Positions 1 through 64,000 of a DNA stretch of 64,000 bases are shown piece after piece. The position numbers were made by a program, and so were the translations under genes. Below the pieces are notes generated by a model, which did not search any database, was not told the origin of the DNA, and worked only from the letters and a program-made list of their open reading frames with translations. Numbering within the stretch: the stretch's first letter is position 1; every line of letters begins with the position of its first letter. The stretch comes from a virus (Duplodnaviria > Caudoviricetes): IMG/VR virus record IMGVR_UViG_3300042199_000463, positions 1 to 64,000 of that record; one strand, given 5' to 3'.

Positions 1-239
1 GCTGGCAAGTTAACTGTCACCGCACCCGCAACAGACAAATCCGTCACAACAGTGCAGTCAGTTGACGCCGACACAGTGACAGGAGAAGTCGTCGCAACTC
101 GAATCGCCTGTTTCATTTCCTCAGAAACTGCAGCGTTGTTTCCGACGTCGATCAAAAACGCGGAAAGAGATGACCAGTTTAATTCGCCCGCCGCGGGCAC
201 GCTATAAGTTGTTCCGTTGAAAGTGACTGAGGTACTAAT
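1..239 (-). CDS. Phage 2 virion structural protein, N-terminal part (runs off the window edge); apparent ATT start
   Basis: Manual translation: (I/M)STSVTFNGTTYSVPAAGELNWSSLSAFLIDVGNNAAVSEEMKQAIRVATTSPVTV, Thr/Val/Ser-rich. GGAGG lies 5 nt upstream of ATT at 239; directly downstream of the capsid gene. Confidence 0.65.
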   Translation of the reverse strand, partial: MSTSVTFNGTTYSVPAAGELNWSSLSAFLIDVGNNAAVSEEMKQAIRVATTSPVTVSASTDCTVVTDLSVAGAVTVNLP

Positions 240-259
240 GGGAGCCTCCAAGAAATATG

Positions 260-283
260 AGAGGAGCGGTTGCCCGCCCCTCT
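260..283 (-). terminator. Stem-loop after the phage 2 capsid gene (terminator/attenuator candidate)
   Basis: Minus strand AGAGGGGCGG-GCAA-CCGCTCCTCT: 10-bp stem with one G-U pair and a GNRA loop, followed by CATATTTCTT. Confidence 0.6.
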
Positions 284-298
284 GTTAACTTTGTTATA

Positions 299-1621
299 CT
301 ATGATGCGCTTTCGTCGTTAACACCGCTCCATAGCAAGCTACGAGCTGGTGCGTGGCAGAATACGTACTGATCAGAGAATGTACGGAATGCGTAGGCAGC
401 TTGATTTTCCAGAGGATAGATCAAGTCCTTGTCAACGCCTGGTACGCTCATGCTGATTTCAGCAGAACCTGAACGGCTCCAGTCAGCAGCGTGCAGTCCG
501 AATACGTCGCCTTCCATTACCATGCGGTGCGATTTGATAACCGCTTTACCAGCTTGGTGATAGAATACGATCGCTTCAGAACCGTTGTCCGCTTCGTTTG
601 TCTTGTACGAAGAATCGTACATACGCTTAGCAGCTTCAGTGCTGATCAATGTGCCCCATGTGCGTGGGTTAACGTAGATGTTCAAATCGCCGTCAAGTCC
701 GCCACGGTTTACGGCTGCTGCAACGCCAGTTTGCAAGCGGTCGAAGGTAAACTTAACACTGTTAAGTGCTACGCTGTTGCCTTTCCACAAGCTGTACTGT
801 GTATTGCTGATGCCAAACAAGCTAGAGCTGCTGCTCAAAATCTTGTGAACGCCCATTGCGTCCTTAGCTGTTTCCATGCCGTCGAAGCACAAACGGTGCG
901 ACGATGTGGAAGATGCCGCTACTGGTACGAAATCGACGACTAGCACGCCCATGTCAGCGTCAACGCCGACAAGCTTACCTTCAGCAACGACAACGCCGGA
1001 GCTGTTGATTTGCTTAACGATCGCGCCTTCGGAGCCAACCCAGATTCCTGCTGCAAAGTCGCCTGGCTTGAGGAGAATCATCTTTTCAGATGTGTTCACG
1101 CCGTTTGTGAATGCAACGGACGAGCCGTTAACAGTCAAAGAGCCAGTTCCGTTTGTGAATGCTACGCCGCGATATGTTGCGGTTGCATACGAAACGTAAC
1201 CAAGCTTTTTGTCAGCTTGACCGTACAAGCGAATGATTTCCAAAAGCTTTCCGTGTGACTTGAGGTTGTTCTTGACTATGTGCTTTGTTCCAGAAACGAA
1301 AGCTTTTTCGCCGCCGCCTGCAGAACGAGACAAAACAGTCCACGGCACTACGGACGCCAAAACTGTTGGCGAAGGTGTTACTGTGGTTTGCTTTACCGCA
1401 CCTGCGATAGCTGGATTAAGTTCAAACGCGTCGTTTGATCCGAGTGTCCAACCAGTTTCAGCAGTAAGAATTACCGCTTCAGAGTAGCTTTCGCCGACTT
1501 TTTGCTTTTCGGTGAATGGAATGTCTTTTTGCAACATGTAATCTTCTGGCTGAAGATCGTTGATGTTGCCGTAAACTTTTTTAAACAGATTTACTACATC
1601 TGCGCTTGATACTTGACTCAT
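299..1621 (-). CDS. Major capsid protein of phage 2
   Basis: 440 aa; follows the scaffold-like gene; capsid-like size and composition (LFKKVYG N-terminus, LNIYVNPRTW segment). Call rests mainly on context. Confidence 0.8.
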   Translation of the reverse strand: MSQVSSADVVNLFKKVYGNINDLQPEDYMLQKDIPFTEKQKVGESYSEAVILTAETGWTLGSNDAFELNPAIAGAVKQTTVTPSPTVLASVVPWTVLSRSAGGGEKAFVSGTKHIVKNNLKSHGKLLEIIRLYGQADKKLGYVSYATATYRGVAFTNGTGSLTVNGSSVAFTNGVNTSEKMILLKPGDFAAGIWVGSEGAIVKQINSSGVVVAEGKLVGVDADMGVLVVDFVPVAASSTSSHRLCFDGMETAKDAMGVHKILSSSSSLFGISNTQYSLWKGNSVALNSVKFTFDRLQTGVAAAVNRGGLDGDLNIYVNPRTWGTLISTEAAKRMYDSSYKTNEADNGSEAIVFYHQAGKAVIKSHRMVMEGDVFGLHAADWSRSGSAEISMSVPGVDKDLIYPLENQAAYAFRTFSDQYVFCHAPARSLLWSGVNDESAS

Positions 1622-1650
1622 GTTTTATCCCTTCCTTGGGTTAAAAATTG

Positions 1651-2151
1651 TTACTTGGATTTCCAGATGATCTTGATTGCAATGGTTCCAGCGGTCAAAG
1701 CGTCGAAGTCCGGTGTGTTACCGAAATCAACTTTGAATCCGATGTTGCCACTTGCGCCTAAAGCAACTTCAGTTGCTAAGGTCGATGCGGTCAACGCCGA
1801 GCTGTCTTGTACAAGTTTTTCAACTAGCGTCGCGCCGCCGGTGCCGCTGTAGCACTTAGCAGACATGTACAAAACTTCTTTGGCTTGGCCAGCCATGTTG
1901 ATCACGCCGCCGAATGCGTCTGCACCCATGCTGGTCGCGTCAAATGCTGCAAGCAAAAACTCGTTTGTTGTGCCAAGGAAGCTGTCGATCACGGCTTGCG
2001 ATGCAAAAGCATCGAACGTGTGAAGAACAGGCATTGCTTGGATTTCGGTTGCCGTTTTTGCGGCTGTGATGTTGAAAACAAGGTCAAGTTCACGGCTTTC
2101 ACCGCGTTGTACCTTCTCGTTCCAGTACATAAGAGAAACATTGGATGACAT
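1651..2151 (-). CDS. Putative head decoration/cement protein of phage 2
   Basis: 166 aa, Ala/Thr-rich, between scaffold and capsid genes. Confidence 0.5.
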   Translation of the reverse strand: MSSNVSLMYWNEKVQRGESRELDLVFNITAAKTATEIQAMPVLHTFDAFASQAVIDSFLGTTNEFLLAAFDATSMGADAFGGVINMAGQAKEVLYMSAKCYSGTGGATLVEKLVQDSSALTASTLATEVALGASGNIGFKVDFGNTPDFDALTAGTIAIKIIWKSK

Positions 2152-2164
2152 TTTAAACTCCTAG

Positions 2165-3088
2165 TTATGCAAATTTTTGTTCAAGTTTATCGAAAAAATC
2201 GTCTGTTGAAATCTTTGTCGGTTTTCTCGCCGCCGTAGTGGTGGGCGTTACCTTCTGAGGTTTAACAGTTCCAGAAGTTACCTGATCAACAAAATACTTA
2301 CGGATAGCATCGACGTATGTTTTCGGTAGCTTTGTAAGTAAATCCTCAACTTTGGTAGCTTCGATACGGCTTAGAAAATCTTTTTCCGACTGCGCTAAAA
2401 CGTACTCAAGAGCTTCTTTAGCCGTAATGTCTTTGTTGCCTTTTTCACTTGTTAAGTGAGCCAGCATGTATTGTGCGACGTTTTCGAGGATTGCTGGATT
2501 AGGTTTTAAACCTTTTTCCTTCAGTACTTCGGTCAACGTCGTATCAATTTCTTGAATCTGACTTAATTTTAGTTTCTCAGTCTCAGCTTTTGCAAGTTCT
2601 TCTTTTTGTTTTGCTTCTTGTTCTGCATAGAACTTGGTTCTAGCCTTTTCTTCGTCCAGCTCTTTTTGGAGCTTGTACGATCTTTTCTGATCCTCATTCA
2701 TCATCTCAAATTCTATCTTTTTCAGTAACCTTTGCTCGGCGATTTCGTCTGGATCGAATCCACTTTCTTGTGCTACTTCCCAGAAATTTTCTTTAAGCTT
2801 TTTTTGGTAATCAGCTAACTTCTTCTCTGATTCCTTAGCTTTTCGCTCGATCTCAGCGGCTTTCTGAAACTTCAAGTCAGCGGCACGCTCTTTTTGATAG
2901 TGCTTAACAAGGTCTTCAACGCTTACTTCTTCTTCTTTATCGTAAATCTTGGCTTTGACCTTAGCTTTTTGGTCGGCATAAATTGCCGCCTCTTTTGCTT
3001 CGGTCTTTTTCTTCTCAGGATCACCCGCACCTGTGACATTCGGCGTTGCGTCTAGCGGTCCGCTCGCTTCGGTTGCTGCTGCTTCCAT
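2165..3088 (-). CDS. Capsid scaffolding protein of phage 2
   Basis: 307 aa, highly charged coiled-coil (E/K/A/Q), low-complexity ends, upstream of the capsid gene. Confidence 0.75.
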   Translation of the reverse strand: MEAAATEASGPLDATPNVTGAGDPEKKKTEAKEAAIYADQKAKVKAKIYDKEEEVSVEDLVKHYQKERAADLKFQKAAEIERKAKESEKKLADYQKKLKENFWEVAQESGFDPDEIAEQRLLKKIEFEMMNEDQKRSYKLQKELDEEKARTKFYAEQEAKQKEELAKAETEKLKLSQIQEIDTTLTEVLKEKGLKPNPAILENVAQYMLAHLTSEKGNKDITAKEALEYVLAQSEKDFLSRIEATKVEDLLTKLPKTYVDAIRKYFVDQVTSGTVKPQKVTPTTTAARKPTKISTDDFFDKLEQKFA

Positions 3089-3099
3089 TGTAGAGCCTC

Positions 3100-3483
3100 C
3101 TATTCAAAAAGGATTAAAAGTTGCACTTTCCGACTCTCTGTTGGAGCGTCGGTAAACTTGATTTTGACTATAAGCTGGCCTTGATTGTTCAAAAACCACG
3201 TGATTCCGTCGATGCCAGACGATGTGCTTAGGACGCGCAAAGGAATTACGCCACTTGGACGCTTTCCAGACGTGGAAATCTGCGTTTCTGTATCGTGTTT
3301 TAGCGTGGATTCTGTAACAAGGCAGTTGAAGTTATCTTGGAACGTGAGCCCGTTCCGTAATGCGCGCAAAACCTGATCGCTCACGTCGTTTAAAAACGTG
3401 AGAGCTTCCTGAAGCTGTTGGCCCGCGTCCGTTGCGACCAATTTAGAGACTTCTAAAAGCCTCTGAATGCTTAGTTTTGCCAT
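3100..3483 (-). CDS. Small virion protein of phage 2
   Basis: 127 aa in the head operon with LRNGLTFQDNF motif; co-oriented and tightly packed. Confidence 0.5.
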   Translation of the reverse strand: MAKLSIQRLLEVSKLVATDAGQQLQEALTFLNDVSDQVLRALRNGLTFQDNFNCLVTESTLKHDTETQISTSGKRPSGVIPLRVLSTSSGIDGITWFLNNQGQLIVKIKFTDAPTESRKVQLLILFE

Positions 3484-3490
3484 ATGCTCA

Positions 3491-4939
3491 TTATTTTCGG
3501 AAAGTTCCGAAGGACTTTACATTAAAGTTACCAGAAAAGTCATTGGAAAACACCTTAGGCTGGATAGATTCAGCAACAGTGACCATAGGCGGCTTTGCGA
3601 TCTGCTTAACGAACGCGAGGTTTTGATCCATGTAGTAGGTCGGAAGCGGCGAGGTGCGGTCAACCATGCGTAGGCCATAACTCAGAGCTGCCAAGGCGTC
3701 ACAGTGTCCCAATATGTCACTGCGGGCAAAGTCTGTGCGCTTGTCGTTATACTGGCCTGAGTCGAGGGATTGAATCAAAAACGCGCATCTCGGATGTACC
3801 AGCACTTGATCGGTCGCGAACATGACTTGCATGTTGTTGATTCCAGATTGCCAGTCGTCTTTTCGCGGCACACGGATCGAGAACTTGTGCGAGCGTTCAA
3901 GGTCAATCTGTAGCTGCCCTGGCGCGTCGGCCCATCGTGCCGTGATCTCGTGCCCGTACGCAACGGCTTCGGCTTCCATCTGCAGCACACCTTGCACAAT
4001 GTCGGTCGTCGGTGTGTTAGCAGGGAATATGCGCTCGTCACGAATCAAAATCTTGTTCTCAAGAAAGTCGTAACAAAACAAAATCGCTGCTGTCTTGTCG
4101 CGCACGCCACCAAAGTCGATGCTAACTTGCCAGTTTCCATAGTCAGGAATGCGGAAATCTTTAACGTGTTTGTCCTGATTAAATGTCGGCACGATGATAA
4201 TCGACTCATCACGCACGATCTGTGCAAGGTACTCACGACGCCATGCTGCAGAATCCTCGCCGCCGCATAGCTTTTTAGCTTTTTCGATCTGTTCTTCTGT
4301 GATCTGTGGATTGTCATAAATGGTGTAACGGAACAGCGCGTTATTCAGCGCTGCCTTGGGCAAAATGTCTGTATGCAGCACGTGCGATGGATCGGATGAC
4401 GGCGAGCTGATGTGAACAAGTCGCCCACTTGAGCGCAAAAGCTGCGGCCCGATAACTGATTCGACTGCATAACGGTAATCGTCTGACGAAATAAATCCAG
4501 CTTCTTCTGTGATGATTAGCGACGCGTTACCGCCACGGTTATAGTCCACGTTTGCGCGTTCTAGCGGCCCAAGGCGCAACGTCGAGTCGCCCACTTTCCA
4601 GCGGTACGTGGTCTTGTGACGCTCTATTAGCCCCGCAGGAGCGTCTTTTGTGATCGGCGCAAGGTTGTCGTTTACGATGTCTTGAACCTGTTTGAGCGTC
4701 GGGGCGAGAATGCGCACAATTGAGCCTGGATGCTTAATGCAGTATTCGAGAGCGTACACGACGCCGTAGAATGACTTTCCAAGCTGGCGCGACGACAAGA
4801 TACAGATTTCGTCTGATGTGGACGCTTCAACAGAGTCGTGCATTTTGCGCTGTGTGCTGTGCAGCTTCCATCTCAGGTCGCCACGACGCCACATGTAGTC
4901 TTTTAGTTCGTTTTTATGGACGAATTCTTGTTTTTCCAA
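3491..4939 (-). CDS. terL: Terminase large subunit of phage 2
   Basis: 482 aa; Walker A SSRQLGKS, Walker B IITEEAG, coupling motif ISSP, nuclease acidic motifs SIDFGG and HCDALAA; TTG start. Confidence 0.92.
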   Translation of the reverse strand: MEKQEFVHKNELKDYMWRRGDLRWKLHSTQRKMHDSVEASTSDEICILSSRQLGKSFYGVVYALEYCIKHPGSIVRILAPTLKQVQDIVNDNLAPITKDAPAGLIERHKTTYRWKVGDSTLRLGPLERANVDYNRGGNASLIITEEAGFISSDDYRYAVESVIGPQLLRSSGRLVHISSPSSDPSHVLHTDILPKAALNNALFRYTIYDNPQITEEQIEKAKKLCGGEDSAAWRREYLAQIVRDESIIIVPTFNQDKHVKDFRIPDYGNWQVSIDFGGVRDKTAAILFCYDFLENKILIRDERIFPANTPTTDIVQGVLQMEAEAVAYGHEITARWADAPGQLQIDLERSHKFSIRVPRKDDWQSGINNMQVMFATDQVLVHPRCAFLIQSLDSGQYNDKRTDFARSDILGHCDALAALSYGLRMVDRTSPLPTYYMDQNLAFVKQIAKPPMVTVAESIQPKVFSNDFSGNFNVKSFGTFRK

Positions 4940-4975
4940 GGCACTAGCTCCACTGATCTTCCGAAGAAGGTACAG

Positions 4976-5191
4976 TTATGGCTGTTTAGGATTTTCTCTT
5001 ATGCGCCACCAAAAATGTCCAGACAAAAGTCAGCCTATAAATGGCACCATAGGATGCGCGTAACTCCATGACAAGATAAGATGACTTATTGTTCCTTCAG
5101 TGCCGCCTTCTGTGTAGGCATACACGTCGTATAGCGCAAGAACAACGATAGTAACCATGACAACGACAGATATAAGTTTTCGAATGTTCAT
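4976..5191 (-). pseudogene. Small membrane protein interrupted by an in-frame TGA (copy 1)
   Basis: MNIRKLISVVVMVTIVVLALYDVYAYTEGGTEGTISHLILSWSYAHPMVPFIG*LLSGHFWWRIRENPKQP*; TGA at 5030-5032 falls inside the second hydrophobic segment; ATGA overlap with the upstream gene. Confidence 0.6.
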
Positions 5192-5694
5192 AAAGTCTCG
5201 CTCAAAGGAAGTCCAAGATAAGTTTCGATTTTATTTACGAATGCTAAGAGCCTATTAGCCGTAACGTATTTTTCGTCATACTCAGAGGTTGGTGTCGCCC
5301 TAATACGAGTGATTGCCTCGTATAGCGAACCCGCCTGCAATGCTAGCTGAACGGAAGCCAGCTTTGTTAATACTTGTCCTGTCTTGCCTTCTGTAGTGAT
5401 ACCGAGAAGCACGTTTTCAGCGGCATAGTTGATCAATAGTTGATTGCCGAACTGGATTGCGTTTTTGATAACGCTAGAAACATAGGCATGTGCTGTGTTT
5501 GGGACGTGCGAACTAATGGCGGTTTCTACCGAAGCTTGCTCAAAAAGAGTCAAAGATACTCCAGCATGCACCGTTATATCGGTGCCTGATGTCGAGACTC
5601 CGGAGATACTCGTAGGATTAACTGCCAGGATTTCCCCAATAAGTTGCTCGGGAAGATACGAAGTGCTCCTAGTGTAAGAGTAATCTGGCATCAA
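5188..5694 (-). CDS. Hypothetical protein of the shared cassette (168 aa)
   Basis: Co-oriented, overlaps neighbours; identical to 45907-46413. Confidence 0.7.
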   Translation of the reverse strand: MMPDYSYTRSTSYLPEQLIGEILAVNPTSISGVSTSGTDITVHAGVSLTLFEQASVETAISSHVPNTAHAYVSSVIKNAIQFGNQLLINYAAENVLLGITTEGKTGQVLTKLASVQLALQAGSLYEAITRIRATPTSEYDEKYVTANRLLAFVNKIETYLGLPLSETL

Positions 5695-6185
5695 GCTATC
5701 CTAACAATGATGATTGACCGCATATTACCAGTCAAAGTTTTCCCGCCAGTGGTGTTCCAGCGGAGAGTTAGCACATCACTAGTTATTAGCGTGGTGATAA
5801 TCCCTTGAGAATACATCATCCCCTGGTTGCCCCCTGTAAAAAAGGAAGCATTGGTGCCTGTTATCAACGTGCCATTTTTATAGAGCCCGATTACTGGCGT
5901 ACCATCGCCGCCTGAACTTGACGCAGAAAATGCCAACGTCCCAGTTATAAGGTATGTCCCGCTCAATAAAACGGTTAGAGACATGGAATTGATAGCGACT
6001 GGGGTGTTGGAAGATGTGGTTGTTGAGGATGTTGCCGCTATTTGTTGATACGACAGCGACCCAGAAAGTATAGATTGTTTAGCTTCCTCGATGGCTGCCT
6101 GAACCGTAGTGGAAGCGAACCCGTTCGTCGAGTTGTCAAATGCCGTGATGCTAGCACTTGCTGTGCGCTTTAAATTAAAGCTCAC
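5691..6185 (-). CDS. Putative virion accessory/fibre-like protein (164 aa)
   Basis: Ser/Thr/Gly-rich beta-type sequence (GTYLITGTLAF); identical to 46410-46904. Confidence 0.65.
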   Translation of the reverse strand: MSFNLKRTASASITAFDNSTNGFASTTVQAAIEEAKQSILSGSLSYQQIAATSSTTTSSNTPVAINSMSLTVLLSGTYLITGTLAFSASSSGGDGTPVIGLYKNGTLITGTNASFFTGGNQGMMYSQGIITTLITSDVLTLRWNTTGGKTLTGNMRSIIIVRIA

Positions 6186-6504
6186 GATTCACCCACATAC
6201 TGAATGTCGCTGTAGATGAGTTTGTGCGTAGGAAGATTTGCTGTTTCGATTTGGGGGTAATCTCTAAAGAATCGCCAGGTCCAAGCGAAGTATAGTTTGT
6301 TCCTGCGTTATCCAGAGCCACCCAAATGCGAATGCCCCCTGAAACATCTCTGTCATTTTCTACGACAACGCTTTGGATATTGGTGGTTGCTGTTGTTGGG
6401 TATGCTGTCCAGGTTGTTGTAGCAGTGCCGCGAATGACTGTGGTCGTGCCGTCCGTTGTCAGCACTTCCGAGAACACATCCCCAGCTGAAAATCCGCTGC
6501 CCAT
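6175..6504 (-). CDS. Small beta-rich virion accessory protein (109 aa)
   Basis: Thr-rich, resembles the 123-aa, 104-aa and 338-aa C-terminal domains; identical to 46894-47223. Confidence 0.6.
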   Translation of the reverse strand: MGSGFSAGDVFSEVLTTDGTTTVIRGTATTTWTAYPTTATTNIQSVVVENDRDVSGGIRIWVALDNAGTNYTSLGPGDSLEITPKSKQQIFLRTNSSTATFSMWVNREL

Positions 6505-6827
6505 TATTTCTTCCCTGGCTTACCTGGGTTGTATGCCTTTATCTTAACGTCACCCAAGCCGGGAAGTCCCGGCTCAGATGGTTTAGATTCTACCGGAACC
6601 GAAGGGGGCACAAGCTCCCCTTCAGGCTTTTCAGAAGGTTTCTGAGAGAAAGCTTTAGCCATATCCTGCACTAAGTTTTGGAGCCAACGAACAGCGTCAC
6701 CGCTTCTCGTCAGATCTTTCCACCCAACCGAACACTGAACCGTGTTCATGAGCGTGCTAAGTTGGTGCATGTGCCGTAAATCTTGCTCTGAAACTTCTGA
6801 AACTTTCATGCTTATGCAAACTCCCAA
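6504..6827 (-). CDS. Hypothetical protein with Pro/Lys-rich tail (107 aa)
   Basis: Co-oriented in the cassette; identical to 47223-47546. Confidence 0.65.
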   Translation of the reverse strand: MGVCISMKVSEVSEQDLRHMHQLSTLMNTVQCSVGWKDLTRSGDAVRWLQNLVQDMAKAFSQKPSEKPEGELVPPSVPVESKPSEPGLPGLGDVKIKAYNPGKPGKK

Positions 6828-7828
6828 ACCATTACGTCTTTGCCAGCGGCGTTAGCAACACCATAAACCAAGTTAGCTGGGCCAACGTCCAAAGAAACGA
6901 ACCCGCCGTCACCAATCTTAAATCCGCGTGTTGAGCCTGTGTTGGTCACTGTAGCAGATCCAAGGTACAACGATCCACTCGAAAGCATTTGAATCATCAT
7001 GGATGATCGGTTGCTTAGCGAAGTAGCTGGAAGCTGTACTGCGGATGTGCCCACAGTAACGATTTGTTGCAAGTTAGAAGACGCCGCAACGTCTTTAACG
7101 TACTGCGCACCTTTGATGTCAACCGCGAAACCAGAGTAATCACCGTTTGCCGAGGTGAGCGACGTTGCTTGATTGTCGTTACGGACACCCAAGGAGAAAC
7201 TACCCACGTTTCCTGAAACGTGTGCACTGTCTTCAGCATAGTTATCACCGATAGTGATCGACGCTGCTACTTTCAATTCACCGTTTGCATTCACTTGCAA
7301 TGGCGAGAAGTCCCCGTCAGCAACACCGGTCAAAGGGCCGGATGCGTCTTTGCGAACGGCCAACGCTTCAATACCCATCGATCCCGCTGCCCAAACGGAG
7401 CCATCTGCATAGTCCAAGCCTTCAAGAACTGCTTGAATTGCGGAAAGTGCTGTATTTGCTCCGGTGTCTTTTACGTACAATTCACCGAGGTTGTTGCTCT
7501 TGAACGAGCCGTAGTCACCGTCAGCCGATGTGCTGGCAGCAAGTGTGTCTTGACGAACTAAGAGAGCTTGTATGCCCATATCGCCGGACGAATGTGCGCT
7601 GTCTTCAGCGAAATCTAACGCCTGAAACAACGACAAAATGGAGGCAAGTGTAGTTTCGGTAGCCGCACCAGTTGGCAAGGCCGACCCAGTGACGTTGACG
7701 TCCATGCTAGTGCCGGTAGCGGTGATAACCGTTCCGCCTGCAATTACGTTAGCACCAATGTTGTCGCTATTAGCGACATCTGCACTGTCGAAAACGATCT
7801 TAGTTTTACCCGCGCCTGTCTGAGACAT
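6812..7828 (-). CDS. Repeat-containing virion accessory protein (338 aa)
   Basis: Three internal AEDSAH-SG-type repeats plus a C-terminal beta domain; homologue at 47531-48547. Confidence 0.7.
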   Translation of the reverse strand: MSQTGAGKTKIVFDSADVANSDNIGANVIAGGTVITATGTSMDVNVTGSALPTGAATETTLASILSLFQALDFAEDSAHSSGDMGIQALLVRQDTLAASTSADGDYGSFKSNNLGELYVKDTGANTALSAIQAVLEGLDYADGSVWAAGSMGIEALAVRKDASGPLTGVADGDFSPLQVNANGELKVAASITIGDNYAEDSAHVSGNVGSFSLGVRNDNQATSLTSANGDYSGFAVDIKGAQYVKDVAASSNLQQIVTVGTSAVQLPATSLSNRSSMMIQMLSSGSLYLGSATVTNTGSTRGFKIGDGGFVSLDVGPANLVYGVANAAGKDVMVWEFA

Positions 7829-8505
7829 AGTGAACCTCGCAATTAAAGTTTATGTACCCTAACAACGTGGCATGTGTCGGATGGCCAACCGAAAAGTTTA
7901 GCTCCAGTAAATCAGTTCGACGTACTGAGCGGCAGAAGGCGACTCAAAATAGACAGTTACCACTGCGGATGATTTTATATCATTTACCCAGTTGGTAACA
8001 TATGGGTCGAAGGTAAAATAATCCCCGCCGGACGTATGTTTTAGTTTCAGCGTGCCTGAGTTTCTATTTCTAAAACCGAAAGTCTTTGTACCTGCTGGGA
8101 ATGTGAACGAGTATTCAGTATTCGCCAAAGTCATAACTAATTTGTTGATGGTGTATGACGAAACACTCTCTACCGCGACGGTTGCAATTAGAGCTGAGTT
8201 TACGACGGTCATGCTAGTTCTTCCGTTTGAATTGTCGGCGTGCCGCTAGATGCCTTAGCGTAAATCGGAATGTCGCCTACAAGATAGTGCCGCTCGCTGC
8301 CTGATGCGACGGTAACGCCAACATATCCAGGTTCGGTGTTGTCATAGTTGATCTTGATCTCTGTGCCGCTGACATTTTGGATTGAGAGAGAGTTTCTATT
8401 CGCTAGATGCGTCAGCGGAAGCTTTGTCCACGTTGCTGCGTTGAGCGCGACCTGCGTGATCTTACCACCAATGCTCAGCCCCGCTGGCCTCGAATCAACA
8501 GTCCC
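6902..8505. repeat. Diverged continuation of the repeat (partner about 47621-49225)
   Basis: Same offset, many third-position differences; 338-aa proteins differ at about 16 positions and 104-aa proteins at 5 by my count. Confidence 0.9.
7898..8212 (-). CDS. Small beta-rich virion accessory protein (104 aa)
   Basis: Homologue at 48617-48931. Confidence 0.6.
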   Translation of the reverse strand: MTVVNSALIATVAVESVSSYTINKLVMTLANTEYSFTFPAGTKTFGFRNRNSGTLKLKHTSGGDYFTFDPYVTNWVNDIKSSAVVTVYFESPSAAQYVELIYWS

Positions 8506-8580
8506 GCCTGTAATAGCTACGGAACCTGTGACAGCATTACCACCCAATATTTGTGCTTCACAACTCATTTCACCGCCCAA
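8209..8580 (-). CDS. Small beta-rich virion accessory protein (123 aa)
   Basis: TWTKLPLTHLANRNSLSIQN motif; homologue at 48928-49275 with a different N-terminus. Confidence 0.6.
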   Translation of the reverse strand: MGGEMSCEAQILGGNAVTGSVAITGGTVDSRPAGLSIGGKITQVALNAATWTKLPLTHLANRNSLSIQNVSGTEIKINYDNTEPGYVGVTVASGSERHYLVGDIPIYAKASSGTPTIQTEELA

Positions 8581-9137
8581 GGTTTGTTGCCGATACCGGC
8601 AGCGTATGCAAGATCAATGAGGCCAGCGCTGTTAGTACCCTTAGTGTACGCCACTCTAAAGAATGGAGATGATGAAGACGGAAGATCAAATGGCTTACAC
8701 CCCGCCGTTAGCGGGATAGTATAGCTGCCATTCGGATACTCACACCAACAAACACCGTCTACGGATGTTTCGATCTTAATTATGCCATCGGCTGCATTAT
8801 TTCCGGACCATGATGCTTGAATGGAAAGACCGCCGCCAGTGTTAACCATCGTGTCCGAATTGAAATTGGCACCCATGCTTTGCTGATATGCAGCGTAGCT
8901 AACAGCTAGTGCTGGAAAGTACGTCGTGCGGTCACTCCACTTGGCCGTAAAGCTTCCTTTGTTGGCGTAGGTGGTAGTCCATATGGTGCCTTCACGAGTG
9001 ATACGGCTTATTTGCCATATTGCATCTGAGTCAGACGCAAGGAATGAATCGCTCCGCCCCGTGTAGCGTGTCCACGGGTTTGGCATATCTTCTTTGATGA
9101 GTCTTATCTCATCAAGTCTTCTTGAGCGAACTTCCAT
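8565..9137 (-). CDS. Two-domain putative structural protein (190 aa)
   Basis: C-terminal SIQASWSG...IETSVDG segment resembles the proteins at 49269-49616 and 62572-62901. Confidence 0.55.
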   Translation of the reverse strand: MEVRSRRLDEIRLIKEDMPNPWTRYTGRSDSFLASDSDAIWQISRITREGTIWTTTYANKGSFTAKWSDRTTYFPALAVSYAAYQQSMGANFNSDTMVNTGGGLSIQASWSGNNAADGIIKIETSVDGVCWCEYPNGSYTIPLTAGCKPFDLPSSSSPFFRVAYTKGTNSAGLIDLAYAAGIGNKPWAVK

Positions 9138-9403
9138 TAGTCCTCACCTGAATACGCTTCTTTCATGTCATTATCTTGCATCTCGATTTGTTTGGCGCGT
9201 TTTCTCAGGTCTTCCAAAGAGCGAATCTTTGTGACCTTGCCATCAAGGTATTGCTTCACCATTTTGAAAAGCTTTGGATCTGAATGAATCTCTTGCGCTT
9301 TGAGCAGAGCTTCTCCCATCTCTTCAAGATCTTCGTCAGAGTACTCGTACTCATTTTGCATGTATTTTTCAGACGCCTTGCCGTTTCCGCTTTTTGGTAG
9401 CAT
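9137..9403 (-). CDS. Hypothetical protein (88 aa)
   Basis: Charged helical protein, abutting neighbours in the late operon. Confidence 0.6.
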   Translation of the reverse strand: MLPKSGNGKASEKYMQNEYEYSDEDLEEMGEALLKAQEIHSDPKLFKMVKQYLDGKVTKIRSLEDLRKRAKQIEMQDNDMKEAYSGED

Positions 9404-11184
9404 TAGTTTTCACCTTTCATTAATTGCCAAGATGATACGGGAACACCGCTAGTTGAGAGTGCTCCGCCTATCTTTGAAGTCATTTGTGGAATACCGAGCG
9501 AGAAAGCTTTTCTCATAGCAGCAGGTGAGGTAAGTCCAACAAGCCCTGCGGCCCCTAGACCTCCGCCAACATAACCGCCGTAAGGTACTCCCATCTCATC
9601 GCCGACCAAATTCCCTGCCGCAATACCGAGGCCTGCTCCCAAAGCTCCGGAGGCTCCGACTCGTCCTGTCGATGTGCCGCCTTTGGCCGAAATGGCGGAA
9701 AGGGATGGGTCATGCCAAAAAGCATAGTCTTCCATTTTCTGGATTTTTGGGCCGAGATTTAGTCCCGGAAAAGTGCGGTCAATTCTTGCCACACTTTCTG
9801 CTTCCACTTTTTTTGCTTTGTTGCCTATGGTGGACAGAGTGCGGAAAGTCTTTTCCTCATCCTTGAATTTTCTTTTCAGGTAGTCTTCTACTTTCAAGGC
9901 ATCTTTGTAATTTTGGGACAGGCTTTTTTGCTGCGGAGAGAGGGCAAGTTGGCTGAGATCTTTTCCAGCCATGCTCTCAAGCTCTGATGCGGTCTTAATA
10001 ATGTTTCTCGCACCAAATGATTTACCTTTGAACCTATTCGGAGATCCAACTTTATGTGTCTCCGCGACTTCCTTAATTCTCTGTCGGAAGTTTAATAGGT
10101 CTGATGGATGTAGAGCATCCTTATACACCTGCATTTGATTTCCGGCGTCGTCTACGATGTTTCTCATCAGAAGAGGCTTTAGCTCTGCCTGCACAGCAGC
10201 TAGTTCTTCAGATGCAGCAATATCTCCAGTCCGCGCAATTTCTTGCTTCAAAGTATTTTCTAGGTTTTCGTATGCGGAGATGTAAGGCTGCATGTCCACC
10301 ATTTGGCCTGATTTTGCTAGCCCTTCTTCGTATGCTTTACCGGCCATTTGTGTGGCCTGTCTGGCGGTATCTTTTACATCTTTAGAAGCCTCGGTTACAA
10401 AATCAAGCACGCCTTCTTTTTCAAGCTGCTCTGTGTTCTTTACACCTTTGCCGCCACGCGCGATAATGCGCGCATTTCCGCCTGATAAAAATTCCATCAC
10501 GGACGGAAAAGCTTTTGGTATGAGGCTTCTTTGACTTTGAAAAGCTTTTTGCACGGCTTGCACGTCTGAAGAGTCAGGTGCTAGTTTTCCGACTTTTCTT
10601 AGTATGTTTGCAACCTGACTTTTTGTTGCTCCACCGCCAAAGATAGCTGGCAATGCCACACCAACTCCAGTTGCTACGCCAATGCTAGTGGGATCGTAGC
10701 TTTCTCGAACACCGGCTTTTTTAGCAAGGAACTGCTTAAGTACCTCAAGTCCACCTGATGTAGCTCCACCAGCAAGTGAAGCTCCGGGCATGCCGCCAAG
10801 TGCTCCGCCCACAACCTGCGCGCCTTGGGTAAGTCCAGCCTGCACGGCTTCATCAGCGATGTCGGAGGTTATGTCCCCGATATCGAATCCTTCCGGATCA
10901 AGTACATTCCATTCTTTTGCACCCTTGGGGCGCAAAAGAACCTGCCCACCTTTGGCAGAGTACTCATACTTATCGGGGTATAGTTTTTTCATGGCGGCGA
11001 TCTGCTCGTCTGGCCCAGCACCTACGGATTTAATTCCAGCCCGTTCAATGTATCCAATGTCTTCGGGCATCTTTTGAATGATCTCTTCTCCGCCTTTTGC
11101 GGATTGCAGAGAGTTGAGTACGGCGGCTTTTTCTGATTGTGAGAGGCTATTCCACTCTTCTCTTGTGTATTTCTTACCAGCCAT
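9403..11184 (-). CDS. Internal virion (DNA ejection) protein (593 aa)
   Basis: Gly/Ala-rich hydrophobic hairpins at both ends; last of a run of ejection-like genes downstream of the nozzle. Confidence 0.7.
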   Translation of the reverse strand: MAGKKYTREEWNSLSQSEKAAVLNSLQSAKGGEEIIQKMPEDIGYIERAGIKSVGAGPDEQIAAMKKLYPDKYEYSAKGGQVLLRPKGAKEWNVLDPEGFDIGDITSDIADEAVQAGLTQGAQVVGGALGGMPGASLAGGATSGGLEVLKQFLAKKAGVRESYDPTSIGVATGVGVALPAIFGGGATKSQVANILRKVGKLAPDSSDVQAVQKAFQSQRSLIPKAFPSVMEFLSGGNARIIARGGKGVKNTEQLEKEGVLDFVTEASKDVKDTARQATQMAGKAYEEGLAKSGQMVDMQPYISAYENLENTLKQEIARTGDIAASEELAAVQAELKPLLMRNIVDDAGNQMQVYKDALHPSDLLNFRQRIKEVAETHKVGSPNRFKGKSFGARNIIKTASELESMAGKDLSQLALSPQQKSLSQNYKDALKVEDYLKRKFKDEEKTFRTLSTIGNKAKKVEAESVARIDRTFPGLNLGPKIQKMEDYAFWHDPSLSAISAKGGTSTGRVGASGALGAGLGIAAGNLVGDEMGVPYGGYVGGGLGAAGLVGLTSPAAMRKAFSLGIPQMTSKIGGALSTSGVPVSSWQLMKGEN

Positions 11185-12281
11185 TATTCCGCCCTCATAC
11201 TTTCAGGCAGTGCGTCGTAGGAGTCGTCCACTACACCACCGCCTGAAACAGTTTTGTACTGTGATTTGTATTCATCAAGTATCGGCGTAACTACTTTGGA
11301 CGGATGACTTGTGCGCAGATTTTTTAACTGCCGGTCAAAGTCTTTGTCTGTTGCATCCTCAAGTTGTTTTAGTGCTCTAGCTGCCCCTGCGCTAGATCCG
11401 CGCAAAAGTTTTGATGCCAGTACTTTTGTCCAGCCGCCTTCCGAACCCAAAAGCCCGCCGATAAGTTTTGCATCTGAGTCAGTGATAGCTCCCAGTGCGA
11501 ACTTGTCTTTTGCGGAAAGCTTTGCTTGCGACATTAGGTTATTGAATAAATCCAAGTCCACGCCACTTGTTGGCAGACCCTTCTGCTCTACGAATTCACG
11601 CATAGTTTTTAGGGCAGATTTGAAATTTATGAATCCCGGTATGGTTTTACCGATGTCTGATTTCGATAAAGAGTCTCTAAGTTTTTGCTGATCGATTTCA
11701 AGTTTTGCGTCGTCGCGCTCTTTCTTTTGCTCTTTATTGGCTTGCGCTAAAGTTTTAGCGCTCAACGCCTTAAGCGCTGCCTGCTCTTTCATAGCCGACG
11801 CATTGAGTCTCGTTCGCAAAAGATTCATCTCAGATTCGCTTAGAGCGCCGCGTGCTTTGTTAAGACCAGCTTGCAGTTGGCGGATCATCTCCATTCTGGA
11901 CTGCGGAGTTTCCGAAGGCTGATAGTTTTTAGCCTGATTTGTTCCGTACCAAGCATCAAGCATCGAGGCGATAGGGGATAGATCAGTTTGAATAGGGAGT
12001 TGTTTGTAGCCTTCCAAAGCTTTTTGCTGCTGCGTGATGTCCTGCTGAGCAAGACCCATGTTATTTTGCTGCTGCGCCGTTAGTTGGCGGTTGAGCTCCG
12101 CTTCCTCGGCTTGTTGTCTGCGGAGTTGCGCAAGGTATTCTTGTGTGGCTTGATCGTTTGGGTCAACAGGCGCAGGAGGAAATCCGCCGCCCGCAGGAGT
12201 TGATGCGTTAACGTCCTCTTGCGTAGGTACTCCCGCAATTGGTGAAAACTGTGGCATGTTATACCAAACTGTCCGAGCCAT
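11184..12281 (-). CDS. Internal virion (ejection) protein (365 aa)
   Basis: Gln/Ala-rich coiled coil; position typical of podovirus ejection proteins. Confidence 0.65.
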   Translation of the reverse strand: MARTVWYNMPQFSPIAGVPTQEDVNASTPAGGGFPPAPVDPNDQATQEYLAQLRRQQAEEAELNRQLTAQQQNNMGLAQQDITQQQKALEGYKQLPIQTDLSPIASMLDAWYGTNQAKNYQPSETPQSRMEMIRQLQAGLNKARGALSESEMNLLRTRLNASAMKEQAALKALSAKTLAQANKEQKKERDDAKLEIDQQKLRDSLSKSDIGKTIPGFINFKSALKTMREFVEQKGLPTSGVDLDLFNNLMSQAKLSAKDKFALGAITDSDAKLIGGLLGSEGGWTKVLASKLLRGSSAGAARALKQLEDATDKDFDRQLKNLRTSHPSKVVTPILDEYKSQYKTVSGGGVVDDSYDALPESMRAE

Positions 12282-12293
12282 GTTCTACTCCGC

Positions 12294-12635
12294 TTAGAAT
12301 TGTCCGCTAGATTGTGGAGGCCCTTGTTGCACGTAGGGGTTGCCCATGCTGCTCCAAACAGTCCGCCCACCGTCAGCTCCTCCTTGTGCAAGGAGCTGTT
12401 GCATGTAGTTGTTGTACGCTTGGCGCTGTTGCTCATCTTGGTACATCTTCGCAGCGGCTAGGCCACCACTTGCTACCGTAGCACCAGTATCAGCCGTCAA
12501 AGTATTTGCTGGCTGCATGCCTGTCCAAGGAGAGTACTTAGCTTTAGCTACCTCAATGGGAAGCTGCTTTTTTTCTTTCTGCTTTTGCGCTACGGCCTGC
12601 ACAGCCGCCATCGCAAGTGGAATCCACGCTGCCAT
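12294..12635 (-). CDS. Small internal virion protein (113 aa)
   Basis: MAAWIPLAMAAVQAVA hydrophobic start, Gln-rich; in the ejection cluster. Confidence 0.6.
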   Translation of the reverse strand: MAAWIPLAMAAVQAVAQKQKEKKQLPIEVAKAKYSPWTGMQPANTLTADTGATVASGGLAAAKMYQDEQQRQAYNNYMQQLLAQGGADGGRTVWSSMGNPYVQQGPPQSSGQF

Positions 12636-12646
12636 ATTTTTCTCCT

Positions 12647-13570
12647 TTATCCTATGATGCCTGCTGGATCTGCTAGTTTAGACCAAGCTGAACGAGCTCC
12701 TGCGTTTTGTAAAGCGTCAGCAAGTTCTGCCCCTGCTTTTCTCTTCATTCCTTCGCCGTAAATGAACTGCTCGTTGGCGAGTCGCTGCTGCTCTCCGGTA
12801 AGTCTATTTCCGATGTTGAACATCTGACCTTGATTTTGTTGTCCGATGTTGAACTGCTCTAGGCCAGCCTTGTACTGTGCCGCACCGAGCTGCGCTCCGG
12901 GAAGTTGAGACAAGAATTGATTTTTCTGTTGTTGATCTTGCAGACCGATATCCGCACGAGACAGAGCACCTTGTTGCAGCACACCTTGGCGCGCCAAAGC
13001 TTGATTTTGCATGGCCTGATTTCCAAGACGCATAGCTGCACCGCCGCGTAGACCGCCGCGTGCTGCCATGCTCGCCCTTGCTTGAGCGGCTTGATTTGCG
13101 GATAGTTGAGCTGCCGCACCTGTGAGTGCGGACTGCTCTAGTCCTTGCTTCTGCAAAGCCATACGAGCCCAAGGACTGTCGCCTTGTTCAAGTGCGCGCG
13201 CTTTAATGGCCTCGATGCCAGACATATCTAAAGCATTTTTTCCGAGGTCAAGCTGACCTGCCGAGTAGATGTTTTGCGCATCTTGGAATGGGTCTTTGTA
13301 TACTGGAGCTGTAGGCATGGGGATGCCGCTTGCTGTATCTACTCTTGGGTCATCTTTTAGTGGCGAAGACGCTCCCGCTCTTTCACCGCCTCCTTGGATA
13401 TCTCGTGCTGTCTGGCGGCCCATGTACGTCCCGCCACCTGTGACAACGTCTTCAGCACGGACTTTGTCGCCCGAACCTACTGCGCGGTTTATTCCACCAC
13501 TTAAAACTGTAGAGGTATTTTTACCGAGTGTTTTGTCCGCTTTTTTTGCAAACTTCTGAAGATAGCCCAT
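12647..13570 (-). CDS. Internal virion protein (307 aa)
   Basis: Gly/Ala/Gln-rich low complexity, directly after the adaptor gene. Confidence 0.65.
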   Translation of the reverse strand: MGYLQKFAKKADKTLGKNTSTVLSGGINRAVGSGDKVRAEDVVTGGGTYMGRQTARDIQGGGERAGASSPLKDDPRVDTASGIPMPTAPVYKDPFQDAQNIYSAGQLDLGKNALDMSGIEAIKARALEQGDSPWARMALQKQGLEQSALTGAAAQLSANQAAQARASMAARGGLRGGAAMRLGNQAMQNQALARQGVLQQGALSRADIGLQDQQQKNQFLSQLPGAQLGAAQYKAGLEQFNIGQQNQGQMFNIGNRLTGEQQRLANEQFIYGEGMKRKAGAELADALQNAGARSAWSKLADPAGIIG

Positions 13571-13578
13571 GTTTTACC

Positions 13579-14271
13579 TCAGCTCATTTCGTTATAAAGG
13601 CGCATATCGGCCTCTAGTTCATTTTGGGTATCTGGGAATATGTTCGACAGTGTAGCAATCGTGTCCGCTTTTTCCATCTCCAAATCAGCGATAGCTTTTT
13701 GAAGGTTCGGATGCCCTTCCTTTTCGTAGCACCTAACCTTGGCATACTGGATCACGTAGTTCACGGCCTCAGGTATATCCATGACATCAGTTTCAGCAGA
13801 AAGGCGGTTTGCATTCCTGAGATACCAAACCTTGAGATATGCGCCGTTTTCCAAAGGAGTAGGAGCTAAAAGAATTTTTGGCGAGCCTGCCGTAGAGTTT
13901 ACGAGCATGTATCCGTACAAAGCGTTGTAGGATGTGCCAGCTTTTAGGAGCTCGTACTCTTCAAATTTTCTCCAATCCTTGACACGCTGAAGCTGATAAA
14001 CCGTGGTCCCATTTCTGTATATGATGCCGCGAATTTTCATGGCATACACATCAGTCGGGAAAGAATACTCCTCTTGTCCGCTCACTAGGCTGATCGTTGT
14101 GCGAGTGATAAAGTAGTCTTCGTTCAGAGTGTGAATTTGGCGCTCTACTTCGTCGATAGCTTCGTTGATGTAGGAGTCAAGTTCGGCTTGATTAATGAAC
14201 GTCTCGCCTTCAAGATCCAAATCTCTTTGAATCTTGTCTCTAATTTCTAGGAGCGTCCAGTAAGTGCTCAT
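13579..14271 (-). CDS. Head-tail adaptor protein
   Basis: 230 aa; TLLEIRDKIQRDLD...ELDSYINEA helical N-terminus typical of podovirus adaptors; next to the nozzle gene. Confidence 0.75.
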   Translation of the reverse strand: MSTYWTLLEIRDKIQRDLDLEGETFINQAELDSYINEAIDEVERQIHTLNEDYFITRTTISLVSGQEEYSFPTDVYAMKIRGIIYRNGTTVYQLQRVKDWRKFEEYELLKAGTSYNALYGYMLVNSTAGSPKILLAPTPLENGAYLKVWYLRNANRLSAETDVMDIPEAVNYVIQYAKVRCYEKEGHPNLQKAIADLEMEKADTIATLSNIFPDTQNELEADMRLYNEMS

Positions 14272-14588
14272 TAGTTTTCCTCGTATCTTCCTACGAATGC
14301 ACGAATTGTCGTCGCACCCGAAGTTGTAAAATCTAGGTTTGTTCTATCAAAATTAGCATAATTCCATGTCAAAGTAACGGCTGGGCTTACGTGCAAAGTG
14401 ATGATGTCTTTTGGTACAAACGAAAGATTGTGTTTGTGTTTGTAGTTTGTAACCGCCCCGTTGACGGAGATCTCAAAAAACTTAAACTGCCCCTTCTCAA
14501 AAGGACTCGCGTTGATGTTATCTTGCAGGCGCTTAAAATTCTCCTGCTCAAACTCCCCTTCAATCTCTTTTCTGAAAAGAGAAATCAT
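14271..14588 (-). CDS. Small virion protein (105 aa)
   Basis: HNLSFVPKD motif; between nozzle and adaptor. Confidence 0.55.
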   Translation of the reverse strand: MISLFRKEIEGEFEQENFKRLQDNINASPFEKGQFKFFEISVNGAVTNYKHKHNLSFVPKDIITLHVSPAVTLTWNYANFDRTNLDFTTSGATTIRAFVGRYEEN

Positions 14589-16867
14589 CCGGCACCTACT
14601 TCACCGGTACCGGCGGTCTTAAACACGTTTTGAGTCTGTCCGTATATTTCATAATCAATCGCGTATGCGATGAGATTCAAGACTTCGTTCTTTGGTATGC
14701 CGCGCACTACCCACTTTTGATCAAGCGCGGATGCGGATGCTCCGGACGGATCATCGTATGTTAGGACATCATTTGTGCGGGCTGTAATCAAGTACTCACG
14801 CACGTAGTTGTCGGCCTCAAATGAGATGTAGTAGTCGACAGCATTGCTTGGCCAATCCTTGGTTGCAGCTTCGTCCAATGTCGCAGTCTTTGCTACGGCG
14901 TCGATGTCCACTGTGCCGAGTAGATCGGAGCTCACTATAGCAACCATCGCATTTGTTAGCCGCACCTGCTTATAATTACACCGCAGGTTTTCAGCAGGGA
15001 ATCTGCGAAGCTCATCGATGAGCCCCTGCTTATTCCACTCAAACGAGATGTCGCCCCAGTAAATGTCGGGGTCTCCCCACGTTAAGTTACCTCTGTAACG
15101 AATGGGCAAGAGGTTAGCTTCTTTTCTGCCGTCGTCGTTGATGGACACGATTTGAAGTGACAGATTTGTACTGTCCTCGGCCACCACTGTTACACGTGGA
15201 ACAAATTTCCGTACATTAGTTGTGCCGAAATTATACGCCACCGATTCAATCGTGTAGATGATTGACGTGCGTATCCAGTTTGCCACGGCGGTGCCTGTGT
15301 CAATCTTTGGGTCTGACTTAGTCAAGGAGTTGTGCTTGAGTACATATCCTCTTCGATCACACCGAATCAAATCGCCATTTGAGTCAAACTCAATAGCAGT
15401 AGGGCTGAAAGAATCGCCGCCAGTAATAGTCGTAAAGGTAGCGTTTTCTTTGACACCATAGTTGAGATCAAGGACGTAGGCTTTGTCCGTATCCGTGATG
15501 GACTCGTGCTGCACAACCCACCACACACGGCGTTTTCTTCTGTCGTATTTTCCTTGTACACGTCTGCGCTTGGCGGCCTGCAATGCTGCATCGGACGAAG
15601 CTGTGACAAAAGCTGCGTAAGTTTGGTCATAGTCCTCGTTCAGCTTTACGACTTGAAAACCGTTTGTAAAATATGTGCCGTCAACACCCGCCCAAAAAAC
15701 GCCGTCAAATGTCTGTACTTGCGCCTGAGCATTTAAGGCTGTGGACGTGTCCGAGATAGACTCTGCGGTGAAGTCCCCTCGTCCGAGCTCGTCAATTTCT
15801 CCGTCTAGCCTAAAACACGAGTTTGTGTTCACAAGCACGGGATTACTTTTCGTTGACGACACACCAACGATTGTGTCGTTGATGTCGGTGTAAAAATCAG
15901 GCGGCACAGCAAAGAAAGCACCGGGTACGGATTGAAGGACACGGTTTTTTAAATTCTCCGTTCCATCCAAAATACCTGCGTAGTACGCCTTCTCGTTTGA
16001 GATGTGCACAATCGAGCACTTTGGCGGCTGTACGAATTCTACAACGTCGCCCGTGGTGTAGAGAGTCTCGTTATTTTGAATTGAGGCGTCGGCGAAGTTG
16101 TCGTTATATGATGTGGTAGCGTTAGAGATTTCGGCGACTTTGAAAAACACTGTGCCATTACTAAGTGTGCGGTACAGAACTTTTTTGATGTTGGTCGTGT
16201 CAAAGTTTCTTGTGCCGCCGTTTGCGAGCACAGGAATAGTTGTGAAGTTAACCGATGTTGCGTTCGTGATTTCATATATGTCCGAAGTCTCGGAGTACTC
16301 TTTAAACTCAACTCCATCCACATCCACGTAAGTGTGCTCGTGTACCCATTTATAAAGCCAATTATTGCCGCCGCCTAAGACAGGAGTCTTGGTGATCGCC
16401 GCCATCGAGATCTGCGGAAGACCTACTTCCAATATTTGCCAACTTCCACCCGTGAGCTGCACGAGCTTTTGCGGATACCATTGCCCTGAGTGTGCGAAGT
16501 AGGCTTGGTTATTCCAAATAGAATAACTGAACACAGAGTTCGTATCTGCGGCATTGAATGCAGGATTTCCAGTAGGTCCTGTAACTTCCGGCCAGTTGGA
16601 TACAGTGCTGTAGCGGTAAAGCTTGGAGCTCGACTGCACAAAAAGCTGCGTGCCCACGTAAAACGATGTGCTGATACGCTGCGCACCCGGAGGAATCTGT
16701 GGATAAGTTGTGTCTAAGATGTCAGAACCGGGGCGCGTAAACGGCTTAGCCTGACCTTGGTATTGGATGAGCAATACGTTATCAGCCACCTTCATTTTGT
16801 TTGGCGGCGCGTTAAGGTGGTAGTCTGTTACCCCACCAGAGAAATCTGTTACTTCTAAGACTTGCAC
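14585..16867 (-). CDS. Tail nozzle / tubular protein B-like (760 aa)
   Basis: N-terminal DFSGGVTD motif, beta-propeller-like composition, size and position. Confidence 0.75.
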   Translation of the reverse strand: MQVLEVTDFSGGVTDYHLNAPPNKMKVADNVLLIQYQGQAKPFTRPGSDILDTTYPQIPPGAQRISTSFYVGTQLFVQSSSKLYRYSTVSNWPEVTGPTGNPAFNAADTNSVFSYSIWNNQAYFAHSGQWYPQKLVQLTGGSWQILEVGLPQISMAAITKTPVLGGGNNWLYKWVHEHTYVDVDGVEFKEYSETSDIYEITNATSVNFTTIPVLANGGTRNFDTTNIKKVLYRTLSNGTVFFKVAEISNATTSYNDNFADASIQNNETLYTTGDVVEFVQPPKCSIVHISNEKAYYAGILDGTENLKNRVLQSVPGAFFAVPPDFYTDINDTIVGVSSTKSNPVLVNTNSCFRLDGEIDELGRGDFTAESISDTSTALNAQAQVQTFDGVFWAGVDGTYFTNGFQVVKLNEDYDQTYAAFVTASSDAALQAAKRRRVQGKYDRRKRRVWWVVQHESITDTDKAYVLDLNYGVKENATFTTITGGDSFSPTAIEFDSNGDLIRCDRRGYVLKHNSLTKSDPKIDTGTAVANWIRTSIIYTIESVAYNFGTTNVRKFVPRVTVVAEDSTNLSLQIVSINDDGRKEANLLPIRYRGNLTWGDPDIYWGDISFEWNKQGLIDELRRFPAENLRCNYKQVRLTNAMVAIVSSDLLGTVDIDAVAKTATLDEAATKDWPSNAVDYYISFEADNYVREYLITARTNDVLTYDDPSGASASALDQKWVVRGIPKNEVLNLIAYAIDYEIYGQTQNVFKTAGTGEVGAG

Positions 16868-16868
16868 G

Positions 16869-17249
16869 TTAGCTCGTATAGTAAAGAGTCAAGTTCAAGG
16901 TATTGTCGTTTACATACACGTAAAAAGTCGTTGCTGTGACTTTCTCGATTGTCGGAAAATACTGATGCCCTGTCGTCGTATTTTTCACCTGCACAAAGTA
17001 GTCGTTGTACTGCAAAGATCCGGGCATAGTTACCGTCTGACGGTATGTGCCGTTTCCTTGGTGTACCCATCCTGCGGCCACAATCGTTGAGGTCGTAGCC
17101 GTGACGGATGATGAAGTGATCTTCGCAGAATTCACTCCGTTGTGCGTGTGGTCGTTAAGCTGCTGGATGTCGTCTTCAAGTGCGACAAAAAATACGTCGC
17201 CCTTGTCACCAGTCTGCGGCTTTTTGAAACCGTATGTTAGTGTCTGCAT
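16869..17249 (-). CDS. Small tail-associated protein (126 aa)
   Basis: LTYGFKKPQTGD start and NDHTHNG motif, resembling fibre/baseplate N-termini. Confidence 0.55.
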   Translation of the reverse strand: MQTLTYGFKKPQTGDKGDVFFVALEDDIQQLNDHTHNGVNSAKITSSSVTATTSTIVAAGWVHQGNGTYRQTVTMPGSLQYNDYFVQVKNTTTGHQYFPTIEKVTATTFYVYVNDNTLNLTLYYTS

Positions 17250-17444
17250 TTACTTCTCCAAAGATACATCCCAAGCTTCCGCAACAGTGGCCACGAGTTT
17301 GTCATCAACGTTATTGTCAGTTTTCTTCGCTGCGGCTTGGCAAATGTAAACTATCATTTTTCCAACAGCCGCTTGTGTCATCAGTTTCCACAAAAGACCT
17401 GCAAGCAATTTAAGTAGAGCATTTGTCATTGAAAAACTCCCCAT
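17250..17444 (-). CDS. Small membrane-associated, possibly holin-like protein
   Basis: Hydrophobic N-half plus KKTDNNVDDKLV motif; directly after NlpC/P60; likely start MTNALL at 17429. Confidence 0.45.
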   Translation of the reverse strand: MGSFSMTNALLKLLAGLLWKLMTQAAVGKMIVYICQAAAKKTDNNVDDKLVATVAEAWDVSLEK

Positions 17445-17860
17445 GGATAGTTTGGAAGGATGATTGAGTTTACATCTTTTCGTGAACTAATAGGACGTAC
17501 TCGGACAAAAGCGTTTTGCGCTTTAGCTGCGTCTAAGGAGGTGGTTTTGGAATCTCCGCCACCGGCCTCAACCATAAACGTATCATTTAAAGCGATTCCG
17601 ACATGACTTATGGGACTCCCAAAAAACACGAGCGCGCCAAACGAGGCTTTGGTTTGAATGACACCCTTCGCTTTGAAGTACTCTTTTAGTCCCGAAGCAG
17701 TCGCGTCTTGACCCTTTGACCACTGTCCGGAAGCCATCAAAAACTCGATAGCTAGTCCTGAACAATCAAAACCATCCATCGCATCATCTCCGCCCCACCT
17801 GTAAGGTGTGCCGATAAGGCGCATGAGGTAATCGTACATAATGCTTTGTGAGCCAAACAT
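17426..17860 (-). CDS. NlpC/P60 family peptidoglycan endopeptidase
   Basis: IGTPYRWGG...GFDCSGL catalytic Cys and SHVGI catalytic His. Confidence 0.92.
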   Translation of the reverse strand: MFGSQSIMYDYLMRLIGTPYRWGGDDAMDGFDCSGLAIEFLMASGQWSKGQDATASGLKEYFKAKGVIQTKASFGALVFFGSPISHVGIALNDTFMVEAGGGDSKTTSLDAAKAQNAFVRVRPISSRKDVNSIILPNYPWGVFQ

Positions 17861-18792
17861 TAAAGCTCCATAATCTTAGTTACGAACATCAGGTCAACAC
17901 CTGAATGAGTTTTATTCTGCGGGCAAGGTCGCCACTCAAAAAATTCTTTTAAGTGATCCGTGTATTCTAGCTCACCTTCTTGCCAAAGATACGATGCGCA
18001 ATGGTTTTCTGAAGTCGGGAGCGCATCATTTGGAAAATGCGACTCATCCATTAGTAGCTTGATCGCTTTTGATTGATCGCCCGTGAACTTTCCTAGCATC
18101 GCGTGAAATAGAGCATTATTCGGCTCTAGTTCTGTGTACGCTTTTAGTACCGCAAGTTCGTTGTCAGTGATGGCTTTGTTGACAAGGTAGTTTTGCAGGA
18201 TTGTGATGACGTGAAGGTGCGCTTCAAAGTTCTGCCTAAGAATCACTAGCCCTTCGTCTGTTGCATCAATCAAAACGCCTGTGAGTTTTGGGTTTAGTGC
18301 GTCTATCATAATCTTTAGGCGGTAAATCATTGTTGGCGCGAATGCTACTCGTGACATAAGTGTCGCAAAATCTATTGCCTCGCCCATGATCCAATCATTA
18401 GCGTCACCGTAGTCGTAAATAGACTGAAGAACGTCTTGCCGCCCGTTTGAAAAAGCCCAGAGCATAAGGCCATTGAACATGTCTTTTGAAATGCTCGACT
18501 TTGAGCCATTCGGATAGCAGGATTTTGTTGGATGACGCAGCCACTTTCCGTCAGATTGTCTTGCAAGAGTTGGGTCAACAGGAAATCCGCTGAATGCTGC
18601 AATGCTGTTGAACAAGAGCGCGTCACATTCAAAATCAAGCCATCCCGATTCATCAGTATGAGATTTTGCTAACTCAACGTAGAGGTCGCGCTTTTTAATC
18701 ACATCCTCAATTGAATGAGTTGTGGCTACCGCGACATGCTTAGGCTTCATGTCGCAGGAGGTGATTAGAAATGCGAGAAGAAGGAGGCGCAT
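17860..18792 (-). CDS. Putative lipoprotein of unknown function (310 aa)
   Basis: MRLLLLAFLITSC signal peptide with lipobox-like Cys; helical body. Confidence 0.6.
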   Translation of the reverse strand: MRLLLLAFLITSCDMKPKHVAVATTHSIEDVIKKRDLYVELAKSHTDESGWLDFECDALLFNSIAAFSGFPVDPTLARQSDGKWLRHPTKSCYPNGSKSSISKDMFNGLMLWAFSNGRQDVLQSIYDYGDANDWIMGEAIDFATLMSRVAFAPTMIYRLKIMIDALNPKLTGVLIDATDEGLVILRQNFEAHLHVITILQNYLVNKAITDNELAVLKAYTELEPNNALFHAMLGKFTGDQSKAIKLLMDESHFPNDALPTSENHCASYLWQEGELEYTDHLKEFFEWRPCPQNKTHSGVDLMFVTKIMEL

Positions 18793-20507
18793 TAGCTATT
18801 ATTCTCTATATTTGAAATCTTGTTTTCGAGGATTTCGACTTTAGTCAGCAGTTCTTTTATTGCTGCGGCGAGTAACGGGGTTAATTTCCCGTAATCAACA
18901 GCTAACATTGCATCAGTATCTTCGAATTTAGAAACTGCTGACGGCCAAACCTTCAATAGTTCCTGAGCAACAAAGCCAACACCGTTTGACTGGTCTTTCT
19001 TCCAAGTCCACGTTCTCGGCTGTAAACATTTTACTAACTCTGACGCATTGTCTAGGTTATTAATGTTTTCTTTCAATCGTTCATCAGACGATGTTGCGTA
19101 ATTTACCGCGCTGGTACCGTTTCCGTGAATAGCCCCTGTCCGAGTGTTGATTCCATCGCCATCATAAAATCTGATGTATTCCGCCGCAGTAAATGTTCCC
19201 GATCCCACTAAGCCAACACTCAGCGCTGTCGTGGAAGTATTATCCGTTGAGTTGGAATTTCTAACATCTAGGATAGCTGTTCCATTTGTATTACTGCTTG
19301 CGGAGAATTGATTCCCTACAACGGATGACACTAGTGCCGATCCGCTATTAGATAGTCCCGACGTTGAAATTGATGAAGAGAATGTTGCTGCGGAAGAAAA
19401 TGTTTTTGCTCCAGCGAAGGTTTGCGTAGTCGTACTAACCAACCCACTCTGCGTACTAGTAGCCATCCCGAACCCGACGGCCTGGCCGCCTAAAGCTGTC
19501 TCCGTAGGTACGGCTGCCCATGTGCCTGCTGTTGTTTGTGTGCTAATCAATTTTCCGAGCAAGCGCATCGGGACGTTGCTTCGCGCTGTCGTTGAGTAAA
19601 GAGTTGTCGCACTATCCGCTGCGCCCGATCCGCCTTCGGCTGTAGTTGTTTTTAATCCAAAAGTTTCGAACAAAGTCGAAGAAACAGCTAGTTCTACAGT
19701 TCCGGAGTTATCTATAGCGTAAACAAAAATGTCAGAGGCGATTCCGCTTGCGTGCCCGAGCGTTGATCCAGACGAAACCACTACAGAGAGAGAACCGGTT
19801 ACGCTTCTGGTGTTATAAGTTCCGTTTGTAGCCGTGGCGTTTCTAAATCCAATTTTTACCGGCGATCCTGCGGAAGGATCGCTTCCCGCTTTGTCTTTCA
19901 ATGCAATAGTAAGCGCACTTGATCCGACTGAGCAAGATATCGCTAAGTTCAATTGATCGGCTGACGAATCAAGCGTTGGAGTAACCGCTGCCCACGCAGG
20001 CAATCCGCCAGACACCGACAACGCTTGCCCGTCTGTACCAATAGGCAAACGAACGTTGTCAGTGCCGTTATGGTAGCTAATGTCGCCTGTTGTCGTAGTT
20101 GGCGCAAGCGCATCAAACGCTGCGGTTTGTGAAGTATTCCCAGTACCGCCGCGAGAAATTGGAAGCGTTCCAGTTGTGCCGCCATCAATCGGTAAACCAG
20201 TAGCGTTCGTCAGTGTTGCGCTCGAAGGTGTACCAAGCGCCGGAGTAACAAGTGTTGGCGAGGTACTAAGCACCACGTTTCCTGAACCTGTCGATGTTGT
20301 TACGCCTGTGCCGCCGTTTGCGACTGCTAAAGTTCCTGTTACGTTACTGAAATCGGCTGCTAGAAAAGTTTTCCACGCAGATCCGTTGTAGTATTTGGAA
20401 ATGTTGGATGTGGTGTTGAAGTACACAAGACCTGATGCAGTGCTAGCTGGGTCAGAAGCTAAGTTTTCAAACTGTGCGGCGATTAGTTGACTGTAGATGT
20501 AGGCCAT
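18792..20507 (-). CDS. Tail fibre with C-terminal intramolecular chaperone (Peptidase_S74)
   Basis: 571 aa; GTLAVANGGTG fibre repeats; C-terminal SDERLKENI...QPRTWTWK...GFVAQEL...VDYGKL plus coiled coil. Confidence 0.9.
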   Translation of the reverse strand: MAYIYSQLIAAQFENLASDPASTASGLVYFNTTSNISKYYNGSAWKTFLAADFSNVTGTLAVANGGTGVTTSTGSGNVVLSTSPTLVTPALGTPSSATLTNATGLPIDGGTTGTLPISRGGTGNTSQTAAFDALAPTTTTGDISYHNGTDNVRLPIGTDGQALSVSGGLPAWAAVTPTLDSSADQLNLAISCSVGSSALTIALKDKAGSDPSAGSPVKIGFRNATATNGTYNTRSVTGSLSVVVSSGSTLGHASGIASDIFVYAIDNSGTVELAVSSTLFETFGLKTTTAEGGSGAADSATTLYSTTARSNVPMRLLGKLISTQTTAGTWAAVPTETALGGQAVGFGMATSTQSGLVSTTTQTFAGAKTFSSAATFSSSISTSGLSNSGSALVSSVVGNQFSASSNTNGTAILDVRNSNSTDNTSTTALSVGLVGSGTFTAAEYIRFYDGDGINTRTGAIHGNGTSAVNYATSSDERLKENINNLDNASELVKCLQPRTWTWKKDQSNGVGFVAQELLKVWPSAVSKFEDTDAMLAVDYGKLTPLLAAAIKELLTKVEILENKISNIENNS

Positions 20508-22657
20508 TATTCAATCCCCACTAAACGGTACGAGCCCGCAGGCAATGCCGTACCCAAGGTTATAAACACGTTCGTCGTCGATGTCGCCCTAATCGGCACG
20601 TACATTACTTCGTAATCGTTTGTGTTGCTCTTAAGCTGCCATATGGCCTTGGTTGCGTCCACTCCTGAAACAGTCACGTTCTTTGTCGTGTCCGTTCCAT
20701 TCCAGACGGTATCCGTCTCATAACGATTGGCCCCGACCTTTTTGAAAGTCGTGCCAGTGTCCACGTAACAACTCTCGTCGGCCGTATTGTAAACAAGGCG
20801 GCCTCTGTTTTGTGTATTGGCAGAGGGGTTGACGGCCACATTCTCAAACCGCAAACCAAAGTATTCGCCCTTTGAGTAAACGTGACGAAGATTGTTCGAT
20901 GAGCCCCCAAGGTCTGTTCCACTCCAACCTCCCGAATAGCTAGCATCGGTGAAAGGCCGCAATGTATCCTTGAACTGAACAAAACCCTTTGTCGCATGTG
21001 CGGTTGATTCTAAATTTAAATTCTCACTAGCAGCGGTTCCGCCCTGAACACTCTGCCCGCCCGCACGTCCAGTAAGCATTACAAACTGAGTGTGCCCACT
21101 ATCCCCAGTAGTAAGTCCACTAAGACCACTATGCGAAATCTCAGTGTCCGGAGCAGAAGCAAGCCACTGGCTACCGTCATAAAATAATGCGTCACCCGAC
21201 TGCGCAGGAAGAGTCCGCCCCGCATCCCTATACGGAGCGGACCGTAACGTCAGAAGGTCCGTTATTGTAATTTCAGAAGCACCACCGATAGCTCCGTCAA
21301 TCCAGAGCTTGTTCCATACGTTGCCCGTCTTTCCGATGTCAAAGCTGGAATCGGTCCCCGGAAATACTCCGGAGTCAAATCGCGAAAGTCCCGTACCATT
21401 TGGCGCAAGAATGAGATTACCGTTCGCGTCAGTCGTAGAAATCGTGTTGCCATTGAGATTTAAATTATCCACTGAGATTAAAGAGCCCGTACCGGAAACA
21501 GTCAACGAGCCGTTCGTTACCGTTACATTCGCGTCCGAAACTGCAACATCGGCAGTTACAAAATCCGTATCAAAATGATGGCGGATCTTTCCTGTGCCAT
21601 CTGCGTACAGATTCAAATTTCCGTTTACGTCTGTTGCTCGTATTTCGTTGTCCTGAATGCGGACATTGTCGACAAACACCTTGCCGAAAGTGCCTTCTCC
21701 GGTTGTCGTTATGTTCAACGCATTGAACGACACCGTTGCCGATAAGGACGCAATATTGCCATTTGTAAATGTAAAATCAGCTATAGTCGTACTTGCTGCG
21801 AAAGCAGAAGCAGAACCCGTAGCAGAAACAGAGTTGAATGTACCAACTCCGGTTGTTGTCAAATTTTCGTTGCTGAAGTTTATTGTGCCTGAGCTGTCCG
21901 TTATGGAGCCAGAGCCAAGTACCAACGAGCCGGAAGTTACAGTCCCAGTGGTGCTCAAGTTTTCATTGTCGAAGCTAATTGACCCAGAGCTATCAGTAAT
22001 AGCACCGCCAACTAAATTCAACGTTCCTGACTGATATTCCTGCGACCAAATCTTTTTGAAACGGTTCGCTGTAGTGCCAAGATCAAATGTATTGTGCGAT
22101 ACAGGACGAGAGTTGTCACCAAACTGTACGTATCCAGTGCCAGCTCCAACACCGTCTCCACTGTTCGCAAAAAGAGTAAGGTTAGTATTAGCAGAAGCAC
22201 CACCGTAAATACTCTGGCCCGCGAGAGTCCCCGTAACAGCCACTCCGGATGCGTCAAGATCATCGTAGCCTCTTTGCTTTACGTAGATATCCTGCGTCTT
22301 TAAAAGAAAGCCTTGCAGAATGGAGTCAGTGCCCCAGTCAAGATCGTAAATCTTGTGCCAACTTGCAGAAGCTTCGCCTTCTCTCTGCTCCCAACGGTAC
22401 GATGCCGCTTTTCCGTCGCCGTCATCAGTGACAACACGCATGTCATTAATTGTGTTGCCAACAGCAGGCAACGCTGCTGGAGTTGCTACGGCAGGTAGCG
22501 ACTGCGGGTAAAGAACAGCAGTAATATAATCAAGCGCGCCAGAAACGGAACTTATTCCCGGCAACGCAGAATTTATGTACGCAAATTCATCGAGGGTATG
22601 GCGAAAAGGATGCTGATTTGCATTCCAGATTTGAAAACGAGAATGTTGAAAAATCAT
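20507..22657 (-). CDS. Tail fibre/spike-like structural protein (716 aa)
   Basis: Gly/Ser/Thr-rich with repeated GSITDSSG(S/T)I(S/N)F-NENL-TTG and NGNL-L units. Confidence 0.75.
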   Translation of the reverse strand: MIFQHSRFQIWNANQHPFRHTLDEFAYINSALPGISSVSGALDYITAVLYPQSLPAVATPAALPAVGNTINDMRVVTDDGDGKAASYRWEQREGEASASWHKIYDLDWGTDSILQGFLLKTQDIYVKQRGYDDLDASGVAVTGTLAGQSIYGGASANTNLTLFANSGDGVGAGTGYVQFGDNSRPVSHNTFDLGTTANRFKKIWSQEYQSGTLNLVGGAITDSSGSISFDNENLSTTGTVTSGSLVLGSGSITDSSGTINFSNENLTTTGVGTFNSVSATGSASAFAASTTIADFTFTNGNIASLSATVSFNALNITTTGEGTFGKVFVDNVRIQDNEIRATDVNGNLNLYADGTGKIRHHFDTDFVTADVAVSDANVTVTNGSLTVSGTGSLISVDNLNLNGNTISTTDANGNLILAPNGTGLSRFDSGVFPGTDSSFDIGKTGNVWNKLWIDGAIGGASEITITDLLTLRSAPYRDAGRTLPAQSGDALFYDGSQWLASAPDTEISHSGLSGLTTGDSGHTQFVMLTGRAGGQSVQGGTAASENLNLESTAHATKGFVQFKDTLRPFTDASYSGGWSGTDLGGSSNNLRHVYSKGEYFGLRFENVAVNPSANTQNRGRLVYNTADESCYVDTGTTFKKVGANRYETDTVWNGTDTTKNVTVSGVDATKAIWQLKSNTNDYEVMYVPIRATSTTNVFITLGTALPAGSYRLVGIE

Positions 22658-22669
22658 CGTTTAGTATCC

Positions 22670-22906
22670 TTAGAAGAGATCCCAAGCACTATTCCAAGTA
22701 CCAGTATACTCTTTCATGAATACAATTCGCGATGTCACGCCGGAAAAAGAGTACCTCACCACTGAGCAAGGAGTGCCGTTTTGAGCGTTGGCAGGAGCCG
22801 TGTACACATACTCGGAACGATTGTTCACATCGTACTCAATGTGCTGCTTTACGAGCTCGTTAACTTGTGTCTTTAAATGCCCCGTGTCATTAGGTGCTAC
22901 GGCCAT
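22670..22906 (-). CDS. Small structural protein (78 aa)
   Basis: Late operon; RBS AGGAG upstream. Confidence 0.6.
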   Translation of the reverse strand: MAVAPNDTGHLKTQVNELVKQHIEYDVNNRSEYVYTAPANAQNGTPCSVVRYSFSGVTSRIVFMKEYTGTWNSAWDLF

Positions 22907-22918
22907 GAAATGCTCCTA

Positions 22919-22936
22919 AATGGGGCCGAGGCCCCA
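22919..22936. terminator. Perfect hairpin between the decoration gene and the 78-aa gene
   Basis: ATGGGGC-CGAG-GCCCCAT inverted repeat in the intergenic space. Confidence 0.5.
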
Positions 22937-22940
22937 TCCA

Positions 22941-23411
22941 CTAGAATACGTAAAACACGTAAACGCTCAACTCACCGGCAGTTAATGCTGCTGTGTTGAT
23001 AGACAAAGACAAAGTCTTGTCTGCCGTGGTCACAACTGCATCCGCTAGAGTACCGAAATCCGGCACGCCTTGAATCTTCGCTCCAGAGCTGAAACTTGCG
23101 ACAGCTTCGGCGGCTAGAAGGTCGTTGGCGGCCTGCGAGTTTAGGTCAATCGTTGCGGAACCGCCTGATGTGAGCGCAGTCGTCACATGTACAAACGCAT
23201 TCAAGATCACTGCGCCTGATGGGATAACAAGAGTTGAAACACCGTCTTGATCTTTCAAGTTGATGTCACCAACCGCACCGCCGTCACGAGAAAACTTGTA
23301 GCTTCCTTTGACGCAGTTCATGTTCTTGTGCACCAAGTCGCCAAGCTTATTTTTAGCTGAAACCCAGTCGTTAGACTTGTTTAAGCCGTCTTTTACTGTT
23401 TGAGATAGCAT
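22941..23411 (-). CDS. Putative head decoration/cement protein of phage 1
   Basis: 156 aa directly after the capsid gene; IPSGAVILNAFVHVTTALTSGGSATI beta-rich motif. Confidence 0.65.
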   Translation of the reverse strand: MLSQTVKDGLNKSNDWVSAKNKLGDLVHKNMNCVKGSYKFSRDGGAVGDINLKDQDGVSTLVIPSGAVILNAFVHVTTALTSGGSATIDLNSQAANDLLAAEAVASFSSGAKIQGVPDFGTLADAVVTTADKTLSLSINTAALTAGELSVYVFYVF

Positions 23412-23433
23412 TTAAGTCTCCTAAAAGATGTGA

Positions 23434-23469
23434 GGGGACTGACTTGTCATGGACAGAGGTCTAGTCCCC
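23434..23469. promoter_or_regulatory. Extended stem-loop directly after the phage 1 capsid gene
   Basis: GGGGACT...TGTC-ATG-GACA...AGTCCCC nested inverted repeat in the capsid-decoration intergenic region. Confidence 0.5.
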
Positions 23470-23482
23470 GTTGGGTCAACTA

Positions 23483-24721
23483 TTAGTAGCTGATCGAGTG
23501 AATGATACCGTTGTGTCCGGGTTGCTCGAACGTGGATTCGCCGAACAAACACGCATCAACGATATACTTGAAGCCAGAGGTCGAACGGACTTCAAAGTAT
23601 TCTTTACCGTCTGGCGATGCGCGCTTTTTGAAACCGCCGTTGGTGTTGAATGTCATTGAATTCCAGTCGATGATTGGGATGATATCGTCGTCCATCTCTT
23701 GGATGCCGACCAAGGTCAGCGTACCTTTTACAGATGTGATTTCGATTTCAGTCCAGCCGTACAAAGACGCGCTCGGCGCTTTTGTAACTGCGAATGGCCC
23801 CTTTTGCGTTTCGATCAACTTCATGATCGAACCAAGGTGCTTGTAGGACATCAGGAATGTGTTCGCCATCCCTTTGGCCTTCTTGCGGACTTCGGTGTAT
23901 GCATCGAACAACTTATCAAGGATGTTGGATGCAGTGATCGAAGCACCGGATACGTTGACTGCTTGCAAGTGAGGCCATGCGAGCTTACTTACGTTGTGCA
24001 AGTTAGCTGTGCCGCCGTTTGCCGCAGACAAAAGTGCTTGACGAAGTGATGTGTAACTTCCGCCTGCGGAAGATAGACCATCATGGTAGCACTTCGCACT
24101 TTGTGCGGTTGTGTACGCAGAAACGTTAGCTGCTGCGCCGCCACGTGTCGATGAAACGGTAACTTCGGAAGAGTTAACGTTGATTGCGATGACGTAGTAC
24201 GCCGCTGCTGCGGTGTTGCCATCTTCCAAGAACAATTTCTGTCCGATTTGGAAGCGGTCGATCTTGTCAACAGTGATTACGCCACCGGCAGTGCCGTCAG
24301 CGGTCAATGTTGCGAAGTGTGGTCCCGATCCAAGTTGAACCGAAACAACCATCTTCATGTATTCCATCATGCGCTCAATTTCATCCGGAAGGATTTTGAG
24401 GAATGTGGATTCTGGAATCTTGCCGCTGTGATCCATAAGATCGCGGTGGTTGAATTGCAAGGATGCCCAGCATTCTACGTAGTCTGATACGTAGCCGCGA
24501 ACAAATTGCGATTCTGCAATGTCGGTGTCACCAGTTAGGCCACCGAATTTTAAAGAAGACGCGCCCGCACCTTTGAAGGGCACAATCAACTTGCCGCCCT
24601 TCCAGTCGTTGCGCTTTTTGATCTTCTGAAGGATGTAGTCTCGCTTGATGAGCTCTTCAAACAAAAGCTCGTTCGGCAAGTATTCGTTTAGCATATCTTG
24701 AAATGTACGATTGGTACTCAT
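23483..24721 (-). CDS. Major capsid protein of phage 1
   Basis: 412 aa; follows portal and scaffold; TFQDMLNEYLP N-terminus; no obvious similarity to the phage 2 capsid protein. Confidence 0.85.
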   Translation of the reverse strand: MSTNRTFQDMLNEYLPNELLFEELIKRDYILQKIKKRNDWKGGKLIVPFKGAGASSLKFGGLTGDTDIAESQFVRGYVSDYVECWASLQFNHRDLMDHSGKIPESTFLKILPDEIERMMEYMKMVVSVQLGSGPHFATLTADGTAGGVITVDKIDRFQIGQKLFLEDGNTAAAAYYVIAINVNSSEVTVSSTRGGAAANVSAYTTAQSAKCYHDGLSSAGGSYTSLRQALLSAANGGTANLHNVSKLAWPHLQAVNVSGASITASNILDKLFDAYTEVRKKAKGMANTFLMSYKHLGSIMKLIETQKGPFAVTKAPSASLYGWTEIEITSVKGTLTLVGIQEMDDDIIPIIDWNSMTFNTNGGFKKRASPDGKEYFEVRSTSGFKYIVDACLFGESTFEQPGHNGIIHSISY

Positions 24722-24735
24722 TTATATAACTCCTT

Positions 24736-25713
24736 TTAAACTCCGGCAGCGGCCTCAGCCATTCTGCGCAGATCGTCTAGTGATTTTGGTGTTTTCTTTA
24801 CGGCAGAAGCGCCTCGACCTTGGATATTAGGAAGCACGGGCTTACTATTCGGCTGCACAACTTTTGTTGTCGCGGCAGCAGAATGTCCATCCATGGACAT
24901 CGGAGCCTGCATCCCTACTATCCTCATGACCTCGCTGACCGCTTGTTCTGCGGAGATGTCTTGTCCGCTCGCTGCGTGCAGTTGACCACGTCGAATTACT
25001 TCCATACGAAACGCTCCCGGTTGACCTAACCGTGAGTCGAACATTTGCGCTACCGATGCAACGTCCGTGCGTGAAAGTTGCTGGTCAAGCTCAAACGTTC
25101 TTTGCTGAACGCGCAGTTGCTCGTTGCTTTGAGCTAGCTGCTGGTATCTTTGCTCCGCCTCTTCTTGCCTTTGCTGGGCCGCCCGCTGCGATGCTAAGTA
25201 TTCTTGTTGTTCAGGTGTTCTCTGCGCATATTCTAATGCGAAACGCAGCACCTTTTCAATAGGCAAGTCGAAAGCTTGGAAAAAACCCTCCAAGTCCCCT
25301 GCCTGAGCCATTCCTACGACTTTGTTAAGTGCCTCTTCGGTCTGCGTGTGTGTTTTCTTTAGTTCTTCGTACTGGGTCTTTATTGCCTGCCTATCGTTTT
25401 TCACATGCTCAAGCCCGTAAGCCTTGGCGTAGAGGTCTCTCGCCTTCTTCTCGGTATCGGCATCCTTGATAGATTTTTTCACCCACTCATCAAACTCAAG
25501 CTCTTGATCCATGACCTTGAATTTGTAGTTTGGAGAGTAGACGCTCTCGGCAGTCCCACCCGCAACCGCACCAGCCTTTGCGCTAGTGTCAGTTCCAGCC
25601 GTCTTCTCTGCCGCCGCCCCAACTTCTACACCCTCCGTAGCCACTGCACTGCCTGCACCAGTGTCCGCCGTTGCAGTCGTCTCATTTCCTTGAGACTTAG
25701 AAACATCCGTCAT
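24736..25713 (-). CDS. Scaffolding protein of phage 1
   Basis: 325 aa, Ala/Thr/Gly-rich N-terminus, Gln/Glu coiled coil, between portal and capsid. Confidence 0.8.
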   Translation of the reverse strand: MTDVSKSQGNETTATADTGAGSAVATEGVEVGAAAEKTAGTDTSAKAGAVAGGTAESVYSPNYKFKVMDQELEFDEWVKKSIKDADTEKKARDLYAKAYGLEHVKNDRQAIKTQYEELKKTHTQTEEALNKVVGMAQAGDLEGFFQAFDLPIEKVLRFALEYAQRTPEQQEYLASQRAAQQRQEEAEQRYQQLAQSNEQLRVQQRTFELDQQLSRTDVASVAQMFDSRLGQPGAFRMEVIRRGQLHAASGQDISAEQAVSEVMRIVGMQAPMSMDGHSAAATTKVVQPNSKPVLPNIQGRGASAVKKTPKSLDDLRRMAEAAAGV

Positions 25714-25724
25714 GCAAAACTCCC

Positions 25725-27815
25725 TTATTGCATTTGGGTTTGTAAATCAGGCTGCCCACCACGCTGAGCCATCAGCATGTTGGCAACCTGTGAAAGCTGG
25801 TGTTGATTCATCTGCTCAAGCTTTTCTGCGCTAGATCCCTGCGCATCCAAAGTCTTAATGAGCCAATCCAAAGCCTCGTAAGGCATGCGCACACGTTTTG
25901 GAGCCTTGTTCACATCATCACTAGGCACGTACATGTCGCAAGCCACCATCGCTCCACCCGTTGGCACACGCTCTTCATCAAGTGCTGCGGCTTTTGCGGC
26001 TTCGTCCGCTTGTTTTTGTAAATGTATCTGCTCGTATTTGCTGTAAAGCTCTTGTACTTCCGGAGAAAGCATCTGAAAGTCGCGTTTTTTCATCCGCGAA
26101 GCCACTTTTTGCAGTACAAAATTACTATCGTCTTTAGGTGAAATATGGGGGAATTCCCCACGTTCTAAGGCCAAAAAGTCGTTCTGAACGTTGGTTTCGT
26201 TCATCGTTAGGTCTTCAAAATCATCTTTCCAGTTACCAAACGGCAGGTTTTTAACGATTTTTCCGATGTCTTCACGTGAAAGCTGCTGGCCCACGTACTG
26301 AAGTATCTGGGTCACAGTCATTTGACGACCTAGACGACTTTCCAGCGACTCATCACCCTCCTCCACAACGATTTTGTAGCAAAGTGGCGAGCTATTTCTG
26401 AACTCCGAGATGTTTGCGATCTCATCTGTGCCAATCGCCTCGATCAACTCCTCATCGGACATGTACTTTCGTGCAAGCTCAAGTGCTGTGAACGTGGCAT
26501 CAATCCAAAACTCAGAGAACTTTTCCTGATAAAAGGAAAAGTATGACTGCTCCTTCATGGAGCGATACAAAAGTGTGTACGGATCAAGATTTGACTGCTT
26601 TTCACGGTCAATCTCATCGATAAGAAGGGCCGCACCCATCTCAATTACCTGACGGTCAACGTAGCCTTGGTATTGACTGCCGTCACGGCCCGGCAAGATG
26701 GTTGGCGGAGCTCCTTGATACGTTAGCCCTCGGACTCCGGGTAACAGGGCTCCCGGAGAGACCTTAGTACCGCTCTGGTAAAGCACTTTATCATCTCCCA
26801 AGGTAACTTGATGAAGTGCGGTTTGCGAACTCGCACGATTGATTTCACTTTGCCAAGGACGTGCGACCTTAATAAAACTTGTTGCTCTACATTTCGTTGG
26901 ATGCTCATCAAATCCCGCCCATTTAATAGGGAAAATACCGAATGGAAGTGGACCTTCCTCTAAAATACCGGCCTGCGTTGTGAGATAAAAGTAACCGTCG
27001 GGATATTCGTGACTCGGACGAAAGTAAAACTCCCGCAAACATACTTGGTCTTTTTCTCTTGAGTAACCCATGCGCTCAGAATCAAAAATAATGAAGTCCT
27101 CTTTCGACTCCACAAGATATTTTTGCTTCTCGTTGTCGCCTTTGTACTTTTCCTTCAGCTTTTTTAGCGGCTCAAGACGCTCAATTCCAATAAACGTAGA
27201 GCCCGCCATGGATTTTGCCGAAGTGTCTCTGAAAATCTGATGACCGAAAATTCTTTCCCACACAATCTCGCCTGTCATCACTGGCTTTGATTCATCTGGG
27301 ACAGGCTGGCCCATTTCATCAAGCACAGGCTCACCGGTTTCAGAAACTTTCCCTTCGTATCCTTTGAGATATCCTTTCATCGGATCGAAGTACATCCTCA
27401 GACACACCTCACCAATGCGGCAGTAGTCATCCGCACTGTATCGCAGCACACTTCGCGTTTTGTTTCTGTGTTTTAAGTAGTCGTTTACTTTTTTATTTAG
27501 CTCGGCGGTCTTCTGATCTTGGATGTTCGTAGGATTTTGGGGCGCTACGGTTGCGCCCTGTGTTTTAGATAAAATATGATTCACGTAGAGACGCAAATAC
27601 TTGTGTATCCAGTTTTTCGTGATGCGAAGCTTTTGCGTGTCGTTACTCGTCTCGACATTAGAACGAACTCTATTCCAACTCGATCCATTTCTTTTGGAGT
27701 AATGCTCTCCTGCGGAAAGCAAAATGTTGCTCCGCATTTCTGCATACGATTCTTTATCCGCTGATTTTCCGTCCGTGTATAATTGATTTAACTCATCAAT
27801 CTTAAGTGTCGGCAT
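25725..27815 (-). CDS. Portal protein of phage 1
   Basis: 696 aa (P22-type size) downstream of TerL; long Gln-rich helical C-terminus. Confidence 0.85.
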   Translation of the reverse strand: MPTLKIDELNQLYTDGKSADKESYAEMRSNILLSAGEHYSKRNGSSWNRVRSNVETSNDTQKLRITKNWIHKYLRLYVNHILSKTQGATVAPQNPTNIQDQKTAELNKKVNDYLKHRNKTRSVLRYSADDYCRIGEVCLRMYFDPMKGYLKGYEGKVSETGEPVLDEMGQPVPDESKPVMTGEIVWERIFGHQIFRDTSAKSMAGSTFIGIERLEPLKKLKEKYKGDNEKQKYLVESKEDFIIFDSERMGYSREKDQVCLREFYFRPSHEYPDGYFYLTTQAGILEEGPLPFGIFPIKWAGFDEHPTKCRATSFIKVARPWQSEINRASSQTALHQVTLGDDKVLYQSGTKVSPGALLPGVRGLTYQGAPPTILPGRDGSQYQGYVDRQVIEMGAALLIDEIDREKQSNLDPYTLLYRSMKEQSYFSFYQEKFSEFWIDATFTALELARKYMSDEELIEAIGTDEIANISEFRNSSPLCYKIVVEEGDESLESRLGRQMTVTQILQYVGQQLSREDIGKIVKNLPFGNWKDDFEDLTMNETNVQNDFLALERGEFPHISPKDDSNFVLQKVASRMKKRDFQMLSPEVQELYSKYEQIHLQKQADEAAKAAALDEERVPTGGAMVACDMYVPSDDVNKAPKRVRMPYEALDWLIKTLDAQGSSAEKLEQMNQHQLSQVANMLMAQRGGQPDLQTQMQ

Positions 27816-28155
27816 TTAGTTGTCTCCTGCTGCCCAAAAATCCATCAATCATCTCCTGCTCAAACGCAACCGGATCATCAACCATTAGTTGAGATACACG
27901 TGCGTCCTCAAGAAGTTGAGATTCCATAATGGAGGCCTTGGGCTCTTGTTTGGTTTCGTTAGGTGCGCCCACGCTTTCCGGCGATGGCAAATCGTACTGG
28001 TAAGTTTTTGGCAGGTCTTCTATGGCCAGACGACCCCGGTCGGCGAACTCCAACTCAACTTCGCCCATCTTAAGGGTCTTGAGATTGAAACGTGCGCCCG
28101 CTTCAATGATACGGCATAAATCTTTAGCTGACAAATCAGTTACCATACATCTCAT
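27802..28155 (-). CDS. Hypothetical protein between TerL and portal (117 aa)
   Basis: Co-oriented, overlaps both neighbours. Confidence 0.6.
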   Translation of the reverse strand: MRCMVTDLSAKDLCRIIEAGARFNLKTLKMGEVELEFADRGRLAIEDLPKTYQYDLPSPESVGAPNETKQEPKASIMESQLLEDARVSQLMVDDPVAFEQEMIDGFLGSRRQLNADT

Positions 28156-29728
28156 TCCAAAAAGTTAACTCGTGATCAATATCAATCCAGCCGTCCTCTT
28201 CTTTGGGCTCCATCTCGCCCCTGCGCTCTCTTATCTGCAAGGCAAGTTTTTCCGTGTCCGTCAAAGGACGGTCCACAATGCCCTCTTCCTTCACAGGCAA
28301 AAGCTCTTCTTTGGAAAACTGAATGGAACCCCAGTCCCACGGCACTTGCAGCACACAGTAACGGAGAGCATCCGTTAAATCGTCCTGTATCTTTCTATTT
28401 TTCTCGGCGGGTGCGGTCATGAGCTCGGCACACATCTTCTCGCCGTCTTCAGTGTCGAAAATATCAAGCATCCCGTGCTTGAAAAGTGCGTTGAGTGTGT
28501 TGATGCCGTTAAACTTGCCTTTGTCGGCTGGGATAAAATTTTCAGATGCTCTCGAAGATATCAAACCAAATTCTTTACTCGCGTAATCGTAACACGCCTG
28601 CGTGACACTGATGCCGGCACGCATTCTTCTGTACTGATCCAAAATATCTCCGGCGGAAGTCTCCATCTCATCTCCGCGCCAGATCTTAAATACCGCTGCT
28701 TTGGTGTACTGCGGATTTACTGCCAAGAAAACAATCGCACCAGCAGATGGATGCGTGTTCAAATACGCTTTTCTACCGCTACCTACGTCGACCGCAGCAT
28801 ACACACGCCAATCCATTGAAATCGGATAGGGCTCCACAAAATGACGAGCCGCCTGAAAATGCGGGAAACGCAAATCATCATCTTTGACAAAGCGCCCGTA
28901 CACACGCTTTTGTACTTCCGCCTCGGAGCTGCACTCACTCTCACGCTTTTTGATGCGCTCAAGCGACCAAGCACCCGGCGTGCCGTCCTCATAAAACTGA
29001 CAGTCGTATAAAGAAACAACTTGCTTGTGCGCGCCCTTGAACGCCTCGTTTTCGTAACCAATGCGCTCCATGGTGCGATACCAAAGCATCTGCCCACGGG
29101 TGGCCGTGAACACCATACTAAAATATCCGTCAGTACTGGAAAGACGTGCGGCAAGTTCGTCGTAGTAGTCTTCCGGACACTCCTCATCAATGAAACACGC
29201 ATGCAGCGTTGCGGACTGAAGATTTTTTACAGCCTGCGAGTAGTACTTAAAGTAAATCGTCACACCACTGTTAAAATGCACGCAATCGATTTCTTTTTTC
29301 TTGTACTCAGCCTTCCACCCGTAAACATTATGAATCTGCATGTCGCCACGAGGCATGAACTCTGGCACCCACTTTTTTTCAAACTCCGACGTTGCTGTTG
29401 CGGCATCGGGATAGAAGTACCAAAATTGCCTCGGAGGAAGATTTTTCTCCGGCCACAACTCTTTCCATAAAGTCTTGTTCGTTGCGTACTCAATCGCCTT
29501 TCTAATGTTAGAAGACGATTTTGAAATCTGGTTTCCACCAGTCAAAAATGAAATCTGATTTTTAGTCTCGAAAAATTCTCTGGCCCACTTGTACCACTTG
29601 AAACCGTACAAATGCGGAAGCTCAGCACGCTTTTTTGCACGCGCTGACTCAATCTTCCTTTTTACAACCCGCGCCTCGGCGGAGGTCATGTCAGGCTTGA
29701 TTACCGCTTTCTGTATCTTCTGATTCAA
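28136..29728 (-). CDS. terL: Terminase large subunit of phage 1
   Basis: 530 aa; TGGNQISKS P-loop variant, Walker B CFIDEECP, coupling motif FTAT, nuclease AAVDVGSG and DDLTDALRY. Confidence 0.9.
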   Translation of the reverse strand: MNQKIQKAVIKPDMTSAEARVVKRKIESARAKKRAELPHLYGFKWYKWAREFFETKNQISFLTGGNQISKSSSNIRKAIEYATNKTLWKELWPEKNLPPRQFWYFYPDAATATSEFEKKWVPEFMPRGDMQIHNVYGWKAEYKKKEIDCVHFNSGVTIYFKYYSQAVKNLQSATLHACFIDEECPEDYYDELAARLSSTDGYFSMVFTATRGQMLWYRTMERIGYENEAFKGAHKQVVSLYDCQFYEDGTPGAWSLERIKKRESECSSEAEVQKRVYGRFVKDDDLRFPHFQAARHFVEPYPISMDWRVYAAVDVGSGRKAYLNTHPSAGAIVFLAVNPQYTKAAVFKIWRGDEMETSAGDILDQYRRMRAGISVTQACYDYASKEFGLISSRASENFIPADKGKFNGINTLNALFKHGMLDIFDTEDGEKMCAELMTAPAEKNRKIQDDLTDALRYCVLQVPWDWGSIQFSKEELLPVKEEGIVDRPLTDTEKLALQIRERRGEMEPKEEDGWIDIDHELTFWNEMYGN

Positions 29729-30434
29729 GGGTCAAAACCTCAACTCTTTCCGGAGGTGAAGATAAAGGAAGCTTTTCCGTCTTGTCGGCAGAAATAATTT
29801 TTTGCACACGCGTGTCAATCGCATCAAGCTCTTGCAACGTAAGACGGTCAAAATCGGAAGGAGTCAAATTCATCGAAGTAGAGTGCTGCTGAATTTGCAG
29901 CTTTTGCGTGACCGCACCTCGTACTCTGTTGTCAGCTACTTGCTGAATCTTTAAAACCAACGACGCTAATTTGTAGTCGAATTTTCCCTGCGGAGTCTTC
30001 AAAGGCATGTTCAAAATGTCTTCGATCTTGCGGTTCGCACGATCAAGAATATACCGCATCGTCAATTCGTAACTTCTAGGCGGCAACGTGATAAATGCTA
30101 CGTTCCAATTGACCTTCAAAATACGGTCGTAAAAGTGCGCCCTGTCGCAATGACGAGCCACAATATTTTTGATCTGCATCAGCTCACCGGCAAAAACTGC
30201 ACGGTCGTATTCATCCCAAAATGAGAGCCTTAAACGGTTCATCAAAGCCGTCGATAAACGCACCTTTTCTAACTTGGGCTCATCCATTTGAAAGAGACTT
30301 GGAGCCTGCTCCAAAGCACGGCGGATCGCTAATCTGAACTCATCAGATTCAATCAGGTTCACCATGCTGCGAGGATTGTCGAAGTCAAAGCGCGAAAGCT
30401 CCGCTCCTTCTTGTAGGGCAAGTGCCTTACTCAT
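29691..30434 (-). CDS. Terminase small subunit-like protein of phage 1
   Basis: 247 aa helical protein immediately upstream of TerL; positional call only. Confidence 0.55.
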   Translation of the reverse strand: MSKALALQEGAELSRFDFDNPRSMVNLIESDEFRLAIRRALEQAPSLFQMDEPKLEKVRLSTALMNRLRLSFWDEYDRAVFAGELMQIKNIVARHCDRAHFYDRILKVNWNVAFITLPPRSYELTMRYILDRANRKIEDILNMPLKTPQGKFDYKLASLVLKIQQVADNRVRGAVTQKLQIQQHSTSMNLTPSDFDRLTLQELDAIDTRVQKIISADKTEKLPLSSPPERVEVLTLESEDTESGNQA

Positions 30435-31091
30435 GTAGGATGTACCTTTGGCGGCGGATTTTTGATTTTAATTTACAGTAGAATTTCAGGGTAATTTTAA
30501 AGTGTCAAGGGCAATTTTTAGATGGGTGCGATTTTGTTGGGGATTTTTGTTTTTGTGCGGTTTTCGTGTGGTTTTGTTTTTTAAAAAAAGAGGAGCAGGG
30601 GGCCTAGAAAATTAAATTTCCATCGTGACCCAGCCCCCCCGTTGATATTACGGGCCAAAATTTCCGAACATCCAAAAGTCCAATGATTACGGTAACTTGA
30701 TCAACAAAACGCCGCCAACGGTCCAAAGATCCTTAAAGGAAAAAGGACAAAAGACTCATAAGAAGCCAATGCATCGCGGCGCGTAAGGCAAATTGGGACG
30801 TTTATAAAGGGGTTAAGGAAGGACCCCAGCGGCGACGGCTCCAGCGTACAGCATGGTAAATAGAACGGACGAAAGGGGCTCGGTATTAGCGCGCAAAATT
30901 CATAGTCCGTTAGCTTTACATACATTCCAAATGACAGGGGCGCTAAACTCTTAATCCTTTAGGTTGCTCCTTAACCACCAGCGACTAAGCCTTTAAAACC
31001 GCTAAAAACCCTTATTCATTAAAGCCACCATCACTTAACCCTAAGCTAATCCGCCCATCCAGCCACTTTAGCCTTGACGGAATTGATTCTT

Positions 31092-31115
31092 GATCAAACG
31101 ATCAAACGATCAAAC
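31092..31115 (+). repeat. Tandem repeat (GATCAAAC)x3
   Basis: Read directly: gatcaaac gatcaaac gatcaaac. Confidence 0.85.
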
Positions 31116-31265
31116 TGTAAACTAACGCAAAAAAAGCGCCCTCCTCGGCGCTTTAGTCACTTTATCTTTAGTCTTAACCCTAATCCTCACCAATCGCTGT
31201 CGTTTGATGCGTCAACGAAAGCGCACAGCAAAATCAAGATAGGTAAAGCAAACAGCAAACTCATC

Positions 31266-31511
31266 TCAAACTCCATTAGCGAAATAATAAAGGCAATCGT
31301 GACAAACTTCACCTAGGTTTAAAATCCGATTGCTAGTGAGGTCATAGCCACTGCAATCATAAACGCTCGTGCCGCCTTGACCGCAACAGTTGCACCCATC
31401 GTAGCTGAAATAAGAGCCGCTTTCGCTGTCGATTGCGGAGCAGCATATAACTCCCTCTGACTTCAAAAACTCATCGCAAATTTCAGCACGCGACATTTTA
31501 ACGTCGTTCAT
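31266..31511 (-). CDS. Small Cys-rich (Zn-binding) early protein (81 aa)
   Basis: CNCC and CHDC motifs; ATGA overlap with the upstream gene. Confidence 0.65.
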   Translation of the reverse strand: MNDVKMSRAEICDEFLKSEGVICCSAIDSESGSYFSYDGCNCCGQGGTSVYDCSGYDLTSNRILNLGEVCHDCLYYFANGV

Positions 31512-32035
31512 TTTGTTATCCTCACTTTCACAAAATCAGTTTTCGCACCTAAGATTTCTGATTTACCCGAAAAGAAAATCATTTCATCGTCAGCGCTGGC
31601 GCCGATTTCGACGTGAAAGTCTTTGTGGTAAAAAATCTTTTGAAAGTTTACGTCCATAAGGAATTCAGTGTTCCTGCTCACAGGTTTTCTATCTTTTGAA
31701 AAAATAAAATCGGTGTTGGGGAAACTTTCCTGAACGATGGGAAACCTTGAAAGCGCTTTCCCATCAAAAAACTCAATCGTGCTTTCGGTGATGCTTATCT
31801 GATTTAAGAGTCTAGCCTTACTAATCGCTGTTAGTGCCGCATGGCTCAGGCTAACTTCGCTAACCGCCGCGCTAAGATCCGAGGGAATTGCTGTCACCTG
31901 CTTGAGCGCACCAAACCCATTTGTGCTAATCAACGTTAGTTTGCAATCCTTTATTATAAGTCGTGCCACTCTTCTAAAACCCATTCCGTTTTTATCCACG
32001 AGTTCTAGTGCTGCTTTCGCCATTTTGTTAAGCAT
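31508..32035 (-). CDS. Hypothetical early protein, weakly beta-clamp (DnaN)-like (175 aa)
   Basis: ISTNGFGAL and ESFPNTDFIF echo the DnaN ATDGHRL and FPDY motifs; weak. Confidence 0.35.
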   Translation of the reverse strand: MLNKMAKAALELVDKNGMGFRRVARLIIKDCKLTLISTNGFGALKQVTAIPSDLSAAVSEVSLSHAALTAISKARLLNQISITESTIEFFDGKALSRFPIVQESFPNTDFIFSKDRKPVSRNTEFLMDVNFQKIFYHKDFHVEIGASADDEMIFFSGKSEILGAKTDFVKVRITK

Positions 32036-32047
32036 AGAATTTTGTCC

Positions 32048-32371
32048 TTAGTTGAAAGCATAAAAAGTTTGGCCATCGAATTCTATAAATTTGCCTTCGC
32101 TTGTTTCAGCGTCCAGCCATCTAAGGAATTCTTGACGGTAAGCGATTGTGTCAACCATTTTAAACGTGCTTGACGCATCATAACTAAGCAATCCGACTTT
32201 AAAAGGCTCAACTCCGTCGTCAAGGTGTTCATCGAAAAGGCTTTCTAATTCCCTTTCTGACGGGGGCTCACATTCGGTCATTTCGGAGTCACAGCTAGGG
32301 CAAATAAGCGTTATCTCTTCTTCCCGTTTCTCAAAGTGGGTGCATTCATTGCAGCAATAATAAAAACTCAT
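32048..32371 (-). CDS. Acidic early protein with N-terminal Zn ribbon (107 aa)
   Basis: CNEC...CPSC, then acidic LFDEHLDD...VDTIAYRQEFLRWLD. Confidence 0.65.
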   Translation of the reverse strand: MSFYYCCNECTHFEKREEEITLICPSCDSEMTECEPPSERELESLFDEHLDDGVEPFKVGLLSYDASSTFKMVDTIAYRQEFLRWLDAETSEGKFIEFDGQTFYAFN

Positions 32372-32375
32372 AATT

Positions 32376-32615
32376 TCACCCGACCAATTTGAAAGTTTTG
32401 CGAATTTCGATGTGGTAAGCCTTCACGCCCTCGTTAGCTAACGCTAACAAAGCTTTTGACTTAGTTACTTTGTTTAGGCTTCTAAAACGCGCTAGATAAT
32501 TTCTATCAGGACAATTAGTCCATCGCTGATACTGCGCAAAGGTTAGCTTCTCGCTTATCTTAGAATGAATTCGCTCACAGGAATGAAACATAAAGCACCC
32601 ATTATTTGCGCCCAC
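32376..32615 (-). CDS. Hypothetical early protein (79 aa)
   Basis: Co-oriented with the leftward early operon. Confidence 0.5.
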   Translation of the reverse strand: MGANNGCFMFHSCERIHSKISEKLTFAQYQRWTNCPDRNYLARFRSLNKVTKSKALLALANEGVKAYHIEIRKTFKLVG

Positions 32616-33040
32616 TCCTTAGGCTGATTAGTCCTGCTTTAGTTATTGCACGCCTTGTGCCACCGATAATTCCTTAGCCTTTTCCGCCAAAAACCTTTGC
32701 GCCAGCGACTAGTTTTTAGTCAAAACATCGGTTTTCCCAGTCTTTTCGCTTTGACGCTTGTCTAATCCTTTGACACCCCGCATCCCATGGTCCACCGAAA
32801 AACTCCTCATATCGGCGCTAGGGGAAAACTTTTTGGGAATCCGAAAATCCAATTTTTGGCCACATCCTCTAAAAACGTCTAAAACAAATCCTGACGAGTT
32901 TTGTATAAAAAATGAATAAGGCTGATTACGGCAGCATTTGACGCAACAGCGTCAACTTTAGAGCGTTTAAACGGCATCCCATCACCGCACCCACTTTTCC
33001 AACCCTCCCCAACGGCGAGGTAATAGCTTTTCGGGAGTAG

Positions 33041-33356
33041 GTGACAGGAAATCACCTGTCCCTTTTAGTGCCGTCACCTTTAATCGTCACACCGATTTTC
33101 TTTTTTAATTTGCGGTACTTATTTCTTGAAAGTGACAGGTGACATATAAATTTATATATTATACGGGTGAGAAAGAGATATATGCATAATACGTGTGTGT
33201 ATGTGTGATATATATATTAAGGTATCGAAAATTACCCGTCACCTGTCGCTTTTTGCTCTAACAAAATGATATCGCAGATAAAAACAAGGGTACAGGCATA
33301 AATTTTCGCCTGTACCCGTACCGTCACCCTGTCACTAACCGTCACACCGCCGTGAC
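33041..33356. promoter_or_regulatory. Putative replication origin of phage 1 (GTGAC iterons around an AT/TA tract)
   Basis: Ten GTGAC/GTCAC copies (33041, 33073, 33086, 33132, 33139, 33238, 33323, 33331, 33341, 33352) around atataaatttatatattata; immediately downstream of the helicase gene. Confidence 0.7.
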
Positions 33357-33369
33357 GAAATCATTGGCT

Positions 33370-34935
33370 TTATTGCAGATGACTTTGCCCGTCCTTACTT
33401 GGCACCTCATCGCCCTCAAATCCCTCAACGACGAGTTCTGGCCGATTATCGAATCCAAAAGTCCGTCTCGCAGAGTTGGTTAAGGTAAGCCCTCTAATGC
33501 CTCTGACCTGCTTTTGGCCCTTGATCTTAATCTTGGTCCTTAGTGAATCTGGCCACTGTTTGGCGATGGCCGCATATATTTTCCTTATAAGCTGGCTTGG
33601 CGGGTTGCCTTTCGCACTTGGATAATAAGCCTTGACAATCGTCTCAATATCGCACGCGGTGATAAAGCTCTTCTTCCAATCTTTCTCCGGCCTCTCAATG
33701 CACGCCGCAATCATCTCGTCAACCGTATCCTCGCCTTCTTTGTCCTCAAACACAGCTTTTATGCTTTCCGCAGCATAGGGGATTCTCTCGTGATTGGGGC
33801 AAAGCTGCATGTATAGCCGGTAGCATCGTGTAAGAAACGGGGCCGCCTCTTTCAAGAGCTCCGCGTCAAATTGTGCCTCAGAAATTTTTTTCACATCGCT
33901 TTCAAGAGGCTTAAACTCGAAGTACATCGCACGTTTTCTATTGGCCAATGTGTCATCCATTTTCGGGATCTTGTTACTAGAGAAAATAAACTTGCACTTC
34001 ATCTTCACGCTCATCGCAGGCATTCCTTTGCCTTCAATGCGCACGTAATCATCTCCTGTTATAGACTTAAATGTGCCCGTGGAGACGAATGCCGGATTAT
34101 CCTCATCGCCAAAGCAAACAAACCGTTTCCCGAAAATTTCGTACGCCCAAAAGTGTTCTCTCATTTTATTTGGTGCCTGTGTGCTGCACGCACTTCGCCC
34201 GAAAATGTTGTAAAGAAAACTAAGAAGCCGCCCTTTGCCATTATCTCCTTCTCCGTAAAGCCAGCAGTACTGTGTCCTTGAGGCTTCTTCATCGAAGAGG
34301 CTGCCAATCCACGCCATAAGTGGCTCTGGATTATCGCAGCGGCTGAGGATGCTATCAAAATAGGGTGTTTCACCTTCTTGATCTAATGAGAACGGAAGTT
34401 TTTCCCATGTCCATCCGTGGTGCTCGTGCGCCTGTTGTATGGAGTGTATGGAATCAGCCTTAATGGTTCGTGCCATATGCTGCATACAGCGCACAACGTC
34501 CTCAACGTTATTTGGTGCGGGGTTCTGATATTCAAACCCTAAAGATCTTCCGTAGTCGCAAACGGCGCGCCTTAGTCCTGCGATGGAAGTAGGCCGCAAT
34601 ATGTTAGTAAGCCGCCCTTCCTCATCTTGCAGTACTTCAGCGAACGTGACATTCGCAGTTAAGTCCTCCACGCAAACAAATCTTCTGCCGTGTGGCATAT
34701 TTTTGGTCGCCGGATTTTCTATGTAGCCAATTGTCTCTGAGATAAGCTGCCGGTTTTTGACCCATAAAGAATTTTTCTTTTCAGAGGCACTATGCCCGCC
34801 TCCGCTTCCTCCGTCCCCTCCGCCATTTCCTCTTTTGTTCACAACTTTTTTGATGCTCACGACGTTTTCTTTGCTGTCTGCATTTTTGTCTGCATTTTCG
34901 TTTGCATCTTTTGCGCCTTCTAGTTTATCGCTCAC
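33370..34935 (-). CDS. SF3 (D5/P4-type) helicase
   Basis: 521 aa; Walker A WLYGEGDNGKG, Walker B FVCFGDE, sensor IFSSN, IEGKG segment. Confidence 0.85.
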   Translation of the reverse strand: MSDKLEGAKDANENADKNADSKENVVSIKKVVNKRGNGGGDGGSGGGHSASEKKNSLWVKNRQLISETIGYIENPATKNMPHGRRFVCVEDLTANVTFAEVLQDEEGRLTNILRPTSIAGLRRAVCDYGRSLGFEYQNPAPNNVEDVVRCMQHMARTIKADSIHSIQQAHEHHGWTWEKLPFSLDQEGETPYFDSILSRCDNPEPLMAWIGSLFDEEASRTQYCWLYGEGDNGKGRLLSFLYNIFGRSACSTQAPNKMREHFWAYEIFGKRFVCFGDEDNPAFVSTGTFKSITGDDYVRIEGKGMPAMSVKMKCKFIFSSNKIPKMDDTLANRKRAMYFEFKPLESDVKKISEAQFDAELLKEAAPFLTRCYRLYMQLCPNHERIPYAAESIKAVFEDKEGEDTVDEMIAACIERPEKDWKKSFITACDIETIVKAYYPSAKGNPPSQLIRKIYAAIAKQWPDSLRTKIKIKGQKQVRGIRGLTLTNSARRTFGFDNRPELVVEGFEGDEVPSKDGQSHLQ

Positions 34936-34971
34936 ACAAACCTCTTTACTTTCTGTCTTGTTGATTTTTAG

Positions 34972-35820
34972 TTAATTGTTAGTGTTGCTGCCGTTTTCTT
35001 TTACAGCGCCGCTGTCTCGTTGTCCTTTGCAGTATTCCTCATAATCCGCCGCCGCTGCTCTAAAGCCGTACTCGATTTGCCGACGCACCTCGTCTGCGCC
35101 GATGCCCATAAGGCTCACAGATCCATTGCACAACTCGAACACTTCCTCTTCTGTGTAGCCGTGCCGAGCCAAAGCAGCACCAATTCTGTAGCAGGCTTTG
35201 TGCCTTCCTCCGACTTCGACTCTGGATGTCAGATAAAACGAGACATCCTTTGGCCAATCGAGCGGAGATTTGGTGCCTCTTCTGTAAAAGAACTTCCGTT
35301 CCTCCACAAACTTCGACCAATGAAAAAGCCCGCCATCCTCACCAGAAAACACCGCGACATCTCCTACAGAGCGCCAAAAAAAGCGTGCGGCATCGGTGCA
35401 GCTATTGTCGCAAGGGAGCTCCGAGCAGAGGAGTTTCATCGTGTGCACATAATCCAGCATGCTAGTGCACTCGTCCGCGCAAACGATGACCCGAAACCTA
35501 TCGCACGGAGGACTTTCGCCCTTTTGCTTTTGGTGGCTCTTAGTTGTGGCGAGGATGAATGGTGCTTTGGTACTGCAAAAATAGGCTTTTGCGTCTTCGA
35601 GTGTCCAGATGCCGGAGTCAAAATCAAAGGCCATGAGTGAAGCACTTACAAAGTTCTTTCCAAACCGCACGCCATTTTCCCATACACACGGGGACCAATT
35701 TTCCTTCATGATTACTTCTGACAGTTCTTTAATTGTGAGTTCTTTGGTGTAGAAATCTTTTTGATGCTTTGGGTTCATTGATTTGTTTAGAGACAGTGAT
35801 ACTACATGCTTTGAGCGCAT
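34972..35820 (-). CDS. Archaeo-eukaryotic-type primase/prim-pol with PriCT-like C-terminus
   Basis: 282 aa; AFDFD (DxD), ATTKSH, DRFRVI motifs; C-terminal GGRHKACYRIGAAL. Confidence 0.8.
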   Translation of the reverse strand: MRSKHVVSLSLNKSMNPKHQKDFYTKELTIKELSEVIMKENWSPCVWENGVRFGKNFVSASLMAFDFDSGIWTLEDAKAYFCSTKAPFILATTKSHQKQKGESPPCDRFRVIVCADECTSMLDYVHTMKLLCSELPCDNSCTDAARFFWRSVGDVAVFSGEDGGLFHWSKFVEERKFFYRRGTKSPLDWPKDVSFYLTSRVEVGGRHKACYRIGAALARHGYTEEEVFELCNGSVSLMGIGADEVRRQIEYGFRAAAADYEEYCKGQRDSGAVKENGSNTNN

Positions 35821-35922
35821 TCTTTATTTCCATTGACTACAGTGTAAAAACTAAGTAGGTGTGCACTAAGAAAATTTTTGTGAGAGAACATCTTAGTCAG
35901 AATATTTCAGGGAGGGCAAGCG

Positions 35923-36096
35923 TTGAATTGGGAGGCCGTACTTAGCGACTATGCGCAGAAGCTTCGCGCCGTTGAAATTTATGACAAAAGGTTCGATGAT
36001 TTGCGTGAAGACGTAAGAAAAATTTATTTGATCACGAAGGACCCCAAGGTGCGTGAGATGGCGCACCGGATGCTTTCTGAGCTACAAACACCTTGA
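35923..36096 (+). CDS. Small early protein (57 aa; TTG start)
   Basis: Manual translation MNWEAVLSDYAQKLRAVEIYDKRFDDLREDV; GGAGG 7 nt upstream. Confidence 0.6.
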   Translation: MNWEAVLSDYAQKLRAVEIYDKRFDDLREDVRKIYLITKDPKVREMAHRMLSELQTP

Positions 36097-36251
36097 CAAA
36101 TTTTTTCAAACACTAGCTTGGAGGTGCCTTATGCTCTGCCAGCACGAGGGTTTTTATGTGGCGGTGAAGTTACTAGCACTCTTTGGTGTGTTTTCTGTGT
36201 TGGCTCTTGTGGGCACACTTGCATTTCTAATTTTAACGCAAAAGAAGGTAC

Positions 36252-36518
36252 GTGATGCGGAAAATATTTCTTCTCTTCGCAGTTAGTGGTTGTGCGTCCA
36301 ATGATCCGTGCCTCATGCAGGAAGAGCTTGATCAGCAAGGTTGTACAACGTGTGAGTTGGCTACCTATATCAGAAGGCTTGAGAACGTAGCGAAGGCAGC
36401 TAAGAAAGCGGTGTACGACACAGCACACAAACCAGAATGTGTCGGAAAGCGTGGAATATTTTGTAAGTGCTGGCAGAAGGAAGTATTCGAGGCTCTTGTT
36501 GAGTTGGGAGATTACTAA
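36252..36518 (+). CDS. Small Cys-rich putative lipoprotein (88 aa)
   Basis: MRKIFLLFAVSGC lipobox-like signal. Confidence 0.6.
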   Translation: MMRKIFLLFAVSGCASNDPCLMQEELDQQGCTTCELATYIRRLENVAKAAKKAVYDTAHKPECVGKRGIFCKCWQKEVFEALVELGDY

Positions 36519-36751
36519 TGGACGAACACGATTCAATTTGCAGTACGGCATTGCACCACATGAAGATCAACGATTTGATTCATGAGTATGCTACTTTGAA
36601 ACTTCAGAACAGAAAGCTGTTGGCTGTGGTTAATGCGGCGAAGGTTTGGGCTGAGCCAATTAAGGCTAGTTCGGTAATGGAATCGAGCGAGAAGAAGTCA
36701 GATAAAGATTCTAGGTTATATGCTGCCTTGAAAGAATTGGAGCGAGAATGA
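36518..36751 (+). CDS. Modular small early protein (MDEHDS head + KLLAVVNAAK linker)
   Basis: 77 aa; shares segments with 37881-38123 and 59126-59485. Confidence 0.7.
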   Translation: MDEHDSICSTALHHMKINDLIHEYATLKLQNRKLLAVVNAAKVWAEPIKASSVMESSEKKSDKDSRLYAALKELERE

Positions 36752-36975
36752 CTACATTGGTTCGTCTCAAGGAATTGGCTGCTATGGAATGGCTTTGTGA
36801 AGAAAGTGTTGATGAAGTTTTGGATGCGTTCCCGAAGTAAATGGCCGTGGTTGATGCGGCAAAGAAGCACGCTGCGGCAAGTGTTGACTATCGACTTGGC
36901 AAGATCGCGGAAGCGGATTTAGCTGGGCACTATAACAAGCTAGTAAACTCGATTAAAGAATTGGAGAAGTCATAA
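36748..36975 (+). pseudogene. Modular small early gene with in-frame TAA
   Basis: MTTLVRLKEL...DAFPK*MAVVDAAK...IKELEKS; TAA at 36838-36840 aligns with Leu in NALPKLLAVVDAAK (59126-59485). Confidence 0.65.
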
Positions 36976-37209
36976 ATGGTATTCGGTAGCCATAATGACG
37001 ATCAAATGTATGGTGATCCAATTGATAGTTGGAGAAAGAAGGTTTCTGAACTAGAGCAAAAACTCGCCATCGCTCGGGAGGCGTTGGAGCTAACGATTGA
37101 TACGTTGGATCATTTTCAATATTCGGTACACGATTCAGCCGATACGAGATTCATGCAAGCTAGACTCGAAACTGCGCGAGCTGCGCTGGAGAAAATAACT
37201 AAGGAGTGA
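36976..37209 (+). CDS. Modular small early protein (ELEQKLAIAREAL...ARAALEK)
   Basis: 77 aa; linker and tail shared with 59485-59673. Confidence 0.7.
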   Translation: MVFGSHNDDQMYGDPIDSWRKKVSELEQKLAIAREALELTIDTLDHFQYSVHDSADTRFMQARLETARAALEKITKE

Positions 37210-37418
37210 GAATGGGCTTCGCAATAGCAAGTAACAAAAAGTACAAGCCGCGAAAGCCTAACCATTTTTCATTAGAGCAACGGGACGCGTTTTTCTGTGC
37301 GACGCTTCAGCCGGATGAAATAGAAGTTAGGCACAGGTACTTAAATTATAAGGAAGCAAGAAAGCTTGCAAAGTGGCTTCTAAAAGCCGCTGATTACTTG
37401 GAGAGTAAAGAGAAATGA
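37206..37418 (+). CDS. Hypothetical early protein (70 aa)
   Basis: Overlapping start and stop codons with neighbours. Confidence 0.6.
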   Translation: MRMGFAIASNKKYKPRKPNHFSLEQRDAFFCATLQPDEIEVRHRYLNYKEARKLAKWLLKAADYLESKEK

Positions 37419-37660
37419 TCGACATAGAACTCCCAATCCAGCCAATCAACAAAGCTACGTTCTCGCTAGAGGATTTGGCGGAGTATTTGGCTCACGCTGT
37501 TGATGAAACGCAGGGAGCATTTTTCAATGCGTATATGAGCAAACTTATGGATGCGTGTAGTATGAACAACTCGCATTGGCAGATGCAAGCAATCATGCTG
37601 AAAAAGTATTTGAACAGCGATGCGAAAGATTTTTTTAATTTTGTGGGAGTGGATGGATGA
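37415..37660 (+). CDS. Hypothetical early protein (81 aa), homologue at 59767-60021
   Basis: IELPIQPI(N/D)KATFSLEDLAEYLAHAVDETQG shared. Confidence 0.75.
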   Translation: MIDIELPIQPINKATFSLEDLAEYLAHAVDETQGAFFNAYMSKLMDACSMNNSHWQMQAIMLKKYLNSDAKDFFNFVGVDG

Positions 37661-37881
37661 AACCAACAGTCGGGCGAATTGTGCATTACACGAATCTCGG
37701 AGACAAGGATGGGCGCTTTCCGCCAGAACAACAGGCGGCAATTATTACGCGAGTCATTTCTGATACTAGTGTTTCTTTAAAGATTTTCTACACTAGCGGC
37801 ATGTTCGATATGGGTGATGTACCGTATTCCGAGGCATACGAGCGCGGTCATTGGTCGTGGCCTGTTTTGGAGAAACTATAA
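37657..37881 (+). CDS. Hypothetical phage protein (74 aa)
   Basis: MKPTVGRIVHY...AAIITRV...GHWSWP, a pattern I recognise as common in small phage proteins. Confidence 0.75.
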   Translation: MKPTVGRIVHYTNLGDKDGRFPPEQQAAIITRVISDTSVSLKIFYTSGMFDMGDVPYSEAYERGHWSWPVLEKL

Positions 37882-38123
37882 TGGACGAACACGATAGCCT
37901 AGCCAGCCATGCTCTAAACAACATGACTCTGAATGAGTTGGCAAATACTTATGCTGATTTGGTTTTGAAATTGCGGACGGCAAAAGAGGCGTTGGAATTC
38001 TACGCTGACGGCGCAAATTACGCAGGAAAATGCGACGACTACCAAGATCCGAATTGCCCGATATGGTCTGAGACAGACAACGATAGAGGCACCCGCGCCC
38101 GCGCTGCATTGGAGAAGTTGTGA
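37881..38123 (+). CDS. Modular small early protein (MDEHDS head + ARAALEK tail)
   Basis: Likely start is the ATG at 37881, overlapping the previous stop. Confidence 0.7.
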   Translation: MDEHDSLASHALNNMTLNELANTYADLVLKLRTAKEALEFYADGANYAGKCDDYQDPNCPIWSETDNDRGTRARAALEKL

Positions 38124-38371
38124 GATTGCTTTGTTGGTTTAGTTGTGGTGCAACTAGCGCAGTTGCTACGAAGTTAGCTTTGTCTGACTGGCAAGGTGAG
38201 ACTGTTGTTGCTTATTGCGATACTGGCGGCGGCGGATCTCGAAATACAGGAGATTACAGCCGGTGCTGTATGAATAATGCTTATCGCGGATGCCCCTTTC
38301 CGCTACCAATATTTGATGAAGGAATAGCGAAACAGCGACGAAAAGATGGATTTAGGAGCGTCAGTAAATGA
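38120..38371 (+). pseudogene. Truncated PAPS-reductase-like (adenine nucleotide alpha-hydrolase) protein
   Basis: CWFSCGATSAVATKLAL...VVAYCDTG matches the family's N-terminal PP-loop, then diverges and stops at 83 aa. Confidence 0.6.
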
Positions 38372-38658
38372 CCCGCATTGACGATATTAAAAAGAGGCTG
38401 GCATTTGCTACACATGGCCCTTGGACACCGCAAGGTAAAGACGTTAGGGCGATTTACAGACACTTCGATCACATGGTTTGTTTAGCTTCGACCGAGCTGA
38501 ATGCTCAACTAATCGCCCACGCTCCCTCAGATTTGCAGTACCTACTTGACCGGGTTGAGAAGTTGGAGGCGGTGGTTGAGCAAGCAAAGAAAGTTATTGA
38601 TGACTACGCTGACCCGCACGCATTATACGAACTAAAACAACTATTGGAACAACCATGA
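38368..38658 (+). CDS. Ead/Ea22-like early protein (96 aa)
   Basis: LAFATHGPW...NAQLIAHAP signature. Confidence 0.65.
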   Translation: MTRIDDIKKRLAFATHGPWTPQGKDVRAIYRHFDHMVCLASTELNAQLIAHAPSDLQYLLDRVEKLEAVVEQAKKVIDDYADPHALYELKQLLEQP

Positions 38659-38849
38659 CCCGTAATCCAAACGATCCATTAACGGCATACAGTCTGAAGC
38701 ACTACGCAGCTATTTCTGCGCTAAAAGGAATAATTGCCCATGAAGGCGCGCCAGCAAAAGATAACTTAGATTACAAATCCGTCGTGGAAAACGATGTCGC
38801 AAGAGCGATTGATTACGCAGATAAACTTGTGGAGCGATTGCGTGAATGA
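38655..38849 (+). CDS. Hypothetical early protein (64 aa), homologue at 60237-60452
   Basis: HEGAPAKDNLDYKSVVENDV shared. Confidence 0.75.
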   Translation: MTRNPNDPLTAYSLKHYAAISALKGIIAHEGAPAKDNLDYKSVVENDVARAIDYADKLVERLRE

Positions 38850-39040
38850 GTTAGAACGCCTTAAGGTAGAGCACGCAGACAAGGTACTAAATACGCTGCG
38901 TGTGGCTGTTGATTTTGGCTGGGACTTCTGCGAGACACATTCGCACGAAGAAACCTGTACCTGCCATATTGAACATTTAGAGGAATTGCTCTTATCATAT
39001 GAAGAGGCCCTACGGAGGCTAAAGCAATGAGAGGCAACCC

Positions 39041-39256
39041 ATGTCAAAAAATGAGCCAAAGACCTTAGCTGCCATCAAGATCAAGGCCACTCCTTTTTGG
39101 AGGGAGCTCATACTTGTTTCATGCTTACTACTGGCTTTTATAATGGCTATTGCGGGTTTCGCTTTTTTTCAAGTTCTGGTATGTCAGCAAGATTACCCGC
39201 ACATGGATTGGAGAAAATGTCTTGATGGACCAGAGATCAGAGCGAGCCGTATTTAA
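39041..39256 (+). CDS. Small single-pass membrane protein (71 aa)
   Basis: LILVSCLLLAFIMAIAGFAFF hydrophobic stretch. Confidence 0.6.
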   Translation: MSKNEPKTLAAIKIKATPFWRELILVSCLLLAFIMAIAGFAFFQVLVCQQDYPHMDWRKCLDGPEIRASRI

Positions 39257-39494
39257 GAAAAAAGGTAACGGGTCTTGGCGCATCTCCCATGACACAGGAT
39301 ACACAGCAATTTGCGGTATCTGTCTAAAAGCTCACGGGGTTGATGAAGGTCTTATTGGTTGTGAACGGGTCTTAGAGTTTCGTCCTTGTCCCACACATGA
39401 TGGTGTCCCCAACTGGCGCACCGCACTATCCGAGAACAGAAGAAGGTAGTGAGTGGATTAACGAGGCGGCCACTCCCGCACCAATGCGCAAGAA

Positions 39495-39545
39495 TTACTT
39501 CTTGCCGCCGCCTTTTTTTGGCTTATTCTTCTTAGCCTTGGTCAT
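39495..39545 (-). CDS. Candidate basic micropeptide MTKAKKNKPKKGGGKK
   Basis: GGGAGG 5 nt before ATG at 39545; 16 codons, 9 Lys; TAA at 39495-39497. Confidence 0.5.
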   Translation of the reverse strand: MTKAKKNKPKKGGGKK

Positions 39546-39599
39546 AAAGTCCTCCCATGACTTAGTGTGTATAAATAGAATGCAAAACTTTTTAGGAGA

Positions 39600-39839
39600 T
39601 TGCAACACATGGATACAGCGGCGAATGTCAGTGTCTTAATAGCGACCGCCTCGGTGATTGTTTTATTTGCGGGCAATGTGATCAAACACTATTTTGATCG
39701 CCATCAGATTCAGCAGGACCGCCATCAGACAGAGCTGCAAGAAATCAATAAATCTCTTGCCGTGGTGCTGCACCGTCTCGGCGAGATGGAAAAAGACATC
39801 AACGGACTTGGTACGCTTGTACGAAAAAAGCTCGTCTAG
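39600..39839 (+). CDS. Membrane-anchored coiled-coil protein (holin/XhlA-like architecture)
   Basis: One TM segment followed by a coiled coil; AGGAG upstream of the MDTAAN start. Confidence 0.5.
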   Translation: MQHMDTAANVSVLIATASVIVLFAGNVIKHYFDRHQIQQDRHQTELQEINKSLAVVLHRLGEMEKDINGLGTLVRKKLV

Positions 39840-39882
39840 CCGCCAATGCAGCTAGACGATACGACAGAAGGGAAGGATTCAA

Positions 39883-41331
39883 ATGGCTACAAATCCTATC
39901 GGCAAGACTGAGTTTGACTTTAGGGGAACGCCGTGGAAACACCAATTGACCGCTTTGGAAATGTCGAAAGAGCAGCGCGATTTTGCTTTGTTTCAAGAGA
40001 TGGGGACAGGTAAGTCATACACGGCTGTTTTGATTGCGCGGTGGAAGATGCACACGCACGGTGGCGCGATGAAGGTCTTAGTTGTGACTCCGCTTATTAC
40101 TTTGGATAACTGGGTCCGTGAGTGGACGGAGCACTCGGCACTGAAGGCTAGGGCTTTGAAAGGCTCTTCGGAGCGTGTGATTGAAGACATCAAAACGGCT
40201 AAAGAGAAAGTGCTAGTAATAAACTACGAAAAGCTTCACGCCAAAAAGGGCGAGCTTTTGGCGGCACTGAAGGAATGGTGCCCTGATATCCTTATCGGGG
40301 ATGAAATCCATAAGTGTAAAGATCCAAAGACCTCCCGAAGCAAAGCCATGTTTGAACTTTCTAAGATAGCTAAACATCGCATCATCATGACCGGAACACC
40401 TATCCTAAATTCACCTATGGATATTTTTGGGCAGTTTAAGATTTTGGATCAAGGTGCGAGTTTTGGTTTAAATTTTTTTACTTTTCGCAACAAATATTTT
40501 TTTGATGCAAACCGCTCAATGCCTACGCATATAAAATTTCCTAATTGGAAACCTTATCCTTCTACAATCGATAAAATTTCAAAGATTATTTCAAAAAAGT
40601 CCATTCAGGCGAAAAAGAAAGATTGCCTTGATCTTCCTCCATTGGTACGAAAGACCATAAGCATCGAACTTTCCGCCGAGCAGAAGAAGGCTTATCTTGA
40701 GGTCGAGCGTGACCTCGTGACGTACATCGGCGGATCGGTTGCGATGGCGAATATTGCGCTTGTTAAGGCGCTGCGTCTTATGCAGATCGCATCTGGGCAT
40801 CTTTCAGTTGAGGACATCGCAGGAAAGGAGAAATCAATTCATGAGTTTTCAGATAATCCTAAAGCCTCTGCTTTGGCCGATATACTTTCTGATGTCGCTC
40901 CTCACCATAAGGTTCTCGTCTGGTGCAATTTCAAGGCAAATTATTCAGCCGTCCGAAGGGTGTGCGAAGGTCTTAAGATTCCGTCAGTCGAGATACACGG
41001 CGACGTACCGAACGCTGAGAAGTTTAAGAACATCGACCGTTTTAATAATGACCCTGCCGTGCGGGTTCTTATTGGCAATCCTCAAGCAGGTGGCATTGGG
41101 ATTAATTTGGTTGCTGCTAGTTACTCAGTTAATTTTAGCCGAAATTTTTCGCTTGAGCACGCCCTACAAAGTGAAGCTAGGAACTACCGAGGCGGAAGTG
41201 AAATTCACGACAAGATCACGCAGATTGATTTGGTAGCCAAGGATACTATTGACGAAGCCGTGGCAAGGGCTTTAGCAAATAAGGAAGAGATTGGTCTCAA
41301 AGTTTTAAAGGAGATAGTTGGTGGACTATAA
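39883..41331 (+). CDS. SNF2-family helicase
   Basis: EMGTGKS, DEIH, MTGTPILN, GGIGINL, QSEARNYR motifs. Confidence 0.92.
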   Translation: MATNPIGKTEFDFRGTPWKHQLTALEMSKEQRDFALFQEMGTGKSYTAVLIARWKMHTHGGAMKVLVVTPLITLDNWVREWTEHSALKARALKGSSERVIEDIKTAKEKVLVINYEKLHAKKGELLAALKEWCPDILIGDEIHKCKDPKTSRSKAMFELSKIAKHRIIMTGTPILNSPMDIFGQFKILDQGASFGLNFFTFRNKYFFDANRSMPTHIKFPNWKPYPSTIDKISKIISKKSIQAKKKDCLDLPPLVRKTISIELSAEQKKAYLEVERDLVTYIGGSVAMANIALVKALRLMQIASGHLSVEDIAGKEKSIHEFSDNPKASALADILSDVAPHHKVLVWCNFKANYSAVRRVCEGLKIPSVEIHGDVPNAEKFKNIDRFNNDPAVRVLIGNPQAGGIGINLVAASYSVNFSRNFSLEHALQSEARNYRGGSEIHDKITQIDLVAKDTIDEAVARALANKEEIGLKVLKEIVGGL

Positions 41332-41755
41332 GGATGTGACGTTATCGGATTTGAAGGGTTTGGTTGCAGAGTTGCGCGATGTTCGCTCGCAAAAGGATGG
41401 CCTAAATGCGCAGCTTTCAGAGCTAGAGAAAAACAAAAAGCGGTTAGAGGATAAGATTATCCCAATTTTAGAGCAGAGTAACTTGACGAGTTTCAATTGC
41501 GAGTTTGGTCGCGTAACCCGATCAGCAAGGTTTTCCGTCAAGTTTCCAAAGGACGATCAAGAGAAGAAAGCGGCACTTAGGGCTTATCTTGACAGCAAAG
41601 GAATTTTTGATGACAGTTGGACATTCAACCATCAGTCGTTAAATTCTTTTTACAAGGAGGAGCTAGAAGCCGCTGCGGCAAGAGGAGATGAAGATTTCGA
41701 GATTCCGGGCCTTGAGGCCACAACCGACGTAACCTTATCATTTACTAAAGGATGA
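41318..41755 (+). CDS. Coiled-coil replication/recombination accessory protein (145 aa)
   Basis: N-terminal coiled coil, FEIPGLE C-terminus; between helicase and SSB. Confidence 0.55.
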   Translation: MVDYKDVTLSDLKGLVAELRDVRSQKDGLNAQLSELEKNKKRLEDKIIPILEQSNLTSFNCEFGRVTRSARFSVKFPKDDQEKKAALRAYLDSKGIFDDSWTFNHQSLNSFYKEELEAAAARGDEDFEIPGLEATTDVTLSFTKG

Positions 41756-41758
41756 ACC

Positions 41759-42574
41759 ATGACAACCAAAGCAGTCGCAATACAGGCCACAAACCTTCCG
41801 TCAACTTTTTCAGGTGGCGGGACCATTGATACAAAAGACCTTGTTTTGCCCCGTGTAGTTTTGCGCCAGAACACCTACGAAAAAGAATACATGGCGGATT
41901 TCAATGCAGGAGACATCATCCTTCGTCCAGACAACATTGTGCTAGGAACGAAGGGCAAGCCCGCGCACTTTGTTCCAATTGGTGTAAGCAAAGTTTGGAG
42001 CATCGTTGAGATGACAAGCGGCAAGGCTAAGACAATCGGCAGCGAGCCTTTCACGCAAGAGAAAAAAGAGCTTCAATGGGAAGTGGACGGCAGGACGTTC
42101 CGCCGTGACGTGACATATAACGTGCACATGCTATTTTTGCGTGACCTTGAAGCGCAGGTAAAAATGTTTGAGCGTCTTTCAAAGGGCGAATACGTAGATC
42201 CTGATGATCTTGTTTTACCTGCCCAGATCACACTGAGCCGTTCTGCGCGTAATGCCGGAAAGACCTTGGTCACGCATTTTGAAAAGTGCCGTGTCCTCAA
42301 TAATCAGAGTCCAGCGGGCAAGATGTTTCAACTTATGTCCGTGCCGATGAAAAACGACAAAGGCAATTGGTGGGCATTTGAGATTGAAAAAGTAACTGAT
42401 CCAAAGACCAAATACACACCAGCGAATTTAGTGCCGGTTGCGAACTTTTGGGTAGAGCAAGTCGCTAGAAACAAGTACAAATCAGTAGAAGAAACCGAGA
42501 CGGTTGCGGAGGAAATAGCCGTCGAAGGTAATGGCCAAGCGAGTGAAGCTTCTACGGAAGCCATACCATTTTAA
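41759..42574 (+). CDS. Putative single-stranded DNA-binding protein
   Basis: 271 aa; DLVLPRV start, KNDKGNWWAF segment, acidic tail ending IPF. Confidence 0.7.
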   Translation: MTTKAVAIQATNLPSTFSGGGTIDTKDLVLPRVVLRQNTYEKEYMADFNAGDIILRPDNIVLGTKGKPAHFVPIGVSKVWSIVEMTSGKAKTIGSEPFTQEKKELQWEVDGRTFRRDVTYNVHMLFLRDLEAQVKMFERLSKGEYVDPDDLVLPAQITLSRSARNAGKTLVTHFEKCRVLNNQSPAGKMFQLMSVPMKNDKGNWWAFEIEKVTDPKTKYTPANLVPVANFWVEQVARNKYKSVEETETVAEEIAVEGNGQASEASTEAIPF

Positions 42575-42579
42575 AGGGG

Positions 42580-42936
42580 TTGAGGATGATGACTGAAGTT
42601 GCGGAGCAGACGGTGCAGTTGAATGGTACGATTTTGAAGAAGACAAAACCAAAGACGAAAAAGAAGAAAACGGCTAAAAAGACGACAGAACAAAAGTCTG
42701 AAATTTCGGCTGGGGCAATTAAAAAGCGTCTTCAACAACGGCCATACAACGTCATTTTAACCGGCGCGAATGACGCTTTTGTCACTAGCCTTTGCAAGAA
42801 CTCGAACAGAAGCCGTGCGGCAGTTTTAAACGCTTGCGTAGATTTAGCGCGTGAGCAGGATTTGAAACTGTCGTACTGTATCCCGCCAGTGGTGCAGAAG
42901 TGGTTAAAAAAGACGAACAAAAAATTAGCGATGTAG
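42580..42936 (+). CDS. Basic putative DNA-binding (RHH-like) protein
   Basis: Lys-rich N-half; NRSRAAVLNACVD helix. Confidence 0.45.
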   Translation: MRMMTEVAEQTVQLNGTILKKTKPKTKKKKTAKKTTEQKSEISAGAIKKRLQQRPYNVILTGANDAFVTSLCKNSNRSRAAVLNACVDLAREQDLKLSYCIPPVVQKWLKKTNKKLAM

Positions 42937-44741
42937 TTCCAAGTTCTGTTGCTGTGAGTAATGTGGCTGTGGTGATGGAAGGATTGAGGGGGATTTTAGA
43001 GTCCCCCTCAATTTCTTTGGACACAGAAACAACGGGACTGCGGCCCTATCATGGTGCGCGATTTTTCTCGGTAATCATCGCCGATGGAAAGTCTGTTGCG
43101 TATTTGAATTTTCATCCTGAGCACCCCGATGTGTTCGACACAAAAGTGCTTGCAGAGCTTTTGCGTGCCTTCGTGGGCACGATATACATGCACAACGCCA
43201 AGTTCGATATGCACATGCTGAGAGCGTCTGGGATTGAATTAAATCCTTTGGCGCATATCCACTGCACTGCCGCAATTGGTAGGGTGTGTTATTCCGCACT
43301 TCCTTCCTACAGCCTAGAGTACTGCGCCAAGTACTTTTGCGGAGAGGACAAGGACGACAAGGTTAAAGAGTACATTCTTAAAAACGGTCTTTGGGAGTGG
43401 GAGACCGTACCCGGAAAAAAATCACGCAGCAAAAACCTTCATTACGACCGTGTGCCCTATGAGCTCATCCGCCCCTATGCTGAGCAGGATGCGCGTATTA
43501 CATGGAAGCTAGGTGAGAAGCAGCGCGCAATTTTAAAGGAGCGGGATGAAAAGCGTGATCCAAAATATCCGTCAATTATGCAGGTGTATGAGAACGAGTG
43601 CGCGCTAACGAAAGTGCTTTTTGAGATGGAATCCCATGGCGTGCTCATTGACCGCACCTTTTGCGAGCGGGCGCTGGAGTATGAGCTAAAACGTATGTCG
43701 GATGCAGAAAAACTTTTTGAAGCTGCGACAGGCAAGACGTTTAAGGCTTCGGGAAAATTATTCGCAGAAATTTTTGACGGCGAAAAATTTGAGTATACCG
43801 ACAAAGGTAATCCAACCTTTGAGTCAGACGTATTGAAAAAGTTTTCCTCTCCCGTCGCAGAGACTATTTTAGAGTACCGTGACGCTAAATCAAATTCCAA
43901 CTACTACGCAGGATTTTTGTATCAGGCCGATTCTGATGATGTGGTGCATACATCATTTAATCAAAATGGTGCCTCTACGGGGAGATTTTCGAGCCAAAAT
44001 CCAAACCTCCAAAATTTGCGAAAAGACGAAGACGACGACTTGAAAGCAGAGTTTGTTCCAAGGCGCGCATTTATTCCTCGTGAAGGGCACTATTTTGCGA
44101 TGCTTGACTACGATGCGATGGAATACCGTCTTATGATGGACTATGCGCAAGCGCACGGATTAATTTCTCAGGTGAAAGACGGCAAAGATGTACACTCTGC
44201 GACAGCCGAGCTCGCTGGAGTAACACGTGCACAAGCGAAGACCATTAACTTCACAACGCTTTACGGTGGTGGTGCTGGCCTTATTGGAGAAAGGCTTGGC
44301 ATCACAAAATTCGCCGCGCAAGATTTGATGGATAAAATTTTTTCCGCTTCCCCTGAGATTCCACGATTTATCGCGCAGGTAAAAGCGCGCAGCGAAATTA
44401 GAGGCGTGGTTGTAAATTGGTTTGGCCGTGTCACGAGCAACAGAGACAAATCCTACGCCGCAGTAAATTATTTAATTCAAGGCGGATGTGCGGATGTGAT
44501 GAAGCTTGCTATGGTGCGGATTGCGGAGTTTTTGCAGAGTAAGAAGACGAAAATGGTTTTGACGATTCACGATGAACTTGTGTTTGAGATCCCATATGGC
44601 GAGGCCGGTATTGAAAATGAGCTTCGGGATATCATGGAAAAAACGTATCCCGCTAGATTGATTTCTCTCACTAGCGGGATAGAGCATTCCACACGCAGCT
44701 TGGCTGATAAGATTGAGGGGCTACTACCTACTCGACAATAA
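42900..44741 (+). CDS. polA: Phage DNA polymerase, family A, with 3'-5' exonuclease
   Basis: DTETTG, HNAKFD exonuclease motifs; SSQNPNLQN, LDYDAMEYR (A), RAQAKTINFTTLYG (B), TIHDELV (C); true start may be slightly downstream. Confidence 0.95.
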   Translation: MVKKDEQKISDVVPSSVAVSNVAVVMEGLRGILESPSISLDTETTGLRPYHGARFFSVIIADGKSVAYLNFHPEHPDVFDTKVLAELLRAFVGTIYMHNAKFDMHMLRASGIELNPLAHIHCTAAIGRVCYSALPSYSLEYCAKYFCGEDKDDKVKEYILKNGLWEWETVPGKKSRSKNLHYDRVPYELIRPYAEQDARITWKLGEKQRAILKERDEKRDPKYPSIMQVYENECALTKVLFEMESHGVLIDRTFCERALEYELKRMSDAEKLFEAATGKTFKASGKLFAEIFDGEKFEYTDKGNPTFESDVLKKFSSPVAETILEYRDAKSNSNYYAGFLYQADSDDVVHTSFNQNGASTGRFSSQNPNLQNLRKDEDDDLKAEFVPRRAFIPREGHYFAMLDYDAMEYRLMMDYAQAHGLISQVKDGKDVHSATAELAGVTRAQAKTINFTTLYGGGAGLIGERLGITKFAAQDLMDKIFSASPEIPRFIAQVKARSEIRGVVVNWFGRVTSNRDKSYAAVNYLIQGGCADVMKLAMVRIAEFLQSKKTKMVLTIHDELVFEIPYGEAGIENELRDIMEKTYPARLISLTSGIEHSTRSLADKIEGLLPTRQ

Positions 44742-45153
44742 ACGACAACGCCGTTAAGTCTTCGGGTGTGAGCCCTACCTTCGCTAAGTCATCGAGGGAT
44801 AGCTTCCCTGATGGTAGCACAATTTCAGCCTCGGAATCCATAAATCCGCCCAGTGCGGTTGTCCATGCCGCCAGATTTGCGTCTGGGATCTCAAATGTTC
44901 CGACCTGACCGTCTTTTTCTTTGATGCTTCCGTTTTCATCGAGTAGAGCGTGTTCTCTTACGAGCCCTACAAATTTGTCTTGTGAGAGTTTGAATGTCTC
45001 TGCCATGACTTTTGTGACTTCAGAAACCCTTTTTACGGTTTTTATATTTGGATAGTTCGATGACTTCTCCAACTTTATCAAGGCTGGGATTACAAACTTG
45101 TTTCGTAGGGCCGACTGTTTGACATGAACCTTGTGCGCTTTGGATTTTAGCAC
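44728..45153 (-). CDS. Hypothetical protein (141 aa)
   Basis: GTG start with AAGGAG RBS; converges on the polymerase gene. Confidence 0.65.
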   Translation of the reverse strand: MLKSKAHKVHVKQSALRNKFVIPALIKLEKSSNYPNIKTVKRVSEVTKVMAETFKLSQDKFVGLVREHALLDENGSIKEKDGQVGTFEIPDANLAAWTTALGGFMDSEAEIVLPSGKLSLDDLAKVGLTPEDLTALSFIVE

Positions 45154-45451
45154 TCATTTCTCCTTCGATGAAAAGTAATCTATTTTTAGTGTCTTCCCAG
45201 TTCTCTGGGCCGACAATACCTGCGACACCGCCATTAGCTAGTATTCTTCTGAGTGTGGCTTCTTGTAGGGCTCTACTGCGCGATTTTGTTTTTACGGAGC
45301 GTTTGAGCTCAAGTGCAACGAAGATGCCGTGGATGCACCCGATGATGTCTGGAATACCAATGAGTGATCTCTCATTGGTTTTAATAAACCAAGAGTTTGG
45401 AAGCGAGCCCAAAAACTTGAGCACTTTTTTCTGAAAGTCTTTTTCTAGCAT
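45020..45451 (-). CDS. VRR-NUC domain nuclease of phage 1
   Basis: MLEKDFQKKV...GIPDIIG...VALELKR...LQ...GG (PD-(D/E)xK); C-terminus overlaps the next gene. Confidence 0.85.
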   Translation of the reverse strand: MLEKDFQKKVLKFLGSLPNSWFIKTNERSLIGIPDIIGCIHGIFVALELKRSVKTKSRSRALQEATLRRILANGGVAGIVGPENWEDTKNRLLFIEGEMSAKIQSAQGSCQTVGPTKQVCNPSLDKVGEVIELSKYKNRKKGF

Positions 45452-45465
45452 AGTTGAAAAAGATA

Positions 45466-45720
45466 CTAGCCTATGAAACTGCAAGGCTCAAGCGAAGAAG
45501 ATTTGTACATGTTTTTGTAGAGTGTGTACGGTGAAATCATTTCGGAGGGCAGAGGAGAGTAAAAAAACTCTGGTCTTACTTCTTGGATTTTAGGTGCGAT
45601 TTCAGTGCAGAGGTATGCTTTATTGCTACCAAATTTTGATCTTGCTGGCATTGGCTGGCCTGTAAGTCGCTGCTTGATGGCGTGATAACCAAATTCTGGC
45701 AATAGGCTCCAATCATATTC
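45466..45720 (-). pseudogene. C-terminal half of a permuted papain-like amidase (YiiX/YaeF-like), cut by the repeat edge
   Basis: EYDWSLLPEFGYHAIKQRL...AYLCTEIA; the frame enters from the repeat at 45721 and hits a TAG about 36 nt upstream; no N-terminal His half. Confidence 0.55.
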
Positions 45721-45906
45721 TGCGCCACCAAAAATGTCCAGACAAAAGTCAGCCTATAAATGGCACCATAGGATGCGCGTAACTCCATGACAAGATAAGA
45801 TGACTTATTGTTCCTTCAGTGCCGCCTTCTGTGTAGGCATACACGTCGTATAGCGCAAGAACAACGATAGTAACCATGACAACGACAGATATAAGTTTTC
45901 GAATGT

Positions 45907-46413
45907 TCATAAAGTCTCGCTCAAAGGAAGTCCAAGATAAGTTTCGATTTTATTTACGAATGCTAAGAGCCTATTAGCCGTAACGTATTTTTCGTCATAC
46001 TCAGAGGTTGGTGTCGCCCTAATACGAGTGATTGCCTCGTATAGCGAACCCGCCTGCAATGCTAGCTGAACGGAAGCCAGCTTTGTTAATACTTGTCCTG
46101 TCTTGCCTTCTGTAGTGATACCGAGAAGCACGTTTTCAGCGGCATAGTTGATCAATAGTTGATTGCCGAACTGGATTGCGTTTTTGATAACGCTAGAAAC
46201 ATAGGCATGTGCTGTGTTTGGGACGTGCGAACTAATGGCGGTTTCTACCGAAGCTTGCTCAAAAAGAGTCAAAGATACTCCAGCATGCACCGTTATATCG
46301 GTGCCTGATGTCGAGACTCCGGAGATACTCGTAGGATTAACTGCCAGGATTTCCCCAATAAGTTGCTCGGGAAGATACGAAGTGCTCCTAGTGTAAGAGT
46401 AATCTGGCATCAA
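45907..46413 (-). CDS. Hypothetical protein, copy 2 (168 aa)
   Basis: Identical to 5188-5694. Confidence 0.7.
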   Translation of the reverse strand: MMPDYSYTRSTSYLPEQLIGEILAVNPTSISGVSTSGTDITVHAGVSLTLFEQASVETAISSHVPNTAHAYVSSVIKNAIQFGNQLLINYAAENVLLGITTEGKTGQVLTKLASVQLALQAGSLYEAITRIRATPTSEYDEKYVTANRLLAFVNKIETYLGLPLSETL

Positions 46414-46904
46414 GCTATCCTAACAATGATGATTGACCGCATATTACCAGTCAAAGTTTTCCCGCCAGTGGTGTTCCAGCGGAGAGTTAGCACATCACTA
46501 GTTATTAGCGTGGTGATAATCCCTTGAGAATACATCATCCCCTGGTTGCCCCCTGTAAAAAAGGAAGCATTGGTGCCTGTTATCAACGTGCCATTTTTAT
46601 AGAGCCCGATTACTGGCGTACCATCGCCGCCTGAACTTGACGCAGAAAATGCCAACGTCCCAGTTATAAGGTATGTCCCGCTCAATAAAACGGTTAGAGA
46701 CATGGAATTGATAGCGACTGGGGTGTTGGAAGATGTGGTTGTTGAGGATGTTGCCGCTATTTGTTGATACGACAGCGACCCAGAAAGTATAGATTGTTTA
46801 GCTTCCTCGATGGCTGCCTGAACCGTAGTGGAAGCGAACCCGTTCGTCGAGTTGTCAAATGCCGTGATGCTAGCACTTGCTGTGCGCTTTAAATTAAAGC
46901 TCAC
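46410..46904 (-). CDS. Virion accessory protein, copy 2 (164 aa)
   Basis: Identical to 5691-6185. Confidence 0.65.
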   Translation of the reverse strand: MSFNLKRTASASITAFDNSTNGFASTTVQAAIEEAKQSILSGSLSYQQIAATSSTTTSSNTPVAINSMSLTVLLSGTYLITGTLAFSASSSGGDGTPVIGLYKNGTLITGTNASFFTGGNQGMMYSQGIITTLITSDVLTLRWNTTGGKTLTGNMRSIIIVRIA

Positions 46905-47223
46905 GATTCACCCACATACTGAATGTCGCTGTAGATGAGTTTGTGCGTAGGAAGATTTGCTGTTTCGATTTGGGGGTAATCTCTAAAGAATCGCCAGGTC
47001 CAAGCGAAGTATAGTTTGTTCCTGCGTTATCCAGAGCCACCCAAATGCGAATGCCCCCTGAAACATCTCTGTCATTTTCTACGACAACGCTTTGGATATT
47101 GGTGGTTGCTGTTGTTGGGTATGCTGTCCAGGTTGTTGTAGCAGTGCCGCGAATGACTGTGGTCGTGCCGTCCGTTGTCAGCACTTCCGAGAACACATCC
47201 CCAGCTGAAAATCCGCTGCCCAT
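46894..47223 (-). CDS. Beta-rich accessory protein, copy 2 (109 aa)
   Basis: Identical to 6175-6504. Confidence 0.6.
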   Translation of the reverse strand: MGSGFSAGDVFSEVLTTDGTTTVIRGTATTTWTAYPTTATTNIQSVVVENDRDVSGGIRIWVALDNAGTNYTSLGPGDSLEITPKSKQQIFLRTNSSTATFSMWVNREL

Positions 47224-47546
47224 TATTTCTTCCCTGGCTTACCTGGGTTGTATGCCTTTATCTTAACGTCACCCAAGCCGGGAAGTCCCGGCTCAGATGG
47301 TTTAGATTCTACCGGAACCGAAGGGGGCACAAGCTCCCCTTCAGGCTTTTCAGAAGGTTTCTGAGAGAAAGCTTTAGCCATATCCTGCACTAAGTTTTGG
47401 AGCCAACGAACAGCGTCACCGCTTCTCGTCAGATCTTTCCACCCAACCGAACACTGAACCGTGTTCATGAGCGTGCTAAGTTGGTGCATGTGCCGTAAAT
47501 CTTGCTCTGAAACTTCTGAAACTTTCATGCTTATGCAAACTCCCAA
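47223..47546 (-). CDS. Hypothetical protein, copy 2 (107 aa)
   Basis: Identical to 6504-6827. Confidence 0.65.
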   Translation of the reverse strand: MGVCISMKVSEVSEQDLRHMHQLSTLMNTVQCSVGWKDLTRSGDAVRWLQNLVQDMAKAFSQKPSEKPEGELVPPSVPVESKPSEPGLPGLGDVKIKAYNPGKPGKK

Positions 47547-48547
47547 ACCATTACGTCTTTGCCAGCGGCGTTAGCAACACCATAAACCAAGTTAGCTGGG
47601 CCAACGTCCAAAGAAACGAATCCGCCGTCACCAATCCTAAATCCGCGTGTTGAGCCTGAGTTAGTCACTGTAGCAGATCCAAGGTACAACGTTCCACTCG
47701 AAAGCATTTGAATCATCATGGATGATCGGTTGCTCAATGAAGTAGCTGGAAGTTGTACCGCTGATGTTCCCACGGTTACGATTTGCTGCAAATTAGAAGA
47801 CGCTGCAACGTCTTTAACGTATTGCGCACCTTTGATGTCAACAGCAAAACCGGAGTAATCCCCGTCCGCAGATGTGAACGATGTGGCTTGGTTGTCGTTG
47901 CGAACACCGAGCGAGAAGCTACCCACTGCGCCTGAAGAATGTGCACTGTCTTCAGCATAGTTATCACCGATAGTGATCGACGCTGCGACTTTCAATTCAC
48001 CGTTTGCATTCACTTGCAACGGCGAGAAGTCCCCGTCAGCAACACCAGTCAACGGCCCAGAGGCATCTTTACGAACGGCTAGGGCTTCGATACCCATTGA
48101 ACCAGCGGCCCAAGCGGAGCCGTCTGCATAGTCCAATCCTTCAAGAACTGCTTGGATCGCGGAAAGCGCTGTATTTGCTCCGGTGTCTTTTACATACAAT
48201 TCACCAAGGTTGTTACTCTTGAACGAGCCGTAGTCACCGTCAGCCGATGTGCTCGCAGCAAGTGTGTCTTGACGAACTAGAAGGGCTTGAATCCCCATGT
48301 CGCCGGACGTGTGCGCGCTGTCTTCAGCGAAATCTAACGCCTGAAACAACGACAAAATGGAGGCGAGTGTAGTTTCGGTAGCTGCACCAGTTGGCAACGC
48401 CGAAGCTGTTACGTTAACGTCTAACGCTGTACCTGTAGCGGTTAACTGCGTACCGTTCGCAATTAAATTAGCACCAATGTTGTCGCTATTCGCAACGTCT
48501 GCACTGTCGAAAACGATCTTAGTTTTGCCCGCACCTGTCTGACTCAT
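47531..48547 (-). CDS. Repeat-containing virion accessory protein, phage 2 allele (338 aa)
   Basis: Close homologue of 6812-7828. Confidence 0.7.
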   Translation of the reverse strand: MSQTGAGKTKIVFDSADVANSDNIGANLIANGTQLTATGTALDVNVTASALPTGAATETTLASILSLFQALDFAEDSAHTSGDMGIQALLVRQDTLAASTSADGDYGSFKSNNLGELYVKDTGANTALSAIQAVLEGLDYADGSAWAAGSMGIEALAVRKDASGPLTGVADGDFSPLQVNANGELKVAASITIGDNYAEDSAHSSGAVGSFSLGVRNDNQATSFTSADGDYSGFAVDIKGAQYVKDVAASSNLQQIVTVGTSAVQLPATSLSNRSSMMIQMLSSGTLYLGSATVTNSGSTRGFRIGDGGFVSLDVGPANLVYGVANAAGKDVMVWEFA

Positions 48548-48616
48548 GGTGTACCTCGCAATTAAAGTTTATGTACCCTAACAACGTGGCATGTGTCGGA
48601 TGGCCAACCGAAAAGT

Positions 48617-48931
48617 TTAGCTCCAGTAAATCAGTTCGACGTACTGAGCAGCAGAAGGCGACTCAAAATAGACAGTTACCACTGCGGATGATTTTATATC
48701 ATTCACCCAGTTCGTAACATACGGATCAAAGGTAAAATAATCCCCACCGGACGTGTGCTTTAGTTTCAGCGTGCCTGAGTTTCTATTTCTAAAACCGAAA
48801 GTCTTCGTACCTACTGGGAATGTGAACGAGTATTCAGTATTCGCCAAAGGCATATTTAATTTATTGATAGTGTAGGCAGATACAGACTCGACTGAGACAG
48901 TTGCGATTAGAGCCGAGTTGACTACGGTCAT
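48617..48931 (-). CDS. Beta-rich accessory protein, phage 2 allele (104 aa)
   Basis: Homologue of 7898-8212. Confidence 0.6.
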   Translation of the reverse strand: MTVVNSALIATVSVESVSAYTINKLNMPLANTEYSFTFPVGTKTFGFRNRNSGTLKLKHTSGGDYFTFDPYVTNWVNDIKSSAVVTVYFESPSAAQYVELIYWS

Positions 48932-49275
48932 GCTAGTTCTTCCGTTTGAATTGTCGGCGTGCCACTTGACGCCTTAGCGTAGATAGGAATGTCGCCCACA
49001 AGGTAATGCCGCTCACTGCCCGATACCACGGTCACGCCAACGTAGCCAACTTCTGTATTGTCGTAGTTGATCTTGATCTCTGTGCCGCTCACGTTTTGAA
49101 TAGACAGCGAGTTACGGTTAGCAAGATGCGTTGGCGGTAGTTGTGTCCACGTGGCCGAGTTAAGAGCGACTTGCGTGATCTTTCCGCCAATGCTTAAGCC
49201 TGCAGGTCTTGAATCCACGGTTCCGGACACCGTAGCGTTTACGTTGCTGCCAAGTGAAGGACGACAAGTCACCAC
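48928..49275 (-). CDS. Beta-rich accessory protein, phage 2 allele (115 aa)
   Basis: Homologue of 8209-8580. Confidence 0.6.
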   Translation of the reverse strand: MVTCRPSLGSNVNATVSGTVDSRPAGLSIGGKITQVALNSATWTQLPPTHLANRNSLSIQNVSGTEIKINYDNTEVGYVGVTVVSGSERHYLVGDIPIYAKASSGTPTIQTEELA

Positions 49276-49616
49276 GTAGCTCCATGGGTTACAATCTTGA
49301 TAGTGCCAGTTGTCACAGTGTTCTTTGTGTATTTGACGCGCACGTACCGGCTCATGAACTTTTGAAACTCGTAAATCTGATTATCTGCAGCAGGCGTCAT
49401 CGTAACTTCGACCACGCCGCCGTAGCAGTTCCAGTTAACGTTATCGTTGCTGACCTCGAGCTCTAGCGTACCGGTCAGCGCGTCGAGACCTGACCAAATG
49501 GCCTGTAACGATCCTTGCCGCAGCGGACGTCCGGGATACGTCGGCATGACTTCCCATGACTCACTCGTGAAGTTGTTGGACGCGTCGTAAATGACATGAA
49601 GCTGTTCCGACGGCAT
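49269..49616 (-). CDS. Beta-rich putative structural protein (115 aa)
   Basis: SLQAIWSG...LELEVSNDNVNW...YVRVKY, similar to the C-domain of 8565-9137. Confidence 0.6.
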   Translation of the reverse strand: MPSEQLHVIYDASNNFTSESWEVMPTYPGRPLRQGSLQAIWSGLDALTGTLELEVSNDNVNWNCYGGVVEVTMTPAADNQIYEFQKFMSRYVRVKYTKNTVTTGTIKIVTHGATW

Positions 49617-49988
49617 TTAGTCCCCTGAAAGTAACTCAACTATTTTGTCTTTGGGAATCAAGTCTAACTGATCGTCCGCTATTGTGCGAGCCTGCAGTTC
49701 CAGTTCGTCCTTGACTTTGCCGATCGAGCGCGTCAGCAAGAAATCAAGGCGAGCATAATCGCCTTCTTTCGCTGCCTTGACCATAATCGACGCGATCATG
49801 ATCTCAATCATGCTTGACTTGGGATCAGTTGCCACGTCTTGCAGTTGATCGCGTGTCATCGTCGCGAACTTGCCAAGAATCGAGCTAACCTTGTCTTTTG
49901 TCAGTAATTGCTTGGGCTTACCATTTGGATTGCCAGAAACACCTTTAGGGAAGTGCTTTAAATGCTTATTTTGTGGACGTTCCGACAT
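49617..49988 (-). CDS. terS: Terminase small subunit of phage 2
   Basis: HFPKGVSGNPNGKPK motif typical of TerS-like (DUF5681-type) proteins; follows the ParB-methylase gene. Confidence 0.75.
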   Translation of the reverse strand: MSERPQNKHLKHFPKGVSGNPNGKPKQLLTKDKVSSILGKFATMTRDQLQDVATDPKSSMIEIMIASIMVKAAKEGDYARLDFLLTRSIGKVKDELELQARTIADDQLDLIPKDKIVELLSGD

Positions 49989-49994
49989 TGAAAC

Positions 49995-51188
49995 CTACAC
50001 TGATTCTAATGTGGCCTTATTACCAGTAAAATCTTCCCACCTTTTTAATATAACATCACAATAGTGCGGGTCGATTTCCATGCCGAAGCATTTTCTATTA
50101 GTTTTCTCGCAAGCTATGAGCGTTGAGCCGGAGCCGAGGAATAGGTCGAGAACATTTTGCCCAATACCAGAACTAAATGCGATTAGTGGCTCAAGTAATT
50201 CTATTGGTTTTTGTGTCGGATGTGATCCATCACTTTTCTTTACAACTTCTCGGCACGATAAAAAGTGTCCTTCATCGGGGAAGTTTACTACTCGCTTTGC
50301 TCCGCGAGTACCGTAAACACATAATTCTGTATTCCATGTGGGATGACGTTTAGACAAACAGGGCATGGGGTTAGGCTTTGACCAAACGCAATAACTGGTA
50401 AAATCACACCATTCGTTAAGGTGATCCCATATTTTCTGAATAATAAAATGGCTAGTCCAGATATATAAAGTCACTGACTCAGCCGCGACAGCCATCATAT
50501 TTGAAAGCGCGGGATTTATATCGAAATTTTTGTCCCAATCAGCATTAGCCAAATCTTTCATTGCCTTTGACTTGTCTTGAGCATAATTCTTTGAGTCAGA
50601 GGCGATATTATACGGCGGATCAGTAAAAACCATATCCGCCTTCTCACCGCCCATCAGTCTTTCAACGTGCTGAATGTTCGTGCTGTCCCCACAAAGCAAA
50701 CGGTGATTTCCAAGAGTCCAAAGATCTCCTGGCTTGCATCGTGTTTCGACTTGTTCCGGCACCGCGTCGGGATCGGTCAATCCTTCTTTGATGACTTCCG
50801 GCGTGTGAGATGACATGAAATCGTCGTCAAAGCCGATCGCACCAAGATCAAAATCTATGTCTTTAAGCGATTGCAGCGTCTTGTTGAGCGGGTCTAAATC
50901 CCACTCAGCAAGTTCCGCCGTCCGGTTGTCAGCAAGAGCAAACGCAATCGCGTCAGGGCCCGTCAGCTCGGTACGAACGACGTTAATATTTTTCCAGCCG
51001 AGTGACTTGGCAGCTTCCATTGTGCCGTTACCGGCCACGACAACACCGTTTTTGTCAACAATAATAGGCTTTTGTTGCCCGAATTTGGCAAGCGAGCCTT
51101 TGATTGCATCTAAGTTTTTTTGATTGTGTTTCCGAGCATTAGCCGGATCAAAAGACAAGGCGTCTATTTTGACTGATTCAATTTGCAA
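49995..51188 (-). CDS. ParB-like domain fused to an N6/N4 DNA methyltransferase
   Basis: NARKH...FGQQKPIIVD...AGNG ParB part; LLCGDS, TDPPY, HPTQKP, DLFLGSGSTL, GMEID MTase motifs. Confidence 0.92.
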   Translation of the reverse strand: MQIESVKIDALSFDPANARKHNQKNLDAIKGSLAKFGQQKPIIVDKNGVVVAGNGTMEAAKSLGWKNINVVRTELTGPDAIAFALADNRTAELAEWDLDPLNKTLQSLKDIDFDLGAIGFDDDFMSSHTPEVIKEGLTDPDAVPEQVETRCKPGDLWTLGNHRLLCGDSTNIQHVERLMGGEKADMVFTDPPYNIASDSKNYAQDKSKAMKDLANADWDKNFDINPALSNMMAVAAESVTLYIWTSHFIIQKIWDHLNEWCDFTSYCVWSKPNPMPCLSKRHPTWNTELCVYGTRGAKRVVNFPDEGHFLSCREVVKKSDGSHPTQKPIELLEPLIAFSSGIGQNVLDLFLGSGSTLIACEKTNRKCFGMEIDPHYCDVILKRWEDFTGNKATLESV

Positions 51189-51191
51189 GCG

Positions 51192-51419
51192 TTATTTCCT
51201 AGCCTGTTGCATTTGTAGTCCAGCAACGCGGTCTGAAAGCTCTTGAATTACTTTTGCTTGGGATGACAGAGAGTTTGCCGCAGCTCGCGCCGTTTCGTCA
51301 AGTATTTTTTGTGCTGCCACAAGTTTTTTCTGTGAGAGCCAGCAAACGTAAATGCCGCCGCCGAGTGCTGTAAGCATCGCGCCGTTCACAATTGCCAAGA
51401 TTAGAATGATTGGTTCCAT
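51192..51419 (-). CDS. Small membrane-anchored coiled-coil protein (75 aa)
   Basis: N-terminal TM segment followed by a heptad helix. Confidence 0.6.
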   Translation of the reverse strand: MEPIILILAIVNGAMLTALGGGIYVCWLSQKKLVAAQKILDETARAAANSLSSQAKVIQELSDRVAGLQMQQARK

Positions 51420-51669
51420 GTCCTGACAATACCTGACGCGCTAAAAATAGACAGCGTAAAATCGCTTATGACGCGTTTTGCTTGCGCGACGTGTCTTGGT
51501 CGCTAGTCGCGCTATTTCGCTAGCCAGCGTCGCGCTCAGCTCTTTTGGCGGCTCAAGTTTGTGGTAATCCATCCGAGAAAGAATGAACCATGAAGAATTC
51601 TCCCTCATTTAGCCCTTATCCATACGTTGGATAGGGGTTTCCCCTATTATGCGACACGCTATGAACAGC

Positions 51670-51974
51670 GTGACAGCAGCGTGACACGAAAGCGTGACAA
51701 GGAAACACAATACATAACATACTAATAATATTATATATATCTCTCTATCTCTCTCTCTCTGTCACGCTGGTCACGGTTGTCACGGTAAAAAGGACATACT
51801 TAGGGAACGTGTATTTCAATTTCTGAAATTAGTAATTAGCTTCCTTAAGTGTGTCTAAAATGTTGTGACACGCGTGACAGCGTGACACGAAAAAAAAACG
51901 AGGCGTAAAGCCCCGTTTTAATTGATGGAATTGCATTGTCGTCATGTCACGCTTTGCGTCACGATTTCAGTCAC
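51670..51974. promoter_or_regulatory. Putative replication origin of phage 2: four alternating triplets of GTGAC iterons
   Basis: GTGAC at 51670/51681/51694, GTCAC at 51761/51770/51779, GTGAC at 51865/51874/51882, GTCAC at 51946/51958/51970; TA/CT tract about 51722-51760; at the 3' end of the primase-helicase gene. Confidence 0.75.
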
Positions 51975-54443
51975 GCTTTTGCGATTCAGAACTGTACATC
52001 TGATTGTTTCTTTATTTTGTTCAAACCGCCGTGCATTGGCCGGTCTTGCGAAGGGCAGTCTTCTAAGGCTTTTCTTCCAGTCGCGCTCCCAGCGCGTGCC
52101 CTTAAAGACTTGGCGACGTAATTCAGCGTGGTTATTAGCCACGTAAATATTTACGTCCTCCACGACGATACCATAAGTTCGCAAAGAAGCAAGCCAATCC
52201 AAATTATCTGACGCGATGATCTGCCCGACGGTCAAATCCGTGTGTCCTGACACTGGCCTTGTCGGGCTTTCCTCGCTGTATGCTTCTTTCGCGCCATCGA
52301 CTCTGATCTTTGTTGTCAAGATTTGATCAAGACATTCCTCATGGTCTGTCACAATCTCTTGGTGTTCCGTATCGTCCTCAAAATCCATTCCTTTAATGAA
52401 ATTCTCAGCTTCCTCTCTAGTCACAACCGTGTCAGACGTGAGCATCCAGTAGCCGCCAAGTAGCATCCCATATTGATCGCCGAAACGCTGGCCCATGCCA
52501 AATGTGTTACTGAGAACGGATTTGAACACTGCATGATTTTTAATCACGGTCTGAGTCATCTCAATGGATCTTATGAAAAGACGCATAACCATTTCGTCTG
52601 TAATGCTCGCCATAAGCTCCCTAGTGCGTTTCCAAGCGGCTTCGTCGCCGTTGTGCTGATCTAGTTCGATTACGGTGAACCTGCTTCTGTCGGCGTCATT
52701 AGAAAGCGACACGCGTATCGAGGCGACTAATGAGCAAAACGCTGTGCGGTAACTCACTGCCGAACCGTCGGCTGATCCCTTAATGATCATGGCGTCCGAC
52801 TGACTCCAACTCATGCGGGCAAGCTCAAGGATTTGGTCAATGCGGTTAAGACTAGTCATGGTCGTGGCCTCGAACTCGTCCAAGATGACTGGGATCGAGT
52901 CGGCGTTGATCGACTGGCGAATGCCCGCCTCAGACGAATTTGAGCCTGTGCAGTAAAGCCGCTCTTTTTCGTTGCCTAAAACGACTTTGATGACTCCTTC
53001 CAGTAGCGACGACTTACCAGTACCAGCTCCGCCTGTTAGCCAGACGTGAGGTCTGATCGGCAGGGCACCGGCCACGCGAGCGATCGCAAGCCATCCGGCA
53101 AGATAGACGCTCGATTTTTTGTTGCGCCACTGGAACATGCCGCAAACGTCAGCGATTAACTTGCCTTCTTCAGCGGTGAGCCTCTCTAGTTTTGGCACAC
53201 GAACCCTGTTCATGGAGTCCACATAAACCGCACCGCCTGAAAAGCGCGTGTGCGGAATCTTAGTGTTGTTGACGATTAGCTCTTTTCCGGTGTTAACGAC
53301 GATGCGACCTTTGTCTTCCCAGACGCCGCACCCGCGTACTTTCGTGGGATCAAATAATCCGACGGCGTTACACTCTTGCGTCATGTCAGATTTGGCTTGT
53401 TCCCAGTTTACGGAGCTTTCTTTTCCGCGTGGATTTGGAAATCTCGACTCCCAATGTTCGATTGGCGCGAGAGCGTAGAACTGGACGTTTGACCATGTGG
53501 TGAACTTGTTAATGTCACGGATTTTGTAGTTGTAGTAATAGCACGCAGATTTGCCGCGTCCGAGCGGGCGGTAAAGTATCTCGTTTTCTGAGGCGTCAAG
53601 CTGTTTGGATAAGACGTCGATGCCAAACGTTACGTGTACGTCGTTAAAGTCCGTGCCTTTTTCTGGATGATCCCGAAAGTCAGGAAAAACCGCAGCGCAC
53701 GCGGCTTTTGTCGCGGCTTCGTCAGCTTTTGTCCGGCCTGGATTTCCTTCCGTGGCATGGTCGTCATCACCTGCCACGACGATGCGCGCATCTTTGTACA
53801 TGTCGCGAACGTGAACGGCGACTTTCGGCAAGTTGTTTGCTGAGAACGAGCAAAACACCGTAGCTTTTGTGGCCATGTGAATCGATGCGCCCGTTGCGTA
53901 TCCCTCGCAAATGTAAATACATTCGTCTGTGCCGTCGATCCGGTGAAACGTCTCAGATATTTTCTGGTCTTTTAAAAATAGCTTTTTGCCGTCAGCGTAA
54001 ATGCGCTGATATCCCGTCAGCTCGTTACTAAAGTTAACAGTCGGCACCATGAGGATGCCGTCTTTGAAGAAAACGCCGAAAGCTCCTACGCGCTTTTTTT
54101 CAAGATAAGCGTGCTGCCCTATTGGCGAGGCAAGTGAAAGCTCTTGCCGAGCTTTTTCTGCTGCAGCTTTTTGCGCTTCTTCGCGAATTTTCTTGGCTTG
54201 ATCCATAGCACTTTTAAGCTGGATCGCCGCGACTTCTTTTTCTTCTTGTGAGAACCGTTTTTTGTTTGACTTGTATTCGTGACGCTTGTTCGTGCGCCAG
54301 TCTCCCGTGATCACGGTCTTGAAAGGAGCTTCCCATCCGACGTACCACTGGTTATTGTTCTTTCCAAACCTGTGAATGTTGCCGTCAAGGGTAAAGCTTT
54401 CCACGGCAAGGCCCAAGTCCTTTGCCCACTGTTCAAGTTCCAT
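51942..54443 (-). CDS. Toprim primase-helicase fusion (833 aa)
   Basis: ICEGYATG and VAGDDD Toprim motifs; C-terminal P-loop GGAGTGKS and Walker B VILDEFE. Confidence 0.9.
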   Translation of the reverse strand: MELEQWAKDLGLAVESFTLDGNIHRFGKNNNQWYVGWEAPFKTVITGDWRTNKRHEYKSNKKRFSQEEKEVAAIQLKSAMDQAKKIREEAQKAAAEKARQELSLASPIGQHAYLEKKRVGAFGVFFKDGILMVPTVNFSNELTGYQRIYADGKKLFLKDQKISETFHRIDGTDECIYICEGYATGASIHMATKATVFCSFSANNLPKVAVHVRDMYKDARIVVAGDDDHATEGNPGRTKADEAATKAACAAVFPDFRDHPEKGTDFNDVHVTFGIDVLSKQLDASENEILYRPLGRGKSACYYYNYKIRDINKFTTWSNVQFYALAPIEHWESRFPNPRGKESSVNWEQAKSDMTQECNAVGLFDPTKVRGCGVWEDKGRIVVNTGKELIVNNTKIPHTRFSGGAVYVDSMNRVRVPKLERLTAEEGKLIADVCGMFQWRNKKSSVYLAGWLAIARVAGALPIRPHVWLTGGAGTGKSSLLEGVIKVVLGNEKERLYCTGSNSSEAGIRQSINADSIPVILDEFEATTMTSLNRIDQILELARMSWSQSDAMIIKGSADGSAVSYRTAFCSLVASIRVSLSNDADRSRFTVIELDQHNGDEAAWKRTRELMASITDEMVMRLFIRSIEMTQTVIKNHAVFKSVLSNTFGMGQRFGDQYGMLLGGYWMLTSDTVVTREEAENFIKGMDFEDDTEHQEIVTDHEECLDQILTTKIRVDGAKEAYSEESPTRPVSGHTDLTVGQIIASDNLDWLASLRTYGIVVEDVNIYVANNHAELRRQVFKGTRWERDWKKSLRRLPFARPANARRFEQNKETIRCTVLNRKSVTEIVTQSVT

Positions 54444-54449
54444 GATGTA

Positions 54450-54761
54450 TTACTCCAGAAGTTTTAGCGCATCTTCGACACTTCGGCACACGGCGTATTT
54501 ACCGCCGCGCTTTAGGATCATTTTCTCAAAATTCTTTTGTTGCAAACTTTGTTTAGCGTTGCCAGTTTTTACTTCGATCGCGATGAATTGTCCATTAGGT
54601 TCTGCAATTCCGATAATGTCTGACGATCCAACGAGTCCATAGGATATATATCTGTCCCCATTTTGTGCCGTACCTGTATGATTTTTCCACGCTGTACAAC
54701 GACCGGATTTTGATATGGCGATAAGAATTTCGTTGACAAGCTTGGAGTGGTGAAATCCCGC
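54450..54761 (-). CDS. VRR-NUC nuclease of phage 2 (no canonical start; missing from the ORF track)
   Basis: Manual translation AGFHHSKLVNEILIAI...GSSDIIG...FIAIEVKTG...QQKNF...GGKYAVCRSVEDAL*; frame open from 54836 with no ATG/GTG/TTG before the core. Confidence 0.85.
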   Translation of the reverse strand, partial: AGFHHSKLVNEILIAISKSGRCTAWKNHTGTAQNGDRYISYGLVGSSDIIGIAEPNGQFIAIEVKTGNAKQSLQQKNFEKMILKRGGKYAVCRSVEDALKLLE

Positions 54762-56095
54762 ATGAACTCTTTCATGAACTTGTTCGCCGTCGCTTCGCCG
54801 AATTTTTCTTTCATCTGGTAAAATACATAGCCCTTTTTATAGCCTTTATTTAAGGCTTTTTTCTTGATGCTATTTCCTACGACGATCCAGCGTTCGTAGG
54901 GCTTGATTTCTTTGAGCTTGCCATCAACAATACTCGGCCCTGTTTTCTTAGCAACTTCAAACTCGTTTCCACAATGGCATGTGGCCTGTGCTGCGTGGAC
55001 AACGGCGTAGCATATTTTACAAGTCTTTACTGGAGCTTCCATCTTAATAGAGCTTTTCTTTTTATCTAAAACTGGCGCAAAATTATCGGTAACAAATCCG
55101 TGCATAGCCGTGCAGTCGCCGTGATCGAACACAAGAAAATCTTTTTTGTTTGGAAAGATGCGCGATCCACGCCCAACTTGTTGAATGTACAAGTTTAATG
55201 ACCTTGTTGGTCGATACAAAACGATGCAAGACGTCTCAGGAAGATCGACGCCCGTAGTTAAGATTCCCACGTTACACAGAATACGCGTCTTTTTGTCGGT
55301 GTAATCGCGCAAAATTTCTTTTCGATCTTTGTCCGGCGTGTCCGCGTCAATGTGTACTGCAGCAACGCCACGTGAAGAAAACTCTGATGCTAAAAGTTTA
55401 CTGACGGCAACAGTTGGAGCGAACAAAATGGTTTGACGGTCCTCGCCGTGTTCAAGCCAGTTGTCGAGAGCGCGTCCGACGATTAGAGACTTTGACATTT
55501 CACGGCTGAGGTCGTTTTCGTCGAACTCGCCATTTGACTTGATCTTGACTTTGGACAAATCAGGCTTGGCCGGAGCGTAGTAACGCGGCGGCGAGAGATA
55601 TCCTTGTTCGATTAGCTCAGTCATCGTTATGGGGCAAATGACGTCATCAGCTAAATGCCTTAACCCTGCCTTAGTGTATGGCGTGGCCGTAACAGACAGA
55701 ATGAATGCCTTCGGGTAATGTTCTAAAAACTCTTTGTATTTAGGCGAAGTCGCAAGATGCGCCTCGTCGATAACGATCAAGTGAGCGTCAGGGAAATGAT
55801 TTCTGGATATGAGCGTATCAATCGAGCAAATCTGTATGTTGTTACTTATGTTATCACGTCCAGACATGATGACACCCGCACCGTCAAGACGCTTTGCCGC
55901 TTGATCGACTAGTTCACGTCCGCGCACGACCATGATGCCGCGACGCCCTTTTTCGGCTAGTGATTTTAGAATGTAACTGAACACGGTCGTCTTCCCAGAT
56001 CCGGTTGCAAGATGCAGCAATACGCGACGATTTCCGCGTGCGAATGACTGCCTGATCATATTCACAGCTTTTTCTTGATATGGCCGAAGTTCCAT
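54569..56095 (-). CDS. DEAH-box SF2 helicase with C-terminal Zn finger (RadD/YejH-like)
   Basis: LATGSGKT, DEAH, TATP, QQVGRGSR, CKIC...CHC. Confidence 0.92.
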   Translation of the reverse strand: MELRPYQEKAVNMIRQSFARGNRRVLLHLATGSGKTTVFSYILKSLAEKGRRGIMVVRGRELVDQAAKRLDGAGVIMSGRDNISNNIQICSIDTLISRNHFPDAHLIVIDEAHLATSPKYKEFLEHYPKAFILSVTATPYTKAGLRHLADDVICPITMTELIEQGYLSPPRYYAPAKPDLSKVKIKSNGEFDENDLSREMSKSLIVGRALDNWLEHGEDRQTILFAPTVAVSKLLASEFSSRGVAAVHIDADTPDKDRKEILRDYTDKKTRILCNVGILTTGVDLPETSCIVLYRPTRSLNLYIQQVGRGSRIFPNKKDFLVFDHGDCTAMHGFVTDNFAPVLDKKKSSIKMEAPVKTCKICYAVVHAAQATCHCGNEFEVAKKTGPSIVDGKLKEIKPYERWIVVGNSIKKKALNKGYKKGYVFYQMKEKFGEATANKFMKEFMRDFTTPSLSTKFLSPYQNPVVVQRGKIIQVRHKMGTDIYPMDSLDRQTLSELQNLMDNSSRSK

Positions 56096-56133
56096 GTTAA
56101 ACAAAGTCCACTAATTTATGGGAGCATGTGTAT

Positions 56134-56280
56134 ATGGCAAAGAAAGCGAAAAGAGAAAAGGTATTCGGTATCCGTCTGACGAAAAAAGAGTTTGAACAGA
56201 TTTGTAAAGAAGCTGAAAAAGAAATGATCACTCCCGCGACGTGGGCACGCATTGCTTTGATCAAGGAACTCGCCGCATGA
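56134..56280 (+). CDS. Small ribbon-helix-helix-like regulator (48 aa)
   Basis: Manual translation MAKKAKREKVFGIRLTKKEFEQICKEAEKEMITPATWARIALIKELAA; divergent from the helicase gene. Confidence 0.65.
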   Translation: MAKKAKREKVFGIRLTKKEFEQICKEAEKEMITPATWARIALIKELAA

Positions 56281-56609
56281 GCTGCCAGCACGAAAAACAG
56301 ACAAAAGTAAAAACAAACGACGGCAATCTGATCGTTTGCAAAGACTGCCTGACGAACTTGGAATTTCAAGCTGCAGCTCCGATTAAGTCTGATCTTAATC
56401 CCACGGACAGAATACCAGTTACGGAGCTTGTTAAAACGGCTAAGGGTCTAGCTCTTAATGATTTTGAAAAGAGCTTTATTGACTCGTTTTCTGAGCGCAT
56501 TGCTAAATACGGCGACAAAGTTATCGTTTCAGAAAAGCAGCAAGCCATCTTGGACAAGATTCAAAAGACCTACAACATCACATATATAAATACAGACATT
56601 GCGTTCTAA
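56277..56609 (+). CDS. Hypothetical protein with Zn-binding motif
   Basis: MSCQH...CKDC; ATGA overlap with the previous gene. Confidence 0.6.
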   Translation: MSCQHEKQTKVKTNDGNLIVCKDCLTNLEFQAAAPIKSDLNPTDRIPVTELVKTAKGLALNDFEKSFIDSFSERIAKYGDKVIVSEKQQAILDKIQKTYNITYINTDIAF

Positions 56610-57004
56610 CTTAACGGCATAGCTGGCTTGACTCTGAACACCCTAAGACCACTTGGCGGCGGCACGATTTGGCAGTGTAGCCATGTCGGCGTGTCTTCGG
56701 GATGTTCGATCCATACACCGAAATCTCGCAACCGGTTTGGCTCGGCCATGAGCCAGTTAATAAGAGCGTGTTCTGGATCGTGAATGTCTGCAGCTTGGCA
56801 AGTCATGTGCTTTGAGCGAACCGCACCTTTTGCGAGCGTGTTGAAAATCCCTGGACGATAGCCAGACGTAATCTTCATGGGTTTGCCCCATGCCGATCGT
56901 ATCGTGTTCAGTCTGATAAGAAGTTCTAACAGATTACTTTCCAGCTCAGGCGTGAGCGGATACTGCTTTTCGCGCCCCATCAAAATCTCGGCTTTAGTAA
57001 TCAC
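56606..57004 (-). CDS. Peptidase M15 family Zn peptidase (probable endolysin)
   Basis: ITSGYR...SKHMTCQAADI...WLHCQ (H-x6-D...H Zn ligands). Confidence 0.88.
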   Translation of the reverse strand: MITKAEILMGREKQYPLTPELESNLLELLIRLNTIRSAWGKPMKITSGYRPGIFNTLAKGAVRSKHMTCQAADIHDPEHALINWLMAEPNRLRDFGVWIEHPEDTPTWLHCQIVPPPSGLRVFRVKPAMPLS

Positions 57005-57063
57005 GCTTGACCTTCAGCGAACAAAGTTTTACAAACACGAACCACTTCACAGGAGATTATATC

Positions 57064-57627
57064 ATGAGTGATACGGACGTACAGAAGCAAAAGACACCTT
57101 TGCATCAAGCGGTACTTGACCTTGCTGCAGTTTGTCAGCAAATCGACGAATCCGCCGATATTACAGACGTCTTGATCAAAACACTTGGCGAGTTGAAACA
57201 GGGGCTAGTGACTGCAGTTGACAGAAACATTTTGTTTGAAAAGTCGCTAAAAGCGCAAATTGCGACGGCCAAGGAAATGAAAGACAGTTGGACGCACAGG
57301 CAAAAAGTTTTGGAGTCCGTAAAAGAAAGCCATTCAGGTTATATGCTCGCCGCAATTGCAAGCTCAGGCGGTTTGCCGTTTAAGGGAACACAAGGCGAGA
57401 TTCGCGCTCAGGCGTCGCCGCCAAGTATGGAGCTAACGATCAAAACTGATCGCCGCTCGTTTGAGACAATTACGGCTCAGGACGCTGAAACGATTCCGCT
57501 AAAATACATTACCGAGACGACGCTACTAAGTTTGAACAAAGACGCTATTCGAGAAGATTTGCAGAATGGCGTTGAGTTGTCGTTTGCGAAATTAACACGT
57601 GGTCGCCACATAAGAATCTATATTTAA
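57064..57627 (+). CDS. Siphovirus Gp157-like protein
   Basis: N-terminal coiled coil; C-terminal LNKDAIREDLQNGVELSFAKL...IRI pattern. Confidence 0.7.
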   Translation: MSDTDVQKQKTPLHQAVLDLAAVCQQIDESADITDVLIKTLGELKQGLVTAVDRNILFEKSLKAQIATAKEMKDSWTHRQKVLESVKESHSGYMLAAIASSGGLPFKGTQGEIRAQASPPSMELTIKTDRRSFETITAQDAETIPLKYITETTLLSLNKDAIREDLQNGVELSFAKLTRGRHIRIYI

Positions 57628-57638
57628 AGGAGTTTGAA

Positions 57639-58274
57639 ATGGAAACAGGCGTAACAGTAGTGGAAACATCATCGGCACGTCCCATGTTGGATTTGCCATA
57701 TCATGAAAAGATCGCCGCAGCTTCGGGAATGGCAAATCTTTTGAATACGATCATTAGAAAGCAGAAGTTCTTTCAAGTGATCCAAGGCAAAGAATTTGTC
57801 AAAGTAGAAGGTTGGATCACGCTTGGCAGTTTGCTTGGCATTACGCCGCGAGAAAAGTCTGTGACAGAACTTCCTGACGGTAGTTACATTGCAGAAATTG
57901 AACTTGTTCGCGTTGATACAGGTAGAATCATCGGCGGCGCATCGGCTCTTTGTTCAGTCGATGAAAAGCGTTGGGGTAATGCAGACAAATATGCTAGAAG
58001 ATCAATGTCGGTAACGAGAGCAACAGGCAAAGCGTACCGCATATCATTTGGCTGGATTATTGGGCTCGCCGGTTTTGAGACTTGTAATGCCGAGGAAATG
58101 CCAGAATCCCCAACCCAAGAAGACGTCTATACAGGCACGCCAGAACAAAAGTCAAAACTCACAGCATATCTAAAAACTGCAGGATTTGACGACGAAAAGA
58201 CGCAATCTGTTTTGACGAAAATGGTCGGAAAAACAAAAGACAAACTACCAGAGGTAATGCGTGATTTGCAGTAA
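57639..58274 (+). CDS. Putative single-strand annealing recombinase
   Basis: SMSVTRATGKAYR...GLAGF...AEEM motif; next to the Gp157-like gene. Confidence 0.6.
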   Translation: METGVTVVETSSARPMLDLPYHEKIAAASGMANLLNTIIRKQKFFQVIQGKEFVKVEGWITLGSLLGITPREKSVTELPDGSYIAEIELVRVDTGRIIGGASALCSVDEKRWGNADKYARRSMSVTRATGKAYRISFGWIIGLAGFETCNAEEMPESPTQEDVYTGTPEQKSKLTAYLKTAGFDDEKTQSVLTKMVGKTKDKLPEVMRDLQ

Positions 58275-58381
58275 CGAGACACTTTACTTGTCTGTTAAGC
58301 TGCTGGCTGTGATCGGAGCTTTTTCTCTGATCGCCGCTTGTGGCGTTTTTATGTTTTGTCTTTTTTCTAGGAGACTTAAAA

Positions 58382-58549
58382 ATGAGATTTCTAATTCTCA
58401 TATTTCTAGCTAGTTGCGCTCACAATGAGTCGGTTACAAAAGAAGAATACGAACTTTTTCAGGCGCGTTTTAGCGGCATTTATTCCAGACTTGATCAATG
58501 TGAATTTGAAATCAGAGAGCTGAAAAATATTATTGCGGAGCATGACTGA
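58382..58549 (+). CDS. Small putative lipoprotein (55 aa)
   Basis: MRFLILIFLASC lipobox followed by a coiled coil. Confidence 0.65.
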   Translation: MRFLILIFLASCAHNESVTKEEYELFQARFSGIYSRLDQCEFEIRELKNIIAEHD

Positions 58550-58910
58550 TGAATGGAAAGCAATCCAAATGGCTAAGAAAAAACTGCAAAAAACTAGGCT
58601 CAAATTACAAGAATGCTAAAAAGCAATTTAAGACTTTGACGCATATTCAAAAGGGAAAGCTTAAAAAGGAAATGGAGAGATAATGGCTTGGCGTCGCATA
58701 ACCACTAAGGTTATTGAACTTGTCCGTGAAAACACGGATTTACTTATTACAACTTTTTCAGATTCAAACTTGATTAAGATAGAATTTGTACCGCATCAAG
58801 AATTTCAGTGGTCATTTATTACTGAGATACGAGAATGAACATAGCTGAACTAAAACAAATCGCTGAAAGCTGCTTCGCCAATCCGTCCGATAACAACCGG
58901 ATGTCTTGAG

Positions 58911-59129
58911 ATGAGTGACGAATACTGCACAAGATGTGAGCGACCATTTTCAGTCACAGAAGTTAATATGTTGCGCGATTACGAAAAGCAGAAAAAGGAA
59001 ACTATGCGATTTCAAGCCGCAGTTTCAGCAATGTCCGCGTTGATTTCCGCTGGTGCGACTAATTTTGAAAAGTGCGCGAGTGATGCAGTGCTTCACGGAG
59101 ATGCACTTTTAGCGGAGCTAGAGAAATGA
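58911..59129 (+). CDS. Hypothetical early protein (72 aa)
   Basis: CTRC motif; AAVSAMSALIS...AVLHGDALLAELEK helix pattern. Confidence 0.65.
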   Translation: MSDEYCTRCERPFSVTEVNMLRDYEKQKKETMRFQAAVSAMSALISAGATNFEKCASDAVLHGDALLAELEK

Positions 59130-59485
59130 GCACGATTGAGCGATTGAAAGATTTGTACAGCAAGTCCACTCAGGGGAAGTGGTTTGTTTCGCATGATTAT
59201 TCTTCAGAAGAACCGATTGTGAAAACAGATTCGTATTCTGGAGAATGGTATCGTGGAAACATCGCTATGATTGTTTATGATGGATTGTCTGATTGGGAGA
59301 GGCCAAGCGCAAGTGCGGATGCGGAGTTGATTGCTGAAATGCGTAACGCCTTACCGAAACTACTGGCCGTGGTTGATGCGGCGAAAGAATTCAATCTGGC
59401 GATAATAGACGGAGCTGATGGATTATATGTCGGTCATGAGGAAGTTCTTACGTTGATAGCAGCGTTGAGAGAATTGGAGCGTTAA
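59126..59485 (+). CDS. Ead/Ea22-like modular early protein (119 aa)
   Basis: STQGKW...DAELIAEMRNALPKLLAVVDAAK...ALRELER. Confidence 0.7.
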   Translation: MSTIERLKDLYSKSTQGKWFVSHDYSSEEPIVKTDSYSGEWYRGNIAMIVYDGLSDWERPSASADAELIAEMRNALPKLLAVVDAAKEFNLAIIDGADGLYVGHEEVLTLIAALRELER

Positions 59486-59673
59486 TGGCTGAATCATCGC
59501 AACAGCGTTACGAACGAAGTAAAGAACTAGATAACCGCATTTCTGAGCTGGAGCAAAAACTCGCCATCGCTCGTGAGGCTTTGAAAAAAATAGGCGAGTT
59601 GAGTGTCGATAGAGTAGATCGACTTTATGCAAATGACGTTGCGCGAGCTGCGCTGGAGAAATTGAATGATTGA
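59485..59673 (+). CDS. Modular small early protein (62 aa)
   Basis: ELEQKLAIAREAL...ARAALEKL shared with 36976-37209. Confidence 0.7.
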   Translation: MAESSQQRYERSKELDNRISELEQKLAIAREALKKIGELSVDRVDRLYANDVARAALEKLND

Positions 59674-59766
59674 TTGGTTACTACGCCATTACCGCCCGAT
59701 TACTGTAACAACGTGGATTGTGTTGGTGGTTTATTTTTTAGTTTTCGGGGGCAAACTGATTTTTGG

Positions 59767-60021
59767 ATGGCCAAATTGATCAACATCGAACTCCCAATTC
59801 AGCCGATCGACAAAGCTACATTCTCTCTTGAGGATTTGGCGGAGTATTTGGCTCACGCTGTCGATGAAACGCAAGGTCAGTTTTTCAATGAGTTTGTTCA
59901 GCGGTTAAGAATGTGCTGTCAACCGCACATGGGCTGGCAGATGCAAGGGTTAATGCTTAAGAAGTATCTGAACGATGATGCGAAAGACTTTTTTAATTTT
60001 GTGGGAGTGGATGATGTTTGA
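59767..60021 (+). CDS. Homologue of 37415-37660
   Basis: Near-identical N- and C-terminal thirds. Confidence 0.7.
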   Translation: MAKLINIELPIQPIDKATFSLEDLAEYLAHAVDETQGQFFNEFVQRLRMCCQPHMGWQMQGLMLKKYLNDDAKDFFNFVGVDDV

Positions 60022-60127
60022 CTGGCTAGTTCATCTTTATCGACCGAAAAATGTAATAGAATGGATTGCGCTGGTTATTTATTTTCTGCTTATAGGTTCT
60101 ACACTTATTTTTAGGTGGGAAAAGTGA
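60014..60127 (+). CDS. Hydrophobic micro-protein (37 aa)
   Basis: MFDWLVHLYRPKNVIEWIALVYYFLLIGSTLIFRWEK. Confidence 0.5.
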   Translation: MFDWLVHLYRPKNVIEWIALVIYFLLIGSTLIFRWEK

Positions 60128-60240
60128 TTGTCTCAATACTAGACTGGCTTATAGGCAGACTTCCCGCATGGTCTGCTACTTTGGTAGTTTTCTCATTGAT
60201 ATATGCACTCATTCACCTTTTATATTGGATTCTTAAATGA
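60124..60240 (+). CDS. Hydrophobic micro-protein (38 aa; GTG start)
   Basis: MIVSILDWLIGRLPAWSATLVVFSLIYALIHLLYWILK; GTGA and ATGA overlaps on both sides. Confidence 0.5.
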   Translation: MIVSILDWLIGRLPAWSATLVVFSLIYALIHLLYWILK

Positions 60241-60452
60241 CCACTAACCCCAACGATCCATTAACCGCGCACAATCTAAAGCACTTCGCAGCGATTGCGG
60301 CACTAAACGGCATAATCTCTCATGAAGGCGCACCCGCGAAAGACAATTTAGATTACAAATCAGTCGTCGAAAATGACGTCGTTCGCGCCATCGACTATGC
60401 AGATAAACTTGTGGAATTGTTGCACGTGGAACAAGAGGTTAGTGAGCGGTAA
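60237..60452 (+). CDS. Homologue of 38655-38849
   Basis: Shared PNDPLTA...HEGAPAKDNLDYKSVVEND. Confidence 0.75.
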   Translation: MTTNPNDPLTAHNLKHFAAIAALNGIISHEGAPAKDNLDYKSVVENDVVRAIDYADKLVELLHVEQEVSER

Positions 60453-60906
60453 CCAAGCTGCCGCCCTCAGCTCTAACAAAAGAGCTAGTGAATTAACACT
60501 TAGCTTTCTTCTTGCCGGTTTTTTTAACCGATTTCTTTGGCTTCGCCATGAGCGACTCCTTATTAAATTGTAGCATGATTGCTCTAATTACATTGAAGGT
60601 TGTTTTTATGTTCAAGTCAATAAAAAGATTCATAGGAAAGTTCAGACTTCCTATCGTTGTCAAGAGAACGGAAAACTACATTCAGATTTGTTTGTTTCGC
60701 AGCATGTTTACAAGCTACAAGAAAAGAAAAAAGAGAATACGGTGAAGTCATCGTATTCTCTCTAGGACATGAATTGGTCGCACAGTTATTCTACTTTAAC
60801 AGCGAGCGATTCTGCAACGGCTGCGACAAGTTTGTCGTCGAGAGCGTTTGATGTTTCTTTCGCCAAGGCGTGCAATCCATAAACAATCACTTTCGAGAAG
60901 AAGGCT

Positions 60907-61122
60907 TCAGAAGCCAGTTTCCATAGAAGACCCATCATAAGCTTTGCAAGAGCTTGTGCCATCATTTTTTGTCTCCAAATTCCTGATTTTGTAAAATGCC
61001 GCGTCGATGTCTTTTCGCATTTTGAAAATTGCTTTTATGGCCCATAGCGCGCCTGAACCCATCGCTCCTAAAAGCATCAAAAGTGCGCCTGTTACGATGT
61101 CTTTTAGTTCAATGACGTCCAC
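60907..61122 (-). CDS. Membrane-anchored small protein (holin/XhlA-like architecture)
   Basis: TM segment followed by MRKDIDAAFYKIRNLE coil. Confidence 0.5.
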   Translation of the reverse strand: MDVIELKDIVTGALLMLLGAMGSGALWAIKAIFKMRKDIDAAFYKIRNLETKNDGTSSCKAYDGSSMETGF

Positions 61123-61499
61123 AAAATCCCTACCAGCAAGCCCAAAATTGCAAACATTACATAGTAAAGTTTCGCAGGGATTTTGATCGTTGTAAATACA
61201 GTGACAGGTTTTGCGTCAGGAACTTTGACCATGATCTCAGGTTGCCGCACTTCGATTTTGAAGTCTTTCGACGCAATCTTTTCCAGAGTGGTGCGAATTA
61301 AGGCTAATTCGTCCGCGAAAACTTGGAATTTGTCGTCGTCTTGTAGCGTTTTGGCGAGCTGTTTTAGTTCTTCGCTCATTTCGTGAACGGCGGCGAGCAT
61401 GTGCGGCTCGCCTTCAAGTTGCACGCGCACGCGGTCGATAGTCGCGGAAATGCTGGCTTCCGTGGTGCCGCCTTTGCCGACGTCTGAAAAACTAGCCAA
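61104..61499 (-). CDS. Coiled-coil protein with C-terminal TM segment (131 aa)
   Basis: C-terminal LYYVMFAILGLLVGILW. Confidence 0.6.
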   Translation of the reverse strand: MASFSDVGKGGTTEASISATIDRVRVQLEGEPHMLAAVHEMSEELKQLAKTLQDDDKFQVFADELALIRTTLEKIASKDFKIEVRQPEIMVKVPDAKPVTVFTTIKIPAKLYYVMFAILGLLVGILWTSLN

Positions 61500-62559
61500 T
61501 GCGCACCGCCCAGATTTCGCCCTTATGACGTGGCGTGCCTGACGTGTAGTCGAATTTGCTGTTTAGGTAATAGGTCGTCGTGCTAGATAGCGTTACGAGC
61601 TTAGGCGGAGCTGAAAACTGTGGATTTTCGCCTGAAATCATCTGATAGGCGTGACGTGAAAAGTCAAATGTGCCCACGTTTGAGCCGTTCGATGTGTCAG
61701 ATAGTCCTGCGGAAACGCCTTGGGTTAAAACCGCACCGTTTTCCTCAAAAGCTAGTACGCCGTAAATGATCCATAGGCCCGCTGTGACAGATAAGGACGT
61801 GACCGAACCATACGAGCCAGACGCCGCGACTCCGGTTGCTGTAAACGTCGCCTGAGATGCTTGCAGCTTTTCGCCAATCTTACCTGTACTTGGCGAAAGT
61901 CCGTCTGTACGTGCCGTTAATGCGTCTGTATTGAGTGTTTGAAACGACTTGTCGCCACGCCAAAACTGCGACGTGGTTCCAGACGTGATAGCTGGTTCTT
62001 TGCTGTTAAACGTAGTCCAGTCTGCAGAATCGAGGAACCCGTCAGTCGAGCCGTTCGCTTGCGGTATGGCAATCGTGCGGTCAGCGGACAAATCGCCGCC
62101 GCCTGTGATCGGAGCTGTCGTATTGATAGCCCGTGACGTCGAAACTTTATTGTTAAACGTAGTCCAGTCAGCGGATTTTAGGACACCGGTTTGTGAGCCA
62201 GATGCTTCCTCGATAACGGTACGTATCCCGTCCGCCTGAATGGAATTTGTGGCCTTGAAAAATCCTGCACCCGCCGCCGCTGCAGATAGCTTTAGGTCAG
62301 CAGTTAAAACGCCGCCCGTTACGGTCAAATCGACCGAATTTGTGTCGTTTACCGCGACACTTGCAAGCTCAGTGTCGATCGGATCCCAGACGTCGGACGT
62401 AACCGTGTAAACGACACCTGTATCAAGTGTGAGTCTGATCGTTCCGTCAGGATCTCCGCTCGGTAAAGCAGCAAAGTTTGCTACGGGATCACCGAAATAC
62501 GCCGATCCACCGCCGCCGGAAGTCAGACAACAGGAAATTTCTAAATATGTGCCAGCCAT
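61492..62559 (-). CDS. Tail fibre-like protein of phage 2 (355 aa)
   Basis: Two SADWTTFN(N/S)K repeats, TTAPITGGGDLSADRTI fibre motif, beta-rich C-terminal head. Confidence 0.8.
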   Translation of the reverse strand: MAGTYLEISCCLTSGGGGSAYFGDPVANFAALPSGDPDGTIRLTLDTGVVYTVTSDVWDPIDTELASVAVNDTNSVDLTVTGGVLTADLKLSAAAAGAGFFKATNSIQADGIRTVIEEASGSQTGVLKSADWTTFNNKVSTSRAINTTAPITGGGDLSADRTIAIPQANGSTDGFLDSADWTTFNSKEPAITSGTTSQFWRGDKSFQTLNTDALTARTDGLSPSTGKIGEKLQASQATFTATGVAASGSYGSVTSLSVTAGLWIIYGVLAFEENGAVLTQGVSAGLSDTSNGSNVGTFDFSRHAYQMISGENPQFSAPPKLVTLSSTTTYYLNSKFDYTSGTPRHKGEIWAVRIG

Positions 62560-62571
62560 ATCGTAACTCTC

Positions 62572-62901
62572 TTAGAAGCGGTTTGTTGGCTCTTTCAAAA
62601 CTGCAGTAGCGGTCATCGTGCCAGTTCCAGAGCTTGGAACCCACTTAACACGGTAGTACATATAGTTACCGCCGCTCACGTTATAAACGTGGGATGCGCC
62701 AGATGCGATCGACTGCGACGTGCCAGAAATGGTCACATAGTTCACGTTCGTGTTCGACGCCTCAAGTGTGAGCGTGCCGTTCAGTGTTCCAGAGCTGAAA
62801 TCAATCTGTACGCTGTATTCACGCTGATCGCCGATGTTTACACCGATTGACGTTTGTGTTACGGCGGCATTTGCGGCACTTAGTAGTTGGTCGATTTTCA
62901 T
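62572..62901 (-). CDS. Small beta-sandwich structural protein (109 aa)
   Basis: YSVQIDF...GTLTLEASN...YYRVKW, similar to 49269-49616. Confidence 0.6.
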   Translation of the reverse strand: MKIDQLLSAANAAVTQTSIGVNIGDQREYSVQIDFSSGTLNGTLTLEASNTNVNYVTISGTSQSIASGASHVYNVSGGNYMYYRVKWVPSSGTGTMTATAVLKEPTNRF

Positions 62902-64000
62902 TTGTTCTCCTTATTGAGATATTTTTGAGCGAGCATTTTTGCTTCGTCAAATTTGTCGCTGTGAATCAATTCTTGAAACATTCTATATTGTTCCGTGGGC
63001 ATTGCATTATAAAGAAAGTCGTCAAGTTTGCGGTACGCCGAGGATGTGGCCTTGTTATTCATTGTTGGGTCTTTTTTTAGCATACCGGCAAGATTGTCGA
63101 ATTCGTCGATTTTGGGCACGTCATCAGCCTGATTTTTGATGAAATCTAGCTTTCTGGAAATGGCCTGGCTTTTCGGATCGTATTTTTCACGAATCTGATT
63201 AGCCGCTTTCATGAGCGTTTCTTCACTTTCTTCAGGATTCAGCTTTCTAAGGGCGTTATAGGCTTCTTTTAAATTTCCTTTTTGAAACATTCTGATGACG
63301 ACAAGAGGGATAGCGATTCCGGCCATGCCCACTTGCGCAAGTCCTGACGCGTCAAGCGCATCGGCTGCGTACTTGTATGGGCCTTCTTTTGGTGTCATCG
63401 TGCTTTCTGCGACGGCTTTTGCGTACTCTGGATCGGAATTCATCAAAAGATGATGTTGCACGACTAGACTTTCATATCCTGACGCGCCCGCTGCGGACAA
63501 AATTTGTCCCCATTTTTGAAACTTTTCAGGATTTTTCGTAAGCATATTTTTAACAGCATTTGCCGATCTTGCCGCGAATGCCGAACCGCGCTCACGAATC
63601 AGCTTGTGACCTGCGCCAGCGGCACCGGCCATTAGCATCTTGTCAACAGTATCTCCGCCCGATCCTAGTCCGCCCATCGTCGCCGCGATGTAGTCTGTTG
63701 GCGAAATCTGACGATTGCTTGCGTCTTTTAGAGCGCGCTCAGTCGATGCCGCTGCTAAGTTTTTATACTGGCCGTACTGCTTTTTCATGGGTATGAATTG
63801 TTCAAGAGCTGATTTTGCTTCTTCTGGAATCCATGAAGCACGTGACGCGGCGTCAACGGCGTCGTCAATCGCTTTGGTGTGAATTCCATAAAGCTTGTTC
63901 GTTACGTCTTTGTTGCTGACAAGCATATCTGGAGTTTGTGGCTCGAACTTGAACATGTTCTTGCGTTTCAAAGCTTCTTCAAACGTGAGCGAACGTCCTG
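62898..64000 (-). CDS. C-terminal part of an internal virion protein of phage 2 (5' end outside the window)
   Basis: Frame is open to the window edge; Gly/Ala-rich segment and HHLLMNSDPEY motif. Confidence 0.6.
   Translation of the reverse strand, partial: GRSLTFEEALKRKNMFKFEPQTPDMLVSNKDVTNKLYGIHTKAIDDAVDAASRASWIPEEAKSALEQFIPMKKQYGQYKNLAAASTERALKDASNRQISPTDYIAATMGGLGSGGDTVDKMLMAGAAGAGHKLIRERGSAFAARSANAVKNMLTKNPEKFQKWGQILSAAGASGYESLVVQHHLLMNSDPEYAKAVAESTMTPKEGPYKYAADALDASGLAQVGMAGIAIPLVVIRMFQKGNLKEAYNALRKLNPEESEETLMKAANQIREKYDPKSQAISRKLDFIKNQADDVPKIDEFDNLAGMLKKDPTMNNKATSSAYRKLDDFLYNAMPTEQYRMFQELIHSDKFDEAKMLAQKYLNKENK

What the first reader, a model, noticed from the sequence alone, without database searches (positions are those of the whole stretch)
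1..64000. A complete 40.7-kb phage nested inside a second, unrelated phage via a 1.9-kb identical repeat (figure-8 / co-integrate)
Seen: two TerL genes, two capsid genes, two scaffolds and two replication modules, with no evident similarity between the two sets. The 40,719 bp between the repeat copies carry one full gene set whose late operon reads through when 5002 is joined to 45720. Removing it joins phage 2 TerS to the cassette and then to TerL. Inference: this is what one crossover between two circular genomes sharing a cassette would give. It is also what an assembler gives when it walks through a shared repeat. If real, it is an integrase-free phage-in-phage intermediate; 64+ kb would probably not fit either capsid.
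Basis: partly seen in the sequence, partly recalled or inferred. Interest (0 to 1): 0.8.

Follow-up and report, generated by a model that had tools for sequence, protein, structure and literature searches.

The report
Two phages joined by assembler walk
The "phage inside a phage" is most likely an assembly artefact: two separate phages from the same samples share an identical 1.9-kb gene cassette, and the assembler walked through it twice, so only the shared cassette is real biology.

Summary
The sequence is as described. An exact 1,900-bp direct repeat (5002-6901 = 45721-47620) continues at about 87% identity to 8506/49225. It brackets a full 40.7-kb phage gene set, and a second phage (about 36 kb) lies outside it.

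The nesting is probably not physical.
- In sibling metagenome assemblies the repeat is a stand-alone 1,900-bp contig (11 samples).
- The phage-1 part is a separate 39,073-bp contig. It is 100% identical to the window and ends exactly 127 nt inside the repeat at both ends, as a k=127 graph edge would.
- Three independent contigs, 100% identical to the window, cross the whole repeat on the parental path phage 2-repeat-phage 2.
- Close relatives of each phage lie on contigs of 38,985 and 42,424 bp.
- Eighty relatives of the phage-1 capsid gene never exceed 47 kb.

One 3.8-kb contig hints at a recombinant joint, but it is ambiguous.

The cassette itself is real. Its best-studied protein weakly resembles a virion spike or fibre, and both lineages carry it in different positions. 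This is ordinary phage mosaicism.

The parts
1..5001 (-). Phage 2, left arm (P2L). Genes: TerL 3491-4939, 127-aa 3100-3483, 307-aa 2165-3088, 166-aa 1651-2151, major capsid protein 299-1621, and the start of a fibre gene that runs off the contig.
   Evidence: TerL matches phrog_2 at E 1.9e-25. The 440-aa protein falls in Atlas MCP clusters. Logan contigs L012-L018 are 100% identical and stop 30 nt inside the repeat.
5002..6901 (-). Exact repeat R, copy 1. It holds genes of 53, 168, 164, 109 and 107 aa and the last 30 codons of the 338-aa gene. The left edge lies 28 nt beyond the stop codon of the 53-aa gene.
   Evidence: 100% identical to 45721-47620. It equals the stand-alone 1,900-bp contigs L025 and L026, found in 3 + 8 samples.
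6902..8506 (-). Diverged half of the cassette, phage-1 version (A). It holds most of the 338-aa gene, the 104-aa gene and the 123-aa gene.
   Evidence: About 87% nt identity to 47621-49225, with mostly synonymous differences. It is contiguous with phage-1 tail genes in L028 and L029.
8507..45720 (.). Phage 1 unique part. Genes: TerL 28136-29728, MCP 23483-24721, tail fibre 18792-20507, NlpC/P60 17426-17860, SU10-type adaptor 13579-14271, DUF5906 primase-helicase 33370-34935, SNF2 helicase 39883-41331, PolA 42900-44741, PD-(D/E)xK-type endonuclease 45020-45484.
   Evidence: Family matches. JGI contig Ga0485323_000169 (39,073 bp) equals window 6775-45847 at 100%.
45721..47620 (-). Exact repeat R, copy 2.
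47621..49225 (-). Diverged half of the cassette, phage-2 version (B). It holds the 338-, 104- and 115-aa genes.
   Evidence: L019, L020 and L023 join B, R and P2L at 100% identity.
49226..64000 (.). Phage 2, right arm (P2R), which continues to 75,217 outside the window. Genes: DUF5681 (TerS-like) 49617-49988, ParB-N6/N4 methylase 49995-51188, Toprim primase-helicase 51942-54443, ResIII/DEAD helicase 54569-56104, Gp157 57007-57627. Beyond the window lie the P22-type portal (68183-70144) and ejection or tail genes.
17860..18696 (-). Second stretch shared by the two phages: a 310-aa gene, 81% nt and 91% aa identical to the gene at the contig's right end (74379-75215).
37043..38833 (+). Small early genes that share 79-91% nt patches with phage 2 (59540-60415).

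Best explanation
The 75-kb record is a chimeric walk through a short-read assembly graph, not one molecule.

Two distinct podovirus-like phages co-occur in the same sample series. Phage 1 is 40.7 kb and phage 2 is about 36.4 kb. Both natively carry a cassette of about 3.5-4 kb of small virion-type genes, and 1,900 bp of that cassette is identical in the two.

In a de Bruijn graph the identical stretch collapses into one edge, R. The rest of circular phage 1 then forms a loop that leaves R and returns to it. The phage-2 sequence enters R on one side and exits on the other. A repeat resolver that takes the loop once writes P2L-R-A-P1-R-B-P2R, which is exactly this contig.

Shown here: the graph elements, the parental phage-2 path, and the genome sizes typical of each lineage. 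Inferred: that the resolver, not a DNA molecule, made the joints P2L-R-A and P1end-R-B.

The real biology is the cassette. It ends the late operon in the phage-1 lineage. In the phage-2 lineage it sits between the DUF5681 (TerS-like) gene and TerL. It recombines often at or near its edges. Its 338-aa protein has three internal repeats of about 50 aa and a C-terminal jellyroll that weakly resembles a phage spike receptor-binding domain. I therefore take the cassette to be a host-adsorption or virion-surface module exchanged between phages of one host. That functional step is inference.
For: (1) The two copies are identical to the base over exactly 5002-6901, next to DNA that is about 87% identical. 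The same 1,900 bp stands alone as contigs L025 and L026 in 3 + 8 samples.

(2) JGI contig Ga0485323_000169 (39,073 bp, at least 2 samples) equals window 6775-45847 at 100%. It ends 127 nt inside R at both ends, which is the signature of an unresolved k=127 edge. L037 shows the same end in another sample.

(3) Logan k=31 contigs of P2L (L012-L018) and of the phage-1 end (L031, in 8 samples, and L033) stop 30 nt inside R.

(4) The parental phage-2 path crosses all of R at 100% identity to the window: L019 (51055->3626), L020 (48334->2081) and L023 (48197->4886), from three samples.

(5) The same path occurs in strains and relatives from other studies: L010/L011 (R 99.7%), L002, L009 and L034. 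L010 also joins the two contig ends through 1,888 bp of fibre gene, so phage 2 closes on itself without phage 1.

(6) Relatives of phage 1 (L005 from a 43.5-kb contig, and L008) run tail genes-cassette-78/154-aa genes. In L005 the convergent PolA follows on the same contig.

(7) Relatives at 90% or more protein identity lie on contigs of 38,985 bp (phage-2 type) and 42,424 bp (phage-1 type). Exact phage-2 proteins are on 10-12 contigs and phage-1 proteins on 8.

(8) Eighty IMG/VR relatives of the phage-1 capsid gene lie on contigs of at most 47,062 bp, and none carries phage-2 genes in the stretch fetched around the capsid gene (up to 10 kb each side).

[quoted passage not shown] Shared unitigs between mosaic phage genomes are described in PMC10563150.
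Against: Depth and spanning reads, the direct test, are therefore missing.

No contig at high identity shows the parental phage-1 path (phage-1 end-R-A) across the whole repeat. That path is seen only in relatives.

L021 (JGI 3300042109, 3,775 bp) runs P2R-B-R and then 12 nt into the phage-1 end, which is the joint this contig has.

The nested form recurs. A sibling contig of 75,364 bp carries the same proteins, and 3 of 7 contigs with the R/phage-1-end junction gene are 50-200 kb long.

That SPAdes takes a two-edge loop once according to coverage is my recollection of its path extender. It was not checked here.
Confidence: 0.78

Rival explanations
1. A real co-integrate. One homologous crossover inside the identical 1.9 kb, between replicating genomes of the two phages in a co-infected cell, gave a circle or concatemer unit of about 77 kb. 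That molecule is abundant enough in the sampled DNA to be assembled.
For: The contig has exactly the two reciprocal joints that a single crossover gives. A 1.9-kb identical stretch is ample substrate for recombination. L021 shows B-R joined to 12 nt of the phage-1 end in another project. Nested contigs of about 75 kb occur in at least two sibling assemblies.
Against: The same graph elements give this walk without any such molecule. Phage 2 crosses R on the parental path at 100% identity in three samples. Phage-2 proteins occur on more contigs than phage-1 proteins. About 77 kb exceeds every contig of either lineage, which reach at most 47 kb, so it would probably not be packaged. L021 has another explanation: the phage-2-like L038 has a homolog of the phage-1 78-aa gene directly upstream of TerL. 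The recurrence comes from one assembler working on one community.
Confidence: 0.12
2. A genuine single phage genome of about 77 kb that stably carries two packaging, capsid and replication sets, or a prophage-like insertion of phage 1 into phage 2 as part of a life cycle.
For: Only the contig itself and its sibling of 75,364 bp.
Against: There is no integrase, att-type edge or tRNA. The edges are a homologous cassette and not a site-specific joint. Each half has its own full set and occurs alone elsewhere. No relative exceeds 47 kb.
Confidence: 0.03

Closest known systems
Chimeric contigs from co-existing viruses with shared regions in de Bruijn-graph assemblies (Roux et al. 2017, PMC5610896; Phables, PMC10563150)
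   Same: Two genomes share a stretch longer than the read and insert length. The stretch collapses to one edge, and the assembler's path joins parts of both genomes. In sibling assemblies the same edges stay separate.
   Different: Here one genome is taken in whole as a loop, so the product looks like a tidy nested insertion rather than an end-to-end join. The assembler's own graph and the read depth were not available to me.
Mosaic module exchange between tailed phages (Hendrix/Hatfull model; own knowledge, cited through PMC10563150)
   Same: A block of genes is 99.7-100% identical in otherwise dissimilar genomes. One edge is sharp and lies in an intergenic spacer. The block sits in different places in different lineages, and its 3' half is variable.
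   Different: The block lies between the TerS-like gene and TerL in one lineage. That is an unusual position, because these two genes are usually adjacent.
Co-integrates formed by homologous recombination between co-infecting phage or plasmid genomes (own knowledge)
   Same: A single crossover in a shared segment gives a figure-8 resolved into one circle with two hybrid copies of the segment. That is the topology written in this contig.
   Different: There is no physical evidence for the molecule here, and it exceeds the genome size seen in either lineage.
PM2 spike protein P1 receptor-binding domain (PDB 2vve), compared with the cassette's 338-aa protein
   Same: Residues 245-338 form a jellyroll that aligns at Z 9.8, rmsd 2.5 A, over 89 residues. 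The nearest Atlas cluster that has a Pfam family carries PRD1_P5_spike_N in 32% of its members, with a score of 0.86.
   Different: Sequence identity is 10%. Z is only slightly above the usual background of 7-8. The N-terminal 240 residues are modelled poorly (pLDDT about 45-65). No function has been tested.

Membership tests
Assembly chimera (repeat edge traversed twice) | The two repeat copies are identical to the base, and their limits coincide with a stand-alone graph edge in other assemblies of the same community. | tested here: met
   5002-6901 = 45721-47620 at 100%. L025 and L026 are 1,900-bp contigs with exactly these limits, in 3 + 8 samples.
Assembly chimera (repeat edge traversed twice) | In sibling assemblies, the unique parts end k or k-1 bases inside the repeat. 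| tested here: met
   The 39,073-bp JGI contig equals 6775-45847, with 127 nt inside R at both ends. Logan contigs end 30 nt inside R.
Assembly chimera (repeat edge traversed twice) | Each parental path across the whole repeat exists independently. | tested here: inconclusive
   Phage-2 path: yes, at 100% identity (L019, L020, L023). Phage-1 path: seen only in relatives (L005, L008), never at high identity across all of R.
Assembly chimera (repeat edge traversed twice) | Read depth differs between the two genomes, or no read or mate pair links the recombinant flanks. | not testable with these tools
Homologous-recombination co-integrate | Both reciprocal hybrid joints lie on one molecule, shown by reads or an amplification-free method. 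| not testable with these tools
   Only the contig shows them. L021 gives 12 nt of one joint and has another explanation.
Homologous-recombination co-integrate | The two halves are always present together at equal abundance. | tested here: not met
   L023 crosses the left edge of R into P2L with no phage-1 branch. Exact phage-2 proteins are on 10-12 contigs and phage-1 proteins on 8. This is indirect, since it counts contigs and not depth. It argues against a co-integrate-only population, not against a minority molecule.
Mosaic shared module between phages | Near-identical DNA in otherwise dissimilar genomes, found in independent genomes and in more than one context. | tested here: met
   R is 100% identical between the two phages and 99.7% identical in L010/L011, whose flanks are 86-97% identical. 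The cassette follows tail genes in L005 and L008, and follows DUF5681 in L002, L009, L019 and L034.

The most novel reading that the evidence does not exclude
The 77-kb molecule is real. It would be an integrase-free phage-in-phage co-integrate, made by a crossover in the identical cassette. It would persist as replicating DNA in co-infected cells at an abundance similar to the free genomes, recurrently across samples.
Probability: 0.1. Interest if true: 0.55.

Novelty: not a real feature. Interest (0 to 1): 0.15.

Why it matters
If the record is taken at face value, a database holds a 75-kb "virus" with two terminases, two capsid genes and two replication systems. That would distort genome-size, completeness and gene-content statistics and invite a false "phage nested in phage" story.

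The case also shows a clean, recognisable signature for this class of chimera. The repeat copies are identical to the base. The loop equals one full genome. Sibling contigs end k bases inside the repeat.

The real residue is modest but usable. Two otherwise different phages that co-occur in the same samples share a cassette at 100% identity, as well as a fibre end and a 310-aa gene. That points to a common host and to recent exchange of what may be adsorption genes.

Tried and rejected
I did not try another route to the reads.
- megablast of both halves against deposited phages found no match.
- The search for related loci with the 338-aa protein in IMG/VR found nothing.
- Exact look-ups of the 168-aa and 154-aa ORFs found nothing, probably because gene callers chose different TTG starts.
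- The one metagenome scan with a 32-mer from the middle of R gave only two contigs, both of phage-2 type.
- Pfam and PHROGs found no family for any cassette protein. A PDB sequence search also found nothing for the 338-aa protein.
- I expected the contig's right end to be an exact repeat of phage 1, which would explain the break. It is not: the last 127 nt hold many mismatches. The 1,888 bp missing between the contig ends does contain 218- and 264-nt exact matches to the phage-1 fibre gene in the strain L010. The ends themselves more likely reflect strain forks.
- SNPs inside R (6498, 6613, 6709) were tested as markers of phage 1 versus phage 2. They occur with both A-type and B-type flanks (L003, L021, L029), so they are not informative.
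- Promoter and terminator scans at the repeat edges gave no more sites than shuffled sequence.
- There are no tRNA genes in the window.
- Papers searched for the SPAdes loop rule gave no usable statement.
- The first structure job failed and was rerun.
- Look-alike stretches in other windows of this scan: none.
Full report
WHAT IS IN THE SEQUENCE

The window is the first 64 kb of a single 75,217-bp record. A direct repeat with a start-to-start spacing of 40,719 bp is present. The base-perfect part is 5002-6901 = 45721-47620, 1,900 bp. Homology does not end there. It runs on to 8506/49225 at about 85-95% identity per 200 nt, giving 3.5 kb at 94.4% overall. In that diverged part most changes are synonymous: in the 338-aa gene, 82 synonymous and 16 non-synonymous codons differ. 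Both versions are therefore under purifying selection. The left edge is abrupt. It lies in a spacer, 28 nt beyond the stop codon of the last called cassette gene (53 aa). It is 59 nt upstream of the phage-2 TerL start in one copy and 18 nt upstream of a 78-aa ORF in the other.

In what follows, R is the exact repeat. A (6902-8506) and B (47621-49225) are the diverged halves of the cassette. P1 is 8507-45720. P2L is 1-5001. P2R is 49226-75217.

TWO GENE SETS

Phage 1 (P1 plus one cassette, 40,719 bp) has these genes:
- TerL at 28136-29728, matching Terminase_6N.
- A capsid gene at 23483-24721, matching phrog_14242 weakly.
- A tail fibre with a Peptidase_S74 end at 18792-20507.
- An SU10-type adaptor at 13579-14271.
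- NlpC/P60, a DUF5906 primase-helicase, an SNF2 helicase and PolA, from precomputed Pfam on identical JGI genes.
- An endonuclease at 45020-45484.

Phage 2 has these genes:
- TerL at 3491-4939.
- A capsid gene at 299-1621, which falls in Atlas MCP clusters with TM 0.75-0.89.
- A P22-type portal at 68183-70144.
- DUF5681, a ParB-methylase, a Toprim primase-helicase, a ResIII/DEAD helicase and Gp157.

The scaffold genes were not verified.

The sets are not wholly dissimilar. A 310-aa gene is 91% identical in protein between them (17860-18792 versus 74379-75215). Several small early genes share 79-91% nt. Neither half resembles any deposited phage at the DNA level. The phage-2 portal is 40% identical to that of a 43.3-kb phage of Silvanigrella aquatica.

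IS THE NESTING PHYSICAL?

I therefore used independent assemblies that encode exactly the same proteins.

(a) The repeat as a graph edge. Contigs of exactly 1,900 bp that equal 5002-6901 occur alone in 3 + 8 samples, in both JGI and Logan assemblies (L025, L026).

(b) The phage-1 part as a graph edge. JGI contig Ga0485323_000169 is 39,073 bp. It equals window 6775-45847 at 100% and so ends 127 nt inside R on both sides. A second sample shows the same end (L037). That is what an unresolved edge of a k=127 graph looks like. It also shows that these are short-read assemblies, and a 1.9-kb exact repeat is beyond the usual insert sizes of such libraries (inference; the library type was not checked).

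(c) Logan contigs (k=31) of P2L (L012-L018) and of the phage-1 end (L031, in 8 samples, and L033) stop 30 nt inside R.

The graph in this community is therefore: P2L and the phage-1 end both attach to one side of R, A and B both attach to the other side, and P1 links A back to R. The only walk that uses every edge is P2L-R-A-P1-R-B-P2R, which is the contig. As I recall the SPAdes path extender, it inserts such a two-edge loop as many times as the coverage ratio suggests, which is once when the two phages are about equally deep. This is my own knowledge and was not checked. It would also explain why some sibling assemblies give the nested form and others leave the 39-kb edge alone. Of the 7 contigs with the R/phage-1-end junction gene, 3 are 50-200 kb and 3 are 20-50 kb. 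A sibling contig of 75,364 bp carries the same proteins as the window.

PARENTAL PATHS

Three contigs from three samples are 100% identical to the window and cross the whole of R as phage 2-R-phage 2:
- L019 covers 51055->3626.
- L020 covers 48334->2081.
- L023 covers 48197->4886.
Their only "mismatch" is the first base beyond the repeat edge.

Strains and relatives from other studies do the same:
- L010 and L011, in which R is 99.7% identical and the flanks 86-97%.
- L002, L009 and L034.

L010 also bridges the two ends of the 75-kb record through 1,888 bp of fibre gene. Phage 2 therefore closes on itself at about 36.4 kb.

For phage 1, relatives run tail genes-cassette-78/154-aa genes on one contig (L005 from a 43.5-kb contig, and L008). 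In L005 the convergent PolA follows as well. I found no high-identity contig that spans R on the phage-1 path, and this is a gap in the evidence.

SIZES AND CO-OCCURRENCE

Proteins at least 90% identical to phage-2 TerL and capsid lie on a 38,985-bp contig. Proteins at least 90% identical to phage-1 proteins lie on a 42,424-bp contig. Exact phage-2 proteins are seen on 10-12 contigs and phage-1 proteins on 8. Eighty IMG/VR relatives of the phage-1 capsid gene sit on contigs of at most 47,062 bp. Within the stretch fetched around that gene (up to 10 kb each side) they have only phage-1-type neighbours. A genome of about 77 kb is outside both lineages.

EVIDENCE THE OTHER WAY

L021 (JGI 3300042109, 3,775 bp) runs from P2R through B and R and then 12 nt into the phage-1 end. 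This is the only independent hint of a recombinant joint, and it is weak for two reasons. The contig is short and probably from low coverage. In addition, the phage-2-like L038 carries a homolog of that same 78-aa gene directly upstream of its TerL, so some phage-2 strains may naturally have R followed by this gene. L035 shows the converse mix: an A-type end of the 338-aa gene, then R, then a phage-2-type TerL. The cassette edges are thus recombination-prone in nature, which fits module exchange and does not need a co-integrate. The recurrence of the nested contig comes from one assembler working on one community.

THE CASSETTE

No Pfam, PHROG or PDB sequence match was found for any of its proteins. 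The 338-aa protein has more than 670 metagenomic homologs, many of which cover only about 63% of it. It has three internal repeats of about 50 aa (seen). Its C-terminal jellyroll is confidently modelled (residues 245-338, pLDDT about 80-95), and the rest is modelled poorly. The jellyroll's best solved match is the receptor-binding domain of the PM2 spike P1: Z 9.8, rmsd 2.5 A, 89 residues, 10% identity. Many uncharacterised phage proteins of 85-100 aa share this domain. The 3' half of the cassette varies between relatives, with genes of 402-697 aa replacing the 109/164/168-aa set. I read the cassette as a virion-surface or adsorption module. This is inference from weak structural leads and from its position after the tail genes.

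VERDICT

The nested phage is most probably an assembly artefact (0.78), and a real co-integrate remains possible (about 0.12). The shared cassette is real and is an ordinary, if neat, case of phage mosaicism. Chimeric contigs from co-existing viruses with shared regions are documented (PMC5610896; PMC10563150).

Noticed in passing
window 5002-6901, compared with L010 and L011: In phage-2 strains from other studies the 1.9-kb segment is 99.7% identical to the window, while the flanks on either side are only 86-97% identical. The segment looks more recently spread, or more strongly conserved, than the genomes that carry it.
   Followed up: partly
window 45466-45702, and L038:392-616: The 78-aa ORF that follows the cassette in phage 1 has a 48%-identical homolog directly upstream of TerL in a phage-2-like IMG/VR contig. 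This gene may travel with the cassette in some genomes.
   Followed up: partly
L035:2149-3630: In a phage-2-like contig, a divergent copy of TerL residues 1-181 (45% identity) is followed by residues 56-144 at 100% identity. This is either a partial duplication or replacement of the TerL 5' end, or another assembly join.
   Followed up: no
window 17860-20135, and the 1,888 bp missing between the contig ends (L010:9980-11867): The fibre genes and the 310-aa genes of the two phages share patches of up to 264 nt of exact identity (in strain L010) and 91% protein identity. This is a second shared host-recognition-type region, besides the cassette.
   Followed up: partly
window 6812-7828 (and 47531-48547): The 338-aa protein has three tandem repeats of about 50 aa with the motif AED-AH-SGD...VR-D...DGDY...G-L-V. 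It also has a C-terminal jellyroll that recurs as a stand-alone 85-100-aa protein in many uncultured phages. The neighbouring 115/123-aa protein shares that C-terminal motif (36-38% identity over 53 aa).
   Followed up: partly
window 49617-51188: A ParB-N6/N4 methylase fusion and a DUF5681 (TerS-like) gene sit upstream of the cassette. Eight cassette genes therefore separate the TerS-like gene from TerL in the phage-2 lineage. This order is conserved in L009, L011 and L019.
   Followed up: partly
window 36976-38833 and 59485-60415: Families of very small early ORFs share 79-91% nt patches between the two phages.
   Followed up: no
G000 68183-70144 (L001:4183-6144): The phage-2 portal (P22 type) lies far from TerL, behind a 1,012-aa gene. 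Its nearest deposited relative (40% identity) is in a 43.3-kb phage of Silvanigrella aquatica, CP017838.
   Followed up: no
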